A DNA stretch of 64,000 nucleotides from Spirochaetaceae bacterium (GTDB taxonomy: Bacteria; Spirochaetota; Spirochaetia; DSM-27196; PWMO01). The stretch covers positions 1,718-65,717 of the forward strand of contig RECP01000069.1 of NCBI GenBank assembly GCA_007693945.1, in the 5' to 3' direction. Both the position numbers and the translations under genes were made by a program. The notes beneath the pieces were generated by a model that was not told the origin of the DNA, made no database searches, and saw only the letters and a program-made list of their open reading frames with translations. This document shows, one piece after another, positions 1 through 64,000 of this stretch. Position 1 is the stretch's first letter; each line of letters begins with the position of its first letter.

Positions 1-1371
1 CCGGTCATCATGTTGGTTCTGCTGATCGGCATTCTGTTTGCTACCGGCTCATCGGCACTCTCCTACTTCCTGACCGCGCCGCGCACCGCTCAGGCGCTGG
101 TGCGCGACCGGGTTGTCCCACGGGCGTTCCGGTTCCTGGGGCGCGACTTCACCAGGACCGGCCGAGAACCACGATGGGCCACGGTGCTCACGTTCCTGAT
201 CTTTCTGCCGGTGATCTGGGCCGGAGATATCGCGCTGGCATCGCTGATAGTCGGCATCTCTTTTCTGGTTGTCTATGCGTGGATGAATCTGGCCGCGTTC
301 TTCGAGCGCATCAGCGGCAACCCCAGTTTTCGGCCCACCAGCAAGGGACACTGGATCGTTTCGCTCTACGGCTTCCTGATCTGTATGGCGGTTATCTCGC
401 TTTTCAACTTTCGGATCGGAATCGCCGTTCTGACCGCCCAGTTTGCCCTGTTCGCGCTACTGCTCAGGTTTCGCGCACATAACATGCTCGAAGGCGTCTG
501 GTGGGGTGTGCTGTTCTCGCTGGTCGGGTGGGGCTCCAGACAGCTCGGAAACATTGTCCAGGGGACCAAGAACTGGCGTCCGATCGTTGGGGTGTTTGGC
601 TTTGCGGATAAGCCGGACGAAACCGAACGCTTGCGGGCAATCGCGCTGCGCATCGGCGAGTACCGCGGCTACGTAGCGGTCAACCTGCTTTGCCCGCGCA
701 AGTTTGATCCCGAGACGTTGAAACTGCCACGCGGTTCGCGGGTCATCCGCACCACCGAGGACCGCTTCGGTACTTCGGTGCGTTCGATTGTGCAGGCAAC
801 GGTTCCCGGAGGCTATCACTTCAACACCGTAGTACTTCCGATGGACGGTCGTTTCAACCTGACCGATCTTATCCGTGACCTGATCGCCGAGCACACAAAC
901 GTGATTCTGTATCGTCACGGAAAGGTGGAGATCGGCGCGGAACGGATCGACGTCTACTGGAAAGGACAAGCCAACGGGAATCTCATGGCTCTGCTGGCCT
1001 ACATTATCTCGCAGTCCGGCAGACGCTCGCGGAGCTCGGACGTACGGTCAATTCGCATTATCCGCAAGCTGACGGACGACGAAGAACCCGAAGTCGCCCG
1101 CAAAGAGATGGAGACACTGATGAGCGGGGCTCGACTCGACGGTGAAGTACTGCTGCTCGAACCTGACGACCAGCGTTTTCAGGAGACGGTGGCTGCCAAC
1201 TCAACGGACGCCGGAATGATCCTGATGGGTATGCCGGGGGAGGACATGGGAGCGGTGGCTCAGATATTCGAGCTTGACGAGCTGTTCTTCACCAAGCAGA
1301 TTGCCGCCTACGAAGACTTTCCCCCGATCCTGTTCGTCAAGGCCTCGGGGGTCTTCGATCTGTTCGCGTAA
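1..1371 (+). CDS. Amino acid permease / cation-chloride cotransporter (SLC12-like), 5' partial
   Basis: Multi-TM N-terminal part followed by a soluble C-terminal domain. SGNPSFRPT, KNWRP and DVYW..NGNLM.LLAY motifs are typical of CCC/SLC12 homologues. The frame is open from the window start. Confidence 0.75.
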   Translation, partial: PVIMLVLLIGILFATGSSALSYFLTAPRTAQALVRDRVVPRAFRFLGRDFTRTGREPRWATVLTFLIFLPVIWAGDIALASLIVGISFLVVYAWMNLAAFFERISGNPSFRPTSKGHWIVSLYGFLICMAVISLFNFRIGIAVLTAQFALFALLLRFRAHNMLEGVWWGVLFSLVGWGSRQLGNIVQGTKNWRPIVGVFGFADKPDETERLRAIALRIGEYRGYVAVNLLCPRKFDPETLKLPRGSRVIRTTEDRFGTSVRSIVQATVPGGYHFNTVVLPMDGRFNLTDLIRDLIAEHTNVILYRHGKVEIGAERIDVYWKGQANGNLMALLAYIISQSGRRSRSSDVRSIRIIRKLTDDEEPEVARKEMETLMSGARLDGEVLLLEPDDQRFQETVAANSTDAGMILMGMPGEDMGAVAQIFELDELFFTKQIAAYEDFPPILFVKASGVFDLFA

Positions 1372-1477
1372 GCGCAGACTGCAGCGTCCCAGCGATTCGT
1401 CCCGGTTGCAGTGGGTATGATTTGCGGATATGCTGTTGCACGATTTTGTCATCTGAGCTCAAGAGGAGTAAGCTTCG

Positions 1478-2746
1478 ATGCTCGATTTTCTGAAGCAGAA
1501 CGATCCTGAAATCGCCGAGCAGATCATGCGCGAACTCGCGCGGCAGAACGAGAAGATTGAACTGATCGCCTCCGAAAACCTGGTAAGCCCGACGGTCATG
1601 GAAGCACAGGGTTCGGTGCTCACCAACAAGTACGCCGAGGGCTATCCCGGCAACCGCTATCACGCCGGATGTGAGCATGTGGATGTCATAGAAAGCATCG
1701 CAATCGAGCGTGCCAGGCAGCTCTTTGGGGCCCAACACGCCAACGTGCAGCCGCACTCGGGGGTCAATGCCAACCTCGCGGTTTACGTTGCCATGTTGAA
1801 GCCGGGAGATACCATTCTGGGCATGCAGCTGGATATGGGCGGGCATCTGTCGCACGGCAGCAAGGCCAACATCTCTGGTAAGTTCTATAGCTGTCATTTT
1901 TACGGCGTCGACCGCGAAAGCGAGCTGATCGATTACGGCGCCATGCAGCAGCTTGCGCGCGATTACAAGCCGCGCATGATCGTGGCCGGTGCCAGTTCGT
2001 ACTCACGCGTCATAGACTACGCACCGTTTCGGGAAGTGGCGGATGAGATCGGCGCCTTGTTCCTGGTGGATATGGCGCATATCTCCGGTATCGTCGCCGC
2101 CGGCCAACACCCTAACCCGGTGCCCTATGCCGACTTTGTCACCACAACCACCACCAAGACAATTCGCGGTGCCCGCGGTGGCCTCATACTGTGCAGGCAG
2201 GAATACGGCAGGAAGATTGACAAGGCGATCTTTCCCGGAATCCAGGGCGGGCCGCAGCTGCAGACCATCGCGGGCAAAGCGGTATGTTTCCGTGAGGCAA
2301 TGAGCGGCGACTTCAAGAGCTACATCGGCCGGGTACTGAAGAACGCCCGGGCAATGGCCGCCGCCCTGGAGCAGCGCGGCTACCGTATAGTGGCGGGGGG
2401 CACCGATACGCATCTGTTCCTGGTCGATCTGCGGTCCAGGGGACTGACCGGGGCGAGCGCCGAGGAAGCGCTGGACGCCGTGGGCATAACGGTCAACAAG
2501 AACATGATTCCGTTTGATCCCGAAAAGCCTCAGACCACCAGCGGTATCCGGATCGGCACGTCGGCAATGACTACCCGCGGTTTGGACGAGGCCGGCATGC
2601 TGCAGATTGCCGAGTTGATCGACAAGACGCTGTCGGGTATCGGCAATCCGGCGGTGCAGACAGAGGTTCGCCGGCAGGTTCGTGAGATCTGCCGTGAATA
2701 CCCGATCTACGGCTACACATTCAAGCAGGAGGTGGCCGATGAGTAG
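1478..2746 (+). CDS. glyA: Serine hydroxymethyltransferase family PLP enzyme (atypical motifs)
   Basis: [33 protein letters not shown] and NKN.IP.D motifs. The PLP-lysine motif reads TTTTTKT instead of TTTTHKT. RBS GAGGAG upstream. Confidence 0.9.
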
Positions 2747-3926
2747 TGTTCAACAGCTGATGAAGAAGTACGAGCAGCGTCTGGTCCAGATCCGGCGCGA
2801 GCTGCACATGCATCCGGAGCTGAGCCTGAAGGAGTTTGAGACTACCAAAAGGATCAACGCGATCCTTGCCGAGGTGGGCGTCGAGGTCGTCGACATCGGT
2901 ACCGAAACCGGCACGGTCGGACTCATCCGGGGCACAAACGACGGCCCCACGGTCGCGCTGCGCGGTGATATCGACGCATTGCCGATTCACGAGGAAAACG
3001 ACGTCGAGTACCGGTCGACCGTCGACGGTGTCATGCACGCCTGCGGACACGACGTACACACGACGTCACTGCTGGGTGCCGCCATGATTCTGTCCGATCT
3101 GCGCGACACGTTGCGCGGCAACGTCAAACTCATCTTTCAACCCGCCGAAGAGGTTAACGAAGGCGCACGCCAGATGATTGAACACGGCGTGATGGACAAT
3201 CCGACCGTTGCCGCGGTATTTGGTCTGCACACGTCGCCTGATTTCCCCGCCGGTCAGGTCGCTGTCAAGAGCGGCGGTTTGATGGCCGCCGTTGATACCA
3301 TTCGCATCGAAGTGCGCGGGGTGGGCGGTCACGGAGCAATTCCACACGCTACCGTGGATCCGGTGGTGGCCACTGCGGCGATGATCATGAACCTTCAGTC
3401 GATAGTCAGTCGCAATACCAGTGCACTCGATTCGCTTGTAATCTCAATTGGCACGGTCAACGCCGGTATCGCCAACAACGTTATTCCCGAGGTCGTCAAA
3501 CTTACCGGTACGGCACGCAGCTTTGAGCCGCAGCTGCGCCAGAAGCTTCCGGAAATCGTACAACGGGTGGTTGACCACAGTGTAGCCGCCTACGGCGCAA
3601 CCGCCACACTGGAGTACATTCTTCACCTGCCGGCGGTGTATAACGACGCATCGCTGACGCCGCTGGCCACCTCGGTGGTCACCGAGATCTGCGGTGAAGG
3701 CAGCGCCGTCGAGCCGACACCTACCATGGGAGGCGAGGACTTCGCGCTCTACATGCAGAAGGCTCCCGGCTTCTTCTACTGGCTGGGAACCGGCAACAAG
3801 GCCAAAGGCTACGTCCATCAGTGGCATAACTCGCGTTACAACTGTGACGAAGCGTCGCTGCCTGTCGGCAGCGGTGTGCTGGCACTCTCGGCTATCAGGG
3901 CACTGGAAGATCTGGCCGCCAGATAG
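2739..3926 (+). CDS. M20D family amidohydrolase
   Basis: [40 protein letters not shown] and MGGEDF motifs. ATG at 2739 follows GGAGG and overlaps the glyA stop. Confidence 0.92.
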
Positions 3927-4054
3927 TCCGCGGCTTTGGACGCGGTCTCAGTCCGGAGGAAAGGGGAGGTCTAAACGGAATCTTGCAAAGAACGCCCGCT
4001 GTCCGGTGTACGCCGGGCACACCAGAACGGAAACCCGCAAGGAGGATTCACAAG

Positions 4055-4936
4055 GTGAGTGAAGAAAGAACGATGAGCGAAGAACAGCTGATCGACCCAA
4101 AGGGCCGAATCCCGGTGTTTCTTCGGTTGACGCTGACTGTGCTGGGTATCTCAATGATCAGTGAAGTGATCGGGATTCAGCGTATTCCAACCGGTATCGC
4201 AACAATTGTCCTGTTGCCGATGCTCTACGCCGTTGTGATTGGTATCCTGATCACGCCGGATGTTCTCGGAAAGCCGATCAAGGCGCTGCGTAAGCTGATC
4301 TCGGACGATGAGATCAAGCTCGCCGGTCCGATGGTCATGCTGGCGCTGCTGCCGCTGGGAGTGAAGTACGGAACGCTGGTAGGCCCCAACATAGTACGAG
4401 TCGTGCAGGCCGGCCCCGCGTTTCTGCTGCAGGAGCTCGGAAACCTCGGCACCATCTTCCTCGCGCTACCGCTGGCGTTGCTGCTGGGACTGAAGCGCGA
4501 GGCGGTCGGTGCTACGGTTTCCATCTGCCGGGAACCAACGCTCGGCGTGATTGGTGAACGCTACGGAATCTCCTCGGCTGAAGGAACCGGTATTCTTGGT
4601 ACCTATCTGATCGGTACCGTCTTCGGTACGGTGTTCTTCAGCATTCTGGCAACCACCTCGGTGGCCACCGGGCTGCATCCGCTGGCGCTGGCTATGGCCA
4701 GTGGCATGGGCAGCGGCAGCATGATGACCGCCGCGTCAGGTGCGCTGGCGGCAACGGTACCCGAATTCGGTGACCAGATCCTGGCGTTTGCCGCAACCAG
4801 CAACATGCTGACGGGTGTCACCGGGCTCTATATGGTGGTGCTGGTTGGTCTGCCGCTGGTCAACTTCCTCTACCGGATCCTCGAGCCGGTGCTCGGGCGC
4901 TCCGGTGGCACCAGGGAGGTCAAAGATGGCAATTAG
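4055..4936 (+). CDS. DUF3100-family membrane protein (putative transporter subunit)
   Basis: Multi-TM protein. LLQELGNLGT, GLKREAVGAT.SI.REP and LAMASGMGSGSMM are characteristic of DUF3100. GTG start 9 nt after GGAGG; alternative ATG at 4073. Confidence 0.8.
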   Translation: MSEERTMSEEQLIDPKGRIPVFLRLTLTVLGISMISEVIGIQRIPTGIATIVLLPMLYAVVIGILITPDVLGKPIKALRKLISDDEIKLAGPMVMLALLPLGVKYGTLVGPNIVRVVQAGPAFLLQELGNLGTIFLALPLALLLGLKREAVGATVSICREPTLGVIGERYGISSAEGTGILGTYLIGTVFGTVFFSILATTSVATGLHPLALAMASGMGSGSMMTAASGALAATVPEFGDQILAFAATSNMLTGVTGLYMVVLVGLPLVNFLYRILEPVLGRSGGTREVKDGN

Positions 4937-5390
4937 TGGACCCAAACTGCTTAATCAACTGAAGCTGTTGATTGTTATCGGGATCATGATACTGATCGCG
5001 CAGCGCATCGGCTACGGAATCGGGATTCTGCAGGCAATTCCAGGCATGATTCTGGTCATTGTCATCTCGCTGTTTGCGCTCGTGATCCGGGCTTTGCTGC
5101 CCAAAGTACAGATGCCGGCTTTTGCCTGGGCATCGCTTACGGCGCTGATTCTGAGCATGCCCTTCATGCCGACCGCTGAAGTCTTCCTCCGGTTCACCGA
5201 TGAGGTGAACTTCCTCGGCACGACCGCTCCGATTCTGGCATTTGCCGGTATCTCGGTAGGCGACAAGATCCAGAAGCTGAAGAGCCTCAGCTGGAAGGTG
5301 GTCATCGTGGCCATCGCCGTGTTCTGTGGCACATTCTTCGGCTCCGCGATCATTGCTCACATTATTCTTACGCTTCAGGGCATTATCTGA
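4926..5390 (+). CDS. Small integral membrane partner of the DUF3100 protein
   Basis: 154 aa and hydrophobic, with PILAFAGISVG and GTFFGSAIIAH. GGAGG RBS; overlaps the upstream stop. Confidence 0.75.
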   Translation: MAISGPKLLNQLKLLIVIGIMILIAQRIGYGIGILQAIPGMILVIVISLFALVIRALLPKVQMPAFAWASLTALILSMPFMPTAEVFLRFTDEVNFLGTTAPILAFAGISVGDKIQKLKSLSWKVVIVAIAVFCGTFFGSAIIAHIILTLQGII

Positions 5391-5399
5391 TCCTGCCGG

Positions 5400-5430
5400 C
5401 GCCGTCCGCATCGCGATGATGCGGACGGCG
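5400..5430 (+). terminator. GC-rich stem-loop ending the glyA-amidohydrolase-DUF3100 operon
   Basis: CGCCGTCCGCATC-GCGAT-GATGCGGACGGCG is a 13-bp perfect inverted repeat starting 10 nt after the stop. No U-tract. Confidence 0.5.
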
Positions 5431-5527
5431 GCCGCCGCAACATGCACACTATCTGCTTCGACTTCGCCGGACCGGTGCACAGACGGAAATTAGTGCCAGC
5501 CGCCGTACGACTGGTGTATAATGCTGT

Positions 5528-6436
5528 ATGACCTCGTGTACACCCGAAGAAGAATTGTCCGCCCTGCGGCATCTGCTGGCCGAGCGCGAGAAAGAACTCG
5601 ATGCACTCTATCGGTTGGCCGCGCTGTTCACCCGACCGGCGGGCGATGTGACTTCACTGCTGCAACAGACTGCTGATGAGCTGCGCCGTTCGATGCAGTT
5701 GTCCGAAATAGCGACCGTCCGCGTGACCGCCGACGGTCACGATAGCGCCGTTTCACCCGGGACAGCGGACGGTGAAGCCGGTGACGGCACGGTGGTAGAT
5801 CGATACGACGTCACCAAGCGCCACAGCATTGAAAGAGAGGTCAGAATAGAGGTCACGCTTGCCGGCGCCGTGGACGCCCGACCCGCGCGCGTTCTGGATC
5901 GCGAGAAACGCCTGATTGAGTCGACGGTATTCTTGCTGGCCGACGTTCTGGAACACCGCGACATCGATCAGGCGCTGCGCGAATCCACCAGAATACTGCA
6001 GCTTCAGACCGCCGAACTGGAGCAGAAGAACAGCGCTCTGCGGGAGATACTGTCGCAGCTGGAAACGCAGAAAGAGGAATTGTTGCACGATTCGCGCAGC
6101 TATCTCGAGATGTTCGTGCAACCCTACCTGTATCAACTACAGCGGAGTAGCGCTCTATCAGAGCACGACCGGTTTTGTGTTGCCCAAATGAGCCAGGCAC
6201 TGCAGCGTATGGGTGGCGAGGGTGCCAGTGGCATCCGGGCGCTCGCCGGCTCATTAAGTCCGCGGGAGGTTGAGGTCTGCGGACTGATTCGTAACGGACT
6301 CTCCACCAAGGAGATCTCCGGCTTTCTGGGGATTTCGCCTGCAACCGTAGAACGCCATCGCAACACGATTCGCAGCAAGCTGGGCTTAACCGGCAGCGGA
6401 ACAAGCCTGACAGGCTATCTTCGTTCCCTGGCGTAG
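5528..6436 (+). CDS. LuxR-type C-terminal HTH transcriptional regulator
   Basis: C-terminal LSPREVEVCGLIRNGLSTKEIS..LGIS..TVERHRNTIRSKLG, a coiled-coil middle and a degenerate sensor-like N-terminus. Confidence 0.85.
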   Translation: MTSCTPEEELSALRHLLAEREKELDALYRLAALFTRPAGDVTSLLQQTADELRRSMQLSEIATVRVTADGHDSAVSPGTADGEAGDGTVVDRYDVTKRHSIEREVRIEVTLAGAVDARPARVLDREKRLIESTVFLLADVLEHRDIDQALRESTRILQLQTAELEQKNSALREILSQLETQKEELLHDSRSYLEMFVQPYLYQLQRSSALSEHDRFCVAQMSQALQRMGGEGASGIRALAGSLSPREVEVCGLIRNGLSTKEISGFLGISPATVERHRNTIRSKLGLTGSGTSLTGYLRSLA

Positions 6437-6557
6437 TGCCGGAACATGTACAAACCATGTAGAAATCCTGCATGGTTTTCCATGGTGGGCAGGATCTCCG
6501 GGAGCGGTTATGCTACTACCATAAAGCGGAGTTTTGGGAGCGCTGGAGAAGACCGGA

Positions 6558-6989
6558 ATGTCAGGGCGCAGGATTGTTCTTCGACAGGCAGACTACACGG
6601 TGCTGCATGGCCTGGTGAAGAGCTGGAAGCAGACGGACAGAATGCGCCTGCCCCACGTCGCCCGGCTGTCAACCGAGCTGCAAAGCGCGCTGGTAGTCGA
6701 TGAGAACAGCATCCCGCATGACGCGATCACGATGTACTCGCGCGTCCGTTACCGCCACCTCGACCGCCGGGAGGCCGCGGCTGCGACCGAGACTGCCGTC
6801 ATCGTCTTTCCGGCTCAGGCCTCACAGGCACCCGAAAACGTCTCCATCCTGTCGCCGCTGGGGATGGCGTTGATCGGTGAGCGTGTGGGAACCGAGATCG
6901 AGTACGAGGCCCCGGGTGGCACGTACCGTATCGCGATTGAATCGGTCGAGCACGCGGTTACCGGACGCTCCGAAACACGGGAGCAGTAA
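6558..6989 (+). CDS. rnk: GreA/GreB family, Rnk-like nucleoside diphosphate kinase regulator
   Basis: EL.SA.VVD...IP.D.ITM.SRV and VSILSPLGMALIG.RVG..IE..APGG motifs; short length. Confidence 0.75.
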   Translation: MSGRRIVLRQADYTVLHGLVKSWKQTDRMRLPHVARLSTELQSALVVDENSIPHDAITMYSRVRYRHLDRREAAAATETAVIVFPAQASQAPENVSILSPLGMALIGERVGTEIEYEAPGGTYRIAIESVEHAVTGRSETREQ

Positions 6990-6994
6990 CCAAC

Positions 6995-7957
6995 GTGCAG
7001 GCCGAGCTTTACGAAGCGCAAGAGCAGCAACTGATCGATCAACTGCGGCACGCCATGTTGCGCCTCGGCGAGAATCACTACCGCACCTGTGAGCAGATGG
7101 AACAGGATCTCGACAGGCTGTCGACGGTCTTCTCGCACTATCCCTCGATCCTCGATCAACAGGTTCTTGGCGGTGAGGTGCATTCGATCGACACCCTGAT
7201 TGAGGCGCTCTATCGTGACGGCTGCAATCACCTGGTGCTGTTGCCCACCAAGGTTGTGGCGGGCCGGGCCTTCATGGTGGCCAAGTTCAACTTCTTTGGT
7301 TACCTGCTTAAACTGTGCCGGCAGCACAGCGCATTGTCGCGATATACTGACGAGCTTCAGAAGCAGTGGGAGTACACAATCTTCTCACTCCTGATCGAAG
7401 ACGTGTACCAGGTCATCGTCGAACGCGACGGATACTACCCTCCCCGCCTGCGCCGTCAGGCCGCGGTCGATCTGATCCACTTGTGGGACTACCGCTTTGA
7501 CCGCCACGTTACCGACTACGCATCTACTGTGGTGGATCTGTGGCGCGTCCGTACGCGGGTTGCCCCGGTTTTCGGAACGATGCTGGGCACTCGTGAACTG
7601 CTGAAGATATCCAGTCTGCTGTCGGATCGCTGGCACCAGTTTCTGCTCGATCACGGAGATGATCCGGAAGTCATGCAGGCGCTCGAGGAGTTTGTTTTCG
7701 GTTTGCCCTACGAGGAAATCGTGAAGCTGAACCGGTACATGCGCGATCACGGCATATCGGTGGTCGATCGGGACGATCTGCGGCATATGCTCGGAAAGGA
7801 CCACGATGCGGCCGAGATTACCAGCAGCGATCCGCGTCAGATGTACCGCTTCTATCAGCGACGAACCAGACGTCTGGTTCGTCGCGCGATTGCCGATCTG
7901 CCGGGGCCCCGAAGAACGCTCGAGGAGATGCTGCTGGTGTACCTGATGCAGGAGTAG
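6995..7957 (+). CDS. Conserved hypothetical protein
   Basis: 320-aa ORF with normal codon usage, starting 5 nt after rnk. No recognised motif. Confidence 0.75.
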   Translation: MQAELYEAQEQQLIDQLRHAMLRLGENHYRTCEQMEQDLDRLSTVFSHYPSILDQQVLGGEVHSIDTLIEALYRDGCNHLVLLPTKVVAGRAFMVAKFNFFGYLLKLCRQHSALSRYTDELQKQWEYTIFSLLIEDVYQVIVERDGYYPPRLRRQAAVDLIHLWDYRFDRHVTDYASTVVDLWRVRTRVAPVFGTMLGTRELLKISSLLSDRWHQFLLDHGDDPEVMQALEEFVFGLPYEEIVKLNRYMRDHGISVVDRDDLRHMLGKDHDAAEITSSDPRQMYRFYQRRTRRLVRRAIADLPGPRRTLEEMLLVYLMQE

Positions 7958-7979
7958 ATCCTGCACGCGCGGATTTGCC

Positions 7980-8633
7980 GTGCCGGCCGGTGCGGCAAAT
8001 ACCGCAGGCAGCTATAGCGCTGCGCGCCGTGGCCGTCGAAGTGGCTGTTGCGACCGCAGTGACGGTCGCGGTCTACGCGCTCTTCTACAGCGCCAATCTC
8101 GAGATGATCGTCGCGATGGACACCTACGTCCGGTTAGCGGGATGCTGCATTTGCCGTCGACACGGCCTTCCTGCGCGGCAGTGCGGCTGGATGAAGTGCG
8201 CCGTCTCGAGAGCCCGTTGAAGATCACCCCGCTGGATCTCGACATGGTGGCCGCGTTCTTGCAGCGCAACCCGCGGGTGGTGATTGTTACCGGCGTCAAG
8301 CGAGACAACCTGGCGGCGCTGCGCAAGATTGCGCAGCGTATCGAGGCGAACGAGCGACGGGTTGTACCCCAGGCCTATGAGCCTTCGGAAGTCGGCAAGG
8401 CGCTCGAAATGGTGTCGCGGGCGCTTGAACTGAGACAGCGCTATGATGACGCGCTGCTGGCGGTGGCAATGCCGGTTGCCGTGGTGGAGGACGGAACGGC
8501 AGCACGCCTTGCCGATCACGGAATCAGCAGCTACGCGCACACCATCAACGGCCGCAGCGAGTATCAACGGCTGCGCGAGCTGGGTGTGACATCGATCTAC
8601 ACCGATGAGCCGAGCCTTGCCGATTGCCGTTAG
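7980..8633 (+). pseudogene. Truncated or frameshifted glycerophosphodiester phosphodiesterase-like gene
   Basis: C-terminal YAHTIN...LRELGVTSIYTD and RVVPQAY resemble GDPD-like proteins. The N-terminal catalytic segment is absent, and a signal-like hydrophobic stretch lies in another frame (7975-8220). Confidence 0.5.
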
Positions 8634-9439
8634 TCGGCGTCCGCGCCGTCAGGCCGGTCTGCCAGGCGGTGCAGCGAGGGCAGAATCTGGCCCAGTTCGA
8701 TCGGCAGCGGAAACACCAGCGTCGAGGCCTTCTCGGCCGCCACTTCAGAAGCGGTGCGTAGAGAGCGCAGGGTCATGCCGCCGGGTTGCGATGCCAGAAT
8801 CCTGGCCGCTTCGGCCAGTTGAATTGAGGCCTCTCTCTCGCCCTCAGCCTGGATAACGATCGCACGACGCGTGCGCTCGGCTTCGGCCTGGCGCGCAATC
8901 GCCCGCTGCATGTCGGCCGGAATGACGACGTCCTTGATTTCGACCGCCGAAACCTTTATGCCCCACGGGTCGGTAGCCTCGTCGATGATCTTTTGCAGTA
9001 CCTTGTTGAGTTTATCGCGCTGCGACAGCAGGTCATCCAGTTCGGCCTGGCCGACGACGCTTCTGACGGTTGTCTGCGCCAGCTGGATAGTGGCCTCATG
9101 AAACTGCTGCACGTTGACAATTGCCTTGCTGGGATCGACCACGCGGTAGTAGAGCACGGCGTTGACTCTACACGACACATTGTCGTTGGTGATGACTTCC
9201 TGCACCGGCACGTCAAAGACCACGGTGCGCAGCGACACTCGGATCAAGCGGTCGATGATCGGAACAATGAGAATCAGCCCGGGGCCTTTGACCCCCACCA
9301 GCCGGCCGAGGCGGAATACAACCGCGCGTTGCCATTCGGTGATCACGTGAATCGCGATCACCAGCAACACCACGACCACGGCCAGCCCGCCGATCAGCCC
9401 CAAGGTCTGCGTCTCAAGTGCTTCCAGAATTGCTCCCAT
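8630..9439 (-). CDS. SPFH/band 7 stomatin-like (slipin) protein
   Basis: RAVVFRLGRL..KGPGL, QEVIT.DNVS..VNAV, TDPWGIKV..VEIKDV and AEAER..RA motifs. Confidence 0.93.
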   Translation of the reverse strand: MGAILEALETQTLGLIGGLAVVVVLLVIAIHVITEWQRAVVFRLGRLVGVKGPGLILIVPIIDRLIRVSLRTVVFDVPVQEVITNDNVSCRVNAVLYYRVVDPSKAIVNVQQFHEATIQLAQTTVRSVVGQAELDDLLSQRDKLNKVLQKIIDEATDPWGIKVSAVEIKDVVIPADMQRAIARQAEAERTRRAIVIQAEGEREASIQLAEAARILASQPGGMTLRSLRTASEVAAEKASTLVFPLPIELGQILPSLHRLADRPDGADAD

Positions 9440-10790
9440 CGCTTGCCTCCTTCACCACCAGGGTCATTCCGTCCTGGCCTGTGACCCGAACCCGGGTTGA
9501 ACCGGCAATCGGATCACCGGACTCGCTTCTGGCTTTCCACCATTCACCGCGGATCCTGACCAGGCCTACCGGGTCGAGATCCTCGGTGACCAGACCGTCA
9601 TAGCCCGCCATTCCGCCGGTCTGATGGTACGACGGGCGTCGACGTACCATGATGACCTTGGTGATCACCAGTACAAAGAAGCCCGCGCTGACCGCGGCCA
9701 TCCCGAAAACCGTTACCCGGAACACACGGAACCATTCCGCCGGAAGCATTGGTTCGACCGGCAACAGCAGCGCCCCGACAATCAAAGCTCCGGTGCCGGC
9801 CGCGGTGAAGAACCCGAAGGTTGGTGTGAACGCCTCGACTACAAACAGGATAACCGCCATGACGATCAGCACGATACCGAGTGCGTTGACCTCGAACATC
9901 CCCAGTCCGAAGAGCGCCAGTATGAGCGCAATGGCACCGATTGTCTCGGGAACAAAGGTGCCCGGGCTGTTGACACCGAGGAATATGCCGTAGACGCCGA
10001 TCAGAAACAGCATCAGCGCGACCTGCGGGTCACTGATCAAATGGATAATTCGCTGGGCGAGGCTCATGTGACGTTCGATCAGGGTGGCATCGGCGGTTGC
10101 CAGTGTGACCTCGTCACGACCGACACGCACACTGCGCCCGTCGAGCTGCTGCAGCAGTTCCTGGATGTCGGCGGCGATCAGTTCGATCATGCCTTCTTCG
10201 AGCGCATCGGTGGCGCCGAGGGTCAGATTCTCGGTGACAAAGCGCTCCGCGGTTTCCGTTGGACGGCCGCGCTCCTCGGCGATATTGGTCATGTGCCCGG
10301 CCAGGAAACTGATGGTCTTGTCGTCGGCGGTACGCGTACCGTCCTCGGCCGGTTGCATTGTCACCGGCATCGCGGCGCCCATGGTCGTGCCCGGCGCCAT
10401 GGCGGCCACATGTCCGGCCAGCAGGACGAAGGTGCCGGCCGATGCGGCAATCGCGCCGCGCGGATAGACATAGGTGATGATGGGGATCGGCGCGTTAAGA
10501 AGATCCTTTATGATCTCAAGCGTGGCATCCACCAGCCCGCCGGGAGTGTCGATAAGAATGATCATCCCGTCGAACTGCTGAGCGACCGCATCAGCGAGAC
10601 CGACCTTGAGGAATTCGGCGGTACCCGCGGTGACCGTACCTTCAACCCGTACCACCATCAACTCTGCCGCGGCGGCCTGATCGGCCGGAGGGACATTCTG
10701 CGCACTGACAAGCGGAGCACAGATAGCCCCGAGCAGAAACGCCAGGGCAGCGGTCAGCCGTACGAGTCTTGAGCGCTGTGCCCGTACCAT
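9414..10790 (-). CDS. nfeD: NfeD-family membrane-bound serine protease
   Basis: Signal peptide, IDTPGGL, AASAG..., AMAPGT.MGAA.PV, TM region and C-terminal OB-fold (G.V.IRGEWW.A). Adjacent to the slipin gene. Confidence 0.92.
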   Translation of the reverse strand: MVRAQRSRLVRLTAALAFLLGAICAPLVSAQNVPPADQAAAAELMVVRVEGTVTAGTAEFLKVGLADAVAQQFDGMIILIDTPGGLVDATLEIIKDLLNAPIPIITYVYPRGAIAASAGTFVLLAGHVAAMAPGTTMGAAMPVTMQPAEDGTRTADDKTISFLAGHMTNIAEERGRPTETAERFVTENLTLGATDALEEGMIELIAADIQELLQQLDGRSVRVGRDEVTLATADATLIERHMSLAQRIIHLISDPQVALMLFLIGVYGIFLGVNSPGTFVPETIGAIALILALFGLGMFEVNALGIVLIVMAVILFVVEAFTPTFGFFTAAGTGALIVGALLLPVEPMLPAEWFRVFRVTVFGMAAVSAGFFVLVITKVIMVRRRPSYHQTGGMAGYDGLVTEDLDPVGLVRIRGEWWKARSESGDPIAGSTRVRVTGQDGMTLVVKEASDGSNSGST

Positions 10791-10890
10791 ATTGACCTCA
10801 CACCCTATTGTACCACGGGGGTCACATATCCGCGAGATCCGAATTTTCCTGCCGTCGATGAGTACCGCCGGACCGTTCCGCACTTCCGCC

Positions 10891-12573
<1,683 letters not shown>

Positions 12574-12643
12574 AGGCATATCATAGCAGATACCGGGTCA
12601 GGCTGCCATGCCCGCCACCGGTAAACTATGCTACAATTAGGAC

Positions 12644-14620
12644 ATGCATGAGACCAACAGTGTGATCACCCCGATTCGCCCGCTTACGCCCGAGCTGGAA
12701 CGCCGCGTGGAGCGCAACCCGCTGCTGCACATTGATACCTTCGTGATTCCCTCGCCGTACGTGAAAGACAGTGAGATCGAGAAGGACTACCGGCACAGTT
12801 ACGTCTGGATTGAAGAGGACGAGATTCTCGGCTTCGTGCTGGTCTACTCCGACCGCGTCAAACGCAACTTCCACATCTACAAGCTGGTCACCAGCCCGTT
12901 TGGACGCGGACGCGGGATTGGAACGCTGTTCATTGAGCATCTGGCGCGCGCCATACCCGCGGAATCGACACTCTACCTCTACGTCTGGGAGAAGCAGGCC
13001 GACACACTGGAGTTCTTCCAGCGCAAGGGCTTTGCGGTCGGCAAGACGACGGTGTATCGCAACCTGATTTACTATCACATGCATGCGCGCCGCGAACAGA
13101 TCAAGACCGACGGCGTGTCCCCGAGTGCGCTTCGTCAGGTATTCAGCGAAGAGATCGGGCGTACGCGTCATGACGCCAAAAAGACAATCCGCTTACTGGC
13201 ACACATGGTGGAAATGCTCTCGATTGACAACTGCGGCAGAATCATCGAAGACATCAATCGCGAAACCACAACACTTATCAACATCCTCAACGCGTTTCGC
13301 GATACGGTCAGCAGCACTCACGCGGTCAACGTCAAGGATCTGATCCTGGAGCGCATTATCCCCTATATCGAAGCCTCTTCGGTGCCGTGCAGTGTCAAGC
13401 TGACCCTGGATACCGAATCCACGGACGTGTTGGGCTACTACGTTAACTTTGGCCGCGCCCTGGTCAATCTGGTCGCCAATGCGTTGGAGGCAATCGCGGC
13501 TGCAGAACGCAAGGGCGTTATCGAGATCGAACTCTGCGAGGAGGGTCCCTATCTCGCGCTCAGAATCACCGATAACGGTACCGGAATAGACCCGGCTCTG
13601 CTGGAGGTGGATGAAGACGGGTACCCGGCTTTTGTCGGCAAGACTACCAAAGGTCGGCGCAAGGGTGAGGGACTGGGAACGGTCCAGATCTACTCAACGT
13701 TTGGCGTGGAAAACATCTCGGTTGAGAGCATGGTCGGGGACGGGACCAGTTGGGTCATCCGCCTGCCAAAGGCCGGCGACCGCCTGGACCGCTGGTTTAT
13801 CAAGCTCGAGCAGCGGTTTCACGAACTCAAGACTATCGCCGAGAGGACGCTGCTCAGGAAGGAATCATGCCGCACCGAGGTGGTGGCTTACATCTGGCAG
13901 CTACGCAAGATCCAGCTCTACCTGTTCGACCTGATCCTGCAGTTCGGCAAGTATCACAACGTACGTACCATTTTCCGATCGGTACTGGCCTTTCTTATGG
14001 GGCGTCTGGAGGACAGTGCGCTGCAGAGTGAGATCGACGCGCTGCGATCGGACTATCCACAGCTCAAGAGCAGGCTGATGGAGACCGCTGTCGAGATCAA
14101 ATCGCGTTTTGAGCACCTGCACAATAGCGTGGATTGCTCGCTCTATCGCGGCGCAATGTTCAAGAGTTACGGGCAGGCAATGAACAACGTGATCATCTTC
14201 ACTCTGGATCCGGCCAATGGCCGCTTCTACGCTACCGACCGCAAACTGGCCGAACACCTCGATTTTGTTCCCTATTTGGACCGCGAACGCGACGAGCTGT
14301 TGCGCGGCGAGTTTATCGGTGACGTCAACGAACTGCCGCAACCGATTGTGCTCGGCGTCTGGAGCGTCGAATCCGATTCCGATCTGAGGGAAAAGCTGCG
14401 CCTGCTGCGCGAGGGGGCGCGCAAACTGATTGAAATCGGAGTCTACGGCGAGAAGAATCTGTCGTTCTACCGCACCACGCATGTACGCCACGGTCGCGAA
14501 ATCGACAGCGACAGGGCCACCACGCTGGCGCGGTTTGCCTCGTGTACGGACGAGGAACTGTGGGAGTTCACTACCGAGGCCTCCGATGAGCTTGGGGAAT
14601 TCCTGTCCGCGCTCGAGTGA
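12644..14620 (+). CDS. GNAT acetyltransferase / histidine kinase-like ATPase fusion with unknown C-terminal domain
   Basis: GNAT motif A (FGRGRGIG) and FFQRKGF; possible H-box RHDAKK; N-box NLVANALEA; G1 DNGTGI; G2 GEGLG. Confidence 0.75.
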   Translation: MHETNSVITPIRPLTPELERRVERNPLLHIDTFVIPSPYVKDSEIEKDYRHSYVWIEEDEILGFVLVYSDRVKRNFHIYKLVTSPFGRGRGIGTLFIEHLARAIPAESTLYLYVWEKQADTLEFFQRKGFAVGKTTVYRNLIYYHMHARREQIKTDGVSPSALRQVFSEEIGRTRHDAKKTIRLLAHMVEMLSIDNCGRIIEDINRETTTLINILNAFRDTVSSTHAVNVKDLILERIIPYIEASSVPCSVKLTLDTESTDVLGYYVNFGRALVNLVANALEAIAAAERKGVIEIELCEEGPYLALRITDNGTGIDPALLEVDEDGYPAFVGKTTKGRRKGEGLGTVQIYSTFGVENISVESMVGDGTSWVIRLPKAGDRLDRWFIKLEQRFHELKTIAERTLLRKESCRTEVVAYIWQLRKIQLYLFDLILQFGKYHNVRTIFRSVLAFLMGRLEDSALQSEIDALRSDYPQLKSRLMETAVEIKSRFEHLHNSVDCSLYRGAMFKSYGQAMNNVIIFTLDPANGRFYATDRKLAEHLDFVPYLDRERDELLRGEFIGDVNELPQPIVLGVWSVESDSDLREKLRLLREGARKLIEIGVYGEKNLSFYRTTHVRHGREIDSDRATTLARFASCTDEELWEFTTEASDELGEFLSALE

Positions 14621-14689
14621 GTGCCGCCGTGACCGCGTGGCTCTGTCGCCGGCTGTGCGGCGCGGTGGCAGACGACCGATCGCTGCACT

Positions 14690-16018
14690 TCAATCCGCCG
14701 ATTTTGCGTCACGCAGCGCCCGGGCAATAGCGTCAAGTTCGTAGCCGGACGGTTCCTGGTAGACCCGCAGGTCGAATTCGGGGATCACCGCCAGCAGATG
14801 GTCGAAGATGTCGGCCTGAATCCCCTCGTAATTGGGCCAGCGCTGATCCGCGCTGAAGACAAACACCTCGATTGGAATGCCGGTCGGCCCCGGGGGCAGC
14901 TGCCGCACCAGAAAGGTCATGTCCTTGCGGATCATCGGATGCTGTTGCAGATAGGTGGTCACGTAGGCCCGGAAGATTCCCAGGTTGGTCATGCGCCGCC
15001 CGCTGACGCAGTCCGCAAGCTCGATGTGATGCTCGCTGTTGTAGGCGTCGATTTCGGCCTGTCGCCGATCGATGTAGTCGCGGATGCGCGAGAACCGGCG
15101 GTAGCTATCAAGCATCTGCTGATCGACAAACCTGACCGAACGCATGTCGATACTGATGGCGCGTTTGATGCGGCGTCCGCCGCTTTCGGTCATACCGCGC
15201 CAGTTACGAAAGCTGTCGGAGACCAGTGCGTAGATCGGTATCGTGGTAATGGTCTTGTCCCAATTCTGGACCTTGATTGTCTGCAGTGTTATGTCGATCA
15301 CGTCGCCGTCGGCGTCGTACTTGGGCATCTCTATCCAGTCTCCGATCTGCACCATGTTGTTGGCTGAAAGCTGGATGCCTGAAACGAATCCCAGAATTGA
15401 ATCGCGAAAAATCAACAGCAGCACCGCGCTCATGGCGCCGAGTCCGCTCAGGATCCCAAGCGGAGACTGATTGAGAATGGTTGTCAATATGATAACGGCG
15501 GCGACTATCAGCAGCACCACTTTGGCCAACTGAACGAATCCTTTGATTGGTCGCTGTCGAGCCACCGGGCTCGCGCGGTAGAGATCGTGGAACACGTCGA
15601 TCGTAGATGCGATGGTCAGCGCCGCTATAAGGACCACCCACGCGGATGCCCCGCGCCGGATGGCCTCGGACACCCACGCCGTTTCGGGCGCCACCAGCGT
15701 TGCACCCGCGTAGACGATCATGGCCGGCGCCACCCGTGAAAGCCGCAACAGCACCCCGCGCTCGGCTATTCGGTCGTCCCAGGTGACTTGCGTGCGCCGA
15801 AAGAGACTGTGCAGAACACGCACAATCAGCCGTCGTGCCACGAAATTGGCCACCAGCGCCGCAATCACAATCAGAGCGACGATGACCAGCCGTTCCGCGG
15901 CCAGTGCCAACGGTGATGCGATGCCCCACTGTTGCAGCAGAACGGCAACACCGGTCGATTGCATCCGCAGATTGAACCAGCTTTCAGTGTTCATGGGTGG
16001 CTGCATGATATCCATCAT
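14690..16018 (-). CDS. Small-conductance mechanosensitive channel (MscS family, YbdG-like)
   Basis: GLGAMSAVLLLIFRDSILG.V.GIQ, GDWIEMPKY.ADGDV, KVQNWDKTITTIP and NWRGM.ESGGRRIKR motifs. Start codon uncertain. Confidence 0.92.
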   Translation of the reverse strand: MMDIMQPPMNTESWFNLRMQSTGVAVLLQQWGIASPLALAAERLVIVALIVIAALVANFVARRLIVRVLHSLFRRTQVTWDDRIAERGVLLRLSRVAPAMIVYAGATLVAPETAWVSEAIRRGASAWVVLIAALTIASTIDVFHDLYRASPVARQRPIKGFVQLAKVVLLIVAAVIILTTILNQSPLGILSGLGAMSAVLLLIFRDSILGFVSGIQLSANNMVQIGDWIEMPKYDADGDVIDITLQTIKVQNWDKTITTIPIYALVSDSFRNWRGMTESGGRRIKRAISIDMRSVRFVDQQMLDSYRRFSRIRDYIDRRQAEIDAYNSEHHIELADCVSGRRMTNLGIFRAYVTTYLQQHPMIRKDMTFLVRQLPPGPTGIPIEVFVFSADQRWPNYEGIQADIFDHLLAVIPEFDLRVYQEPSGYELDAIARALRDAKSAD

Positions 16019-16126
16019 CTGCGTCTTGGTCGAGGGATGCCTGCACAGCCCATTAATTGCAGGTCAGCGGCCTCGACCCGCTTGCTCGGCTGCCGCCACA
16101 TCATCTGCAGCAACATCGCTCACGCC

Positions 16127-16278
16127 GTCGGTTGGCAGACGAATTCCGCTGCGCCGCGCCCGAGAGCGAGCCCGCGAACGTCTCCGCAGCCTCTGCGAGG
16201 ACAAGTGAGCGGGGGTGCTCTCGAGGCAGGCGGGCAGGAGCTCCATGCCAACCGACCCCGTACGGCCAAAACTGCTGC
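16127..16278. repeat. Intergenic palindromic repeat element, copy 1 (core plus right end)
   Basis: Aligns at about three-quarters identity over ~145 nt to the reverse complement of 21786-21930. Bounded by GTCGGTTGGCA...TGCCAACCGAC. Confidence 0.8.
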
Positions 16279-16329
16279 GATGAGCACGATTCGCTCGACC
16301 GCAGCACCGAACGGGTGTATGCTCTAAGC

Positions 16330-16782
16330 ATGGAACTGAAGAGCAGTGCTGTACAGAAAGGCCAGGCGATGCCGCGCCGATATACCTGTGACGATGCCGA
16401 CATTTCGCCTCCGCTGGCCTGGAGCGGGGTTCCGCCGGGGACCAGGGCGCTGGCTCTGATCTGCGACGATCCCGACGCTCCGGTGGGAACATGGGTGCAC
16501 TGGGTCTACTACGACATACCGGCCTCGACCCTTGAACTGGTGCAAGGCGTTGCTCCGGATGAAAAACCGACGCCGGGGGGGTGTCAGGGACGCAACGACT
16601 TCGGTCGTCTGGGCTACGGAGGACCGTGTCCGCCGTCCGGCCAGCATCGCTACTATTTCAGGCTCTATGCGCTGGACTCGGAGCTTGGTCTCAATCCCGG
16701 CGCGTCAAGACAACAGGTCGAATCGGCCATGGCCGGTCACGTGTTGGATGAAGCCCAGCTGATGGTAACCTACGCACGCTAG
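16330..16782 (+). CDS. YbhB/YbcL family Raf kinase inhibitor-like (PEBP) protein
   Basis: SPPLAW, DDPDAP..TWVHW, NDFG..GYGGPCPP.G.HRY.F.LYALD motifs. Confidence 0.93.
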   Translation: MELKSSAVQKGQAMPRRYTCDDADISPPLAWSGVPPGTRALALICDDPDAPVGTWVHWVYYDIPASTLELVQGVAPDEKPTPGGCQGRNDFGRLGYGGPCPPSGQHRYYFRLYALDSELGLNPGASRQQVESAMAGHVLDEAQLMVTYAR

Positions 16783-16859
16783 CAGCTGTCGGCGCGCCGT
16801 CCACGGAATCTCTGTGCGTCGCGACCATCGTGCGATTGCTGAAGACGTGAGCGATGTGC

Positions 16860-18215
16860 ATGAACGTGCTGCTGCTCGGAATCAACGGCCGCTACAGCCA
16901 CACCAATCTCGCGTTGCGCTACCTGCGCAACGAAGTCAGGGCCGAAGGACACGCGGCGCGCATCGTCGAGTTCGATATCAGCACTCGTCGCCAGGACATC
17001 CTGGAAGCGATAACACTCGATGGCCCCGACGTGGTTCTGATCTCGGTCTATGTCTGGAACTCGCTGCTGGTTCGTACGCTGCTACCGGATATACGGGCCC
17101 TGCTGCCCGAATGCCGTCTCATTCTGGGAGGGCCCGAAGTGTCGTACAGTGCCGCGGAATGGCTCGCATCCCATCCGGAGATTGATTTGATCGTTGTGGG
17201 GCACGCCGAGGAAGCGCTGCGGCAAGTTGCATCCGCCGGATTTGGCTGTCAGACCGCGGTAATTGCGGTGCCCAACCGGCCGTTCCAGGATGTGCCTTTC
17301 CCCTACCTCGAAGAGGATTTTGCCGTTCTGGCGCACCGCTACGTCTATTATGAATCCAGCCGCGGCTGTCCCTGCAGCTGCAGCTACTGCGTCTCGGGCC
17401 GTGATGATCAGACTCTCGATTTCCGCTCCGTCGAAACTGCAATCGAGGAACTGCAGCGGATCATCGCGCAGGAGTCGCGCTGGCGGGAGCCTCCGATCAT
17501 CAAGCTTGTTGACCGCACGTTCAACGCCCGTCCGGACCGTGCGCGGGAGATCTGGCGCTATCTCATCGCTACCGACACGCGGGCAACGTTCCACTTCGAG
17601 ATTCATCCGGCGTTCCTGACCGAAGCCGATATGCGCGTGCTGGAAACAGCGCCGCCGGGCCGTTTTCAGTTTGAGATCGGTGTGCAGTCGGTGCACGGAC
17701 CCACGCTGGCGGCGATCGGCAGACCTCGGCGCTGGCAGCGGTTTGGTCCCGCAATCGAGCGGCTGATCAAGCTCGGCACGATCGCGGTCCATCTGGATCT
17801 GATCGTGGGCCTGCCACACGAGGACCTGCAGACCATGGCACGTTCAATTGATGCTATCATGGCGCTCAAGCCGACCCGGTTTGACCTCGGTTTCCTGAAG
17901 AGCCTTCCCGGCACTGCCATCCGGGCGCAGGCAGAGCTCAACGGCCAGATTGCGATGCACCATCCCCCGTACCAGGTAATGGCAAACCGCTGGTTGAGCG
18001 TGGCCGATTTTGCCCGTCTGCGGCGCATAGAGCAGTTTATCGACGGGGTCTGGAATGCCTGTCACCTGGAAACGGAAATCGACGCCTTGGCGCGGCGCTA
18101 CGGCGGCTACTTTGCCGCCCTGGACGCGCTGCAGCGCTACGCCGTGCGGAGTGGCTACAATCCGGCAACGCGACGCTGCCACAAGGTCAAAGCGTTTCTG
18201 GATGCCGCCCGCTGA
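16860..18215 (+). CDS. B12-binding domain radical SAM protein
   Basis: N-terminal B12-binding-like domain (SVYVWN, LGGPEVSY), CxxxCxxC motif RGCPCSCSYC, KLVDRTFN, FEIGVQS, HLDLIVGLP.E. Confidence 0.88.
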   Translation: MNVLLLGINGRYSHTNLALRYLRNEVRAEGHAARIVEFDISTRRQDILEAITLDGPDVVLISVYVWNSLLVRTLLPDIRALLPECRLILGGPEVSYSAAEWLASHPEIDLIVVGHAEEALRQVASAGFGCQTAVIAVPNRPFQDVPFPYLEEDFAVLAHRYVYYESSRGCPCSCSYCVSGRDDQTLDFRSVETAIEELQRIIAQESRWREPPIIKLVDRTFNARPDRAREIWRYLIATDTRATFHFEIHPAFLTEADMRVLETAPPGRFQFEIGVQSVHGPTLAAIGRPRRWQRFGPAIERLIKLGTIAVHLDLIVGLPHEDLQTMARSIDAIMALKPTRFDLGFLKSLPGTAIRAQAELNGQIAMHHPPYQVMANRWLSVADFARLRRIEQFIDGVWNACHLETEIDALARRYGGYFAALDALQRYAVRSGYNPATRRCHKVKAFLDAAR

Positions 18216-18234
18216 ATGCGCTACACTGGGGCGT

Positions 18235-18480
18235 GTGATCGAGCACGTCCATACGATTCACTATCCCGAGGGAGATACGCGCGACGTTGGGCGCGCGCTG
18301 CGCTACGGCGTGCTGGTAGACATCAACGGCGGAGAACTGGGGCTGCCGCTGGCCTCCGCCAGGATGATAGCGTACCGGGTCTGGAAGATATCCGGCGAGC
18401 AGACACGGAACCAGGAAATAACCCACTACTGGCTCGAGCAGGTGTACCCCGCCGAGTTGCGCGCGTACGCCGCCGAGTGA
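18235..18480 (+). CDS. Small hypothetical protein
   Basis: 81-aa GTG-started ORF with protein-like composition (HYPEGD, LVDING, YWLEQ). A -10-like TACACT lies 7 nt upstream. Confidence 0.6.
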   Translation: MIEHVHTIHYPEGDTRDVGRALRYGVLVDINGGELGLPLASARMIAYRVWKISGEQTRNQEITHYWLEQVYPAELRAYAAE

Positions 18481-18516
18481 GGCGCCGCCACGCGCAACCG
18501 GCGCTGCAAAGCGTTC

Positions 18517-19872
18517 TCAGATCGACGGCAAGCCCGCAAGCGCCATCGCGATCTCTTCCTCGGGGTAGTGATAGGCGATCAGCTTGTCGGCGTGGTAGTC
18601 CATATAGGCCTGAAGGTCGAAGTGACCATGGCCGCACAGGTTGAACAGGATCGACCGACTCTTGCCCTCCTCCCTGCAGCGTAACGCCTCGCGGATCGCC
18701 CCGGCTACCGCGTGATTGGCCTCCGGCGCCGGCAGGATTCCCTCACAACGCGCAAACTGAACACCGGCGGCGAATGTCTCAGTCTGATCAACCGACGTAG
18801 CCTCAATCAGCTTCTGGTCCAGCAGGTGACTTACCAGCGGCGCCATGCCGTGGTAGCGAAGTCCTCCGGCATGGAACCCGGGTGGCACGAAGGTGCTGCC
18901 GAGGGTGTACATCTTTACCAGGGGCGTAAGGTGAGCGGTGTCTCCGAAGTCATAGGTAAACCTGCCCTTGGTCAGGCTGGGACAGGCTGAGGGTTCGATC
19001 GCCACGACTCGTACGTCCTGTTCCCCGCGCAGCTTCTTTCCGATGAACGGAAACGCAATACCGGCAAAATTGGATCCCCCGCCGGTGCAGCCGACCAGAA
19101 TGTCGGGGTAGTCATCGGCCAGTTCCATCTGCTCAATGGCTTCGATTCCAATGACGGTCTGGTGCAGTAGAACGTGGTTCAGTACGCTACCCAGGGCGTA
19201 CTTGGTACCCGGGTGCGTCACCGCGGCCTCAACGGCTTCCGAAATCGCGATTCCCAGCGAGCCGGTGGAATCCGGGTGTTCGGCGAGTATCGCGCGACCG
19301 GCAGCGGTCTCTTCGCTGGGGCTGGCGGTCACCGTGGCCCCGTAATTCTCTATCAAGCCACGCCGGTACGGTTTCTGATTGTAGCTCACGCGCACCATGT
19401 ATACCTTGCAGTGCATGCCGAAAAAGGCGCACGCCATCGCAAGCGCACTGCCCCACTGGCCTGCCCCGGTCTCGGTCGCGAGCTGCGTCACACCTTCCTG
19501 CTTGTTGTAGTACGCCTGAGGCACGGACGTGTTCGGTTTGTGACTTCCGACCGGGCTGACGCCCTCATACTTGTAGTATATGCGCGCCGGAGTATCGAGG
19601 GCCTTCTCCAGCCGCCGGGCTCGGTACATCGGCGTTGGGCGCCACTGGCGCAGGATGTCACGCACCTCTTCGGGGATCTCGATCCGCTGTTCGGTACTGA
19701 CTTCCTGCATGATGAGAGCCATTGGGAACAATGGCGCGAGGTCATCCGGGCCTACCGGCTGGTGAGTTGCCGGGTGCAGAACCGGTGCAAGCGGCTGTTT
19801 GAGGTCGCTTTGAATGTTGTACCAGTGGGTCGGGATTCGCTCTTCGGGGAGATTGAACTTTATGGGATCCAT
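18517..19872 (-). CDS. trpB2: TrpB2 / TrpB-like PLP-dependent enzyme
   Basis: [45 protein letters not shown] and LCGHGHFD motifs. No trpA adjacent. Confidence 0.93.
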
Positions 19873-19950
19873 GGCAACTCCTGTTGTGCAGATTGAGTGC
19901 CGAATTGTAGCACCAGTACCAACCGAGGGTCAACGTCCGATTCGCTGCCG

Positions 19951-20050
19951 GCAGCAATTGTGGTTTTGGCCGTACGGGGGCGGTTGGCATGGAGCTCCTG
20001 GGGGTAAGGACAACGTTGGCGCGTGCGGCGCCGTACGGCCAGAATTGCTG
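19951..20050. repeat. Intergenic palindromic repeat element, copy 2 (internally deleted)
   Basis: 19963-20000 is the reverse complement of 16235-16272 with one mismatch in 38 nt. The ends GCAGCAATT..TGGCCGTACGG and CCGTACGGCCAGAATTGCTGC are inverted. Confidence 0.8.
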
Positions 20051-20059
20051 CGCTGCCGG

Positions 20060-20908
20060 TCAGTCGTAACGGCGTTGCATCGCCTCGCGCGCCTTCTGGA
20101 GGTTGAAATCCATGAAGTTGCGGTACCGGTCTTTGCACCAGAACGCCACGTGCATGCAGTTCATGACTTCACACCAGCGCAGGGCGTGCCGGTCATAGGT
20201 CGAACGTGCGCCGTAGCCGTCAAGAAAGAACTCTCGCGCCTGAACGCTGTTCATGTAGTTGCGCCGTTCGCGCAGGATCCATGCAAGCTCGTATTCGCGC
20301 CATCCGATCCCGGCAGACTCCCAGTCCAGAATCGCGGATACTTCACCGCGGTTGACCAGCACATTGGCGTCGTTGAGATCCCCGTGCACAAACACCTGAT
20401 CGCGGTTATGAGGGGCGTTCTGTCGCAGCCAGTGAACCAGCTCCTGGAAGCGCGGATCGTCGAGTTCCTGTTCACCGAGCAATCCGTACAGTGATGTGCG
20501 TTTCTGCGGCTGCCAGTCGAGCTTGATGGTATGCAGCCAACCGACTAACTCACCGAGTTGATGCAGCACACGGTTGGTCATGTGCGGCAGATGATTGTCG
20601 CTGAGCGGATTGAGAACATCGCGCAGAATTGTGCCGGGTCGCTCCTCCAGCGCCATGAAACTGCGGCGGCCGACCCCGTGCCACAGGACGCGCGGCACGG
20701 GAAAGCTCTGCTGTCCCAGTACGACCAGTGCGTCACGCTCATTGTCCATGGTTGCGGTGGTGCTCTTGCACACTTTCAGATAGAGCCCGAGGGTCGAATT
20801 GCGGCATCGCGCCGTACAGCGATAAACTGAGTTCACCTCCGCGATACGGTTGCGTGTCGCCGAGAGGATCTCGACGTCCTGTGGTATTGCGTAGTCCGGA
20901 ACGCGCAT
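20060..20908 (-). CDS. Aminoglycoside phosphotransferase / choline kinase (APH) family protein
   Basis: YLK, VPRVL, Brenner motif HGDLNDANV and ILDWE. Confidence 0.82.
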   Translation of the reverse strand: MRVPDYAIPQDVEILSATRNRIAEVNSVYRCTARCRNSTLGLYLKVCKSTTATMDNERDALVVLGQQSFPVPRVLWHGVGRRSFMALEERPGTILRDVLNPLSDNHLPHMTNRVLHQLGELVGWLHTIKLDWQPQKRTSLYGLLGEQELDDPRFQELVHWLRQNAPHNRDQVFVHGDLNDANVLVNRGEVSAILDWESAGIGWREYELAWILRERRNYMNSVQAREFFLDGYGARSTYDRHALRWCEVMNCMHVAFWCKDRYRNFMDFNLQKAREAMQRRYD

Positions 20909-20926
20909 GCTTTCTGACTGTGCCTG

Positions 20927-21688
20927 CTAACCAAAGTCGGGGACGTCGAGGTACTCCAGAATCTCATCGCAGGCGTCAAAGAGCAGCTGAAGCGCGTCAC
21001 GGACGGCAACGCCGCGCAGTTCGGTCTCGCGATCGAGTTCGCTGTAGGTCAACTCGGACTCGCCGTTCTGGCACAGAATGCCGTCCCCGTCAAGATCGTC
21101 GATCAGCTCACCGGCAAAGCGGTGCACGCGCCCGAAGAAGGTATTGGAGTCGATGACCACGGCGTGCCGCATCTCCACCATGCGCTTGAGCATGTCCTGC
21201 TCATAGGTCTTGGAGTAATTGCCCTCCTGGATCCGCAGTGCTTCGTCACAGTAGTTGGCGACACGGCGTGACAACTGACTGAACTGGTGGTAGAACCCGT
21301 CGCGTTCAACCGAGTACTTCACGTCGAGTTTCAGCTTGCGTTCACTGAACAGACCGATGAACTCTTCTTCAAAATAGCGCAGGTATAGCAGTAGCGCCTG
21401 AACATCGCGCACCTGGGTCGAATGAGTTCTGAGCACGTCAGGATAGCGTTTCTCCAGGGAGGCCAGAATCGCGAAGCGTTCATCGTCGGTAGTGGCGTGC
21501 ATTTCGGCACCACTCTCGAGAAACAGGTTGTCGATCTTCAGCCGCTCCTGCTCGAGTTGCGTGAGTTCGTCGACAATGGTGCGTTGCGACAGAGAGTCGC
21601 CGGCGGCACGCAGTCTGCCCTGTAGCTGGCGAATGCGCTTCAGAACAGCGTGATAGCTCGCTTGAAGGTTTTCCGTATAGTCCTGCAT
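20927..21688 (-). CDS. Hypothetical helical protein
   Basis: 253-aa ORF with strong coding composition and an N-terminal coiled coil. Confidence 0.7.
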   Translation of the reverse strand: MQDYTENLQASYHAVLKRIRQLQGRLRAAGDSLSQRTIVDELTQLEQERLKIDNLFLESGAEMHATTDDERFAILASLEKRYPDVLRTHSTQVRDVQALLLYLRYFEEEFIGLFSERKLKLDVKYSVERDGFYHQFSQLSRRVANYCDEALRIQEGNYSKTYEQDMLKRMVEMRHAVVIDSNTFFGRVHRFAGELIDDLDGDGILCQNGESELTYSELDRETELRGVAVRDALQLLFDACDEILEYLDVPDFG

Positions 21689-21778
21689 TGGTCCCCGGTT
21701 GTTGCGTAAACGGTACAACCACTCTCAAGTATAGAGCAAAAACGGCGTAATGCAACCGTTGAACACGCGACTCACAAA

Positions 21779-22026
21779 TCCGCATTCTGACCGCACGGAG
21801 CCGGTTGGCATACATATGACTGCGCGCCTGCCGTGAGAGTGCCCCTCTTCGCTTGTCCTGGCAAAGCCTGCGGAGACGCTCCGGGGGGCACTCTCCGGCG
21901 CGGCGCACCGTACCTGGTCTGCCAACCGGCTCCGTGCAGACAAACGCGACGCCTGACTTCGCTGCTGCAGACAGACAGTCCAAGGCGCCCGTGGCGATAA
22001 ACGGTCCAAATGCGAACCGCTGTCCG
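21779..22026. repeat. Intergenic palindromic repeat element, copy 3 (most complete; MITE-like or structured RNA)
   Basis: Nested inverted repeats: CGCATTCTGACCG/CGGTCCAAATGCG at the ends, GCACGGAGCCGGTTGGCA/TGCCAACCGGCTCCGTGC, and GAGAGTGCCCC/GGGGCACTCTC. Confidence 0.85.
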
Positions 22027-22059
22027 CGACTCTCACAGACGTGATGCGGGGTGATGGTT

Positions 22060-22407
22060 TCAGAAGATCGGCTTCAGACCCGCCCGGTAGAGTTCGCCGG
22101 CCGCCCGGAAGACTGAATAGGCAGTGCTGAGAAGCACTATTTCGTTCTGCTCTGCGAGTGACCGCATCTCGGCGGTGACCTTCTTGTTACGCCCGAACAG
22201 AACCACGTGGATATCGGACATCATTGCCGTTCGTACCGTCTGGGCGTTGGACAGGCCGGTGATCAGCAATACCTGGTCGGCGGTCACCGTGAGGACATCG
22301 CTCATCAGGTCCGATGCGAACCCGTAGCTCACGGCGTGGTTGTGGCTTATGTCGGTGCTGGTCACAATTGACCCGTTAACTATCTTGACTATTTCCTCGA
22401 CCGTCAT
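22060..22407 (-). CDS. Small DRTGG-domain protein
   Basis: GFASDLMSDVL, LLITGL.N.Q.VRTA.M.D and F.AAG.LY..GL motifs. Confidence 0.85.
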   Translation of the reverse strand: MTVEEIVKIVNGSIVTSTDISHNHAVSYGFASDLMSDVLTVTADQVLLITGLSNAQTVRTAMMSDIHVVLFGRNKKVTAEMRSLAEQNEIVLLSTAYSVFRAAGELYRAGLKPIF

Positions 22408-22577
22408 CTTTGCTATACCACCTGAAGAGAGAGAACTGTGGAACTCAGTGTATACTGATCGCGCGCCGGGCGTACAGTAGTCTGAGTGCGGTCGTCACGA
22501 TCACGGCATAGCCGGCGTGAACCCGTCGTCCGCCGAAGAACACAAACAGCGGATTTCTTCTGCTAAAGGTTGTATAT

Positions 22578-22625
22578 TGCCGCCATATGGTGTATAGAAT
22601 GAGTGTACAACATTATATATGGGGG
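22578..22625. promoter_or_regulatory. Tandem NrdR-box-like operators
   Basis: ACATTATATATGGGG (22610) and a weaker TGCCGCCATATGGTG (22578) lie 32 bp apart, immediately 5' of nrdJ. Both resemble the consensus acaCwAtATaTwGtg. Confidence 0.6.
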
Positions 22626-22632
22626 TGTTTGC

Positions 22633-25600
22633 GTGAAGATCGCACGTCGGTTTACAGATAACAGCTCAGGACCGTACAAGGGCATAACCTGGGATACGCG
22701 GGTCTCCGAAATCAGGAACCCTGACGGCTCGGTCATATTTCGCAAGGAAGACGTGGTGGTGCCGTCGAGTTGGTCACAGATTGCAACCGATATCCTGGCA
22801 CAGAAGTACTTTCGCAAATCCGGAGTTCCCTCGAGCAACGGACACGGCGACCAGGAATACGACGCGCGACAGGTATTCCACCGATTGGCCCACACCTGGA
22901 CTATCTGGGGTGAACGCGCCGGCTATTTTGACACCGGAGAAGACGCTCGGGCCTTCTACGAAGAAATGTGCTATATGCTGGCGCACCAGATGGGAGCGCC
23001 CAACTCTCCCCAGTGGTTCAACACCGGTCTGCACGCCGCCTACGGCATCGAAGGGCCGGCGCAGGGACACTTCTACGTTGAACCGCAAAGCGGAGAGGTC
23101 AAACCGTCGCAGAGTGCCTACGAACGGCCTCAGCCGCACGCCTGTTTCATAATGGACGTCAAGGACGACCTGGTCAATGAAGGCGGCATCATGGATCTGG
23201 TAACACGTGAGGCGCGGCTGTTCAAGTACGGTTCCGGCACCGGCTCCAATTTTTCGCGCCTTCGCGGCGAGACCGAACCGCTGTCCGGTGGGGGAGTTTC
23301 CTCGGGACTGCTTTCGTTCCTTAAGATAGCGGATCGCTCGGCGGCGGCAATCAAAAGCGGCGGTACCACGCGTCGGGCCGCCAAGATGGTGACCCTTGAT
23401 GCAGATCACCCTGATATCGAACGCTACGTGGAGTGGAAAGCTGCCGAGGAGTACAAGGTCGCCAGTATGGTTGCCGGAAGTCGCATTATCGCACGGCGAG
23501 TGCGCGCGATGCTCGAAGCCATCAAACAGTACGGCGCGGACCTGCAGGCGGCCTGCGATCCCGATCGTAATCCGCAGTTACGTCAGGCGGTGATGCAGGC
23601 AATGGACTGCGAGATTCCAACCTCGCTCATTCACCAGGTTCTGCAGCGTGCCCAGGAAGGTGATCTCGAGCCGTTGCTGATGGAGTTCACTACCGAATGG
23701 GACGCCGAGGCGTACAACACGGTCAGTGGGCAGTCGTCCAACAATTCGGTGCGCGTCGCCAATCAGTTCATGCAGGCGGTTATCGAAGACACGGACTGGA
23801 ACCTCGTTGCGCGGACCGACGGGTCGGTGCGCAAGACGATCAAGGCGCGTGAGCTTTGGCATAGCATGGCGCGCACATCGTGGCAGTGTGCTGACCCGGG
23901 CCTGCAGTTTCACAGCACAATCAACGAATGGCACACCTGCCCTGAAGACGGCGAGATCCGCGCTTCCAACCCGTGCAGCGAGTACATGTTTCTCGATGAT
24001 ACGGCGTGTAACCTGGCGTCGCTCAACCTGCTGACCTTCTATGACACCGACAAGGACATCTTCGATATCGAGTCCTACCTGCACGCAATTCGTCTCTGGA
24101 CGATCGTGCTCGAGATCAGTGTGGTCATGGCGCAGTTCCCGAGTCGAGAGGTAGCGCGCAAGAGCTACGATTACCGTACCCTCGGCCTGGGATACGCCAA
24201 CCTGGGCACCTTGCTGATGGTGATGGGGCTGCCGTACGACGGTGACGAGGGACGTGCGACGGCGGCTGCGCTTTCCGCCATTCTGACCGGGGAAGCGTAC
24301 GCCACTTCGGCGCAGATGGCCGCCGACGCGGGGCCGTTTGCGCGTTATGAGGCCAACAAGCAGCACATGCAGCGCGTGATCCGCAATCACCGGCGCGCGG
24401 CTTACAACGCTCCGCAGGAAGAGTATGAAGAGCTGACTATCCTCCCGCGTGGTATTGATGAGAAGCTCTGTCCCGCCGATCTGGTAGAGACCGCTCGCCG
24501 TTCGTGGGACCGTGCGCTGGAATTGGGTCTGCAATACGGCTATCGCAACGCGCAGGCCACTGCGATTGCCCCAACCGGCACAATCGGTCTGGTCATGGAT
24601 TGCGATACCACCGGCGTTGAGCCCGACTTCGCGCTGGTCAAGTTCAAGAAGCTGGCCGGGGGAGGCTATTTCAAAATCATCAACCGATCGATTCCGCCGG
24701 CACTCAGGAAACTGGGTTACTCCAAGAAGCAGGTGCGCGAGATCATCGAATACTGTCTCGGCCACGCTGCGCTCGATGATGCACCGGGCGTGAGCCGCGA
24801 GAAACTGGCCGCCAGGGGTTTCAGTCAGAAGACTCTCGACGAAGTCGATGCTTCGCTCAAGAACGCCTTTAACCTGGCCGGCGTCATCAATCACTACGTA
24901 CTCGGACAGCACGTTATGGAACAGGAGCTCGGTGTGCCCGAGGCAACCTATAGCCTGCCCGGATTTGACCTGCTGAAACACCTTGGCTTCACGCAGCAGG
25001 AGATCGACGCGGCGGAGATCCACGCCTGCGGAGCGATGACCGTTGAGGGCTGTCCGCATCTCAAGCCGGAACACCTGCCTGTCTTTGATACCGCCAGTCC
25101 TTCGGGGCGGCTGGGAACCCGTTCGATCAGCTGGCGGGGACACGTAGAGATGATGGCCGCCGTGCAGCCGTTTGTTTCGGGCGCTATCTCCAAGACAATC
25201 AACATGCCCAACGCGGTCACAATTAGCGAGGTCGAGGAGGCTCACATGCTCTCGTGGCGCCTGATGCTCAAGTCGATCGCACTCTACCGTGACGGCTCCA
25301 AACTGAGTCAGCCGTTGAGCAGTCTGGGAGCCGGCGCCGACAGAATTGCCGAGAAACTGCTGACGCTCAAGTCCGGGATACCCGCGGCAACCGATCTGTC
25401 TGCCGGCGACTCACCGCGAGTGCAGACCCGGGCACAGCGACGCGCGTTGCCCGGGCGTCGCGTCGGCTACACGCAGAAGGCCAAGATCGGCAATCACAGC
25501 CTGTTTATCCGGACCGGACAGTACGTGGACGGCAGTTTGGGCGAAATCTTTCTTGATATGCACAAGGAAGGCGCAGCATTCCGATCGCTGGTCAACAGTT

Positions 25601-26196
25601 TTGCGATTGCGGTCTCACTGGGGCTGCAGTACGGCGTGCCGCTGGAAGAGTACGTCGACGCCTTCACCTTCACCCGTTTCGAGCCCAACGGTATCGTCAG
25701 CGGCCACGATAACATAAAGATGGCGACTTCGGTGCTGGATCTGGTGTTCCGTGATCTCGCGCTGTCGTACCTCAACCGCACCGACCTGGTTCAGGTGAAG
25801 CCCGAAGATCTGATTGCCACATCGACGCTGGCGAACGGCTCCGCCGCGGATTCCCGGCCGGCTGACTCCGGTCCGCCGCCGGAGACAGCCGCACCCGCAT
25901 CGGAACCGGAGGGCGCTCAGTTGTCCGAACAACCCGATCGCGCTCATGCCGAAGGGCGCACCGCCGTCCCCCAGCCCGCCTCGGCGCCGATGTCCCGAGC
26001 CCGCGGCGGTACCGGAACGACTGCTCGATCAAAGCGCGGCACGTCGGCCGTACAGGATGCCGGCCGCGAGCGCAAACTGGCGCGGTTGAAGGGCTACGAG
26101 GGTGACCCCTGTTCTACCTGCGGACACTTCACCCTGCTGCGGAACGGAACGTGCATGAAATGCGATACGTGCGGATCCACTACCGGCTGTTCGTAG
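22633..26196 (+). CDS. nrdJ: Class II (adenosylcobalamin-dependent) ribonucleotide reductase with TSCPD domain and C-terminal Zn ribbon
   Basis: [52 protein letters not shown] and terminal C..C...C..C motifs. GTG start. Confidence 0.95.
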
Positions 26197-27314
26197 TCGC
26201 GGCGCTGGCCCTGGCCGGCTGCCGCAGCGTACCGCTGCCGGACGTTGCAGTTGAACCACCGCGTGACCCCGTCGTCCCGGTGGTGAGTGCCCAGATCCTG
26301 CGCTGGCGTGACGGCTCCCGCGCCGCGGCCTCACTGACCTTTGACGACAGCACGCTGGATCACTACCTGCTGGCTGCGCCGGAACTCGACCGCCGCGGCT
26401 TGCACGGTACCTTCTTTGTCATAACCGGGGTGATGCAGCATGGCGTCTGGGATGACTTTGGTACCCGGCGACTTCAGTTCAGCTGGAATCAGGCCCGCCG
26501 CCTGGCGGCGCGCGGCCACGAGATCGGCAGCCATTCGCACACCCATCCCGATGTTTCGGCACTGCCGTTCGCGCGCGCCGAGCTGCAGCTGTTGAAATCG
26601 CTGCAACGACTGCAGCGCGAGATTCCGCGGCAACACGGAATCACCTTTGCCTGGCCCTACTGGCGCAGCACCGAAACCACGCGGGCGCTTGCGTCCCGCT
26701 ACTACATCGCGTCTCGCGCGGGGCAGGCAACTACGCCGCGCTACCGTGCAGTCGGCCCGGTTGGAGCGCGTCCCGAGGACATGCAGCGCGTCAATGCGCT
26801 TGGTACCCGGCCGGTCGAGACGCTGGACGTGTGGCAGGAAGCTCTGCACGAGATACTCGACGACGGGGGATGGGCCGTTCTGTCGCTGCACGGCATCGAT
26901 GACGGTGTTATCCCGCGCGAGGCGATCGGCTGGCAGCCACTGTCGTTGGAGACCTACCGGGATCTGCTGGACGTTCTGGTGAGTCAGGACTTCTGGGTTG
27001 CCCCGTTCGGCGAGGTTGTAAAATACCTGGAGCGGCGCGACACAACGCATCTGCACGTGTACGCTGATGACGACCAACGGGTGATTATCGACGTACACTC
27101 GCCGCTGGACCCCCAGATCTACAACGTGCCACTCAGTGTGCGTCTGACGCTGCCGCCGACATGGCACGACGTCGAGATCAGCGCCGACGGCCAACCGCTG
27201 GCATGGCACGCTACTTCGGCGGCGGTAGTGATTGAACTGCCGGCAGAGGCCAGTAAGCTCAGCGTAATCCCTTCTGCGACACCCGGCGCGTCCATTGCCG
27301 CGCACAGCCGCTGA
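26160..27314 (+). CDS. Polysaccharide deacetylase (CE4/NodB) lipoprotein
   Basis: Lipobox [27 protein letters not shown] and LSLHG motifs. Start uncertain; overlaps the nrdJ end. Confidence 0.82.
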
Positions 27315-27316
27315 AA

Positions 27317-28186
27317 CTATCGGCGGCGGCCGTCCTCGATCTGGCGCAGCCGGCGTACGCGATCCTGGATCGGGGGATGCGTACTGAACATGCGCGCCAT
27401 GCCCTGCCCGGACAGAGGGTTGATGATGAACATGTGCGACGCAGCCTCATTGATGCGCATCGGGCGTCCCTGTGCGTGCTGTTCCATCTTGAGTAGCGCG
27501 CTGGCAAGGCCCCCCGGATTTCCCGCGATGCGAGCGCCGCCCGCATCGGCAATAAACTCGCGCGAGCGTGATATGGCCATCCTGATCAGCATCGCCGCCA
27601 GCGGTGCAAAGATGATTGCCAGCAGCTGGATGAGCACCGCTGCCCCGCCCGCGTTATTGCGTGAACCGCGCATACCACCGAAGATCATGCGGTACTGCCC
27701 CATGCGCGCCACAAATGCCAGTGCGCCTGCCATGACCGTGGCAATCGTACTGATCAGGGTGTCACGGTTCTTGATGTGCGCCAGCTCGTGGGCAATCACC
27801 CCTTCCAGTTCGGAACGGTCAAGGATCCGCATGATGCCCTCGGTCACGGCGACCGCCGCATGGCGCGGATTGCGGCCGGTTGCGAACGCGTTGGGTTGCG
27901 GCGACGGAGTGACATAGACCCTGGGGGTCGGCAGGCCGGCGTTCTGACTGAGCCTTTCGACCATGTCGTAGAGCTCGGGTTGTTCTTCCCGGCTGACCTC
28001 GCGTGAACGGGTCATTCTGATTGCAATCGAGTCACTGAACCAGTAACTGAACAGATTCAGTACCAGTGCGAACCCAAACGCCATGATCAGACCCTGTTCT
28101 CCGGCTATCGCGCCGCCCAGCACAACCAGCAGAACCGTGAGCAAGGTCATCAGCAGAAACGTCTTAACGTGGTTCATCGTGTTCAC
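27317..28186 (-). CDS. htpX: Zinc metalloprotease HtpX
   Basis: PNAFATGRNP, AVAVTEG, HELAH.KNRD, AISRSREF.AD and FSTHPP motifs. Confidence 0.95.
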   Translation of the reverse strand: MNTMNHVKTFLLMTLLTVLLVVLGGAIAGEQGLIMAFGFALVLNLFSYWFSDSIAIRMTRSREVSREEQPELYDMVERLSQNAGLPTPRVYVTPSPQPNAFATGRNPRHAAVAVTEGIMRILDRSELEGVIAHELAHIKNRDTLISTIATVMAGALAFVARMGQYRMIFGGMRGSRNNAGGAAVLIQLLAIIFAPLAAMLIRMAISRSREFIADAGGARIAGNPGGLASALLKMEQHAQGRPMRINEAASHMFIINPLSGQGMARMFSTHPPIQDRVRRLRQIEDGRRR

Positions 28187-28256
28187 CTTCTACTCTGCAC
28201 GTATGCCCAGAATATACTGCGATCACCGTAACCTGACAAACGCCGCCTGCAGTGCG

Positions 28257-29088
28257 TCAGCCTACCCTCACCTGCGTAATCATCTGCGCCAGTTCGTCTC
28301 CGTCGGCACCGTGCAGACGGCGGTAAGCACCGCCAAAGGTGGCAGCCAGTTCGCGCATAGCACGACTGCCGCGCCGCGATCCGGTGGTATCGATGAACAG
28401 AGGATGAACCTGCAGGCAACTGCTCATCCGGGCCACGGCCTCGATAGTCTGGTGCTCTTCCGGCGGCGAAACGTTTCCCTCCCCGTCGGAAAACACCATC
28501 ACTTCCACCGGTTCTCCGGGTTCACGCATGCGCTGCGTCTCGACCAGCCGCAGTGCGAGGTAGAGCCCGGATGCAAGCGGGGTTGCCCCGCCGAGCGACA
28601 GGTTATCCAGTGCCCGGCGCGCGCGGTCAATCGCCGATGTCGGCTCGAGTGTAACCTCAGCTTCCGTGTCCGCAAAGGTGATCAGCGCCACGCGGTCTTT
28701 GCGCCGTTCCGCGGACGCCAGCAGCGACAGCAGCGCGATGCGCGCGACGTGCAGCTGATTGTGATCGGCCATCGAATCCGAGGTATCGAGCACCAGGATT
28801 ACCGTGTGCCGGTCACGGCGCCGGCGCACCTTGCGCCTGAGATGTGAGCGGTCGACCAGCGATCTGGTGGCTCCGAGCACACGATCCAGCGCCGCCGCCC
28901 GCAGTGTTGCGTCAACCGCCAGGTCCCGCACGGCGCCTTCATGCTTCGGCGGTCGAGCAAAAACGTAACGGCCGCGGCTGGCGGTCGTGCGGCGCGCCCT
29001 TCCGCGACGGCGGCGCAGCCGCAGGATGATGCCGGCCACGGCTGCCTCTACCGCGCGCCGGACTTCCGGCGTGTCGTCATCGGAGAGC
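28257..29088 (-). CDS. chlD: VWA-domain C-terminal half of chelatase subunit ChlD/BchD-like (-1 frame of the upstream ORF)
   Basis: LAVDATLRAAA, MIDAS LDTSDSM, DRVALITF, GGATPLA and SDG motifs. The frame is open back to the A10 run at 29089-29098. Confidence 0.8.
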
Positions 29089-29098
29089 TTTTTTTTTT
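29046..29098 (-). other. Putative programmed -1 frameshift signal (A10G slippery run plus 3' hairpin)
   Basis: The minus strand reads CTC AAA AAA AAA AGC, containing A AAA AAG. It is followed by CGCCGG-AAGT-CCGGCG, which may be enclosed by CTCTCCG/CGGTAGAG. Confidence 0.75.
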
Positions 29099-30262
29099 GA
29101 GAATCGGCAGCAGAATGCTGCCCGCGGCCGCCCCGCCGGGAATCTGCATCGATTCCAGCGCCTCCTCGTCGACTTCATCGGCATCTGCCGCCGTACGGCG
29201 GTCGGCGCTTCCCGCTGCCGGCGCGTCCTTGCGCAGCCCGTCATCCGACCGCAAACGCTCGAGCAGGGCGTCGATTTCGGCGTCGGCTTCCTCGGGAGAA
29301 CGCAGCAGTCGGCCGTCAAAGCGGTGCGGTAGCACAAAACGCGCAGCCTCGAACAGCAGTTCACGGTCGATGGTTTCGCGTTCCAGCAGTGCGGCAAAGG
29401 CCCGGGCGGCTTTCACCAGAGCCAGGTCGGCGCGGTGCCCGGCAACGCCGGCTTCGGAGGCAATCCTGACCGCGTCGTTCAGTAGCTGCGTGGATGCATC
29501 AAGTCGGCTGATCCGTTTGCGCGCCGCAACCACCAGTTCGCGCAGGCGCAAATCCTCCTGCTGCCACTGCCGCAGGAAACGACCCGGGTCGGCTTCAAAA
29601 CTGGTGCGGCGCCGGATGACCTCAACGCGCTCATCCGTTTCGGTCAGTCCGCGCACCGTAACGCACAGCCCAAAGCGGTCCAGGAACTGCGGGCGCAGTT
29701 CACCCTCCTCAGGGTTCATGGTCCCCACCAGGATAAAGCGTGCCGGATGGCGCAGCGAGATTCCTTCGCGTTCGACCACGTTCTCGCCGGAGGTCGCAGC
29801 GTCGAGAAGCAGATCCACCAGATGGTCCTCCAGCAGATTAACCTCGTCGACGTACAGAATGCCGCGGTTGGCCTCAGCCAGCAGTCCGGGTTCAAACCGG
29901 CGCACGCCGGCGGTCAAGGCGTGTTCGATATCGAGCGTGCCGACCAGGCGGTCTTCAGTGGCGCCCAGAGGCAACTCTATCAGTGGAACCGTGACGGTGA
30001 CGGCCTCGGGACGGTTCTCCGTGCGGCAATGATCGCACAGCCCGGCCGGCCGATCGGGGTCGCAGTGGTAGGGACAGCCCGTTACCGCTCGCAGCGGCGG
30101 CAGGAGTTCCCGCAAGGCGCGCACAACAGTGGATTTGGCGGTGCCCTTTTCACCCCTGATCAGCACGCCGCCGAGTGAAGGATCAACCGCCGCGGCCAGA
30201 AGAGCGGTCTTCATGGCAGGCTGGCCGACAACGGCGCTGAACGGGTATCCTGAACTACTCAC
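29048..30262 (-). CDS. chlI: Mg/Co-chelatase AAA+ subunit (ChlI/BchI-like; N-terminal half of chlD)
   Basis: YPFSAVVGQ, GGVLIRGEKGTAKST, LPLGATEDR.VG, GILYVDEVNLL and NPEEGELRPQFLDRFG motifs. Confidence 0.92.
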   Translation of the reverse strand: MSSSGYPFSAVVGQPAMKTALLAAAVDPSLGGVLIRGEKGTAKSTVVRALRELLPPLRAVTGCPYHCDPDRPAGLCDHCRTENRPEAVTVTVPLIELPLGATEDRLVGTLDIEHALTAGVRRFEPGLLAEANRGILYVDEVNLLEDHLVDLLLDAATSGENVVEREGISLRHPARFILVGTMNPEEGELRPQFLDRFGLCVTVRGLTETDERVEVIRRRTSFEADPGRFLRQWQQEDLRLRELVVAARKRISRLDASTQLLNDAVRIASEAGVAGHRADLALVKAARAFAALLERETIDRELLFEAARFVLPHRFDGRLLRSPEEADAEIDALLERLRSDDGLRKDAPAAGSADRRTAADADEVDEEALESMQIPGGAAAGSILLPILKKKSSPMTTRRKSGAR

Positions 30263-30290
30263 GAGCTTTCACCGGCTTCAGACCGCGACG

Positions 30291-30692
30291 CTACTGTCTC
30301 ACCACCAGCAGGTTCTGCCTGCGGTTCATGCGGATATGCGTCACCTCGCGATTGCGCTCTGTAACCGTCAGATTGGTGAGAAAATAGACGTCGGGGCTGA
30401 TAGGTCTGACGGCAAAAAAGCTGTTGCCGGCGCTGTTTTGCAGCACGAAGAAGCCGTCCTCCATCCGCCAGGCGTCAAAATCGAGTCCTTCCGCGATTAC
30501 CGTGCCGTCAACGTCGATTTGCAGGTTCCCCTCCGCGCTGACCTCGGTTCGACCGGCGGTGTAGTCGCTCATCGTGTAGTTTGCCAGCTGGTCGATCTGG
30601 TAAACCGTCCAGGCACCGACCATATCTACCTCTTGTGCGGCACTCCATCCTGCCAGCATCAACAATACTGCTCCCATTACCAGCTTTCGCAT
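30291..30692 (-). CDS. Hypothetical secreted protein
   Basis: Signal peptide MRKLVMGAVLLMLAGWSAA, GGAGG RBS and a beta-rich mature part. Confidence 0.75.
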   Translation of the reverse strand: MRKLVMGAVLLMLAGWSAAQEVDMVGAWTVYQIDQLANYTMSDYTAGRTEVSAEGNLQIDVDGTVIAEGLDFDAWRMEDGFFVLQNSAGNSFFAVRPISPDVYFLTNLTVTERNREVTHIRMNRRQNLLVVRQ

Positions 30693-30772
30693 GCTACCTC
30701 CGCGCTCCATACGCACACCGGGAGTGTGGCCGTACCTCGTTTTGTCTAAAGAGTACTACAAAACGGAACGAA

Positions 30773-31816
30773 ATGCACGTCGCACAAAGGTGCTTGTCAC
30801 GTCGGCGTGTCACCGTTACCTTGTCAGGAAAGCGTCGAGCGGCATATCCGTTTGTTCGGAGGCGCCGCGAACTCCGGCCCGGCAGGTGCAGACAGTTGAA
30901 CCGCTCTGGTAACCCCGCCGCTCTGATGGTGGCGTGCGGTCTGGCAGCAACAGTTGTGATCTCGATCAGTATTCTGGCTGCGGCGCACCATTGGAGTCGG
31001 CAGTCGGATGCCGAATACCTGGAGCGATTCGTTGAAACCGGAGCAACGGTGGCGGCCATCGTTGCCCGTGTCGCCGAGCAGTACATCGATGCTCCCGAAC
31101 GCAACCAGATTGAACTGTCGAGCCTTGCCGATGTGGCCGGGCAGCTGCCCGGCGCGCGTGGTTTGACAATTACCGGCGCCGGCAGGAACGCCCCGCGCAA
31201 CTACGAGCATATCTGGGCGTCCAGTGACGGACGCTACCGAGCCGCGGACGGCACGTTGCGCTATGACCCCGGGCGAACGCAGATTCTTGATGAGCTGTCG
31301 AGTGAGATCGGCCGCATCATCGTGGCCGTCAATCACGACGCTGCCGAAACGCTGGCTGAGCTCAACCCGCAGATTGAGGAGGTCACGCGCGGCATAATCC
31401 GGCTGCTGACACAGGAGCAGACCGCCGAACAGGCCGAACTGGCCGAGTTGGACCAGGTGTTCCGCGTTCTCTATCGCCGGGGAAGCAGGCGTCTGGCCGA
31501 AGTCAGCCGGCGACACGCCGGTAGCGTGCCGCCGATTCTCGGGGCGGATCCGGGCTTGATGGAGGATGATGTGCTGTTCTATCATCCGGTCGCGGCCTTT
31601 GACCGCGCCAACGACGCGTGGTATGCCGGCATGGTGCGCTACAGGCGCTCGATCGGGCCGCTGCGCGAGCAGCAGCGACAGGCGCACGCAGAGCACCGTC
31701 GTCGTGCGCTTTCCATCGCGGCGGGTGCGCTCGTGGCACTCTGGGCGCTGCTGGCCCTTGTGTGGGTGCTGTCGAGATCGCTGTCAAGAGCCGGATTTAC
31801 GGAGGACCGTTTGTGA
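30773..31816 (+). CDS. Two-TM membrane protein with a large extracytoplasmic domain
   Basis: Hydrophobic helices near both ends. The stop overlaps the GTG of the next gene (GTGA). Start uncertain (30773 or later). Confidence 0.65.
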   Translation: MHVAQRCLSRRRVTVTLSGKRRAAYPFVRRRRELRPGRCRQLNRSGNPAALMVACGLAATVVISISILAAAHHWSRQSDAEYLERFVETGATVAAIVARVAEQYIDAPERNQIELSSLADVAGQLPGARGLTITGAGRNAPRNYEHIWASSDGRYRAADGTLRYDPGRTQILDELSSEIGRIIVAVNHDAAETLAELNPQIEEVTRGIIRLLTQEQTAEQAELAELDQVFRVLYRRGSRRLAEVSRRHAGSVPPILGADPGLMEDDVLFYHPVAAFDRANDAWYAGMVRYRRSIGPLREQQRQAHAEHRRRALSIAAGALVALWALLALVWVLSRSLSRAGFTEDRL

Positions 31817-33108
31817 CACAGCAGAAAAGAACCATTGCGGCGCGCAGCGATTGCCCGTTCGTGCTCTACAACACGTTCACCCGGCGCCGGGAAGTCTTCC
31901 GGTCACGGGTACCGGGTGAGGTCAAACTGTTTACCTGCGGCCCGTCGGTCTACCGGCGGCCGCACCTCGGTAACTACCGAACCTTTCTCTACGAAGATGT
32001 GCTGCAGCGCTATCTGGAGTATCGCGGGAACCGGGTACACCGCGTGATTGTCGTTACCGATGTTGAGGATAAAGCGCTGGAAGAGGCGCTCAGTCTGGAC
32101 CTCTCGGTGCAGGAGCTGACCGACCGCAACGTCGATTTTTTCCGTCAGGAGTGCGAAGAACTCGGTATCGCCCTGCCCGACACCATGCCGCGTGCTTCTA
32201 CCAGCGTTGACGTTGCCGCGGATCTTATTCAGAGCCTTATCGAGCGCGGCGTTGCCTACCGCCACGGCAACGACGTGTTCTACGATCCGCTGAAGTACTC
32301 GCGCTTTGGAGAACTGTTCGGGCTCGACATGCGTGACTGGCCGGCAGAACGGCGTCGATTCGCTCAGGATACCTATGAGGGCAATCGCTGGAACCGCGGT
32401 GATTTCATTCTGTGGCACGGCTTCCGGAAGGGTGACCAGGTCTGGTGGGATACGCCGCTGGGTAGAGGACGTCCATCGTGGAACGTGCAGGATCCGGCAA
32501 TGTGCGTGCAGCAGGCAGGCTACGAAATCGACATCCACTGTGGGGGCATTGACAATCTCTATCGCCACCACGACTACAACCGCGCGGTCATCGAGGGTGT
32601 CACGGGCACTGAGTTCTGTCACTACTGGCTGCACGGCGAGCACGTGATAGTCGAAGGCAGCAAGATGTCCAAGTCAAAGGGGAACGTGCTTTACCTCGAG
32701 CATATGGCTGAAAGAGGCATCACGCCGCGCGAGGTACGCTTCCTGCTGATCTGCGGTCACTACCGCGACAAGCTCAATATCACTGATCAGCTGATTGACG
32801 AGCGCGTGGCCCTGATCCGCGCGCTGCGTGCCGATGTGGATCTGCTGCTGGCGGATGCGGATGTCCGTGGTGACACGCGGCACCCCGACCCGGCCGTCGA
32901 TGCCATTATCGAAGAGCTGCCCGTATTGTTTGAAACTGCAATGAACGACGACTTGCGCGTGGCCGATGCGGTTCCGGCACTGCGGACGGCGTTAAGGCAG
33001 CTGCGCACGCTAAGCGGTGATCGACCCGTGCCGCCGCCGGCCGCGGTGCGCTTGCGCGCGACGCTGAGCGCTATTGACAGCGTGATCGGTGCGATCTTTG
33101 CGCGCTAA
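31813..33108 (+). CDS. Cysteinyl-tRNA synthetase paralogue lacking the anticodon-binding domain
   Basis: YNT, CGPSVY, HIGH-like HLGN, TDVEDK, DFILW, DIH.GG.D, KMSKS.GN and a DALR-like helix. The Zn ligands are altered. GGAGG RBS before the GTG. Confidence 0.85.
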   Translation: MTQQKRTIAARSDCPFVLYNTFTRRREVFRSRVPGEVKLFTCGPSVYRRPHLGNYRTFLYEDVLQRYLEYRGNRVHRVIVVTDVEDKALEEALSLDLSVQELTDRNVDFFRQECEELGIALPDTMPRASTSVDVAADLIQSLIERGVAYRHGNDVFYDPLKYSRFGELFGLDMRDWPAERRRFAQDTYEGNRWNRGDFILWHGFRKGDQVWWDTPLGRGRPSWNVQDPAMCVQQAGYEIDIHCGGIDNLYRHHDYNRAVIEGVTGTEFCHYWLHGEHVIVEGSKMSKSKGNVLYLEHMAERGITPREVRFLLICGHYRDKLNITDQLIDERVALIRALRADVDLLLADADVRGDTRHPDPAVDAIIEELPVLFETAMNDDLRVADAVPALRTALRQLRTLSGDRPVPPPAAVRLRATLSAIDSVIGAIFAR

Positions 33109-33144
33109 CGCACCCGGTATTCGGCCGGGAATCGCCGGCGGGAC

Positions 33145-35043
33145 TCAATGCTGGAAGTCCTCGCGCGTCGGGATGTCGTGTTTGGTAATCGAACAGAGGA
33201 TCTGGTCGGTCAGAGGCGTGATCGACGAGATCCGGTTGGCCTGTTTCTCGACCGTCTTCTCGAAGAGGTTGCGCACAAAGCGTCCATTGCCGAAGCCCTT
33301 GTCGCGTTTCCTGTAGAACGCGGTCATGATCGCCAACAGTTCGCGCCGCGCCGGTGCGGTCAGGTTGAAGGAAGCGTTGGAAGCAAAAATGTCAAAGATC
33401 TTCAGCAGTTCATCCGGTGCATAGTGGTCGAAGTAGAAGTAGCGGCTAAAGCGGCTCTGCAGGCCGGGATTGGAGTGGATGAAATCGTTCATCTCATCGG
33501 GGTACCCCGCGACTATCACCACCAGCCGATCGCGGTAGTCCTCCATGCGTTTCAGCAGCGTGTCGATTGCTTCCTGGCCAAAATCCTTACCGGCGCCGCG
33601 CGGTGACAGCGTGTAGGCCTCGTCAATGAACAATACTCCGTCGAGCGCTTCGTTGACCACCTCATCGACCTGGATAGCGGTCTGGCCGACGTAGCCGGCC
33701 ACCAGGCCGGCCCGATCGGTCTCCACCATGTGCCCCTTGCGCAGCAGACCAAGGCACTTGTACACCCGCCCCAGGTAGCGCGCGATGGTAGTCTTGCCGG
33801 TTCCCGGCGGGCCGTAGAACACGGCGTGTTTGGAGAACGGCGTCACCGGAAGCCCACGCCGTTCCCGTTCGCTGTGCACCTTGATCACATTTACAAAGGT
33901 GGCGATCTGCTGCTTGACCTTGCTCATGCCGATCAGATCATTGATGATCTCCATCACCTCCTCGAGCGTCTCTTCCTGCTCGTGCTCGGCGATGCGCACG
34001 GTCTGGCGCGCCTGCTTCTTCTCTTCGGCGTCCGAAACCTGCTCCTGATCACCGTAGATCAGCTTTCTGATCTTCTGCAGCTTCTGCGGGCCGTTCTTTG
34101 TCACCGTACCGTCGGCTTTGATGACGCACTGCGCGTAGGTGAAGAACGCGGCCGCCATCTTGTCGAAGTGTGAGCTGTCCTGACGGCGATCGTAGAGATG
34201 GAGGTACTGTAACGACTTGAGCGAAGACGCGCTCACACTGCGCATCTTCTGGATTTCATTGTAGAAAATGTGCCAGTAGGTCAGGATTTCCCGACGGTGA
34301 TGCAGCGGAAGCGAGTCATAACGGAACACGTCGAGCACCAGTTCACGATCCGGAATCAACCTCTGCCGCAGGTACATGAACACCATTGCAATGAAGAGCC
34401 TGGCCTCTTCCGGCGGGTCGTCCTTACCGATGCAGGCAAAGGTCACATAGAAGAGGTCATCGATCATCTGCTGCAGGAAGGCCGGCTCGTTGTTGAACTG
34501 CTTGTACTGGTTGACGGCGCGGATGATCTTGCGCGCTTCGTTGTGCAGAAAATTGAGATTCGCCAGGCGTTCCTCATCCGAACGCGCCCGATTGGCCTCT
34601 TCGGCGGCAATCGAGGCATCCTCGACCACCAGATCGTCGCCGACGCGCGCCTTGAGATGGTCAAGAAACGTACGCGTCAACGTGCTGCGCTTGGTCGAAG
34701 TGAGGACGCTGGTACCTGCACTGTGCTGCAGCGAGATCCGGACCGAACTGTTGCTCCTTTTGGCCTCCACCATCAGCAGATCCTCAAAGCCGATTGTTTC
34801 GGCCGCAGTGGCCGATTTACCGTTGAGCAGGAACATGATGCGCTTGTTGGTGATGCACAGGATTCCGGGGGCGCCGGAGCCCGAGGCGGCCACCTTGTTG
34901 GCGCGATAGAAGCCTTCGAGCACGTCTTCGACCTCTTCATCCTCGTCGAGAACACAATTGAACGTATTGAGGATGTTCTTCTTGAACGAAACGTGCAGCC
35001 AGTTCGCAATGCGGCCCAGCTGAGATTCAAGCTCTTGTCGCAC
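33145..35043 (-). CDS. CbbX/SpoVK-family AAA ATPase with a long N-terminal extension
   Basis: [54 protein letters not shown] and FGNGRFVRN motifs. Confidence 0.88.
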
Positions 35044-35092
35044 TGCCGGTTCCCCTCCAACTCGGCCTGTTCAGCTGATCCCGATTATAGTC

Positions 35093-36769
35093 TCATCGGC
35101 CGGCTTTTGCATCACCGGCGATGTGCATCAGCTGCAAAAGATCGCGGCACGCTCGATGTGCCGACATGTAGGCCGGCGTATTGGGCATGCCGATGATCAC
35201 TCCCAGCCCACTGTGCAGCGTCTCGTGGGTATAGCGCGTGAGCAGCTTCAGGTAGGCTTGCGCGTTGGTGGTTCCGTTGCCGTCGCGCAGCAGCAGCGAC
35301 TCCACATCCAGCGCCCGCGCCAGCCGGCCGATCTGGCGTGTCACCAGCGGGTAGAGAACGCGGATCAACTCCAGAAACCGGGCGTGATACTCCCCGTCGT
35401 GATCGATCAAGTGCGCGATCTGCGATCTGCGATCGCGGACCAGTCGACCGTCGCTTTCGCGCTTGCGCGGTACAACGGCGCTGAACCGCTGTCGCAGGTT
35501 ATCCGAGCGCTGGAGGTTGATCATGGCGGCGTAGAACAGCAGCACGCCGGCTGCCGTGCCGGCCTCATACGGCAATCCGGCGCTGTCGACGCCAGCGATC
35601 TCCTGCAGCAGGGTTCGTACGCGCACCTCCAGCCGTCGGCTGCGGTCCTGGCCCTCGGCGGCGCGTGTCTCAGTGCGCTGTTCCAGCCATTCGAGGTAGT
35701 GCTGACTCTCGGTCAGCGCGCGCAGTGCAGCCTGTCGGGGTCGCGACCGGGCCGCAGCCGCAACCCAACCGTAAAGGGCATAACGCAGTCGCCTGCTTGC
35801 CGCCGCGTCTTCCCCGATAGAGTCACGTTCCAGCCGTAGCCCCACCAGACGCTCGGCGACTTCGGCTACCGATCGGTCGGAAGCCCGCAGCGACATCTCG
35901 CGCAGCATTGCGCGGCGGATACGCATCCGGCTGATAGAGGACGCCCCCACCTCCGGCGGCAGCGGGGGCAGCAGCACGTCTTGAAGCATGTCGAGCAAAC
36001 CGTGAATGCGATATGCCAGCGTGGTTTCGGGTGAATAGCGATGCTGCAACAGGTCCAGCGCGGTATCGTTGGGGACGTAGGCGACGTCCCTGATGCGTTG
36101 TGCTTGCGGTGATTCAAGCTGGAGCTCCCGGGGCACATAGCAGTTGTACTGGGCAATCACCTGAGCCGCCGGCAACCCTTCGTAGGCCTCGGCACTGAAT
36201 CGATTGTGCCACAGAAGAACGCGCAGGTCGGGCGCTATTTCGAGCGCCGCTTTCAGGTATCCGCCTGCCGAAACCTGCGACGTGGGCTCGGGCTGAACCA
36301 CCACCAGTAGCGTCCCGACGCACGGTAGAAAGGCCAGGTTTTCTGCATGACTGATGCCGGCCGGCATGTCGAAAACCACCAGCTCGTAGCGTTGATCCAG
36401 TTCTGCAGCGTAGCGTTCGAAGAGCGCCGTTCTGAGGAGTTGACTCTCCCCGCGCCCCAGCTTCTGACGCGGGAAGAGCAAATCAAACCTGGGAAACAGC
36501 GACAGGGAGTAACTGCTCAGCGATTCAAGCGAAGCGTCGATCTGCTCGGGGATGCTGTCCAGGGTGCTCCGGGCAAGATCCAGGATCACGGCGATATTGG
36601 ACAACGGGTCGAGATCCACCAGGGCAACACGGATGCCGTTGCGGGCGCATAACAGGGCAAGATTGAGGGCTGTGGTCGACTTTCCCACGCCGCCCTTGCC
36701 CGATCCGACCGCGACACTTTTGCGTACCAGCGAGGCGTGCGCCGCCGGTCGCCGTTCAACACTCTGCAT
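35093..36769 (-). CDS. MinD/ParA/FlhG-family P-loop ATPase with a large C-terminal extension
   Basis: Deviant Walker A SGKGGVGKST, LVDLD, FDMPAG and PEPTS motifs. Confidence 0.8.
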   Translation of the reverse strand: MQSVERRPAAHASLVRKSVAVGSGKGGVGKSTTALNLALLCARNGIRVALVDLDPLSNIAVILDLARSTLDSIPEQIDASLESLSSYSLSLFPRFDLLFPRQKLGRGESQLLRTALFERYAAELDQRYELVVFDMPAGISHAENLAFLPCVGTLLVVVQPEPTSQVSAGGYLKAALEIAPDLRVLLWHNRFSAEAYEGLPAAQVIAQYNCYVPRELQLESPQAQRIRDVAYVPNDTALDLLQHRYSPETTLAYRIHGLLDMLQDVLLPPLPPEVGASSISRMRIRRAMLREMSLRASDRSVAEVAERLVGLRLERDSIGEDAAASRRLRYALYGWVAAAARSRPRQAALRALTESQHYLEWLEQRTETRAAEGQDRSRRLEVRVRTLLQEIAGVDSAGLPYEAGTAAGVLLFYAAMINLQRSDNLRQRFSAVVPRKRESDGRLVRDRRSQIAHLIDHDGEYHARFLELIRVLYPLVTRQIGRLARALDVESLLLRDGNGTTNAQAYLKLLTRYTHETLHSGLGVIIGMPNTPAYMSAHRACRDLLQLMHIAGDAKAGR

Positions 36770-36873
36770 CGTGCTCAGTATAGCCAAATGCGTGCTCCTC
36801 GCAATACCATTTCGCCAATCACGCCCGACGGCGATATATTGTAGCCAGGAAGGAGTACAGGAGGATACGTGAT

Positions 36874-38433
36874 ATGGCACGCAACGGATGGCGCACCGCA
36901 TTCTGGGTGTTGCTGAGTGCGGTATTACTACTGGCTATTGGTTTTTCTCTTGGAAGGTCCTACAATCAGGCAGCCGGCGCCGTGCCGGTTACGGGTTTAA
37001 CGCGCGCTGAAGCCGGCGGACACCTTACCGTTTCCGGATCGCAGACACTCGAACGCACTGCAGACCAACCGGTACAGCCGGCTCCGCTTGCTGACCCCCG
37101 GCCGACAAACGCGCCGCTCTCGTTTCGCACGGTCGCTGAGAATGTGTTGCCGGTTGTTGTCGAAGTCAACACCGTTGAGGTGATTCGGCAGAGCGTCCCG
37201 CGCTTCCCTTCGCCGTGGGAGTTTTTCTTTGGTCCACGTGAGCAGCCGGAACCGCAGGAGCGCGAGTTCCGCAGGCCGGGACTGGGTTCGGGCGTGCTTG
37301 TACGCCGTGACGGCACCACTGTCTACGTGCTTACCAACGCACACGTGGTTGGCGATGCCCGCGAGATCAGTCTCAGGTTGTTTGACGGACGCGAGTTTGA
37401 GGCCGAGATCGTGGGCAAGGATTCGCGCACTGACCTGGCACTGATCCGTTTTGAGTCGCGCGAAGAAGTTCCGCTTGCCCGGCTGGGGGACTCCGATTCG
37501 CTGCATGTCGGAGACTGGGTCGTTGCGGTCGGTAATCCGCTGGGCTTCGAATCTACGGTGACCGCGGGAATCGTCAGCGCCCTGGGCCGCAGACCTCAGC
37601 CTGGTTCACCGATCGCCGGGTTTACCGACTACATCCAGACCGACGCCTCAATCAATCCGGGGAACTCCGGCGGGGCGCTGGCCGACATCCATGGAGAGAT
37701 CGTCGGCATCAACACCTGGATTGCATCTCGCGGCGGAGGCAGCGTCGGGCTGGGCTTCGCAATACCGATCAACAACGCCAAACGGGCAATTGACGACTTC
37801 ATCGAGCAGGGGCGCATTATCTACGGCTGGCTCGGGGTCTCAATCCAGGACGTCAGCCCGCAGATTACCCCGGGGCTGGCGCAGGATCTGGGGATTGAAG
37901 GCCAATCCGGGGCGCTGGTCATCAACGTCCACCGTGATTCACCCGCCGCACGCGCCGGCATCAGACCGGGGGACTTTGTGACGCAGATTGACGACACGTC
38001 GATTACCGACACAGCCCAGATGACGCGGGTGATCGGCAACCTCGCACCGGGCCGCCGTGCCGTGTTTACCCTGAAACGCGCCGGCCGGGAGATGACCATC
38101 GGCGTGACCCTCGACAGCCGGGGTACCGAGGACGAAGTGGCCGCTCCAGCGGGCATGTGGCCGGGAATGGCGATTGTACCGCTTAGCGAGACAATGCGCG
38201 AGGCGCGCGACATTGAAGAGGCTATCGACGGCGTGCTGGTGGCCTCGGTACTACAGGATGGACCGGCCGCAATTGCCGGCTTACGCAACGGTGACGTAAT
38301 CACCCAGGTCAACGGTACTGCCGTGCGCGCGGCGCGCGACTTCTACCGCGCGCTGGCCGGCGCGTCGGGCGAAATCCTGTTCCGCGTAAACCGTCAGGGT
38401 GTACGGATTGTCGTAGGGATGGACGCGTTGTAA
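36874..38433 (+). CDS. htrA: HtrA/DegP (Do) serine protease with two PDZ domains
   Basis: GLGSGV, LTNAHVV, DLAL, GNPLG, IQTDASINPGNSGGAL and two PDZ repeats; N-terminal membrane anchor. Confidence 0.93.
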   Translation: MARNGWRTAFWVLLSAVLLLAIGFSLGRSYNQAAGAVPVTGLTRAEAGGHLTVSGSQTLERTADQPVQPAPLADPRPTNAPLSFRTVAENVLPVVVEVNTVEVIRQSVPRFPSPWEFFFGPREQPEPQEREFRRPGLGSGVLVRRDGTTVYVLTNAHVVGDAREISLRLFDGREFEAEIVGKDSRTDLALIRFESREEVPLARLGDSDSLHVGDWVVAVGNPLGFESTVTAGIVSALGRRPQPGSPIAGFTDYIQTDASINPGNSGGALADIHGEIVGINTWIASRGGGSVGLGFAIPINNAKRAIDDFIEQGRIIYGWLGVSIQDVSPQITPGLAQDLGIEGQSGALVINVHRDSPAARAGIRPGDFVTQIDDTSITDTAQMTRVIGNLAPGRRAVFTLKRAGREMTIGVTLDSRGTEDEVAAPAGMWPGMAIVPLSETMREARDIEEAIDGVLVASVLQDGPAAIAGLRNGDVITQVNGTAVRAARDFYRALAGASGEILFRVNRQGVRIVVGMDAL

Positions 38434-38468
38434 GATGACCAGTGGAGAGGACGGGGAGGCTCTGATAG

Positions 38469-39536
38469 ATGGCGGTAAAGTATCACGACTACTATGCAAC
38501 GCTCGGAGTAGAACGCTCGGCAAGCCAGGAGCAGATACAATCCGCCTATCGCAAGTTGGCGCGCAGGTATCACCCCGACGTTAACAAGAAACCCGAGGCC
38601 GAGCAGAAGTTCAAGGAGGTCACCGAAGCTTACGAGGTGCTCAAGGATCCTGAGAAACGGCGGCGATACGACGCGCTGGGTTCCAACTGGCAGGCCGGAG
38701 AGGACTTCCGGCCGCCGCCGGGATGGGACGGCTTCGGCGCCCGTCAGACTGGTACCGGCGCCGGCGGTTACGAGCAGACATTTCGCTTCACCGGATCTGA
38801 CGGCGGCGAGCCGTTTGACTTCTTCTCCGGCGGATTCAGCGATTTCTTTCAGTCGCTGTTCGGCGGGTTCGGGGGCGGCAGTGGGGGCGGCTTCGGAGGC
38901 TTCGGCGGCTTCGGAGCCGAGCCCGACACCGCTGGAGCTCGCCGCGGATCCGGCCGCGCGCAGAGCGGCAGTCGGCCGCGTCGAGACGACCACGAAGCCG
39001 AAATCACGATGCCGCTGGAGGAGGCTTACCGCGGAGGTAAGCGCACTGTGGCGCTCACTATCGACGAGGCAGGCCCGGGAGGGGTCGTTCAGCGCAAGCA
39101 GAAGAGCTATGAAGTCACCATCCCGCCCGGCATCCAGGACGGCAGACGGCTGCGTCTCGGCGGCCAGGGGGGCCGCAGCGGCGGCGCACAGGCCGGCGAT
39201 CTGTTTCTCAAGATCAGGATCGCTCCGCACCCGGTATTCCGTATCAACGCAGCGGACCTGGAGGCCGACCTGCCGGTGGCCCCCTGGGAAGCGGCACTGG
39301 GTGCACGGGTAGAGGCGCCGCTGGTAGACGGTACCGCGACGGTCACTGTACCTCCCGGCAGCCAGAGCGGCAAGAAGCTGCGCTTGAAGGGCAAGGGGTT
39401 GCGTCGTGAAGGTAGCGAACGCGGCGATCTCTACCTGGTGCTGCGGATCGTGACTCCGGAGCATCTGACTTCACAGGAGCGCGATCTGTTCCTCAAACTG
39501 GCCGAGGTATCTACGTTCAATCCACGCCGGCATTGA
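38469..39536 (+). CDS. cbpA: Class B J-domain co-chaperone (CbpA/DnaJ-like, no Zn finger)
   Basis: DYY..LGV, YHPD, G/F-rich linker with FSDFF, PWEAALG and LRLKGKG motifs. Confidence 0.85.
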   Translation: MAVKYHDYYATLGVERSASQEQIQSAYRKLARRYHPDVNKKPEAEQKFKEVTEAYEVLKDPEKRRRYDALGSNWQAGEDFRPPPGWDGFGARQTGTGAGGYEQTFRFTGSDGGEPFDFFSGGFSDFFQSLFGGFGGGSGGGFGGFGGFGAEPDTAGARRGSGRAQSGSRPRRDDHEAEITMPLEEAYRGGKRTVALTIDEAGPGGVVQRKQKSYEVTIPPGIQDGRRLRLGGQGGRSGGAQAGDLFLKIRIAPHPVFRINAADLEADLPVAPWEAALGARVEAPLVDGTATVTVPPGSQSGKKLRLKGKGLRREGSERGDLYLVLRIVTPEHLTSQERDLFLKLAEVSTFNPRRH

Positions 39537-39583
39537 CCGCGCAGCGGTAGCCGGCCCGGTGTGCGCAGCCCGAAGGAGTTGTC

Positions 39584-40441
39584 GTGAGTCCCGTATCCAA
39601 ACAGCCGTCTCCGTCTGAGGGAAGCCGCGTCACCGCAGCCACCCAACTTGCCGCAAAGGTTGCCCTGATCACGGGATCCAGCCGCGGTATCGGGCGCGCA
39701 ACAGCGCTGCTGTTTGCCGAGCGCGGCGCGACGGTGGTTATCAACGGTCGCGACGAGACCAGACTGGCCCAAACCGCCGAACTGCTGCGTTCACGCGGAT
39801 TCAAGTGCTCAGCGGTGCCGGCCGACGTAACCGATCCCGATCAGTGCCGCGCCATGGTCACGCGTATCATCGCGCAGCACGGCAGACTCGATATCCTGGT
39901 CAATAACGCCGGAATCTCGATGCGCGGGGCTTTCGGCGATCTCGATCCCGCAGTCATCGAGTCCGTGATCCGTACCAACCTGATTGGGGCGGCACTGCCG
40001 ACCCGTTTTGCCGCCGCGGCGCTCGTGCAGTCCCGCGGAAGCGTGGTGTTCATCTCGAGCCTGGCAGGCGTTCGCGGTTTTGCCGGCGTATCGATCTACT
40101 CGGCCGCCAAGATGGCGCTCAGCGGCCTGGCGGAATCGCTGCACGCCGAGCTGTCGCCGGCCGGGGTACACGTGGGCGTTGTCTTTGCGACGTTCACCGA
40201 AAACGATCCCGACAAGACCGTCATGGGAGCCGACGGCAGACCTCTGCGGGTGTCGCGCAAAGCATCCACAACGCAGCGTCAGGTAGCCGAGGAGATCCTG
40301 CGTACGGTCGTGCGTCGCCGGCGCAGGAGCTACATGACCGCCGCCGGAAAACTGCTGGTCTTCATGCAGCGACACTTTCCGCGATTGACCGACGCTGCGA
40401 TCCTGCACTCACGCGGCAGGATTCACAAAGCAAACCGCTGA
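39584..40441 (+). CDS. Short-chain dehydrogenase/reductase
   Basis: [12 protein letters not shown], catalytic Ser and YSAAK motifs. Confidence 0.92.
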
Positions 40442-40666
40442 CATGCGTGACGGTGTTGCAGCCTGCCGCTGCGCCCTGTTTGATCGCCGTCCGCCGCGCA
40501 TACGGACATGGATCAAAAGGATCCATATTCGAGCCCATAATCGTAAAAGTGTAGCGTTTTGATCCGCCTGAACACCAGGGATGTACGATACGATACGGGA
40601 CCATGCTGTCAACGCGGCTAACTGTCTATGCTGCTGAGAATTATCACATGGCGTGCGGTGAAATCT

Positions 40667-40682
40667 TGGCATGCTGATTGCT
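40667..40682 (+). promoter_or_regulatory. Sigma54 (-24/-12) promoter upstream of groEL
   Basis: TGGCAT-GCTGA-TTGCT matches TGGCAC-N5-TTGCW with exact spacing, about 70 nt before the ATG. Confidence 0.65.
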
Positions 40683-40733
40683 ATACAGTTTAGACGTCCT
40701 GGAATGAAAGTCTGTATTCTGTATCTCACGTAA

Positions 40734-43513
<2,780 letters not shown>

Positions 43514-43634
43514 GATGACCCCAGTATCCGTACAGTATTCAGCCCAGCATATCCGCCTCTCTCCCGTCTGCCAACAGCCGCAACGGGTCTTGACCACTTC
43601 CTTCCGGCGCGGATTTCGGCCATAATGGCGGTAC

Positions 43635-44285
43635 ATGAAAAACAGCAGTCGGACTATCGGTTTCGCGGGTCAGACCATCGAACTCGGCAGTGAACGAACC
43701 CTGCTGTGGCGTGACAAAGAGCTGCTTGTGGCAGCTGATCTGCACCTCGGGCGCCGGCTGGCACTCGAAACCGCCGGCCACGGCGAAGCACTGTCCGTCG
43801 ATATTGCTGCACTGCAGCGTCTGGCTCGTGTGGCGCGTGAAAGCCAGGTACGCAGGCTGCTCATCCTGGGTGACTTTGTTCACGGCGCAGAAGCGGTGGC
43901 AGCGCCGGTTATCCGCGTGGTTGCCGATTGGCGTAAGACCGTCAGCGCTGAAGTACTGCTGGTACACGGAAGCTATGACCACCTTCCGGCACCGCTGCTG
44001 AATCGCTGGGACATCGAGCCGGTCGGAGACGTGTTGTCGATTGCGCCGCTGCTGTTCCGCTACAAGCCCGCCGCGGGACATCCGGAGCCGCAGATATGTG
44101 GCCATCTGCATCCCTGCGCGCGCCTGAGCAAAGCTGCCGATTCAATGAAACTGCCCTGTTTTGTCGTTGAGCCCAACCTGCTGCTGATGCCTTCTTTCGG
44201 CAACCATCCCGACGGCTACGAGATCTCGGAAAAAGACAATCGCGTTTTCTACGTCATCTCCGATGGCGAGGTACGGCCAATATAA
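43635..44285 (+). CDS. pdeM: PdeM-like ligase-associated metallophosphoesterase (degenerate motifs)
   Basis: ADLHLG, LGDFVH, GHLHP, LPCF and MPSFG motifs. The expected GNHD reads GSYD. Confidence 0.75.
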   Translation: MKNSSRTIGFAGQTIELGSERTLLWRDKELLVAADLHLGRRLALETAGHGEALSVDIAALQRLARVARESQVRRLLILGDFVHGAEAVAAPVIRVVADWRKTVSAEVLLVHGSYDHLPAPLLNRWDIEPVGDVLSIAPLLFRYKPAAGHPEPQICGHLHPCARLSKAADSMKLPCFVVEPNLLLMPSFGNHPDGYEISEKDNRVFYVISDGEVRPI

Positions 44286-44288
44286 GGC

Positions 44289-44318
44289 TTGACTACTATA
44301 CATTTGTATAGTAATAAT
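44289..44318 (+). promoter_or_regulatory. imuABC promoter with an overlapping palindromic operator (candidate LexA/SOS box)
   Basis: -35 TTGACT, then the perfect palindrome TACTATACA-TT-TGTATAGTA (44294-44313), then the -10-like (T)AATAAT. Confidence 0.7.
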
Positions 44319-44336
44319 CATCCGGGAGCACACCGG

Positions 44337-45014
44337 ATGATTTCTCACGGCGTAGTACGCGCACGCACGCTTCTCTCGGATCAGACGGCAAAGTCAGATG
44401 CGCCGCGGTGGTGTCTGGCGGAACTGTGCGGAAGGCTGTGCGAATTGGTGACGGGTTCAGCCGGTGTCGATGCCGGGTCTTCAGCGTTGCTTACTGCAGC
44501 CGCACAGCTGATGGCCGATGCCCAGCGCATGGGAGAGCCTGTCGCCTGGATTTGTGCTGCGTCGGCGCTGTTTTTTCCGCCCGACCTGCAATCAAATGGA
44601 ATTGACCTGCAGTCGGTTGCAATCGTACGCGTTGCGGACGCCCAGGCTGCCGCGCAGGCCGCAGATCAGTTGCTGCGCAGCGGCTGTTTCGGGCTGGTGG
44701 TTATCGATCTCTCTGCGGTTGAAGCAGCGATTGGCGATGCGGTTCTCGGACGGCTCGGCGGTCTGGCACGGACGCATCAGGCCGCAGTGCTGTTCCTCTG
44801 CAATCTTGAGCCCGTCACCACTCCTGCTGCAGCCGCAACTGCGGACGGCAACCGTTCAGGACTGGGTTCAATAGTATCGCTGCGGGCGCACGCCCGCAGC
44901 CGCGCGCTGACAACGGGACGGTTTTCGGTTGAGATAGAGGTATCAAAAGACAAACGCCGGGGTATAGTGTGGCGCTGGACGGAGACGTGCGATGGTCCGC
45001 CCGGCCTGTCTTAG
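44337..45014 (+). CDS. imuA: ImuA (RecA-like mutasome accessory protein)
   Basis: AQ..GEPVAW, FFPPDL...GIDL, LLRSG.FGLVVIDL and LGS.VSLR motifs; no intact Walker A; first gene of the imuA-imuB-dnaE2 order. Confidence 0.8.
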   Translation: MISHGVVRARTLLSDQTAKSDAPRWCLAELCGRLCELVTGSAGVDAGSSALLTAAAQLMADAQRMGEPVAWICAASALFFPPDLQSNGIDLQSVAIVRVADAQAAAQAADQLLRSGCFGLVVIDLSAVEAAIGDAVLGRLGGLARTHQAAVLFLCNLEPVTTPAAAATADGNRSGLGSIVSLRAHARSRALTTGRFSVEIEVSKDKRRGIVWRWTETCDGPPGLS

Positions 45015-46446
45015 CATCATCCAGTTTCCGCTGCAAATTCTGCTCAACGCGCACCCTGAATGGTCTTCACAGGCAGTTGTTGTTGTCAGCGAGGACACGC
45101 CGCTGGGCGTCATACTGGAGACCAACCGCGCAGCGCGTGAGGCGGGGGCACAGCGCGGAATGCGCTACTCCGTGGCGCTGACCGTGTGTCCCGCACTGCA
45201 GGCGGGAGTGGTCGGCGGCGACGTCCTTCAGCAGCAGATAGACGGGTGCATTACAGTGCTGTACCACTATACGCCTCACGTCGAAGAATGCTCGTTTGAT
45301 CCGGGCACATTCTGGCTGGACGCAAGCGGACTCGGCGCGCTCTACCATTCTCCGGCGCAGTGGGTTGCCGCCGTACGCCGCGCCATGCAGAAAATCGGCT
45401 TTTTCTGCCGTATCTGCGTTGGCTTCAGCCGGTTTGGAAGCTACGCTGGAGCAAAATCAGCTACCCGGCTTTTTCGCAGTTCGGCGCAGGAGCGGCGATG
45501 GGCACAATCAGCACCATTGACGCTGCTGCCGTTGCCACCAAGGGTGGAACAGCGGTTGGCTCAGCTCGGTATTGCAACCGTGGGTGATTTCTGTGCGTTG
45601 CCGCGCGACGGCATCCGTAACCGTTTTGGAATCGAAGCCGATACCGTCTACCGCTTTGCCGTAGAAGATGACACTGTTCCGCTGCAGGGGGACGTTCCAG
45701 CTGCGGAGCTGGCCGGCAGTACTCGGCCGGTTACGCCTGTAAGAGACCGTGCGCAGCTGCTTGCGGAGATCGAAGCGCTGCTGCTGGACCTGCTCTCGCA
45801 GACCATAGTCGCGGGACTCTATCTGCAACAGCTGACGATCGAGTTGAGCTTTGAGGACCATGCGCCACAGTACGAGGTGCTGCGTCCGGCAACCGCCGAG
45901 CGGGACGCGGCCGTCTGGCTGCGGCTGCTGCGGCTGAGGATGGAGGATCTGAACGTGCCGTCCGGGGTATCGCAGATTGCCTTGCAGGGCAGGACCGTCA
46001 ATTCTGCCGCAGCAGCGCAGACTGATCTGTTCAGCAGCAAGGTAAAACGTGATCCGGCTGCCGCAGCCCGGGTTTTTGCGCATTTGCGCGCGCGATTCGG
46101 AAACGGTGTGGTATGCCGGGTGGCACTGCAGCAGCAACACCGTCCGGACAGGCAGTTTGTGCTGCTGCCGCTCGATCGACCGGCACTGCCAGCGGCCGCC
46201 GCGGTATCCTCGGCTTTCGATGGAAAACGGCACTGCCGGCTGGTACGTCGTATCTATGACAGCGCTATTGAACTCAAGTCGAGAAGCCGCCTGCGGCCTG
46301 CAGCCGGCCCGTTTGTCGTGGCCGGCAGATGGTGGGAACAGGAATCTGAGCGGCACTACTACTACGCGTACTGCGGCAGGCGTATTGTGTGGCTCTATTA
46401 CGATAGCGGCACAAGGCGCTGGATGCAGCAGGGAACGGTGGAGTAA
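44992..46446 (+). CDS. imuB: ImuB (inactive Y-family polymerase)
   Basis: A...G...GM, TP.VE, WLD.SGL, L..LGI.TVG and C-terminal GPF...G.WW....R.YY motifs; lies between imuA and dnaE2. Confidence 0.85.
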   Translation: MVRPACLSIIQFPLQILLNAHPEWSSQAVVVVSEDTPLGVILETNRAAREAGAQRGMRYSVALTVCPALQAGVVGGDVLQQQIDGCITVLYHYTPHVEECSFDPGTFWLDASGLGALYHSPAQWVAAVRRAMQKIGFFCRICVGFSRFGSYAGAKSATRLFRSSAQERRWAQSAPLTLLPLPPRVEQRLAQLGIATVGDFCALPRDGIRNRFGIEADTVYRFAVEDDTVPLQGDVPAAELAGSTRPVTPVRDRAQLLAEIEALLLDLLSQTIVAGLYLQQLTIELSFEDHAPQYEVLRPATAERDAAVWLRLLRLRMEDLNVPSGVSQIALQGRTVNSAAAAQTDLFSSKVKRDPAAAARVFAHLRARFGNGVVCRVALQQQHRPDRQFVLLPLDRPALPAAAAVSSAFDGKRHCRLVRRIYDSAIELKSRSRLRPAAGPFVVAGRWWEQESERHYYYAYCGRRIVWLYYDSGTRRWMQQGTVE

Positions 46447-46449
46447 ATC

Positions 46450-49400
46450 GTGGCCTACGTTCCCCTGTGGTGCAAGAGCAATTTCTCCTTTTTGGCGGCT
46501 GCCAGCCATCCTGAAGAGCTGGTCAGGCAGGCGGCTGAACAGCGTTTGCCGGCAATTGCGCTTACCGACCGTAACGGTCTCTACGGCGTCGTTCGCGCGC
46601 ATATCGAGGCCAAAAAGCACGCACTCCAGCTGATTGTAGGTGCCGAAGTCAGCGAGCAAAACGGCGCCAGGCTCGCTCTGCTGGTGCAGAACCGTGAGGG
46701 CTATCGTAATCTGTGCCGGCTCATCAGCCGCGGACGGATGCGCCATCCTAAAGGCAGTTTCAGCGTCAGCTGTGCCGAGATTGCGGCCCACGCCGACGGC
46801 ATCACGGCCGTCTGGGTTGTCGGATTTGCTGAAGCTGAATCACGCCTGATAGAAGACCTGCACCACGCGTTCACAACGCGTCTCTACGCCGCGGTTGCAA
46901 GACACCGCAGCGACGCCGAACCGCGCACCGAGGGACTGATCCGCCGGCGTGCCCGACAACACGCGATTGAAACGGTTGCAGCACCCGAAGTCTTGTATCA
47001 TTGCCGTACGCGCAAACCGCTCTACGATGTGCTGCGCTGCATTGACCTTGGTGTACGCATCCACGAGGCGGGTACACAACTGCCGGTCAACGCCGAACAC
47101 CACCTGCCCGGCACGGCTGAGATCGACGCCTTGTATCAGAATTATCATAATGATGTACAAAAAAGTATGCATATCGCGGCGCAGTGCAGCTTTTCGCTGG
47201 ATGATCTGCGCTACCGCTACCCGGTGCAACGCGTTCCAGGGGGCTGCACCACCGCCGGATGGCTGCGCGCCCGTACCCTCGATGGTGCCCGATTGCGCTA
47301 TCGGGGTGCGGTACCCGCCGATGTAGCGCGCCAGTTGAAAAAAGAACTCGCGCTGATCGAGGAGCTTGATTACTGCGGATACTTTCTTACGATGTATGAA
47401 ATAGTGAATTTCTGCCGCCAAAACGCCATTCTGTGCCAGGGGCGCGGATCGGCGGCCAACTCGGCGGTCTGCTACTGTCTGGGAATCACGGCAATTGATC
47501 CGGTGCGTATGGGTCTGCTGTTCGAACGTTTCATCTCGCGGGAACGCGCTGAACCGCCCGACATCGATCTCGATATCGAACACAATCGGCGTGAGGAAGT
47601 GATCCAGTACGTCTACAACAGCTATGGCCGTGAACGCGCGGCAATGGTGGCCAACGTAGTGCGCTATCGTCCGCGGTCGGCGCTGCGCGAGGTCGGCAAG
47701 GTGCTCGGATTGCCGGCCACCGACCTCGACCGGGTTGCCCGCCTGTTGCCGCACCACGGCTCCGGCATTGAACATGCACTGTGTGACGCCGGTATCGATT
47801 CTCAGGCTCCACTGTACGCGCTGCTGATAACGCTGGTGCAACAGATCCTTGATACTCCGCGGCATCTTTCGATTCACCCGGGAGGCTTTCTGCTGGGAAG
47901 CGAGCCGGTCATCGATCTGGTACCGGTGGAAAACGCAGCCATGCAGCAGCGTACCGTGATTCAGTGGGATAAGTACGATATTGAAGCGCTGGGGCTGTTC
48001 AAGGTTGACCTGCTGGGCCTTGGAGCACTGACCCATCTCGATTACTGCTTTGCGTTGTTGAAAAAACACTATGGTAGCGAACTGTCGATGGCGACTATTC
48101 CGGCAGACGACAGTGCCGTGTTCGATATGCTGTCGCGTGGTGACACCATCGGGGTATTCCAGATTGAGAGCCGTGCCCAGATGGCGATGTTACCGCGGCT
48201 GCGTCCGCGCTCGTTCTACGATCTGGTGATCGAGATAAGCATTGTGCGGCCGGGTCCGATAACCGGCGGCATGGTGCATCCCTACCTGCAGCGGCGCAAC
48301 GGGGAGCAAGAGGTCTCCTACCCCCACCCGGACCTGATACCGGTGCTCAAAAAGACCCTCGGTGTACCGCTGTTCCAGGAACAGGTCATGAGACTGGCGG
48401 TAATCGCTGCTGACTATACTCCCGGCGAGGCCGATCAGTTACGCCGCGATATGGCGGCATGGCGCAGAAGCGGCGCTATCGAGAAACACGGGCACACAAT
48501 TATCGAACGCATGACTGCCAAGGGAATCGAGCGTGAGTTTGCCGAGGCGGTATTCGATCAGATCCGCGGCTTTGGCGAATATGGTTTTCCCGAGAGCCAC
48601 GCAGCCAGCTTTGCGCTGATTGCATGGTGCACGGCGTGGATGCGCTGCCACTACCCTGCAGTCTTCGCCTGCGCCCTGCTGAACGCCTGGCCGATGGGAT
48701 TCTATTCTCCGGCCACCATTGTGGAGGATGCCAGACGTCGCGGAGTTGAGGTTCTGCCGGTAGACGCTCTGAAGAGCGATTGGGACTGCACGCTTGAAGG
48801 ACCCTTGTATGCAATCCGGATGGGGCTTCGGTACGTCAAGGGCCTCAGCCAAGCGGCGTGGCAGCAGATCAAGACTACCCGAGAAGCCAGTGTGTCTACG
48901 GTAGCGCAATTCGTCAGAGTCAGCGGACTCGATGAAAAGAGCCTGGCAGCTCTGGCACAGAGCGGTGCTCTGGAATCGTTCGGCATCTCGCGCCGCGCTG
49001 CGTTGTGGCAGGTGCTGGACAGCCGCACCATAAAAACGGCAGAAGCCGGAACGGCAACGGAGTTGACGGCGGATGCGGTCGGGCATTCGACGTCCCATAC
49101 GGCGCCGCGGTTTCGCCCGCTGGCGGAGCAGGAACTGATTCGCTGGAACTACGATCTGACGCGCCACAGTACCGATGGCCATCCGATGGCGCCCTTTCGG
49201 CAGGCACTGCGGCGACAATCGCTGCCTTCGGCGGTGGAATTAAGACGTGCTGCCGCGGGCAGTGCGGCCTCGTTTGCAGGTCTGGTGATCTGCCGGCAAC
49301 GCCCGAGCACCGCCGGCGGCACGTTGTTCCTGACGCTGGAGGATGAGACCGGTTTTGTGAACGTTGTGGTGTGGAAGCACTACTTCCGGCAGTACCGGGC

Positions 49401-49542
49401 GCTTTTGCTGACACAATCGATGCTCGGGGTCAGCGGAACGCTGCAGACCCGGCAAGGCGTAACGCACCTGATTCTGCGTTCATGCTGGATCCCCTCTCTG
49501 CCTGGAAGAACTCCGCAGGTCGCAAGCCGTGATTTCCGTTGA
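46450..49542 (+). CDS. dnaE2: Error-prone DNA polymerase DnaE2 (ImuC)
   Basis: SNFSFL..ASHPEEL, GRGSAANS, PPDIDLD, FKVDLLGLG, FQIESRAQ, YGFPESHA, F.TLEDETG and terminal SRDF motifs. Confidence 0.95.
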   Translation: MAYVPLWCKSNFSFLAAASHPEELVRQAAEQRLPAIALTDRNGLYGVVRAHIEAKKHALQLIVGAEVSEQNGARLALLVQNREGYRNLCRLISRGRMRHPKGSFSVSCAEIAAHADGITAVWVVGFAEAESRLIEDLHHAFTTRLYAAVARHRSDAEPRTEGLIRRRARQHAIETVAAPEVLYHCRTRKPLYDVLRCIDLGVRIHEAGTQLPVNAEHHLPGTAEIDALYQNYHNDVQKSMHIAAQCSFSLDDLRYRYPVQRVPGGCTTAGWLRARTLDGARLRYRGAVPADVARQLKKELALIEELDYCGYFLTMYEIVNFCRQNAILCQGRGSAANSAVCYCLGITAIDPVRMGLLFERFISRERAEPPDIDLDIEHNRREEVIQYVYNSYGRERAAMVANVVRYRPRSALREVGKVLGLPATDLDRVARLLPHHGSGIEHALCDAGIDSQAPLYALLITLVQQILDTPRHLSIHPGGFLLGSEPVIDLVPVENAAMQQRTVIQWDKYDIEALGLFKVDLLGLGALTHLDYCFALLKKHYGSELSMATIPADDSAVFDMLSRGDTIGVFQIESRAQMAMLPRLRPRSFYDLVIEISIVRPGPITGGMVHPYLQRRNGEQEVSYPHPDLIPVLKKTLGVPLFQEQVMRLAVIAADYTPGEADQLRRDMAAWRRSGAIEKHGHTIIERMTAKGIEREFAEAVFDQIRGFGEYGFPESHAASFALIAWCTAWMRCHYPAVFACALLNAWPMGFYSPATIVEDARRRGVEVLPVDALKSDWDCTLEGPLYAIRMGLRYVKGLSQAAWQQIKTTREASVSTVAQFVRVSGLDEKSLAALAQSGALESFGISRRAALWQVLDSRTIKTAEAGTATELTADAVGHSTSHTAPRFRPLAEQELIRWNYDLTRHSTDGHPMAPFRQALRRQSLPSAVELRRAAAGSAASFAGLVICRQRPSTAGGTLFLTLEDETGFVNVVVWKHYFRQYRALLLTQSMLGVSGTLQTRQGVTHLILRSCWIPSLPGRTPQVASRDFR

Positions 49543-49626
49543 CCGCCGCCAGCCTGTACTCCGCCGGAACGGCTGCGGCTGAGGTTGAAGCGGCGCCTGG
49601 TATTCGAACTGCACGCCACCTCGATC

Positions 49627-50772
49627 CTATTGCACCCGGACCGCCGTCTCATCGTCCCTCGGCACCAGATCCAGCTCTCCGTCCCGGTCTCCGGTCGCGG
49701 CCGGCATCAGTTCCGGAATCAGCACCTCGCGAATATAGCCGCGCGGATCATCCGGCCTGGCGCGCACACGGTGAAGCAGGCTGATCGTCGCCGGCAGGTC
49801 GCCGCCGACGGCGTAGAAGAGCTCGTACAGCAGGCCGATCTCGCCGGTATAGGTTGTGTACAGATCGAGCAGGGCGTTGTTGATCGGCAGGCGACCGAAG
49901 TTGCGAAACGTCTCTGTAGCAAACAGTGAATCGTAGTTCTTCACGAAACTGTAGCGAAAACCCTCGATAGTGCGTTCCTTGGCCACCAGCATCTCGGCCG
50001 GATCGATCCCGGAACGGTAGAGCTGATCGAGCTCACGGCGCAAATCCGCAACCATCGCGCGGAAGCGCTCGCGATCCTCTCGAGCGGCGAGCGCGGTACG
50101 GTACTCCTCGGAATCCCGACCGTAGCGTGATCGCAGGTAGAGCAGTGCACCCTGATGCTCGACAAAGACCGCCAGCTCCTCATTGAACTGAACCTGGTCA
50201 CGCAGCCAGATGGTGGAATGCGTCTTTTCGTGGAAGATCAGCGACGCCAGTCGATACGTGCCGTAGTCGGCCATGAAGGAGTACAGCGGGTCACCGGCAA
50301 CGCCCAGCAGACTGAACGCGTGCACGCGGCGCACCATCACATCCCAGCCGGCATTCCGCAGTCGTTCGGCTTCACGCTCAGCATGTTGCACCGAAAAGAA
50401 ACCGCGGTACGGTGCGCGGCCGAAAAGCGGATACTCCCAGTAATAGCGCTGAAACGACAGGCGGCCGGCCGCCGATACCACGGTTACGATGTAGTCCTTG
50501 TCCGTGCGAACATAGCGCGTAAAATTGCGGTCGCCGGCCAGACCGAGCTGCTGCTCGGCAAACGCGCGAATACTGGCCGTGGCTTCAAACAGCCCCGTCG
50601 TACGTTCATCGGTGTACGGCGAAAACCGGACACGTTCTACCGGCTCGGAACGTACGAGCAGACTCAGAAGGTACGCTCCCTCGCGCACAAGGTAGCCACC
50701 GTCCCAGGCGGCCACAAACAGCGCCGGGACCGTCAGCGCCAGAAGGAATCCCGCTGTGTAGGCGCTACGCAT
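49627..50772 (-). CDS. Putative secreted zinc aminopeptidase
   Basis: IR.FA...LGL, PYRGFF, IFHEKTH (HExxH), FNEELA and INNA.L motifs. Confidence 0.8.
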   Translation of the reverse strand: MRSAYTAGFLLALTVPALFVAAWDGGYLVREGAYLLSLLVRSEPVERVRFSPYTDERTTGLFEATASIRAFAEQQLGLAGDRNFTRYVRTDKDYIVTVVSAAGRLSFQRYYWEYPLFGRAPYRGFFSVQHAEREAERLRNAGWDVMVRRVHAFSLLGVAGDPLYSFMADYGTYRLASLIFHEKTHSTIWLRDQVQFNEELAVFVEHQGALLYLRSRYGRDSEEYRTALAAREDRERFRAMVADLRRELDQLYRSGIDPAEMLVAKERTIEGFRYSFVKNYDSLFATETFRNFGRLPINNALLDLYTTYTGEIGLLYELFYAVGGDLPATISLLHRVRARPDDPRGYIREVLIPELMPAATGDRDGELDLVPRDDETAVRVQ

Positions 50773-50775
50773 ACA

Positions 50776-51846
50776 CTACTCTCCAATCACGGACTCGACG
50801 CGTTCCAGGCGGTAGTTGTCATCGATTACGCGAAAGACCGCGGCAACACCCGCAGTAACATAGATGCTCCGGTCTTCGGTCACAAATATTCCTTCGACGT
50901 CCGGCATCGCTTCGAAGATCCGCAGTCCCTCTTCCAGTCCCGCGACGTAGCCGGCGGTGGAAAAGACGTCAGCCAGCATCGCGTCGTCCGCAATAGCGGT
51001 AACACTGGTCAGCGTGTTGCGCGCCGGACGACCGGTCCCGATGTCAAATAGATGGTGGTAGCGCTGGCCGTCCTGGATGAAGAAGCGTTCATAGGCGCCT
51101 GAGGTCACTATCGCGTTATTGCTGGACTCGATGATACCGATGATGCTGCCGCGTCCGGTCTCCGGACTCTGAAGTCCGATGCGCCACGCGTCGCCGTCGC
51201 GCCGTACGCCGACGGTGAAGATATCCCCACCGAAATCGAGTACCGCGTGCTGAACTCCGGCCTCTGCCAGCAACCGCGCTGCCTCTTCGACCGCATAGCC
51301 CTTGGCCACACCACCGACGTCAATCGCCATACCCTCGCGGGGCAAGTAGACCGTCCGCCGTTCAAAATCCAGCTCGATCCGCCGGAAATCAATCAACGGC
51401 AGCACGGCATCGATCTCTTCCTGCGAAGGCACCGTCTCGCGCGGTGTCCCAATACCCCACAAAGCTACTAACGGTCCGACGGTTATGTCAAAGGCTCCGT
51501 TAGATGCCTCTCCGAAGCGGATGCCGGACTCGATGACCGTAAACGTATCATCCGAGACCGCTACCGGCTTGCGCCCGGCGGCACGGTTGATCCTCAACAC
51601 TTCGGTATCGTCGTAGTTGGACTCATTAATGCTCATCAGGGCCTCGATATCGGCAACACGCTCGAAAACCCTGTCAAATATGCCGCGCGGCAGTCTGCGG
51701 TCGTGTATGGTTATGGTCGATGTGGTTCCCAGAATCAGCCGACTCTCGCGGTGGGGAGTATTCCGGCCGCAGGCCGCGAGCAGCATCAGCAGGACAATGC
51801 TTGCAGCTCCGGCGCGCAGAACCTGACCAGCACTTGTGCGCTTCAT
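50776..51846 (-). CDS. apbE: FAD:protein FMN transferase lipoprotein
   Basis: Lipobox LAAC, GAFDITVGPLV.LWG, DVGGVAKGYA, TSG.YERFF..DG.RYHH and AD..STA motifs. Confidence 0.93.
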   Translation of the reverse strand: MKRTSAGQVLRAGAASIVLLMLLAACGRNTPHRESRLILGTTSTITIHDRRLPRGIFDRVFERVADIEALMSINESNYDDTEVLRINRAAGRKPVAVSDDTFTVIESGIRFGEASNGAFDITVGPLVALWGIGTPRETVPSQEEIDAVLPLIDFRRIELDFERRTVYLPREGMAIDVGGVAKGYAVEEAARLLAEAGVQHAVLDFGGDIFTVGVRRDGDAWRIGLQSPETGRGSIIGIIESSNNAIVTSGAYERFFIQDGQRYHHLFDIGTGRPARNTLTSVTAIADDAMLADVFSTAGYVAGLEEGLRIFEAMPDVEGIFVTEDRSIYVTAGVAAVFRVIDDNYRLERVESVIGE

Positions 51847-51913
51847 ATTTCCCTATACCACAACCTGACCTTTGATTGCAATTGATCCGGGTGCTGCGCT
51901 ATATTGCAGTGCA

Positions 51914-52708
51914 ATGAGTGTAGTACAGGCTGTTTTACTTGGCATCCTGCAGGGCATCAGTGAGTTCATCCCCATTTCAAGTTCCGGTCACCTGGTGGTT
52001 GCGCGTCACCTGATGGGGCTGGGTGAAATCCCGATTCTTTTTGATGTGATCCTGCACATCGCGACGCTGATCGTAATTGTGTTCGTGTTCCGGGAGCGTA
52101 TCGGGCGAATGCTCGTATCGCTGTTGCGATGGGCAATGCGCCGTTCCGACGAAAGCGATGCCACGGATCTGCGTCTGGCACTACTGGTGATCATTGCCAC
52201 CGCGCTTACCGCCGTCATCGGTCTGGTGATCGCAGAACTGGATCTGGCACGCTATCCCCGCCTGGTGGCGCTGTTGTTCATTGTGACCGGTGTTGTGCTG
52301 TTTGTCTCGCGCTATCTGCACGGCAGACTGGGTTATGATCAGCTCGGCACGCGCCACGCCGTGATCACCGGCATCGCGCAGGGCCTGGCGGTGCTGCCCG
52401 GCATTTCGCGATCCGGCATCACCATTACCGCGGCGTTGGCGTCCGGGATCGACCGCTCACGTGCCGGGGAGTTCTCCTTCCTGATTTCGGTGCCCGCGGT
52501 TCTGGGAGCACTTGTACTCACGCTGCGTGACTTGAGTGACCTGACTACGGCAGTCAGCGCGGCGGCCATGGCGGCCGGCTTTGGAGCGTCGTTGCTGGTC
52601 GGTTTTGTGTCGCTGCTGCTGCTGCTGAGGCTCATCAAGGGCGGCAAACTGTATCTGTTCTCGTTCTATCTCATACCACTTGGCGTTCTGGGGTTGATAC
52701 TTCTTTGA
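51914..52708 (+). CDS. uppP: Undecaprenyl-diphosphate phosphatase
   Basis: QGISEFIPISSSGHL, PGISRSG.TI and EFSFL motifs. Confidence 0.95.
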   Translation: MSVVQAVLLGILQGISEFIPISSSGHLVVARHLMGLGEIPILFDVILHIATLIVIVFVFRERIGRMLVSLLRWAMRRSDESDATDLRLALLVIIATALTAVIGLVIAELDLARYPRLVALLFIVTGVVLFVSRYLHGRLGYDQLGTRHAVITGIAQGLAVLPGISRSGITITAALASGIDRSRAGEFSFLISVPAVLGALVLTLRDLSDLTTAVSAAAMAAGFGASLLVGFVSLLLLLRLIKGGKLYLFSFYLIPLGVLGLILL

Positions 52709-53529
52709 GACGCCGGGCGATTCCCGCGGTGCTGATCGGCGTGCTTCTGTACGGTGCGTGCATGGTGGTGCCGCCGCCTTCGCAGCTGACCGCCGAGCTG
52801 TCACCGGCTGTTGACGACACCGAACTCTACCGGCTGTTCCAGATGTGCCGCGCGGCGTGGCGCGAGCGCACCGAGTATCGCAATACCGATTGGACGCTGA
52901 ACTACCTCGCTGATCAAGAGACCAACACGCTGGTACTTATTATCGAGGAGCGGCACACCCTGTTTGTGGTGTTCCGCGGCAGCCAGATGCGCCGCAGCGA
53001 GATTGACCGCCGATTCAACACAATGATCGTGCGGCGCAAGCCGCGGTTCGGTCGTCTTCCGCCGAATGCGCGAACCCACATCGGCTTCAGTACCAAATAT
53101 CTTGGCGTTCGTGAACAGGTGAAGGAGGCCGTTTCAGGTTCCACCGCGCGGCGGATTGTAACCGTCGGCCATAGCGCCGGCGGAGCGCTGGCCACGCTGG
53201 CTTTTGTTGACCTGCTTGATCTCGAACCGCAGCGCATGGCGTACGCGGTGACCTTCGGGGCGCCGCGAGTGTTCAATCGCGCCGGCGCACGAGCGCTGAA
53301 GGAGTACCGGCAGCGGATTATCCGGGTGGTGAACGGTGCCGACATTGTTCCCCGTTTGCCGTCAGTGCTGCTCGGTTATCGACACGTCGGTCAGGTTATT
53401 GAAATCAGTCACGACACCGGTCTGCGCTTTGCCTCGCAGCACGATCATGACATCGGTTACGAATCTGCTCTGCGAGAACGAGCCCGTGCCGCGGGAGCCG
53501 ACGCGCAGTTTTTCGCGCCTTTTGAATGA
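52705..53529 (+). CDS. Class 3 lipase family protein
   Basis: VVFRGS, H.GF, GHSAGG nucleophile elbow, TFGAPRV, RVVN..DIVP.LP and Y.HVG motifs; signal or lipobox-like N-terminus. Confidence 0.88.
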   Translation: MRRRAIPAVLIGVLLYGACMVVPPPSQLTAELSPAVDDTELYRLFQMCRAAWRERTEYRNTDWTLNYLADQETNTLVLIIEERHTLFVVFRGSQMRRSEIDRRFNTMIVRRKPRFGRLPPNARTHIGFSTKYLGVREQVKEAVSGSTARRIVTVGHSAGGALATLAFVDLLDLEPQRMAYAVTFGAPRVFNRAGARALKEYRQRIIRVVNGADIVPRLPSVLLGYRHVGQVIEISHDTGLRFASQHDHDIGYESALRERARAAGADAQFFAPFE

Positions 53530-53564
53530 TGCTCGCCGCTACAGTGCCCGGCAGGAGGAGGATT

Positions 53565-54097
53565 GTGTTGCATGCCGCCAATCTGGTACGCACCTACTCG
53601 ATTGTTGCCATTGACCGTCGGCGTGAAGAGATGGGTTGTACGGTTCAGCCGCGCTTCTTTGCGGTTGGCGTGCTCCGCCTCCGGGCGGAGCCGAGGATTG
53701 GCGTAGTGGCAACCCAGGCAATGGTTGTAGTATCCACCGGCACGGGCGGTGATTTCCACACTCGCCATCACGTCAATCTGCGTGTCGAGGATCAACCCCA
53801 GCCGCTGCTGGAGCTAAGCGCCTGCGGCGCTTGCGGGAAGCCTGCGACCACGTCAATCGCGGAGATGCGGCCATGGAACAGGCAGCCATAGAATGTGCGC
53901 TGCAAAAGTATTCCTCCGCGCGGCAGCTGGTACCCGAAATCCTGGAGTTACGGTACCGGCACGCAGTGGCTCCGGCCGACGGCGGGCGAGTACATGACGG
54001 CTGCAGGCTGTTCAGCGAGGTCTTCAAAGCCGAGCCTAGCTGGCCAGAGTTGACCCGGCGTCAATGCTCGTCCGCGCCGCTGTGGGCGTGGCCGTGA
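53565..54097 (+). pseudogene. DUF1028 (Ntn-hydrolase-like)/TPR gene remnant
   Basis: TYSIVA.D....EMG..VQ..FFAVG......E..IG.VATQA and LRVEDQPQPL.EL in one frame; a TPR-like tail (GD.AME...AL..YS.A..L.P...EL.Y.HAV) in another; the central part is missing. Confidence 0.65.
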
Positions 54098-54543
54098 TCG
54101 ACTTCTTCCGCGGTTGCTTCACGGACATCGGCTACTGCTACATCAAAGTGCAACGTTTGCCCAGCCAGCGGGTGATTGGCATCCAGCGTGACGTCATCGT
54201 CGCCGATGCCCTTGATAGTCAGCACCTGCACCGCGCCGTCGGCTGTCTGTGCCTGAACCTGTGATCCGACCTCGATGATCGACGGGTCCTGAAAGCGGTC
54301 CTTGCCGACTGCAAAAACGAGGTCTTCGTTGTACTCACCGTAGCCTTCATCAGGCTCAACGGTTACCGAAAGCGCGTCCCCGGCAGTCCTGCCGTGCAAT
54401 GCCTTCTCCAGACCGGGGATGATCGATCCGCTACCGTAGAGAAATGAGAGCGGCTCACGATTCTCCGAACTGTCAAGAACTGTTCCGCTGTCGTCCTTGA
54501 GCGTATAGTCGATGCTCACAACTGTCTTTTCGCGAACGTTCAC
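54061..54543 (-). CDS. slyD: FKBP-type peptidyl-prolyl isomerase SlyD
   Basis: VVSIDYTL, G...IIPGLE.AL, LDANHPLAG.TL.F.V and REAT.EE..HGH motifs; AAGGAG RBS. Confidence 0.95.
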   Translation of the reverse strand: MNVREKTVVSIDYTLKDDSGTVLDSSENREPLSFLYGSGSIIPGLEKALHGRTAGDALSVTVEPDEGYGEYNEDLVFAVGKDRFQDPSIIEVGSQVQAQTADGAVQVLTIKGIGDDDVTLDANHPLAGQTLHFDVAVADVREATAEEVDHGHAHSGADEH

Positions 54544-54660
54544 AGTATTCTCCTTAAAAACGTGACGGGCGAGAGCCGTTATGATGGCGGATAAGGCTCA
54601 TTTCCTCTTAGGGTAACGCCGTTGGCACAAGAAGGCAAGGCAACACGGGCAATCAGGAGC

Positions 54661-54808
54661 GGGACAGCCTCGATTCGCATTCTGACCGTGTAGCGGCTCG
54701 GGCGCCCTGGGTTGTTTGTCTGCAGCAGTGAAGTCAGGCGCCGCTTCTGTCTGTACGGAGGTACGGAGTCGGTTGGTATAAATATGACTGTGCGCCTGCC
54801 GTCAGAGT
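54661..54808. repeat. Intergenic palindromic repeat element, copy 4 (long left arm plus start of core)
   Basis: Matches the reverse complement of 21920-22026 over ~100 nt (e.g. TGTCTGCAGCAG.GAAGTCAGGCG), then continues like 21811-21840. Contains a tandem GTACGGAG duplication. Confidence 0.8.
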
Positions 54809-54868
54809 CTATTGACAATCCGACAAACAAAACCGACTATTGTACCCGCCATTATGACGGAGGAACGT

Positions 54869-55657
54869 ATGCCGCGCACAAGATCGCCAGTAGCTTTGCT
54901 GGTCCCGCTGATTGCGGTGGTTATGCTGATCACTACGGCCTGCGATGGTCTCTTGAGTCCGTCCGCTAACGACGCCGGGCGTCAGAACAACGACGGAACC
55001 CGCATCCTGTACGACAGTAGCCTGGGAACTCTTCCCGGTGATCAACAGTTCCGCTACCTGCGTTACCCTCTGTTCGGTGCCCAGGCAACCGAGACCTACA
55101 ACACCAATGTGACCGTTCTCGACACCTCGCCTGATATCACGGAACTGGCCGGCTACTTTGCCGGCTCGCCGGCGGCCCCTACGCTCCCCACGCTTGTGCG
55201 CAGCCGCGGCTATACTGTAACGTTTGCGCTGCAGGTTGACGAAGAAGATCACGGCAATCGGAGCGACCGGGCCGGCTTCAGCATTATCATACTGAGCGAT
55301 GATCTTCTCGGAATCTCACTGGGGTTCTGGGAAGACAGCATATGGGCACATGAGGGTGGTGAGTCGTCCGATCTCTTCGCGCGCGCCGAAGAGCTGGACC
55401 GGGACACTACCGCAGAGCTTGTCACCTACCGACTCACGATCCTCGGCAGCCGGTATGCGCTGTTCGCCGACGGACAGCAAATCCTGACCGGTACCGTGCG
55501 TGACTACACCGCCTTCGAAGGCTTCAGCGGTTTCAACCCCTACCGTACGCCCAATTTCATCTTTCTGGGTGATAACTCGCAGTCTGCGGCTGCCCGGGTG
55601 CGTCTGGGCGACATTACCTTAAGCGTACCAGCCGCCGATCCCGTCCCTGACCCGTAG
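54869..55657 (+). CDS. Lipoprotein with a beta-sandwich domain (resembles choice-of-anchor Y domain proteins)
   Basis: Lipobox TTAC and GGAGG RBS; DRAGFS, LGFW...IWA, G..RDYT.F and PY.TPNFIFLGDN motifs recalled from that family. Confidence 0.65.
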   Translation: MPRTRSPVALLVPLIAVVMLITTACDGLLSPSANDAGRQNNDGTRILYDSSLGTLPGDQQFRYLRYPLFGAQATETYNTNVTVLDTSPDITELAGYFAGSPAAPTLPTLVRSRGYTVTFALQVDEEDHGNRSDRAGFSIIILSDDLLGISLGFWEDSIWAHEGGESSDLFARAEELDRDTTAELVTYRLTILGSRYALFADGQQILTGTVRDYTAFEGFSGFNPYRTPNFIFLGDNSQSAAARVRLGDITLSVPAADPVPDP

Positions 55658-55691
55658 CGTGCATCACAGCGCGTGAGGCAGCGTCTCATCT

Positions 55692-55765
55692 TACGCCCAG
55701 CAGGACTCGAACCTGCCACCTACAGCTTAGAAGGCTGTTGCTCTATCCGGATGAGCTATGGGCGC
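55692..55765 (-). tRNA. tRNA-Arg(TCT)
   Basis: GCGCCCA/TGGGCGT acceptor stem, ACAGC-CT TCT AA-GCTGT anticodon arm and GGTTCGAGTCC T-arm. CCA is not encoded. Confidence 0.95.
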
Positions 55766-55847
55766 ATGGAGTCCTGCAGCAGGCGCTGCAGGATCGGCGC
55801 TGCGCGGACGCACGCGCCTGTTTCGGCCCTCCTTTGGGGGTCCGAAA

Positions 55848-55920
55848 TCGGGATGAGAGGATTCGAACCTCCGGTCTCCTGCTCCCAAAGCAGGCGCCTT
55901 AGCCACTAGGCTACATCCCG
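55848..55920 (-). tRNA. tRNA-Pro(TGG)
   Basis: CGGGATG/CATCCCG acceptor stem, CCTGC-TT TGG GA-GCAGG anticodon arm and GGTTCGAATCC T-arm. CCA is not encoded. Confidence 0.95.
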
Positions 55921-55965
55921 CAACCTGAACTTCCGCCGAGCCCACCAGGACGCGACGGCAACCGA

Positions 55966-55994
55966 ATTATAGCGACGGCCCTGCCCGCGGTCAA
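55966..55994 (-). promoter_or_regulatory. Sigma70 promoter of the tRNA-Pro/tRNA-Arg pair
   Basis: Minus strand TTGACC-17 nt-TATAAT, 45 nt upstream of tRNA-Pro. Confidence 0.75.
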
Positions 55995-56608
55995 CCGGGC
56001 ACAATGGTGACCGTCAGCTGCAGCAGTCGGCTGCCTCCGTCGCCGTCCAGGAAACGATAACGAAACAGCTCACCGTGACTCACGCCGGGTGGAATGACGG
56101 CAACTACAACCGTTCTGAACGGAGACGGGTTCCAGAAGAGACCAAAGCTCGGCGGCATCAAGTCCTCGTGGGTCAGCTCGATCGGCAGGCGCACTCCGGC
56201 GGCTGCTTCCTCGTGGGTCAGCTGCAGATCCATCTGTACCCGGGGTGTCGACCGCAGGTTGTCTTGCCACCACTGGTCAGCGCCCGCAATACCGCCAAAC
56301 AGATCAAACAGGTGCCAGAGCCCCCAACCACGTCCGGACGCAAATCGGTCGAGGTCTTCGTGCGGAACCCAATGCGAGAAATCCGATGCACCCTCGCGCT
56401 GACGCAGCTGCCGGTCGTGCACACGTCTCCGGCTGCTGTCGCGCAGAGTGTGGTACGCATCGTTCAGATCCGCAAATCGGTTGCCGTCTCCTTCGCGTGT
56501 ATCAGGATGTTGCAACTTGGCCTGCCGCCGATACGCACGCTTGATATCGTCACTATCCGCATCGCGAGGTACACCGAGGGTTCGGTAGTGATCCCGGTCT
56601 TCACTCAT
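55991..56608 (-). CDS. J-domain (DnaJ-like) protein
   Basis: DHY.TLGV...A...DIKRAYR..AK..HPD and F..LN.AY..L.D...R motifs, with a short DnaJ-C-like tail (IPPGV). Confidence 0.85.
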   Translation of the reverse strand: MSEDRDHYRTLGVPRDADSDDIKRAYRRQAKLQHPDTREGDGNRFADLNDAYHTLRDSSRRRVHDRQLRQREGASDFSHWVPHEDLDRFASGRGWGLWHLFDLFGGIAGADQWWQDNLRSTPRVQMDLQLTHEEAAAGVRLPIELTHEDLMPPSFGLFWNPSPFRTVVVAVIPPGVSHGELFRYRFLDGDGGSRLLQLTVTIVPG

Positions 56609-56760
56609 AGCTTGCCTCTTGGTGTCTGTCTATAAGAAAACAATGAAAGTCACGTTGGTCAAGAGGCGACACGGACACTCTATTGTTCGGCGTCGCCGGC
56701 GATCTTTGGCCGCTTCGACGTTGACAACGGTTCGTTTTGGCCGGTAGGCTGAAGCTGCGA

Positions 56761-57834
56761 ATGTCTACACAGCAACCGGTTCTTTCAGCGCTTGATTCTC
56801 ATCTCACCGAGGTCTTCGGTCGCCAGGGACTATCGCTGCTCGGGGTTGCCGCCGCCGACACGGGATCCGAGGCTATCCGCGCGTCAACGGAATACGACGC
56901 GTGGATCGCCGCCGGATACGCAGGAGAGATGCGTTATCTGCAACGTCACGCACCCATCAAGTACCGCCCCTGGATGTTAGTGCCGGACTGTCGCTCGGTT
57001 CTGATGGTCGGGTTGAACTATTACCGCCGCAGCTCGGCAGCCGCGCACCAACCACGGGTGGCGCGTTACGCCTGGGGACGCGATTACCACCGCCTGCTCG
57101 GCAAGCGCCTGCAGCGAGTGGCACGCTCCCTGGCGCAACGCTTCCCTGCTGACCGTTTTCGGGCCTTTACGGATGCCGTGCCCCTGGCTGAACGCTATTT
57201 TGGCCGGCAATCCGGTATCGGCTTCACCGGCCGCAACACGTTGCTGATCAGCGCAGAGTACGGCAGCTGGCTTGTACTGGGCGGAATAGCGACGACGCGC
57301 GTCTTCAGCCCGACTGCGCCGCCTTGTGGCAGTCGCGGCGCCTGTCCGCCGCGCTGTCGCAAGTGCATTGAAGTTTGCCCTACCGGAGCTCTGCTCGGGC
57401 CGTACCGGATCGATGCTTCACGCTGCATCTCGTATCTGACAATTGAATTGCGAGGCTCGATCCCGCCCCAACTGCGTCCGGCCCTCGGCTCGTGGCTGTT
57501 CGGCTGTGATCTGTGTCAGGAGGTCTGCCCGCTCAACGCACGGGCCCGGGTGACCGCTGAGCAGGACTTTCTGCGCGATCGAGCCGGCGAATCACCGCCG
57601 TTACGCGACATTCTTGGCATCACTACGGACGAGCAGTTCCGCGCCCGCTTTGCCGGGTCGCCGCTGGCTCGGGCCGGCCGACAGGGCTTGCTGCGCAACG
57701 CCTGCGTTGTGGCCGGCAACACTGGTCGTCACGACCTGGCGGAACTGTTGCAAGAGCGCAGCCGGGATAGCGACGCGGTAATCGCCGAACACGCGAGCTG
57801 GACGCTTGCAGTGCTCGGTTACGATACAACCTGA
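56761..57834 (+). CDS. queG: Epoxyqueuosine reductase
   Basis: W...GY.GEM.YL, ARYAWGRDYH, G.GF.GRN.LLI, C..C.KC...CPTGA, RCISYLTIE and FGCD.CQEVCP motifs. Confidence 0.93.
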   Translation: MSTQQPVLSALDSHLTEVFGRQGLSLLGVAAADTGSEAIRASTEYDAWIAAGYAGEMRYLQRHAPIKYRPWMLVPDCRSVLMVGLNYYRRSSAAAHQPRVARYAWGRDYHRLLGKRLQRVARSLAQRFPADRFRAFTDAVPLAERYFGRQSGIGFTGRNTLLISAEYGSWLVLGGIATTRVFSPTAPPCGSRGACPPRCRKCIEVCPTGALLGPYRIDASRCISYLTIELRGSIPPQLRPALGSWLFGCDLCQEVCPLNARARVTAEQDFLRDRAGESPPLRDILGITTDEQFRARFAGSPLARAGRQGLLRNACVVAGNTGRHDLAELLQERSRDSDAVIAEHASWTLAVLGYDTT

Positions 57835-57883
57835 CCGGCGGCCGTGCGCGGCCGCGGGCAACGGGCTTTCGGCCTTCAGCCCG

Positions 57884-58621
57884 TCACGGATCGGGTTCGG
57901 AGAGAATCGGGTGCATCACGCCGTCGAAACGCAGATTGCGGCGGAAGAGGTGTACATCACTGACCGCTTTCAGCCGAGAAAGGTACTCGCGAACCATCAT
58001 TCTCATTGCCGCGACGCCCTCGACGTCACGCGCACGATAGGCCACCGCTTCGATATGGTGGTTGTCGGCAATGTAGAGCGCCCGTTCAGCGTGGAATGCT
58101 TGAGAGATGATAGTGTACCGTGACTGATCGAAAACCAGGCGGGCTCGGACCACTGAATCGAAGGTGTTGAATCCCGCGTTGTCCAGCACGATCGACTCCA
58201 TCGGGATTCCCCGACCGACAAGCGCATCGCGCATCGCCACCGGCTCGTTATACGAAGCATGCCGGTTGTCGCCGCTGGCCAGGATATAGCGCACTTTGCC
58301 GGCCTCATAGAGCTCCACGGCGGCCTCAATGCGGTGGGCAAAGAACGGGTTTATCCCGCCGCCGGGCTGATACTTGGCGGTTCCCAGCAGCAACCCTACG
58401 TCGTTATATGGAACCTCGTTGACGCTGTCATAGACAAACTCGCGTCCGTGTTGCTGTACAACGGTGTTGGCGTAGAACAGCAGTACCACTAACAGCAGCA
58501 GCCCGTAGTGAGCGCAATATCCGGCTATGCGAAGTACACGTGAGCGCCTCTCCGATGATCCGGGGCCGGTATTTTGCGAGACAGGTATGTTAGGTTCGAC
58601 CTCGCAGTTTTGAGATGACAT
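57884..58621 (-). CDS. sanA: SanA/YdcF (ElyC) family protein
   Basis: GLLLGT, R...A.ELY.AGKV, SGDN....YNEP..M, D.AGF.T.DS..RA, ISQ.FH.ERALY and RE.L.R motifs. Start uncertain. Confidence 0.85.
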   Translation of the reverse strand: MSSQNCEVEPNIPVSQNTGPGSSERRSRVLRIAGYCAHYGLLLLVVLLFYANTVVQQHGREFVYDSVNEVPYNDVGLLLGTAKYQPGGGINPFFAHRIEAAVELYEAGKVRYILASGDNRHASYNEPVAMRDALVGRGIPMESIVLDNAGFNTFDSVVRARLVFDQSRYTIISQAFHAERALYIADNHHIEAVAYRARDVEGVAAMRMMVREYLSRLKAVSDVHLFRRNLRFDGVMHPILSEPDP

Positions 58622-59306
58622 CAATCGCCTTAAGCCGCACCTCGCGCATATAATTTCCCGAGGTAACCCCCAGCAGCGCATCGATTACGGCAGGATCGGA
58701 GATACCGCCAGTGGCGACAGCAAGCTTCTCTATCGCAAGCAACGACGCAAACGCGAGGTTGTTATCCGGTGCCAGCTGGATATTCTGGCGGCCGAGCACG
58801 CGAGCAACCTGAGTGGTGACTTCGTTCTCATCGTTCATGCCGATAAGCCCCAGCGCATAGACTGCTTCCGAGAGAACCATCGGTTCCGGGTCATCCCGCA
58901 GGATTCCGAGCAGGACACGCTTTGACTGCTCACCCCCGATCTCACCAAGCAGACCGGCAGCCTCACGGCGAATATCGGGATAATCGTTCTCGATGCGACT
59001 ACCGCCGCTGATGACCCGGCGCCCGGTGCCTTCGGTTGCCAGCGACTCAAGTACGATGAACAACGACGGGTTATCCTCAGTCAACGCACCGGACTGTATC
59101 ATGGAACGGATACTCTGCAGAGCGAGTAATTTCATCTCGCGGTCTTCCGAACGTGCCTGACTGCGAATGATCTGCAGCTCAACGTCCTGACTGAGATAGA
59201 GCTCTTCGATGGTATACTGACGGCGATCTTCAGCTGCGTCCTGCTGAGCAAAAACCAGACCACCGAACACTGCAACCAGCGCTATAATCACAACAAACCG
59301 CTTCAT
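58590..59306 (-). CDS. Exported HEAT-repeat protein
   Basis: Signal peptide; IRREAA.LLG..G and EPMVLSEAVYALG repeats; GAGGAG RBS. Confidence 0.8.
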   Translation of the reverse strand: MKRFVVIIALVAVFGGLVFAQQDAAEDRRQYTIEELYLSQDVELQIIRSQARSEDREMKLLALQSIRSMIQSGALTEDNPSLFIVLESLATEGTGRRVISGGSRIENDYPDIRREAAGLLGEIGGEQSKRVLLGILRDDPEPMVLSEAVYALGLIGMNDENEVTTQVARVLGRQNIQLAPDNNLAFASLLAIEKLAVATGGISDPAVIDALLGVTSGNYMREVRLKAIDVISKLRGRT

Positions 59307-59348
59307 CGGGCGCTCCTCGGAAGATAACAATCCAGTTCAGAGTATAGT

Positions 59349-59966
59349 CTAGAATACATCAACTTTCCAACTTCCGGCCACGTTTCGCAGAAGGTAGAGA
59401 ATCGCGGGTTGGCCCCGTACAACCATAATGGCCTCAACCTGGTCATCCCGCAGGAACCGTAGATCGTCAAGCCGGGCATTTGCCCGGCTCGGTCCGACAA
59501 CCCACTCGAAGTAGTCGCGCAGGCTCTCGAGCTCGATTTCGTTGCGTTGCAGAATCGGCATTTGCGAGATCTCGCGCAAGATCTGCGGATCCGAATAGGT
59601 GCGCCGGTACTCGGGCGTCAGATAGTCCAGCCAGCGCTGGTAATCACGCCGCGCGATGATGCCGTTGAGCTCTTCGATTGTCTGCTCGACTTCACTGAAG
59701 GTGCGCTCGAATACCTCTTCAGTCACCTCAAACGCTTCTTCAACCGCAGGTTCGGCTGCGGGCGGAACGGGCTCAGGATCCTGCGCAACCGGCGGTTCCG
59801 GATCGACCCTCTCCGGCTCCGCCGGCGCTTCCGGCTCTGCCGGAGGAGACGGCGGAGCCGGATGCACCGCTGCCGGTTCGTCGCCGGGCACGACACTGGC
59901 GCATCCGCCCAGCAACAACGCGAGGAGAAGCATCAACGTGAGGGTTGCCGTCAGCACCTTTGGCAT
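59349..59966 (-). CDS. Hypothetical lipoprotein with a Pro/Glu-rich linker
   Basis: Lipobox LGGC, a low-complexity linker and a globular C-terminal domain. Confidence 0.78.
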   Translation of the reverse strand: MPKVLTATLTLMLLLALLLGGCASVVPGDEPAAVHPAPPSPPAEPEAPAEPERVDPEPPVAQDPEPVPPAAEPAVEEAFEVTEEVFERTFSEVEQTIEELNGIIARRDYQRWLDYLTPEYRRTYSDPQILREISQMPILQRNEIELESLRDYFEWVVGPSRANARLDDLRFLRDDQVEAIMVVRGQPAILYLLRNVAGSWKVDVF

Positions 59967-60026
59967 TCTACCTATATAGTACCTTCGGCGCCGCAGGCTG
60001 TCAAATCGCGGGTTCTTTGCCTGCAA

Positions 60027-60080
60027 TTCGCATTCTGACCGCAGGGAGTCGGTTGGCATCGGATGACTGTGCGGCCGCCG
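60027..60080. repeat. Intergenic palindromic repeat element, copy 5 (left-end fragment)
   Basis: TTCGCATTCTGACCGCAGGGAGTCGGTTGGCAT..ATGACTGTGCG closely matches 21779-21833. Confidence 0.8.
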
Positions 60081-60119
60081 CTTGCGCGCGGACACAATGC
60101 ACGCTACTATTAATATGAG

Positions 60120-62177
60120 ATGTCAACAGCGCAGGATGTGGTCAAGATTCTACAGAGTTACACCAGGAAATCGCGCTCCCCAGATATTGCGTTTGACGAA
60201 CTGGTGACGTTTACCTACAAGTATCTCGAACGATTTGCCGATGAGAATCACGATCTCGCCGATCTGGATGAGAACACTGAGAATCTGCTGGCTGCCAGGC
60301 TGATTGAGCTCGAAAAGCAAGGGCGCGTGACTGTCGAGTACGACGGCAGCCGCATTGCAACGGTTCACTTCCCCGAGTACTACACCGCGCAGATACACGC
60401 CTACTATAGAAAGATCCACGACAAACCGATGCTGCCCTTCCCGACCGAAGAGAGTATCGAGGTGATGATTCCCAACGAAATCATACAACCGATCGACGTC
60501 AAAACGGACTTTGTGTCGTGGCTGGAAGGCAAACCCGACGGGGACGTGCGCGTACTGCGGCTGATGTTTCCCGAGGGGCTCAAGACCATGATTGCGACCA
60601 CCGACCTGCTTCCACGGGTGCTGGTTGAAACAAGCGTGCACAAGATCCGCGGCTATCTGCGCAGCGAACGGAACGTCTCGTATATCAAGAGCAAGTTGAG
60701 CGGAGTGTTCCGCAACCGCGAGATGGTACTTAATGAGATGCTGGGCAAGATCCTCACCACGCCTGATGAGGCCGTGCGCTCGGTGTTGCAGCCGTCCGAG
60801 TTCAGTTTTCACTTCTGGACGACACTTTCGAGTCTTCTGATAAAGGATCTGGCTTCCAAGAAAGAGAAGCTGCAGGAGGAACACGACTACGGCCAGTCGG
60901 CATACCTGCTCGGCTACTACAATGTCTACTACAAGGGCATCCTGCAGCGCAAACGGGAAAAGGAAGCCGCGCTGCAAACCCTGGATGCCCGGCTGCGTAA
61001 GTCGCCGTACGCGTTCACCATCTCCGACATCTACAACTTCACCGATTCCAGGGGCGTGCTGCTGACCAAGCGCTACACAACCGACAACATCAGCGAGTAT
61101 CTTGCCGGACAACTACGTCACGAAGGAGAGACCCGGCTGGCGCCGATGGTGCGCGTGAAAGACCCGGCCGGGAAAGAGTACTACATCCGGCATGAATACG
61201 TACTACGAGTGCTGATTGAGGGACTTTTCGACGCATCACGCGAGTTTGCCGATTTCTTCGTCGAGAACTGGAGCACGGACATGAAGGCCGACCGACGGCC
61301 CGTGGAGATGACCGATCAGAGCGCCTTTGAGACTGCGGTCAAGGCGCGCATGGAAGAACGTTTCCCGGTAGTCTGCGCTCTGTGCCGCTTTGATTTGATC
61401 TACCTCTGCGCGACTGAGCAGAAAGTAACGGGCGAGACGGCCGCCGAAGTGAACCGCATGATCGACAGGCAACAGCGGACCGTGCGCCCGATGCACGAAC
61501 TCTTGCAACTCGATCGCGAGAAACTGGCTGCTGATGCCAGACTGCTGCTGCCGTTCTGGCAAGCTATCTCCTGGCTGCACGCTATCGTGCGTTTCATGCA
61601 GCGAGCGTTGCTGGGCACGAAGACCCCGGGATACGTTGAACGCAGCCAACGGTCGCGGCGCGTCCGCCGCAGCAAGGCCCGTTCCGGAAAACGTCTTCCC
61701 GTTGATGCTTCAGAGCGCGAAACGCCGGTTACGCCGCAGCCGACGACGATGCAGCTCGGCGCGGCGCCGGCTGGCGGCGCGGCCGAGAACGCTGCCGGCC
61801 ACCGGTCCGCAGATCAACTGTCGGCGCGTAAGGTCAAATCGCAGCAGTTCAAGCAGCGCATTGAAGAGTTGCAGCGAGCCTACATCGGTGAGAGCGGCAA
61901 CCTCGACACCACGCTGGAGGAGCTGATAGAACGCTGGAATCCGCTGCTCGATCCCGTGGCCAAGAGCAATCTTGTGGAGGACGTCAACTCTCTGGTACGT
62001 GACTTCCTCAGGCGGATGAAGGTCGGGTTCCGTTTGATCCCGCCGGACCGCGCGCGAATCCAGGGATTTGCGGAAAAACTGTCGCACAGTGAAGTCTTTG
62101 ACCAGATACGGCGCAAGGATGCGCTGAAAACCTATCTGGAACTCTACATGCTGAAGGTGCTCGGAAAGATATCATGA
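60120..62177 (+). CDS. Large conserved hypothetical protein
   Basis: 685-aa ORF with strong coding bias; no recognised catalytic motif. Confidence 0.8.
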   Translation: MSTAQDVVKILQSYTRKSRSPDIAFDELVTFTYKYLERFADENHDLADLDENTENLLAARLIELEKQGRVTVEYDGSRIATVHFPEYYTAQIHAYYRKIHDKPMLPFPTEESIEVMIPNEIIQPIDVKTDFVSWLEGKPDGDVRVLRLMFPEGLKTMIATTDLLPRVLVETSVHKIRGYLRSERNVSYIKSKLSGVFRNREMVLNEMLGKILTTPDEAVRSVLQPSEFSFHFWTTLSSLLIKDLASKKEKLQEEHDYGQSAYLLGYYNVYYKGILQRKREKEAALQTLDARLRKSPYAFTISDIYNFTDSRGVLLTKRYTTDNISEYLAGQLRHEGETRLAPMVRVKDPAGKEYYIRHEYVLRVLIEGLFDASREFADFFVENWSTDMKADRRPVEMTDQSAFETAVKARMEERFPVVCALCRFDLIYLCATEQKVTGETAAEVNRMIDRQQRTVRPMHELLQLDREKLAADARLLLPFWQAISWLHAIVRFMQRALLGTKTPGYVERSQRSRRVRRSKARSGKRLPVDASERETPVTPQPTTMQLGAAPAGGAAENAAGHRSADQLSARKVKSQQFKQRIEELQRAYIGESGNLDTTLEELIERWNPLLDPVAKSNLVEDVNSLVRDFLRRMKVGFRLIPPDRARIQGFAEKLSHSEVFDQIRRKDALKTYLELYMLKVLGKIS

Positions 62178-62746
62178 CTCCATCGTCAGTGATCCTGATC
62201 ACGGGAGCGCGGGGCGCCGGCAAGTCCACGCTGTGCAGTGCGGTGTACCGCAAGGCGGTCAGCAGCGGATGGAGCGTCTGTGGTGTCATAAGCCGGGCGG
62301 TCTACGATCACGATAGCGGACTCGATAGGATAGGCATCGACGCCTTCAACATCACCACCAGTGAAACAACGCCACTGGCGCGCAGAGACGGTAGTCTGGA
62401 CGGCTCACGCTGGGCCTGCTATACCTTCAGCGATCAGACAATCAGCGACTGTGTCAGTGCAACCGTCGAAGCTCTCGACAGCGGCGCCGAGCTGCTTATT
62501 CTGGACGAAATCGGGCCCCTGGAACTGACGGCTGATAAGGGATTCCTGCCGATACTGACCTTCCTCGGGAACACGCGTTTGCCGCGAGCTACGTTTGCGG
62601 TGGTGCGTCCATCGCTGCACGACCGACTGCAGCAGTTCTTTGCCCTCTGCCCGTCGCGACCCACAATCCGGAGCGTCGAAGTCACTGCGCACAACCGGGC
62701 GGCACTTATCGATCAGCTGCTGACTTCAGACGATCAGTTCCTGTAG
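62174..62746 (+). CDS. THEP1/NTPase_1-like P-loop nucleoside triphosphatase
   Basis: ITGARGAGKSTL, LLILDEIGPLEL...GF and VVRP motifs; ATGA coupling to the upstream gene. Confidence 0.85.
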   Translation: MTPSSVILITGARGAGKSTLCSAVYRKAVSSGWSVCGVISRAVYDHDSGLDRIGIDAFNITTSETTPLARRDGSLDGSRWACYTFSDQTISDCVSATVEALDSGAELLILDEIGPLELTADKGFLPILTFLGNTRLPRATFAVVRPSLHDRLQQFFALCPSRPTIRSVEVTAHNRAALIDQLLTSDDQFL

Positions 62747-63292
62747 AGTCATTTCGCCCATGAAACTGAGCGAGTCAACGCACGCCTGAAACAGACGCAT
62801 GCACATGATGGAATCGTCCAGTCCGCGGTGCGCCGTACCGCGCTGAAGCGCCAGTTCGCCGACCAGCGCCTGCAGGCTGTAGCTCTTCAGTCTAGGGAAT
62901 GCGCGTTGTGCGAGTACCTGGGTATCGATGATAACGTTGGTCAAGCCCGCCATTCCGGTCGAATCAAGCGCCGCTCGCAGGAACCCGACATCGAACTGGG
63001 CGTTGTGCGCTACAAGCACGGTTCCTTCGACAAACTGCATGAACTGCGGAATAACCTGCTCCACCGGTGGTTTGCCGTGCACCATCTCGTTTGTTATGCC
63101 GCTGACCAGGACGGCGTTTTCGGGTATCGGAATACCGGGATTCACCAGCGCATCAAACGAGTCGAGTACCCGGCCTTCGCGGAACCTCACCGCACCAAAC
63201 TCCACGATACGGTCGGTAGCCGGATACAGTCCGGTGGTTTCAAAGTCAAAAGCGGTAAAAGTCACTTCATTGACGGAACGCGAAAAGTCCAT
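62726..63292 (-). CDS. DEDDh 3'-5' exonuclease (DnaQ-like)
   Basis: FDFETTGL, VAHNAQFD.GFL and AHRGLDD motifs. Confidence 0.92.
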   Translation of the reverse strand: MDFSRSVNEVTFTAFDFETTGLYPATDRIVEFGAVRFREGRVLDSFDALVNPGIPIPENAVLVSGITNEMVHGKPPVEQVIPQFMQFVEGTVLVAHNAQFDVGFLRAALDSTGMAGLTNVIIDTQVLAQRAFPRLKSYSLQALVGELALQRGTAHRGLDDSIMCMRLFQACVDSLSFMGEMTLQELIV

Positions 63293-63348
63293 GGTTACCC
63301 CCGGCTGTCGCACTCTTTATGCCCGACAGTTGTTCCTGCCGTCGCCGT

Positions 63349-64000
63349 TCAGCCGTTGCCGACGGATTCGATCATGTTGTTTATGGACTGCTCAATCCGC
63401 GCCAGTTTCTGCTTGACCGCCTGCCGGGCGTCCTCGAGCGTCTCCTGCACCGGTGCCGACGCGGAGGCGTAGAACTTGATCTTGGGCTCGGTACCCGACG
63501 GACGGGCACTGACGATTGTGCCGTCGGTCAGAAAGAACTGCAGCACGTTTGACCGGGGAAGGTCGGTCATCGCCCGCTTCGTACCGCTTTGCAGATCAAA
63601 CACGGTGCTCTGCTGCACGTCGCGTATTCGCAGCACCTCGATCTCGCCAACCATCCGAGGAGGGGCATCACGCAGTTGTTGCATCAGCGCCTGCATGGTA
63701 GCCGCGCCGGCTTGACCGGGGAAGGAACGCGAAATGGTGACTTCCTCGTAGTAGCCGAATTGCTGGTAGATCTCCTGCAAACGCTGGACAACCGACTTTC
63801 CCTGCTGCACGTGGTAGAGCGCCATCTCGGTAGTCAACAGTGCCGCCGAGATGGCGTCCTTATCGCGCACTTCGGCGCCGATCAAGTAGCCGTAGCTCTC
63901 CTCATCCCCCATAACAAAGGTCGGCTGATCGGGCTCCGTCTCGAAGCGCCGAATGAGCTCGGCGATGTGCTTGAAACCGGTAAGGGTGTCGAAGACCTCG
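63349..64000 (-). CDS. Phosphoglucomutase/phosphomannomutase, 5' partial
   Basis: TLTGFKHI, G.EESYGY, VRDKDA and RPSGTEPKIKFY motifs; the frame runs off the window end. Confidence 0.92.
   Translation of the reverse strand, partial: EVFDTLTGFKHIAELIRRFETEPDQPTFVMGDEESYGYLIGAEVRDKDAISAALLTTEMALYHVQQGKSVVQRLQEIYQQFGYYEEVTISRSFPGQAGAATMQALMQQLRDAPPRMVGEIEVLRIRDVQQSTVFDLQSGTKRAMTDLPRSNVLQFFLTDGTIVSARPSGTEPKIKFYASASAPVQETLEDARQAVKQKLARIEQSINNMIESVGNG

Follow-up and report, generated by a model that had tools for sequence, protein, structure and literature searches.

Intergenic repeats in a soda-lake spirochaete, known from a high-GC, 3.73-Mb draft genome (G000), are non-autonomous DNA transposons of MITE type. 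We consider it likely, for the explanation as a whole, that these elements home to promoters: a DDE-type transposase acting in trans inserts them via a 9-bp staggered cut, not at random but in front of a sigma-70-type promoter that was already there, in one orientation and with a defined end (the A end) 17-18 bp upstream of the -35 hexamer. The gene and its core promoter are left intact, and the element displaces all DNA upstream of about -53. It is by the exact, oriented spacing of 17-18 bp to the -35 box that we identify this mechanism.

Five related stretches had been reported in a window of 64,000 nucleotides (the whole stretch of DNA analysed), and the first-pass annotation supposed that they were abundant genome-wide. 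All five are present and related. Using them as BLAST queries against the whole of G000 returned 383 HSPs at E<=1e-3, and at least 127 distinct family loci were identified, spread over 66 of the 140 contigs; the alternative raised at the outset, that only these few copies exist, does not hold. The elements also break the assembly, with 30 of the 127 loci touching a contig end. A pattern built on the element end occurs 100 times in G000, once each in G002 and G003 and never in the 18 other genomes of the same family, and its reversed control has 0 occurrences in G000, which places the family size far above chance. In G002 and G004, subfamily 2 is represented at different loci by copies of 85-90% identity.

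Each of 27 paired copies is bounded on either side by terminal inverted repeats of 26 bp, CAGCAATTC..CCGTACGG, with the consensus 5'-CAGCAATTC(T/G)CATT(T/C)TG(G/A)CCG(T/C)ACGG. The MITE starts with 5'-C (CAGC..), and its ends read 5'-CAG..CTG-3'. The two ends are alike over these 26 bp and diverge beyond: the A end continues into an imperfect palindrome of about 150 nt bounded by GGTCGGTTGGCA/TGCCAACCGACC, and the B end bears a distinct 65-nt module. Elements are non-coding and range from 58 to 250 bp, many of them being internal-deletion or one-ended derivatives. At least two subfamilies exist, about 75% alike. The three-quarters identity first estimated between copy 1 and the reverse complement of copy 3 is borne out (75.0% over 152 nt by BLAST), and the stems cited for these copies are exact, both the outer ones (GTCGGTTGGCA/TGCCAACCGAC in copy 1, GCCGGTTGGCA/TGCCAACCGGC in copy 3) and the inner ones (GAGAGC/GCTCTC and GAGAGT/ACTCTC).

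The window holds the following copies; promoters here and throughout are sequence predictions, not mapped. Copy 1 (16105..16277, + strand; nhmmer match to model positions 68-239, examined in sequence and alignment) belongs to subfamily 1 and is without the B-side terminus. Its A end (..CCGTACGGCCAAAACTGCTG) lies at the right, and 17 nt outside it is a promoter-like pair, TCGACC-17-TATGCT (16295..16323, + strand, score 8/12), just before the ATG at 16330 of a PEBP-family gene (Pfam PF01161 on 16330-16779). Copy 2 (19952..20050, - strand) is a complete 99-bp internal-deletion variant of subfamily 1 with its A end at the left, 18 nt from a predicted promoter, TTGACC-18-TACAAT (19904..19933, - strand, 10/12, with a TG before the -10), from which a PLP-enzyme gene (18517-19872, Pfam) is read. 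This promoter was also called by an independent scan of 15900-22300, which recovers one of the three promoters there. Copy 3 (21773..22022, - strand) is a full-length, 250-bp member of subfamily 2, again with the A end at the left, flanked by CACGCGACT and TCCGCGACT (7/9 identical) and lying 17 nt from the promoter-like pair TTGCAT-16-TATACT (21728..21755, - strand). Copy 4 (about 54665..54808, + strand) departs from the 17-18-nt promoter spacing; by eye against copy 3, it is a rearranged, truncated subfamily 2 fragment made of a B-type end, the spacer module and the start of the A-arm interior. Copy 5 (60021 to about 60078, - strand) is a solo A-type end fragment of subfamily 2, found 16 nt from a predicted promoter, TTGACA-17-TACTAT (59976..60004, - strand, 10/12), whose downstream gene has its ATG at 59966. 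In agreement with the first-pass annotation, five of five copies are intergenic and beside gene starts (crude gene model, Pfam), and three of them (copies 1, 4 and 5) are in divergent promoter regions, with copies 2 and 3 between tandem genes. The window had also been described as free of transposase genes; this stands for the five models of the genome-wide search (PF01609, PF00872, NF033572, NF033529 and PF01797), none of which matches on the window's contig.

Insertion by transposition is recorded at the element borders. Direct repeats of 9 bp, at least 8/9 identical, abut the termini in 14 of 20 paired copies, and nine of these 14 are identical at 9/9. Copy 2 lies between two perfect copies of CGCTGCCGG (19943..19951 on the left, 20051..20059 on the right, 9/9), and a copy in the sister species G002 is flanked by GAATCGATA, likewise a 9/9 duplication. 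A search for empty sites, proposed with the initial description, found them. Contigs of run X4, from a related population, join 19943 directly to 20052; the 108 bp absent there are the 99 bp of copy 2 and one copy of the 9-bp duplication. Copy 3 is missing from the same run (joint 21772->22038) and from between the same genes in the sister species G004 and G002. By eye, the empty G004 allele carries a promoter-like pair, TTGCAA-16-TATACT, at the site corresponding to that of copy 3. The repeats are thus small, non-coding and multi-copy, with terminal inverted repeats, a constant 9-bp target duplication and presence/absence polymorphism, and the proposal of a MITE-like mobile element is sustained.

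The other half of the initial proposal was a structured RNA maintained for its fold. Read in this way, the elements would be primarily structured RNAs or hairpin terminators of REP/BIME-like kind, put between genes by selection, with mobility secondary. The core of about 150 nt does form one long hairpin, which has -92.9 kcal/mol (z -4.6) on the strand running towards the promoter and, on the opposite strand, -89.7 kcal/mol (z -2.7). Over the 47 pairs of the core alignment, 96.6% of the cells are paired. Cells with changes on both sides number 21, a count reached by 0 of 500 shuffles, and the G-U pairs fall on the strand which would be transcribed from a tandem gene lying upstream. The compensatory base changes noted at first are real, with changes on both sides in 7 of 47 pairs, but this is only modestly above shuffles (4.4 +/- 1.4; 36 of 500 reach 7), and nearly all of them come from the one split between the two subfamilies, about one event each. 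Such changes are equally expected for a palindrome kept at the DNA level. Checked against Rfam as had been suggested, the repeats have no match: at gathering score the whole window yields only two tRNAs, and at E<=1 there are 0 matches over 16000-22200. By eye no T-run follows the hairpin. Moreover, the element lies upstream of the abutting promoter and is therefore not in that promoter's transcript. Together with the target duplications, empty sites and terminal repeats, which show transposition, these points make a primarily RNA-level role unlikely in our view.

A REP-like identity fares no better. REPs are 20-40 bp long, have no terminal inverted repeats or target duplications, and are tied to a Y1 transposase. 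The spirochaete elements resemble REP/BIME sequences as abundant intergenic palindromes with strong hairpins; unlike them, they have 9-bp duplications, and no Y1/RAYT gene was found in G000 (PF01797, 0 matches). REP/BIME identity was rejected on these two grounds.

The homing of the MITE is most evident in the position of its A ends. A sigma-70-type -35/-10 pattern at an offset of 16-19 from the terminus was found at 44 of 73 A ends (39 of them at 17-18). Only one of the 38 B ends has it, and ten of the 24 ends left unclassified; among 5000 control points chosen in front of predicted gene starts it occurs at 61 (1.2%; binomial P ~1e-64). In the offset profile from 0 to 79, every offset outside the peak has at most two hits. 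When the best site scoring at least 7/12 is taken, 62 of 73 A ends have one, with peaks at offset 17 (26 ends) and 18 (20 ends), and a recognisable promoter is absent at the other 11; under a stricter 9/12 criterion only 34 of 73 score. Of 57 A ends that could be classified, 50 point at the 5' end of a gene, the median distance being 62 nt. A -35-like hexamer is also present at offset 17 in four of five A-type ends of the G002 and G004 loci. The placement 5' of genes had been seen from the window alone; the exact, oriented spacing of 17-18 bp to the -35 had been missed.

Two readings would account for this placement by other means. Insertion might be random among intergenic regions, the promoter association being left by purifying selection for copies that spare promoters. 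Intergenic spacers are short (coding fraction of G000 about 0.88 by the crude gene model), and many bacterial MITEs are described near gene starts (review PMC10969869). Selection of this kind, however, would permit any distance above about 10 nt and either orientation, whereas the peak is 2 nt wide and strongly oriented (44/73 against 1/38), and the same offset recurs in G002 and G004, whose insertions are independent; we regard this reading as very improbable. Still less credible is a non-mobile cis-regulatory module, such as a regulon operator or enhancer, duplicated along with its genes. The constant place relative to promoters and internal palindromes such as CCGTACGG would suit such a module, but the genes beside the copies are housekeeping genes with no relation to one another (Pfam), orthologous loci of relatives are without the element, and the duplicated 9 bp plus the 8 nt up to the -35 have no consensus (information <0.3 bit per position), the -35/-10 pair being all that the sites have in common.

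Precedents for oriented homing to promoters exist among autonomous bacterial elements. According to PMC3942029 (Guerillot et al. 2014; Brochet et al. 2009 is cited there), the TnGBS/ISLre2 elements and the ISKra4 group choose sites upstream of sigmaA promoters, at 15-17 bp from the -35, and are oriented where their two inverted repeats differ; the inverted repeats measure 18-39 bp and the direct repeats 8-9 bp. They are prokaryotic Mutator-like DDE transposons (TnGBS ICEs and ISLre2 as p-MULT 3, the ISKra4 group as p-MULT 4), with a conserved terminal cytosine of the inverted repeat and, in the transposase, a signature motif that separates domains N1 and N2. The MITE shares with these elements direct and inverted repeats in those size ranges, a fixed and oriented promoter distance and the sparing of genes; its spacing of 17-18 nt (terminus to TTGACA) exceeds the published 15-17 by 1-2 nt. 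They differ in that the published elements are autonomous, 1.1-52 kb long and equipped with their own transposase, and the MITE is 58-250 bp, non-coding and built on a long internal palindrome. A term search of the host lists in PMC3942029 did not return the spirochaete phylum, and a literature search by term, reviews included, found no paper on MITEs of the TnGBS/ISLre2/ISKra4 families. As far as these sources go, oriented promoter homing is known from a few bacterial transposons and was not found reported for mini-elements.

Among mini-elements, the Correia elements (CREE/NEMIS) of Neisseria duplicate TA and bear their own outward promoters. Unlike these, the MITE described here has a 9-bp duplication, an external, pre-existing promoter and an exact position relative to the -35. 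The two are otherwise alike: Correia elements (reviewed in PMC10969869) are short and non-coding, have 26-bp terminal repeats, lie close to gene starts in hundreds of copies, include variants with internal deletions and influence adjacent promoters.

Yeast Ty3 and Dictyostelium TRE5-A, which integrate at a fixed distance from the transcription initiation complex, offer a functional analogy only; both are retrotransposons of eukaryotes and are directed at Pol III genes. The comparison with Ty3 is made in PMC3942029 as well.

Which enzyme mobilises the MITE is a separate matter. A transposase gene bounded by the same ends, which the first-pass annotation had proposed to look for, was not found: no autonomous element with MITE ends was detected in G000 (an 86% complete draft), and none turned up among 98 genomes of the order or in four collections covering genomes, metagenomes, viruses and plasmids. 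By analogy with the published elements, we give about an even chance to a promoter-targeting, prokaryotic Mutator-like transposase of the TnGBS/ISLre2 or ISKra4 group. Enzymes of these groups are proposed to sense the promoter via the initiation complex of RNA polymerase; the orientation of the MITE would be fixed by its unequal ends. Circumstantially, among the 21 genomes of its family, G000 alone matches an ISKra4 or ISLre2 transposase model, and G000 alone has the MITE burst. The match belongs to a resident ISKra4-family IS at C5:98167 that runs into a second contig (to C58:48), with ends GGGYGCACGACAATTT and a transposase scoring 268.7 bits with NF033572 (cut-off 205). Like the MITE, this IS makes a 9-bp duplication (CTCCGCAAC), and a C(G/A)(A/G)CAATT box is common to the ends of both; unlike the MITE, it has seven extra end bases (GGGYGCA), and the likeness of the ends is not significant (empirical p 0.07-0.8). 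Its two ORFs stand in a -1 relation and so recall the ISMich2 group, for which PMC3942029 finds no location at promoters. By eye, a constant promoter spacing was not seen in six further flanks of its clade from other genomes (seven with that of G000), and its close relatives (81-88% amino-acid identity) in G046 and G047, of one family, and G075, of another, occur in genomes of the order without a MITE burst. Judging from these sequence comparisons, the resident IS, whose ends are unrelated, is probably not the mobiliser.

The MITE may instead be moved by a transposase that is not Mutator-like, for example of IS4, IS5/IS903 or ISAs1 type, with homing evolved independently. Enzymes of IS4, IS903 and ISAs1 type also make 9-bp duplications, and the 5'-CAG..CTG-3' ends are unlike those of the one ISKra4-family (Mutator-like) IS in G000. 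The genome has three DDE_Tnp_1 genes, all at contig ends, so that their IS ends are incompletely seen. Yet no T1-like sequence was found near these three genes, and the published signature of the p-MULT 3 and ISKra4 groups is this very combination of a 9-bp duplication with a set distance and orientation (PMC3942029). We hold this origin to be possible but rather doubtful.

A harmless landing site might help to account for the growth of the family past 100 copies in a single lineage, and the palindrome could perhaps be retained for transposition or as a read-through barrier. A bolder reading is possible but in our view less likely than not: this would be the first described MITE to keep exact, oriented sigma-70 promoter homing, it would be driven by an uncatalogued lineage of promoter-targeting transposases whose ends, 5'-CAGCAATTC, differ from those of the resident ISKra4-family IS, and about 3% of promoters would have been rewired or insulated within the lifetime of one species. 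If this is true, about a hundred promoters have had all DNA upstream of about -53 swapped for a hairpin of about -90 kcal/mol, and the family is a natural map of the organism's promoters.

So far, promoter-directed integration is on record for a small number of autonomous elements of bacteria. Here it would survive in derivatives that are non-coding and 99-250 bp long, which implies that the ends alone hold what the transposase needs, including the orientation cue. More than 70 independent, precisely placed insertions provide base-resolution data on how the target is read, and since A ends mark predicted promoters, they may aid annotation in an uncultured organism. Each insertion would replace the upstream activator/UP-element zone, a plausible route to large-scale regulatory change for which natural filled and empty alleles exist.

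All five stretches that the first-pass annotation had grouped together are present in the window and mutually related, and the three-quarters identity that it had given for copy 1 (16105-16277) and the reverse complement of copy 3 (21773-22022) was measured as 75.0% over 152 nt. A BLAST search of the five stretches against the genome holding the window (G000; a 140-contig draft of 3.73 Mb with 61% G+C, 86% complete) returned 383 HSPs at E<=1e-3. In this genome, a core of at least 130 nt occurs at sixteen loci; apart from copy 1 and copy 3 themselves, these 14 cores share 92-99% identity with copy 1. A profile search with the full element gave 129 matches, which after merging with the BLAST hits amount to 127 distinct loci on 66 of the 140 contigs. 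Since 30 of the 127 loci touch a contig end, members of the family help break the assembly; the true number of loci probably exceeds 127. Summed contig depth in sequencing run X1 reached 1083 over the bin of copy 2 versus about 16 in its flanks, a value that is not a copy number and is compatible with a high one.

Extending the alignment outward revealed that the 151-nt palindrome lies inside a longer unit of some 245 bp. This unit runs from a 26-bp terminus (CAGCAATTCTCATTTTGGCCGTACGG) through a 65-nt module and the palindrome (GGTCGGTTGGCA...TGCCAACCGACC) to the same 26-bp terminus inverted, so that the element ends read CAGCAATTC..GAATTGCTG. The A end (beside the palindrome, toward the promoter) and the B end (the opposite terminus) are alike over 26 bp and different beyond. 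A second subfamily, to which copy 3 belongs, has the terminus AAT(T/C)CGCATTCTGACCGCACGG. Internal-deletion forms are numerous and other copies are one-ended fragments; copy 2 (19952-20050, 99 bp) retains model positions 5-57 and 198-246, and copy 5 (60021-60078) is a solo end. Copy 4 (54665-54808) is a rearranged fragment whose B-side module is joined to the A-arm interior, an arrangement that looks like the product of an inversion of the core between the inverted GGTTGGCA boxes and a later truncation; TTGACA comes immediately after it. TGGCA in GGTTGGCA was considered as a sigma-54 -24 box and dropped by eye, the -12 GC being missing. On a lower-G+C metagenome contig (L045:528-640), the same 26-nt terminus (CAGCAATTCTCATTTTGACCGTACGG) is joined to a different, unrelated hairpin, and this element may be a relative of the MITE family in another organism.

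The proposal of a MITE-type mobile element is borne out by terminal repeats, 9-bp duplications, empty sites and abundance. Direct repeats of 9 bp, matching at 8/9 or better, lie exactly at the termini in 14 of the 20 two-ended copies (nine of them perfect); among the six failing copies, three match at 7-8/9 after a boundary shift of 1-3 nt and the other three do not match. Copy 2 has CGCTGCCGG on either side. Empty sites were found in relatives for both copy 2 and copy 3. Contigs from run X4, a related population from a different study that is about 90-95% identical, join window position 19943 to 20052, skipping 108 bp, which corresponds to the 99-bp element and one of its two flanking repeats; across copy 3, the join is from 21772 to 22038. 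Copy 3 is likewise absent between the same genes in the sister species G004 and G002, and the corresponding place in G004 carries a promoter-like pair, TTGCAA-16-TATACT (by eye). Both sister species have subfamily-2 copies at other loci (85-90% identity), one with a perfect 9-bp duplication. Among the species genomes, G001, G003 and G005 show no clean empty site for copy 2 but an additional gene of about 650 bp in its place. This gene, between the genes that flank copy 2 (window 19934-20059 against the matching stretches L025 and L026), is absent from G000 and from the run X4 population.

The feature of interest is the fixed, oriented landing site. Outward from the A end come the 9-bp duplication, about eight unconserved bases, a TTGACA-like hexamer, a spacer of 16-18 nt and a TAnnnT hexamer. 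With the offset counted from the terminus to the -35 hexamer, the promoter pattern stands at offset 16-19 in 44 of 73 A ends (39 at 17-18), 1 of 38 B ends, 10 of 24 unclassified ends and 61 of 5000 control points placed 45-110 nt upstream of predicted gene starts. The enrichment at A ends has a binomial P of ~1e-64, and over the offset profile 0-79 every other offset has at most two hits. When the best site was scored for each of the 73 A ends, 62 reached 7/12 and 34 reached 9/12, with best-site offsets peaking at 17 (26 ends) and 18 (20 ends); at 11 of the 73 there is no recognisable promoter. Of the A ends that could be classified, 50 of 57 point toward the 5' end of a predicted gene, at a median distance of 62 nt; for B ends the division is 18 to 14. 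These figures depend on a crude gene model, which placed 16 A ends 'inside' over-long ORFs.

Within the window, copies 1, 2, 3 and 5 keep the spacing rule. A stricter independent scan recovered the promoter of copy 2 (TTGACC-18-TACAAT, 10/12) and not those of copy 1 and copy 3, both of which score 8/12. At the G002 and G004 loci, a -35-like hexamer stands at offset 17 from four of the five A-type ends. The genes that flank the window copies are ordinary: an MscS-type channel, a PEBP, a radical-SAM enzyme, a PLP enzyme, an APH-type kinase, DRTGG and FKBP. Only 6 nt separate the -10-like TATGCT (window 16318-16332) from the start of the PEBP-family gene, whose mRNA may be leaderless. On contig C137 of the same genome, an A end lies upstream of a promoter that precedes the apparent 5' end of a tRNA gene (by eye).

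Landing of this kind has been described by Guerillot et al. (2014; PMC3942029) for three sets of prokaryotic Mutator-like DDE transposons, the TnGBS conjugative elements, the ISLre2 family and the ISKra4 group. Their insertions lie upstream of the -35 box of sigmaA promoters, at a distance of 15-17 bp, and take a fixed orientation if the two inverted repeats differ; direct repeats measure 8-9 bp and inverted repeats 18-39 bp. By analogy with Ty3, that paper suggests that the elements make contact with the RNA polymerase initiation complex. Our MITE family shows each behavioural feature listed there, but its spacing to the -35 is 1-2 nt longer than the published one. Membership of the group also depends on the cognate transposase, which the searches did not recover.

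The genome does hold one ISKra4-family gene (NF033572, 268.7 bits, C5:98623-99954), the only match to this family among 21 genomes of the bacterial family. It belongs to a complete IS outside the window, reaching from C5:98167-99990 into C58:1-48, with ends GGGYGCACGACAATTT, a 9-bp duplication CTCCGCAAC and two ORFs in a -1 frameshift relation. As mobiliser of the MITEs this resident element was rejected as unsupported: its ends are not significantly like MITE ends (p 0.07-0.8), the -1 relation of ORFs is the mark of the ISMich2 group, which is not found at promoters according to PMC3942029, and no constant promoter spacing was visible by eye in six further flanks of this IS clade from other genomes (seven with that in G000). 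Transposases 81-88% identical to its own occur in G046, G047 and G075, from two other families of the order, which suggests that this IS has spread horizontally. An IS256-family IS on contig C79 (about 2300-3600, outside the window; PF00872, 419.5 bits) was rejected as parent, having its own, unrelated inverted repeats; an apparent 9-bp duplication, CTGAAGTAG, was read by eye from its flanks.

Broader searches for a parent were negative. None of the 24 ends of neither A nor B type leads into an ORF, and blastn-short alignment of the MITE end to the DNA around four transposase genes gave 8-10-mers only. Exact end patterns occurred in six stretches of the genome contig collection, three of them in Spirochaetaceae MAG-titled records with MITE copies, in two metagenome contigs (one chance-like, the other with the same 26-nt end on a different hairpin) and in no viral contig. 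Copy 3 had no blastn match among plasmids. With up to 3 mismatches, the end pattern was little above its reversed control in 98 genomes of the order, with no pair at IS distance. No Y1/RAYT gene was found in G000. The mobilising transposase may belong to another family, may have been lost or may be missing from the assembly.

The palindrome itself was assessed on 19 cores, namely 14 of subfamily 1 (including copy 1 and that on contig C21), copy 3 and four from G002/G004. Their consensus hairpin comprises 47 pairs, and 96.6% of the cells are paired. As first noticed, the stems co-vary, with seven pairs changed on both sides, the two stems originally named among them. The 21 double-change cells exceeded those in every one of 500 shuffles; the count of seven covarying pairs (4.4 +/- 1.4 in shuffles) was reached in 36 of the 500. 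Slid controls gave 1-3 pairs. Nearly all double changes fall between the two subfamilies, equivalent to roughly one event for each pair. The palindrome is conserved over about 25% divergence, and folding is strong on either strand, at -92.9 kcal/mol (z -4.6) and -89.7 kcal/mol (z -2.7). It may offer symmetric sites for protein binding, form a DNA hairpin or fold-back to aid transposition, or act as an RNA hairpin. Family members had no match in Rfam, whose only matches in the window are two tRNA genes on the minus strand (55692-55765 and 55848-55920).

The end pattern occurs 100 times in G000, once each in G002 and G003 and in none of 18 other genomes of the family (reversed control 0); this marks a recent burst within a single lineage, subject to the loss of repeats from draft genomes. 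The runs holding the window are labelled 'soda lake metagenome', and record titles of three related matches agree with a soda-lake origin. Positions 115-317 of L001, a 2,997-bp contig whose record is titled Balneolales MAG, hold a subfamily-2 element sharing 92.7% identity with copy 3 over 123 nt; this points to a mis-binned contig or a transfer. Spirochaetes are MITE-rich according to a 2024 census (PMC11602168). Term searches of that census and of a 2024 MITE review (PMC10969869) returned no ISKra4 or ISLre2 and no fixed-distance targeting, and none of the papers retrieved by a literature search joins MITEs with either family. The family is thus a non-autonomous, spirochaetal form of promoter-homing transposition, a behaviour that is itself already in print.

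Follow-up and report, generated by a model that had tools for sequence, protein, structure and literature searches.

A run of ten adenines in a chlD-like gene of a Spirochaetaceae bacterium as the probable origin of a short and a long product

The minus strand of the window, the whole 64-kb stretch of DNA that was analysed, carries at one locus a ChlI-like AAA+ ATPase reading frame and, in the -1 frame relative to it, a ChlD-type VWA domain, with a run of ten adenines (A10) at the point where one frame gives way to the other. The locus raises the question of whether these are two adjacent genes, one gene that has been broken in the genome or in its assembly, or one gene from which two proteins are made. 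The third answer, a single chlD-type gene with a programmed slippage site that gives a short and a long product, is held with high confidence. The same had been proposed in an earlier note on this DNA, which took the locus for a single gene whose short ChlI-like and long ChlD-like products differ by a -1 shift of frame at A10; the conservation of the run, the junction found in an in-frame relative and the lack of a conserved VWA start make this very probable.

Frames, features and domains of the locus

The locus contains the following features, with coordinates counted along the window.

28257..30262, minus strand: the whole chlD-like gene, putatively recoded, in two frames; 2006 nt, with predicted products of 404 aa and 668 aa
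29048..30262, minus strand: ORF1, a ChlI/BchI-like AAA+ ATPase of 404 aa with a GTG start
29089..29098, minus strand: the A10 run, candidate slippery sequence and site of the frame change, appearing as T10 on the plus strand and containing an in-phase A_AAA_AAA heptamer
28257..29098, minus strand: the -1 frame part, a linker and a ChlD-type VWA (integrin-I-like) domain with the MIDAS motif DTSDS
29056..29071, minus strand: the hairpin CGCCGG-AAGT-CCGGCG, present, not conserved and probably without function
29037..29039, minus strand: a GTG with GAGG 5 nt upstream, a possible separate start of the VWA part in this genome only

Around the run, the 0 frame reads ...CTG CCG ATT CTC AAA AAA AAA AGC TCT CCG ... 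CGG TAG, and ORF1 stops 13 sense codons past the three AAA (Lys) codons. The -1 frame reads QKKKLSDDDTPEVRRAVEAAVAGIIL...; it is already open from about 25 codons upstream of A10 and stays open down to 28257, into the VWA domain. When checked on the minus strand, the run at 29089-29098, the nearby ORF1 stop and the open -1 frame were all as first described, and the product lengths of 404 and about 668 aa given at that time were correct. In particular, the gene span of 2006 nt equals 3x668+2, so that reading one base twice, or adding one A to the RNA, would bring the total to 669 codons, for a protein of 668 aa. The two other frames of this gene reach stop codons 5 and 14 codons past the end of the run. 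Further, A10 is the sole A/T run of at least 9 nt in the window (0.11 expected from shuffles), and the assembly (3.73 Mb, 61% G+C) has three runs of length 10 including this one, compared with 0.46 expected in an iid sequence.

ORF1 has a P-loop (GEKGTAKST, the commonest form among the loci scanned, with 54 motif matches), a Walker B motif (ILYVDEVNLL) and a CxxxC...CxxC insert, and it matches the Pfam families Mg_chelatase, AAA_lid_2 and AAA_5. The -1 frame part matches Pfam VWA_2 (1.6e-16). Comparison with the Rhodobacter Mg-chelatase shows the same division, where ORF1 aligns to BchI (1g8p; residues 6-315, E 1.8e-95) and the VWA part aligns to the integrin-I domain of BchD (2x31_A; E 3.8e-14). 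Unlike the locus studied here, a single gene in a genome that yielded no large subunit, BchI and BchD are encoded by separate genes and work with BchH; moreover, the four-Cys insert of ORF1 is missing in BchI.

Against the NCBIfam model TIGR02442, ORF1 covers positions 1-343 (472.6 bits) and the -1 frame part covers positions 403-640 (162.9 bits); the in-frame 676-aa protein of a relative from the same genus (L008) covers positions 1-640 of 641 in one stretch (621.5 bits). The frame break falls in the poorly conserved linker that joins the two modules of a ChlD-type protein. The architecture agrees with TIGR02442 ('putative cobaltochelatase'), and both the two halves and the L008 protein score below its cut-off of 779.45 bits. 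Similarly, the scores of ORF1 (404.8 and 251.8 bits) and of L008 (389.3 and 340.6 bits) against TIGR02030 BchI-ChlI and TIGR02031 BchD-ChlD lie below the equivalog cut-offs of these models (466.95 and 499.55 bits, respectively), which sets the locus apart from BchI and BchD.

Conservation of the run and of the frame offset

A search with ORF1 across 41 related genomes gave 15 with a clear orthologue, the genome of the window among them, at identities of 52-100%. All 15 loci have an adenine run at the same place: its length is ten in 13 of them, nine in one (L017) and eleven in one (L008). To reach the VWA domain, a -1 shift at the run is required in 14 of the 15 loci, where 13 have the plain -1 offset and the fourteenth (L016) has a -1 offset at its A10 together with a second frame break about 70 nt upstream, the only such second break among the loci. 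The conservation of the run and of the frame offset, which the earlier note had proposed as a check, therefore extends to 14 of 15 orthologous loci. The remaining locus is L008, whose eleven adenines place both domains in a single frame of 676 aa that reads ...PILKKKKLSDNDD...; its junction (...ILKKKKLSD...) is exactly the one predicted for the slipped product.

The scan was then widened to species-representative genomes, which provided 76 loci, a sample biased by the peptide patterns that were used to collect it. Within this sample, 21 loci combine a -1 offset with an A8-A10 run in the overlap, 33 are in-frame fusions, 7 have only the ATPase within the locus, 10 have the VWA match upstream instead, and 5 show other arrangements. 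Thermodesulfobacteriota, Spirochaetes and Chloroflexota are among the groups represented in the 21 frameshifted loci. Overall, on this comparative evidence, the run and its frame offset have evidently been kept under selection, and the long protein is evidently the ancestral architecture.

The same comparisons bear on whether the gene is merely broken. A decaying pseudogene of a once-fused chlD could be imagined, as the gene might seem useless in a genome that appears to have neither a large chelatase subunit nor a B12 pathway; however, both frames are intact and carry their catalytic and MIDAS motifs throughout the 52-100% identity range, and the break always occurs at the same run, with L016 alone having another. 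Decay is thus scarcely credible. An unprogrammed break of a different kind, from a homopolymer miscount in assembly or from A10/A11 length (phase) variation of the DNA within the population, would agree with the in-frame A11 of one same-genus genome, and the A10 count does come from assemblies, with the evidence from the DNA runs being at the level of contigs. In the possible source sample (run X1), one contig spans the region with 0 differences, and it is the sole contig that bridges A10. Contigs from a second sample (X2) break off at the run or close to it (28923-29106 and 29087-30300), which could reflect length heterogeneity or merely low depth, and the contigs of X3 and X4 leave the run unbridged; no insertion or deletion rows were reported at the region in the four DNA runs compared. 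The DNA-run contigs neither contradict nor independently confirm A10. Against an unprogrammed break, in addition to the empty insertion and deletion rows, exactly A10, at an identical -1 offset, recurs in 13 related genomes that were assembled independently, the 21 further loci from other phyla have A8-A10 and a -1 offset, and both halves of the gene are intact and under coding constraint. An unprogrammed break is therefore improbable.

A further alternative is that the locus comprises two separate genes, a ChlI-like ATPase and a VWA protein that is started at GTG 29039, with GAGG as its SD, or by reinitiation. It had been claimed that the VWA part lacks a convincing start or SD. For the window itself this was too strong, as the GTG at 29037-29039 and the GAGG 5 nt before it are plausible and sit just past the ORF1 stop; for the relatives it holds, as the start is not conserved. 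In particular, the codon aligned to the GTG is GTT in L005, L006 and L018, ATA in L007 and ATT in L008, and none of L005, L006 and L008 has an ATG, GTG or TTG in the first 45 VWA-frame codons past the run. Moreover, the peptide between the run and the GTG is conserved. Across five aligned same-genus sequences, the variable columns past the run number 9/25, 2/25 and 16/24 at VWA-frame codon positions 1, 2 and 3, and 4/9, 1/9 and 6/9 within the overlap with the ORF1 tail; this third-position bias indicates protein-coding constraint on the VWA frame that starts at the run. The tail of ORF1 varies in both sequence and length (9 to 13 codons in the genus). Independent initiation of the VWA part was rejected on the grounds of its non-conserved start and of coding constraint that begins at the run, and because homologues are also single fused proteins (33 of the 76 loci, and L008), the two-gene arrangement is very improbable.

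A single gene with a conserved frame change also agrees with earlier work, as frameshifted chlD genes have already been reported, which the earlier note had stated correctly. In the available portions of these papers, Antonov et al. (2013) describe 23 genes with -1 frameshifts that form a 'magnesium chelatase' cluster, from which three cassettes were tested (PMC3711429), Kuznetsov et al. (2022) report frameshifted chlD genes in all major phyla (PMC9227772), and Atkins et al. (2016) discuss the frameshifted chlD cluster (PMC5009743). The locus in the window shows the characteristics of this class: an N-terminal ChlI-like AAA+ ORF with intact ATPase motifs, a ChlD-type VWA domain in the -1 frame without a conserved start of its own, and a conserved poly-A site (A_AAA_AAR or longer) in the ORF overlap. 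The resemblance lies in the order of the parts, with the ChlI-like AAA+ ORF followed by the -1-frame VWA ORF, in the poly-A of the linker, and in the prospect of two subunits from one gene. Antonov reportedly also dealt with the recoding of this class in MBE in 2020. The present locus differs in belonging to a new lineage, represented by a soda-lake metagenome assembly, and in a run length that is fixed at A10 across relatives. It is a member of the published class in a new lineage, and it reveals no new mechanism.

Polymerase and ribosome as possible routes to the long product

In the proposed mechanism, expression without slippage would end 13 codons past A10 and yield the 404-aa ChlI-like AAA+ ATPase. 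A fraction of the expression events would gain one base at the run, either when RNA polymerase adds one A on the T10 template to create an A11 mRNA, or when the ribosome slips by -1 on A_AAA_AAA. By either route the VWA frame would be entered, and the resulting ChlD-like protein of 668 aa would contain the junction ...ILKKKKLSDDD...; the KKKK-junction protein is identical in both cases, and the routes are inseparable from DNA alone or by proteomics. By analogy with BchI and BchD, the two products may then co-assemble into a mixed AAA+ complex.

Several characteristics of the run lead us to lean towards slippage by the polymerase as the main route, a leaning that stands slightly above an even chance. 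It is favoured because a length of 9-10 is conserved despite differing codon phases: the run is read as CTC AAA AAA AAA AGC in the genus of the window and as GAA AAA AAA AAG ACC in another genus, with ten adenines in both. It is favoured, too, because in-frame relatives retain the run (A11 in L008, and an A9 or A10 linker run in 4 of the 33 in-frame fusions of the wider scan) and because all 35 frameshifted junctions have at least 8 A's, with a bare heptamer in none of them. In the available part of Antonov et al., frameshifting of the cluster cassettes in E. coli was 63%, 40% and 10% with 11, 9 and 7 A's, respectively (PMC3711429), and this rise in efficiency with run length adds to the case for the polymerase.

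The comparison with Thermus thermophilus dnaX points in the same direction. In that gene, as described in the accessible text of Atkins et al., tau and gamma arise by transcriptional slippage on a run of 9 A/T (PMC5009743). The combination that characterises Thermus dnaX, an A/T run of at least 9 nt with early stops in the alternative frames, was found here as well: both non-VWA frames stop 4-17 codons from the run in 13 of the 15 orthologous loci (the exceptions are L014 and L017), which supports the polymerase route. The two systems, so far as the available description goes, share a homopolymer of about the length of the RNA-DNA hybrid at a domain boundary, the early stops in the other frames, and two products destined for one AAA+ complex. 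They differ in direction, as the DNA frame of the Thermus gene encodes the long product and slippage yields the short one, whereas here the short product is the one encoded in the DNA, apart from L008 with its A11. Slippage at the RNA level is, for the present locus, a candidate mechanism proposed from DNA.

The competing explanation leaves the frame change entirely to the ribosome: programmed -1 frameshifting on A_AAA_AAA, with the hairpin past the run as its stimulator. All 14 frameshifted orthologous loci do contain the heptamer in phase, and the literature, in the portions available, describes the gene cluster as programmed ribosomal frameshifting (PMC3711429, PMC9227772, PMC5009743). Any run of at least 8 A's contains an in-phase A_AAA_AAN heptamer, so that the variation in codon phase is compatible with ribosomal frameshifting. 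However, a purely ribosomal route is harder to reconcile with junctions that always have at least 8 A's, with the increase in cassette efficiency at longer runs, and with the retention of the run where the genes are in frame. Aragorn found no tRNA-Lys among the 32 tRNAs that it identified in the incomplete assembly, a result that carries no information on how prone AAA/AAG is to shifting.

The hairpin does little to help the ribosomal explanation. As had been noted from the sequence, a 6-bp GC hairpin does exist in this genome; as a stimulator, however, it is unconserved, and its region folds no better than shuffled sequence. In particular, it begins 17 nt past the run, which is far for a stimulator, and it is not part of the minimum-energy fold. 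The folding energy of the 79 nt from the run onward is -26.5 kcal/mol, compared with -24.6 +/- 2.8 kcal/mol for shuffles (z = -0.68), where 47 of 200 shuffles were as good. Among the relatives of the same genus, synonymous changes in the TPEVRR codons destroy the hairpin in L005 and L006 and weaken it in L018, and L007 and L008 differ throughout; it is thus broken in the four frameshifted same-genus relatives that were aligned (L005, L006, L007 and L018). The RNAalifold consensus of five same-genus sequences does not contain the hairpin, with a covariation term of +1.72 (positive, and therefore penalising) and one compensatory pair. RNAalifold and shuffle folding together found no conserved stimulator downstream of the run, another reason for the lean towards the polymerase. 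The published class may differ from the present locus in this respect, as the available passages of the papers speak of stimulatory structures in general. Overall, purely ribosomal frameshifting is considered unlikely, and polymerase slippage remains the favoured main route.

Genome context and the role of the pair

The earlier note also labelled the two products as small and medium chelatase subunits, and it called for a genome search for cobN and chlH. That search was carried out and returned no CobN/ChlH (PF02514) match in the genome of the window, which is 86% complete, and in the same genome the B12 markers CbiC, CobS, CbiB, CobA/BtuR and CbiX had 0 matches each. Because the genome is only 86% complete, the absence of cobN and the B12 genes is unproven. 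A CobN match was obtained in one of the 41 related genomes (G017), where a single contig holds cobN together with its own ChlI-like gene and an in-frame ChlD-like gene, and the frameshifted chlD lies elsewhere; this arrangement suggests that the frameshifted gene is not the partner of CobN. A search for a further ChlI-like gene in the genome of the window found none; apart from itself, the best match to ORF1 has an E of 2.9e-9 and 30% identity.

The neighbourhood of the gene did not suggest a tetrapyrrole role, as no tetrapyrrole-related neighbours were found around it. A 141-aa ORF upstream and an M48 peptidase downstream are kept in the same-genus loci only, and the flanks of ten other loci contain unrelated genes, for example those for an indigoidine synthase A-like protein, an LD-carboxypeptidase, a peroxiredoxin, TrkA and a chromate transporter. 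No conserved neighbourhood partner emerged from the same-genus loci and these ten.

The label of small and medium chelatase subunits is accordingly an architectural analogy and not a supported function here. Since no large subunit and no corrin pathway were found, the complex probably does not serve as a chelatase motor for cobalt or magnesium in this organism; a MoxR/VWA-like remodelling role would be a guess. There is a counterpart in the published class: in the available part of Kuznetsov et al., the 'stage 1' genomes of Spirochaeta thermophila and Brevefilum fermentans are without chlH/cobN and without the B12 and chlorophyll pathways, and the function of frameshifted chlD there is called unclear (PMC9227772). 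The present genome resembles them in that the large subunit and the B12 pathway are apparently missing here too.

A broader proposal, offered tentatively and at somewhat less than an even chance, is that the ChlI/ChlD-type pair of this bacterial order is an orphan AAA+/VWA machine that has no tetrapyrrole role and acts on a target other than a CobN/ChlH-type subunit. The ratio of its two forms would be set by polymerase slippage on exactly ten A's, which would work in both directions, with A10 genes gaining the long form and A11 or in-frame genes gaining the short form.

For annotation, the two adjacent 'genes' should be entered as one recoded gene with two products, and not as a chlI gene beside a start-less VWA gene or a pseudogene. 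With A10 in 13 of 15 related genomes, the locus adds a clean and well-conserved lineage to the published class of frameshifted chlD genes. Moreover, it provides a further set of genomes that have the pair and in which no large chelatase subunit or B12 pathway was found, which sharpens the question of what role an orphan ChlI/ChlD complex may play.

The short product and its orthologues

Two features of the ChlI-like short product (404 aa) lie within ORF1 (29048-30262) of the chlD-like gene, the first of them adjoining the A10 tract where the reading frame changes (the run; 29089-29098). Positions are those of the window unless a contig is named.

29099-29150, minus strand: peptide motif M-Q/E-I/V-P-G-x-x-A-A-G-S-I/L/V-L, immediately 5′ of the run
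30020-30080, minus strand: four-cysteine insert CPYHCDPDRPAGLCDHC, ORF1 residues about 63-79, after the P-loop

The motif, which makes up the C-terminal portion of the short product, is found at the same place in L005-L018, L026 and L028; its carriers are the window's relatives, together with one Spirochaetaceae locus and one Thermodesulfobacteriota locus. A regular expression for it had no match in the other 19 frameshifted loci and no true match in 33 in-frame loci, where the single match, in L067, fell in a spurious frame. One orthologue, L016 (contig C57 of the related genome G035), contains a second frame break (+1) at about 2520-2545, approximately 70 nt 5′ of the A10 tract. Because this break adds to the one at the run, two frame changes are needed in L016, and the second may stem from misassembly or mark a copy in decay.

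Further, the four-cysteine insert distinguishes ORF1 from BchI, the Rhodobacter Mg-chelatase subunit (1g8p), which has no cysteines at that position. The pattern CxxxC...CxxC occurs there in 61 of the 91 loci scanned, and the insert is possibly a metal site that characterises the non-photosynthetic branch.

Other poly-A runs in the source genome

Long A runs also occur elsewhere in G000, apparently the source organism's own assembly.

Contig C93:277-285 (locus L100:277-285), minus strand, outside the window: A9 run within a transposase-like frame
Contig C9:29854-29980 (locus L101): A10 run, followed 110 nt later by an A9 run

At the first site, the transposase-like frame reads ...RVLQSKKKRPGSGDD... 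and stops 16 codons on; a different frame stays open to the contig end, and joining the two requires a +1 frame change, or the loss of one A. The locus looks like an IS element that joins orfA and orfB via poly-A slippage. At the second site, the A10 run immediately follows a stop codon, and between the two runs lies a long inverted repeat (...CAGTGGTGCCGAAATTGTTGT...ACAACAATTTCGGCACCAC...), an arrangement that looks like a two-way terminator.

Neighbouring genes and probable corrinoid dependence

30291-30716, minus strand: 141-aa ORF with a signal-peptide-like start
33145-36901, minus strand: 632-aa protein (bacterial PH domain, AAA module and AAA_lid_6) adjoining a 602-aa ParA/MinD-like ATPase
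22603-26196, plus strand: class II, B12-dependent ribonucleotide reductase with a TSCPD domain
G017 contig C86:3546-10252: adjoining ChlI-like frame (412 aa open), in-frame ChlD-like gene (649 aa open) and cobN (1195 aa open)

The 141-aa ORF has no Pfam match, and 28 nt separate its end from the start of the chlD-like gene, which lies downstream on the same strand. Four same-genus loci retain the ORF at that place (63-85% identity); none was found in loci of other genera.

Among the 41 relatives, CobN, the large chelatase subunit, was found only in G017, which additionally has a frameshifted chlD on contig C76. The C86 gene set may represent either a genuine second system or contamination of the bin.

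The class II ribonucleotide reductase gene lies 2 kb away from the chlD-like gene. None of five markers of B12 synthesis or adenosylation (CbiC, CobS, CbiB, CobA/BtuR and CbiX) was found in the source genome (86% complete), and the organism must probably import the corrinoids it needs.

Follow-up and report, generated by a model that had tools for sequence, protein, structure and literature searches.

The window, which is the whole 64,000-nucleotide stretch of DNA analysed here, carries a gene for a short paralogue of CysRS that belongs to a family marked by the pocket motifs WN.QD and HHDY. This family is an offshoot of CysRS, and literature searches found no paper describing a short CysRS-like family with these motifs. 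Conserved sequence features suggest, tentatively, that the product is a functional accessory enzyme—an ATP-dependent ligase that would transfer cysteine or a close analogue to an acceptor picked without the anticodon. Comparison of homologues indicates that the gene is under purifying selection and not decaying, and its product is not the cell's housekeeping CysRS.

Earlier offshoots of the aminoacyl-tRNA synthetases (aaRSs) each gave access to a part of biology: mycothiol in the case of MshC, a tRNA modification in that of GluQRS, and UGA recoding in that of CysRS*. The present family is large and strongly selected, and a normal CysRS accompanies it in every carrier genome checked (17/17). 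Its amino acid and acceptor could reveal a protective thiol or cofactor of anaerobes, a tRNA-dependent pathway, or a stress CysRS. Establishing them would also correct a widespread annotation, as databases label the family tRNA ligase or CysRS; the NCBI label is 'class I tRNA ligase family protein', and the ESM Atlas cluster bears the same name.

Gene and domain organisation

The coding sequence (P0001; 431 aa) occupies positions 31813..33108 on the plus strand, according to the ORF list and the sequence, and its product matches PF01406, the CysRS-type class I catalytic domain, with 241 bits. The GTG start at 31813 overlaps the stop of an upstream ORF by 4 nt, as GTGA, and the sequence places a Shine-Dalgarno-like GGAGGA (31801..31806, plus strand) 7 nt 5′ of it; the evidence favours this start over the GTG at 31618, from which the protein would be 496 aa long. 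The upstream ORF (30581..31816, plus strand, from the ORF list) codes for a protein that is hydrophobic in both its N-terminal and its C-terminal segment. Its start is uncertain, it gave no match in a Pfam scan, and it is probably co-transcribed with the paralogue gene. In a neighbourhood comparison, its homologues lie upstream of the gene only in loci L006, L007, L008, and L012; given this restriction to the closest relatives, the ORF probably has no role in the mechanism. An Rfam scan of 28–37 kb in the window gave no credible RNA element, and the sequencing runs containing the stretch are soda-lake DNA runs only, with no RNA run listed.

All protein features that follow are encoded on the plus strand. 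The preliminary description had both ATP signatures intact, and both are in place: H51-LGN54 (31963..31974), a HIGH-type signature in its H-x-G-N form, and K284-MSKS288 (32662..32676), the second class I signature, each located by motif conservation. The first putative metal ligand, which is equivalent to E. coli Cys28 in the alignment to 1li5, is likewise kept within C42-GPSVY47 (31936..31953). The CP1 (connective polypeptide) domain spans residues 126–222 (32188..32478), with limits taken from the secondary structure of an AF2 model, and is remodelled. Directly after it, W223-NVQD227 (32479..32493) stands in place of WH(I/L)EC, and the alignment to 1li5 puts Asp227 at the E. coli Cys209 position; further on, H252-HDYN256 (32566..32580) replaces HHENE, with His252 at the His234 position and Asn256 at that of Glu238. 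Read with their flanks, these motifs are GRPSW223-NVQD227 and YRH252-HDYN256, and the conversions of GRPGWHIEC to GRPSWNVQD and of FPHHENE to YRHHDYN pointed out earlier can thus be read directly in the protein.

Residues 301–431 (32713..33105) form the stem-contact fold and the helix bundle in the AF2 model and the alignments, with helices modelled at 325–346, 360–377, 383–400, and 408–425. By the same two lines of evidence the paralogue stops after the bundle and has no C-terminal alpha/beta anticodon-reading domain.

Comparison with canonical CysRS

On TIGR00435, the window's paralogue scores 282.1 bits, which is under the curated equivalog cut-off of 340, and it is 32% identical to the genome's own CysRS. 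The AF2 model (pLDDT 88.5) finds its best PDB fold matches in the CysRS structures 8qhp (TMq 0.84) and 1u0b (0.80), with MshC lower, at 0.79 for 8hfn and 0.76 for 3c8z. The family shares with canonical CysRS (TIGR00435; PDB 8qhp, 1li5/1u0b) the Rossmann core, CP1, stem-contact fold, and helix bundle, and within these it keeps HxGN, KMSKS, the first Cys ligand, Trp205, and His234. It differs in having Asp for Cys209 and Asn or Thr for Glu238, in the alteration of His206, Glu208, and Asn237, in a rebuilt CP1, and in the absence of the C-terminal anticodon-reading domain.

The pocket differences come from an HMMER alignment of the family profile to 1li5, whose chain numbering begins at residue 1. 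Around the first motif Trp205 is retained, whereas His206 becomes Asn, Glu208 becomes Gln, and Cys209 becomes Asp; around the second, His234 and His235 are retained, whereas Glu236 becomes Asp, Asn237 becomes Tyr, and Glu238 becomes Asn. The claim that the equivalents of Cys209 and Glu238 are Asp and Asn is therefore borne out. The zinc ligands of the E. coli enzyme are reportedly Cys28, Cys209, His234, and Glu238; this canonical set is altered family-wide, its counterparts here being Cys42, Asp227, His252, and Asn256. Three of these potential ligands—Cys42, Asp227, and His252—are invariant in an alignment of 28 sequences, and the family therefore probably retains a metal site. A Cys/Asp/His site is still able to bind a thiolate.

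At the C-terminus, the family profile covers residues 1–394 of the 461 in 1li5 (HMMER alignment), the window's paralogue ends at about E. coli residue 397, and the genome's own canonical CysRS extends some 60 residues beyond that end. The available text of PMC13449415 places the anticodon-reading residues Arg427, Trp432, Asp436, and Arg439 in the C-terminal part of CysRS, and a C-terminal domain that reads the GCA anticodon is thus absent from the paralogue. The entry consulted at AARS Online, however, counts the CysRS helix bundle as an anticodon-binding domain. The earlier statement that the anticodon-binding domain is missing holds for the C-terminal reading part but not for the whole, and is too strong as worded because the helix bundle is retained.

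Where the family-specific residues fall

Twenty-eight positions are family-specific: 7 in the pocket, 15 in CP1, and 6 elsewhere in the Rossmann core, with none of the 28 in the stem-contact fold or helix bundle. Those of the pocket are N224, Q226, D227, P228, R251, D254, and Y255, among which N224, Q226, and D227 are present in 100% of the family and 0% of canonical CysRS; S45 is also family-specific, where canonical CysRS has Thr. The CP1 positions include W176, P177, G190, W193, and H202. A further 62 positions, ATP signatures included, are common to the family and canonical CysRS.

Mean identity was compared by domain between 37 family and 22 canonical sequences, sets of unequal taxonomic breadth: CP1 reaches 0.63 within the family versus 0.52 within canonical CysRS, the stem-contact fold 0.37 versus 0.40, and the helix bundle 0.29 versus 0.26. 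The family profile aligns to CysRS chains over positions 8–417, through the helix bundle, and to MshC only as far as 335. Net charge and pI do not discriminate (family 6.45, canonical 5.85).

Conservation, selection, and distribution

Family members were recognised by CGPS.Y, H.GN, GRP.WN.QD, RHHDY(N/T), and xMS[KR]S, by a length of 400–480 aa, by the lack of the C-terminal domain, and by a place inside the clade, and the window's protein has every one of these features. Motifs were counted in 121 proteins of 397–479 aa, namely the query together with its 120 top-ranking homologues among those listed. In this set CGPS.Y and GRP.WN.QD are each found in 121/121; the second pocket motif is HHDYN in 113 and HHDYT in the other 8; H.GN, which the Spirochaetota canonical CysRS sequences compared also carry, is present in 120; and KMSKS is present in 95, with another form of xMS[KR]S in the remaining 26. 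Among the matches listed, the closest family member is 81% identical to the window's protein.

The dN/dS ratio is 0.05–0.18 overall and 0.08–0.15 between the window's gene and six orthologues; the unsaturated pairs give 0.125 and 0.053. Together with the motif counts, these values uphold the earlier view that the substitutions are concerted and not a product of decay: they are neither confined to this genome nor accompanied by a dN/dS near 1, and the gene is not the only cysS.

The collected homologues with WN.QD/HHDY form a single clade in both trees, with SH-aLRT 100 in each (37/37 rows in the first; 17/17 in the second, which includes short CysRS forms). The stem branch of the family is long, at about 2 changes per site. 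In a one-genome-per-species collection the matching stretches number at least 508, mostly in Spirochaetota and Desulfobacterota, and the distribution is patchy (12/251 Spirochaetota genomes sampled). A search for longer homologues, as possible fused forms, returned 9 matches, all of them cysteine synthase–CysRS fusions at no more than 35% identity.

The paralogue status proposed in the preliminary description is supported by a canonical cysS on another contig (C89) of the same genome, which encodes 471 aa and scores 486.2 bits on TIGR00435 (cut-off 340). A canonical cysS is likewise present in all 17 paralogue-bearing genomes checked. Half of the family matches in the genome searches (5/10) were flagged with one stop inside the match, which was taken as the terminal stop.

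Nearest relatives

In a tree built with 28 of 109 representatives of the long canonical enzymes, the family lies closest to three short CysRS forms whose zinc site is intact: P0150 (Micrarchaeia), P0160 ('ainarchaeum'), and P0152 (metagenome). The sister placement of P0152 has an SH-aLRT of 92, below 95. Like the family, the three forms lack the C-terminal domain, have the same end point and length class (408–413 aa), and carry the CGPSVY, TDVEDKA, and DNI(F/Y).HH features. Unlike the family, P0150 and P0152 keep WHIEC and P0160 has WSIEC, and all three have HHENE or HHDNE; moreover, P0150 (392.8 bits) and P0152 (369.5 bits) pass the TIGR00435 cut-off of 340 that the window's paralogue does not reach. 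The short forms are labelled CysRS in DPANN archaea, and their role as true CysRS is by annotation only. A degenerate offshoot, P0224, in which the Cys ligand is missing and neither ATP signature remains, stands beside the family.

Gene neighbourhood and tRNAs

To describe the neighbourhood, 995 ORFs lying within 8 kb of the gene in 81 loci were clustered; the target ORF itself was recovered in 73 loci and missed by the greedy ORF picker in 8. Even the most frequent neighbour cluster reaches no more than 14 of the 81 loci, so that the homologues collected have no conserved neighbour. Pfam scans covered 28 cluster representatives and 40 of 60 close same-strand neighbours, the other 20 belonging to clusters already covered, and revealed no recurring partner; mshA, mshB, and mshD were not seen among the neighbours scanned. 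Stress and redox genes do lie near the paralogue in separate lineages, namely those for OsmC (OsmC-hydrolase), Hsp33, rubrerythrin, Fpg, CMD, Usp, Hsp20, and Lon.

A scan of 52 of the 80 loci showed no tRNA adjoining the gene; the two ordinary tRNAs seen there lie more than 4 kb away. The window's genome has a single tRNA-Cys(GCA), which is of the ordinary type with G1:C72 and U73, and the 32 tRNAs recovered from the 86% complete assembly include none that is odd. Discriminator bases derived from ARAGORN are unreliable because the gene ends are inconsistent. Two long 'tRNA-Thr' calls have mismatched stems and were taken as false.

Proposed activity and acceptor

In the first step of the proposed reaction, as the conserved motifs suggest, ATP would be bound through H-x-G-N and xMSKS and an aminoacyl-adenylate formed. 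The amino acid would sit in the rebuilt pocket with its three invariant putative metal ligands, the fourth canonical ligand position being Asn or Thr; a pocket of this composition makes cysteine, or a small amino acid much like it, the most likely substrate, which would be held through the metal. In the second step, the aminoacyl group would be handed to an acceptor chosen without anticodon reading.

For this acceptor, the 3′ end of an RNA, whether a tRNA or another kind, with an acceptor-end identity unlike that of canonical CysRS, is tentatively our first choice. A small amine, as in MshC, is possible though unlikely, and some other acceptor a little less probable again; between the tRNA end and the small amine, the former is somewhat more likely. 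The stem-contact fold and helix bundle hold no family-specific position and are as conserved as in canonical CysRS, and the short zinc-site-intact CysRS forms—those that pass the cysS cut-off among them—are the nearest relatives, so that a tRNA acceptor is no less likely than a small molecule. The profile also follows CysRS through the helix bundle, but MshC only to 335, and the gene is solitary, a frequent situation for genes of the aaRS type. [quoted passage not shown] The CP1 changes, however, add invariant Trp, Tyr, Asp, and Arg that would also suit a small polar acceptor. A tRNA acceptor is further opposed by the lack of an adjoining partner tRNA in the loci scanned and of an odd tRNA among the 32 recovered, by the precedent of MshC as a CysRS relative that lost tRNA use, and by stress and redox genes whose recurrence in separate lineages would fit a protective-thiol pathway.

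Alternative explanations

The small-amine alternative in full is a tRNA-independent, MshC-like ligase that would activate cysteine or an analogue as the adenylate and couple it to the amine of a sugar amine, a polyamine, or a cofactor precursor, for example in the synthesis of a low-molecular-weight thiol in anaerobic Spirochaetota and Desulfobacterota; we regard it as a serious but unlikely candidate. MshC (TIGR03447; PDB 3c8z, 8hfm) is likewise derived from CysRS, is about 410 aa long, lacks the anticodon reader, uses adenylate chemistry, and sets the precedent for a non-tRNA acceptor, and the family, at about 410–430 aa, has the same design and a related fold (TMq 0.76–0.79). Relative to canonical CysRS, CP1 is its most conserved domain, and the 15 family-specific positions there are rich in Trp, Tyr, and Arg; the stress and redox neighbours in several lineages would also fit, but these are few, lineage-specific, and known as raw occurrence only. 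According to the available part of PMC4511686, glutathione synthesis is inferred to be absent from a halophilic spirochaete genome, with CoA as the main thiol, and a gap in thiol biochemistry is therefore plausible in such organisms. Identity with MshC itself was rejected, the window's protein scoring 185.3 bits on TIGR03447 against a cut-off of 485.1; moreover, MshC belongs to Actinomycetota, and the family to Spirochaetota and Desulfobacterota. MshC also keeps the second Cys ligand, where the family has Asp. The similarity to MshC ends at 335 while that to CysRS continues through the helix bundle, no glycosyltransferase, deacetylase, or acetyltransferase recurs among the neighbours (no cluster exceeds 14/81 loci), and no fused forms were found. 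It is more doubtful that the family is a new synthetase for a non-cysteine amino acid, such as a hydroxy, seleno, persulfide, or homologous-thiol form, which would be bound at the Cys/Asp/His metal site and loaded onto an RNA, tRNA or otherwise, through recognition of its acceptor end only. In anaerobic Spirochaetota and Desulfobacterota, such an enzyme would either provide a hitherto unrecognised aminoacyl-RNA for a pathway outside the ribosome or serve deliberate recoding.

Three further explanations are harder to reconcile with the family's features. A back-up CysRS, making Cys-tRNA-Cys under stress with an Asp-for-Cys metal site that is oxidation-resistant or zinc-sparing, would fit the invariant Cys/Asp/His triad, the short CysRS forms as nearest relatives passing the cysS cut-off, and the stress genes nearby in some lineages, and the available text of PMC5389517 reports in vivo function for an engineered CysRS stripped of its anticodon domain. 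It is nonetheless improbable, as seven pocket positions have changed in concert, beyond the ligand, CP1 is rebuilt, the window's protein scores below the equivalog cut-off that the short P0152 and P0150 pass, the stem branch is long, and the distribution is patchy. Far less probable is that the family belongs to CysRS* as described by Mukai et al. (2016), a dedicated synthetase for the tRNA-Sec-like selC* tRNA-Cys(UCA), working with SelB*. As described in the accessible portions of PMC5389517 and PMC7609411, CysRS* of Desulfobacterales also is a second CysRS without an anticodon-binding domain, has CP1 changes, shares with the family its occurrence in Desulfobacterota, and serves a tRNA recognised by its acceptor stem; it sits behind selC* and selB*, however, and has PTVS in CP1, and the family, compared with it by description only, has neither. 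The zinc site is altered in the family, whereas no change to it is mentioned in the part of PMC5389517 available. PTVS, the motif at the site of base pair 1:72, is found in 0/121 family proteins, which read FG.[LIV][FY][GR]LD. The translational-GTPase G1 motif, which we take as a marker for SelB-type neighbours, is missing from all 995 ORFs that lie up to 8 kb from the gene in the 81 loci, and no tRNA is adjacent in the 52 loci scanned. In the window's genome the best SelB score is 96 bits, below the cut-off of 242, and no tRNA-Sec was predicted. A search for a CysRS* example in 121 Desulfobacterales genomes and 5 three-match genomes found only canonical cysS, the present family, and CysK fusions. 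The degenerate offshoot P0224 beside the family lends some colour to a non-catalytic relic or a regulatory, HisZ-like pseudo-enzyme, but this is scarcely credible with H.GN in 120/121 proteins (the window's included), xMS[KR]S in 121/121, a dN/dS of 0.05–0.18, and 62 conserved positions in common with active CysRS.

The favoured reading, an accessory ligase acting on an acceptor chosen without the anticodon, has an analogue in GluQRS (YadB), a truncated class I paralogue that acts on tRNA without anticodon reading, according to the available text of PMC9437257. This is an analogy and not a membership, as GluQRS derives from GluRS, lacks the whole C-terminal half, and does not have a rebuilt pocket.

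Cultured carriers

By record title or source name, cultured carriers of the family are Desulforhabdus amnigena, Desulfoferrobacter suflitae, and 'Candidatus Marispirochaeta associata'. Since cultured carriers exist, the function of the family is directly testable.

The paralogue gene and its family

The paralogue gene is intact, under selection, and a member of a distinct family. Its open frame, on the + strand (31813–33108), has 431 codons, and its GTG start at 31813 is well supported because GGAGGA can be read before it (31801–31806, +) and because it overlaps the TGA stop of the upstream ORF as GTGA. The product contains the CysRS catalytic domain (Pfam PF01406, 241 bits) and lies nearest to cysS (NCBIfam TIGR00435), with 282 bits, under the curated cut-off of 340. 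The motif set named in the preliminary description is complete: CGPSVY, HLGN, GRPSWNVQD, YRHHDYN, and KMSKS.

The best 120 homologues listed by a protein search are 397–479 aa long and 48%–100% identical to the paralogue, with few names among them ('class I tRNA ligase family protein' or 'cysteinyl-tRNA synthetase'). Across these and the paralogue itself (121 proteins), CGPS.Y and GRP.WN.QD are present throughout (121/121 each, the latter as NVQD in 64, NIQD in 55, and NLQD and NAQD in one each), H.GN occurs in 120, HHDYN in 113 and HHDYT in eight, and KMSKS in 95 and other xMS[KR]S forms in 26. Against six orthologues, the window's gene gives a Nei–Gojobori dN/dS of 0.08–0.15, and the two pairs with unsaturated dS gave 0.125 and 0.053. 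With the motifs family-wide and dN/dS not near 1, decay is refuted as a source of the substitutions, as had been argued beforehand.

Two family motifs (GxRWN[LR]GDF and [IV]DNx[YWF]RHHD), scanned against a collection with a single genome for each species, matched at least 600 stretches, at least 508 of which encode a relative; going by their record titles, the best 80 of these at least 508 loci belong to Spirochaetota (57), Desulfobacterota or 'delta proteobacteria' (21), and others (2). The family is patchy within Spirochaetota, since only 12 of 251 sampled genomes, the window's included and all from four family codes, score in the family range of 592–684 bits on the family profile; a second group, at 370–410 bits, is canonical H-x-G-N CysRS. 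No published account of the family was found in the literature searched, and papers beyond that literature may exist.

A canonical CysRS beside the paralogue

The paralogue is distinct from the cell's own CysRS. In the window's genome, an assembly of 140 contigs totalling 3.73 Mb (86% complete), contig C89 holds a second PF01406 gene, whose 471-aa product has the C-terminal domain along with HIGN, WHLEC, HHTNE, and KMSKS, shares 32% identity with the paralogue, and scores 486 bits on TIGR00435; the canonical cysS sought elsewhere in the genome is therefore present. The same holds for all 17 paralogue-bearing genomes examined, comprising the window's and 16 picked because they bear the paralogue (five named or metagenome-assembled genomes reached via loci, genome G368, and ten Spirochaetota). 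Within the ten Spirochaetota, the canonical gene scores 452–501 bits on TIGR00435 and the paralogue 259–313. One in-match stop, taken to be the terminal stop, was flagged in five of their ten family matches; the open frames at these matches are full-length in four (417–441 aa) and 704 aa in genome G338.

Pocket, CP1, and domain limits

The paralogue retains the ATP signatures and an invariant Cys/Asp/His triad, has a rebuilt pocket and CP1, and lacks the anticodon-reading domain. Zinc in E. coli CysRS is reportedly bound by Cys28, Cys209, His234, and Glu238. In the HMMER family-profile alignment to the E. coli structure 1li5 (chain numbered from residue 1, the reference for position equivalents), W205 is retained as W223, and H206, E208, and C209 become N224, Q226, and D227; in the second motif, H234 is retained as H252, and E236, N237, and E238 become D254, Y255, and N256. 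The alignment bears out the claim that Cys209 and Glu238 are replaced by Asp and Asn.

The family-profile match to 1li5 stops at residue 394 of 461. The anticodon-reading residues Arg427, Trp432, Asp436, and Arg439, as named in PMC13449415, fall in the C-terminal part missing from the paralogue. The helix bundle is kept, and AARS Online (PMC11580382) counts it among the anticodon-binding domains of CysRS. The earlier statement that no anticodon-binding domain remains is thus right for the C-terminal anticodon-reading part but not for the bundle.

An alignment of 37 family and 22 canonical sequences contains 62 positions conserved in both, including the ATP signatures, C42, W223, H252, and H253, and 28 that are family-specific (a residue conserved to 90% or more within the family and shared by no more than 10% of canonical sequences). 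Fifteen of the 28 lie in CP1 (residues 135–202; e.g. W176, P177, G190, W193, and H202), the two pocket motifs account for seven (N224, Q226, D227, P228, R251, D254, and Y255), and six are elsewhere in the Rossmann core; the stem-contact fold and the helix bundle hold none. Averaged over sequence pairs, identity in family versus canonical sequences is 0.57 versus 0.53 for the N-terminal Rossmann part, 0.63 versus 0.52 for CP1, 0.66 versus 0.69 for the C-terminal Rossmann part, 0.37 versus 0.40 for the stem-contact fold, and 0.29 versus 0.26 for the helix bundle, ratios that are rough because the two sets do not span the same taxonomic breadth. An AF2 model (28-row alignment; pLDDT 88.5, pTM 0.90) best matches the CysRS structures 8qhp (TMq 0.84), 6ujd (0.81), and 1u0b (0.80), compared with 0.76–0.79 for MshC.

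Position among CysRS proteins

In a first tree of 61 rows (37 family, 22 canonical, and two CysRS domains taken from fusions with cysteine synthase), the family is set apart by a branch (SH-aLRT 100) whose two parts add up to about two changes per site. Its spirochaete sequences are spread over two or more subclades, intermixed with those of Desulfobacterota. A search of 1.84 billion representatives returned few family clusters at 50% identity (P0131–P0134, P0137, and fragments) and, below them, a gradient of H-x-G-N CysRS. Among the representatives are short CysRS-like proteins of 405–413 aa that end at the family's end point and so lack the C-terminal anticodon-reading domain; their zinc-site motifs, canonical or near-canonical, are WHIEC (P0150 and P0152) or WSIEC (P0160) with HHENE or HHDNE, and they share CGPSVY, TDVEDKA, and DNI(F/Y).HH with the family.

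A second tree of 56 rows took in 28 of 109 long canonical representatives; P0224 was excluded for its long branch and P0136 for an apparent frameshift. Here too the family forms a single clade (17/17 members, SH-aLRT 100), adjoined by the metagenomic P0152 with SH-aLRT 92, below the 95 mark. Near it group three proteins from DPANN archaea: P0150 (Micrarchaeia) and P0160 ('ainarchaeum'), both labelled cysteine--tRNA ligase, and P0187 (Micrarchaeota), labelled class I tRNA ligase family protein. Short P0152 (369 bits) and P0150 (393 bits) pass the 340-bit cut-off of TIGR00435, so the family's low score is not due to C-terminal loss alone. Loss of the C-terminal domain may have preceded the pocket change.

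P0224 (430 aa), beside or inside the family, is degenerate, with SGPG for CGPS, VHLGQ, CIQEP, and no KMSKS, and may be a non-catalytic derivative. The CysRS representatives P0164 (462 aa) and P0142 (858 aa) read WH[IV]ED and HHEC. The Cys209 equivalent is Asp and the Asn237 equivalent Cys, a pattern that looks like a zinc ligand swapped to a neighbouring site.

Gene neighbourhood and tRNA context

No recurring partner emerges from the gene context. Across 81 loci and 995 ORFs, arrangements are lineage-specific, and the commonest neighbour clusters occur at 14, 13, 12, and 11 loci; three of these four are an ABC ATPase, a ParA-like protein, and an AMP-binding enzyme. In the window, the neighbours include two proteins of no assigned function, one small and one hydrophobic at both termini; the stop of the latter overlaps the start of the paralogue. 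An adjacent pair (28257–30262, −) encodes a VWA-domain protein (260 aa) and a Mg-chelatase/MoxR-like AAA+ protein (404 aa); the pair is also upstream in the closest relatives, loci L006 and L007, and is a single 661-aa ORF in L009. At 33145–36901 (−), on the strand opposite to the paralogue, lie a 632-aa bacterial PH and CbxX-type AAA+ protein and then a 602-aa ParA/MinD-like ATPase, a pair syntenic in several Spirochaetaceae loci. Stress and redox genes (OsmC-hydrolase, Hsp33, Lon, rubrerythrin, Fpg, CMD, Usp, and Hsp20) neighbour the family gene in several lineages, though they are few and count as a weak hint only.

In 52 of the 80 loci, those scanned for tRNAs, none adjoins the family gene; none of the 995 neighbouring ORFs has a translational-GTPase G1 motif, and searches found neither a credible Rfam element at 28–37 kb of the window nor a fused form of the family protein. 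The window's genome has 32 tRNAs, including one ordinary tRNA-Cys(GCA) and no tRNA-Sec, and no SelB above cut-off. ARAGORN called two long 'tRNA-Thr' in genome G000 (C31:10880–10976, 97 nt; C128:37027–37118, 92 nt); their acceptor and T stems are mismatched, and both are probably false positives.

Proposed activity and competing readings

Judged from its sequence, the paralogue would activate cysteine or a close analogue as the aminoacyl-adenylate at a retained metal, and would then transfer the aminoacyl group without anticodon reading. We tentatively favour, at a little under an even chance, a tRNA or RNA acceptor, because the tRNA-holding body domains show no change and are constrained to the same degree as those of CysRS, short CysRS forms are the closest relatives, the changes outside the pocket sit in CP1, the reader of the acceptor end, and the family sequence is CysRS-like through the helix bundle. 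MshC's is not, and this difference, together with a TIGR03447 (NCBIfam) score of 185 bits, far from the cut-off of 485, argues against an MshC-like transfer to a small acceptor, which we consider rather unlikely. A back-up CysRS is improbable.

A 2022 review (PMC9437257) lists two paralogues of CysRS, namely MshC and CysRS*. The latter is described, in PMC5389517 and PMC7609411, as sitting behind selC* and selB* in a Desulfobacterales subgroup, lacking the anticodon-binding domain, and carrying PTVS in CP1. The family likewise lacks the anticodon-reading part, but it is without selC*/selB* context, and PTVS, as these sources report it, occurs at the CP1 site in none of the 121 listed members; this separation rests on context and a reported motif. 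Membership of the CysRS* type is very improbable, as is a pseudo-enzyme.

CysRS-like bodies also occur in Desulfobacterota fused in frame to a cysteine synthase (PALP), in proteins of 725–809 aa (loci L091, L092, L098, L099, and L134:511–2688). None of the five has a HIGH/KMSKS match; the zinc-site motifs are kept in L091, L092, and L134, whereas L098 and L099 carry WHIAA and PHLEN. The L134 fusion also lacks the C-terminal domain. A second match of this cysteine synthase–CysRS kind is found in most of 121 sampled Desulfobacterales genomes.
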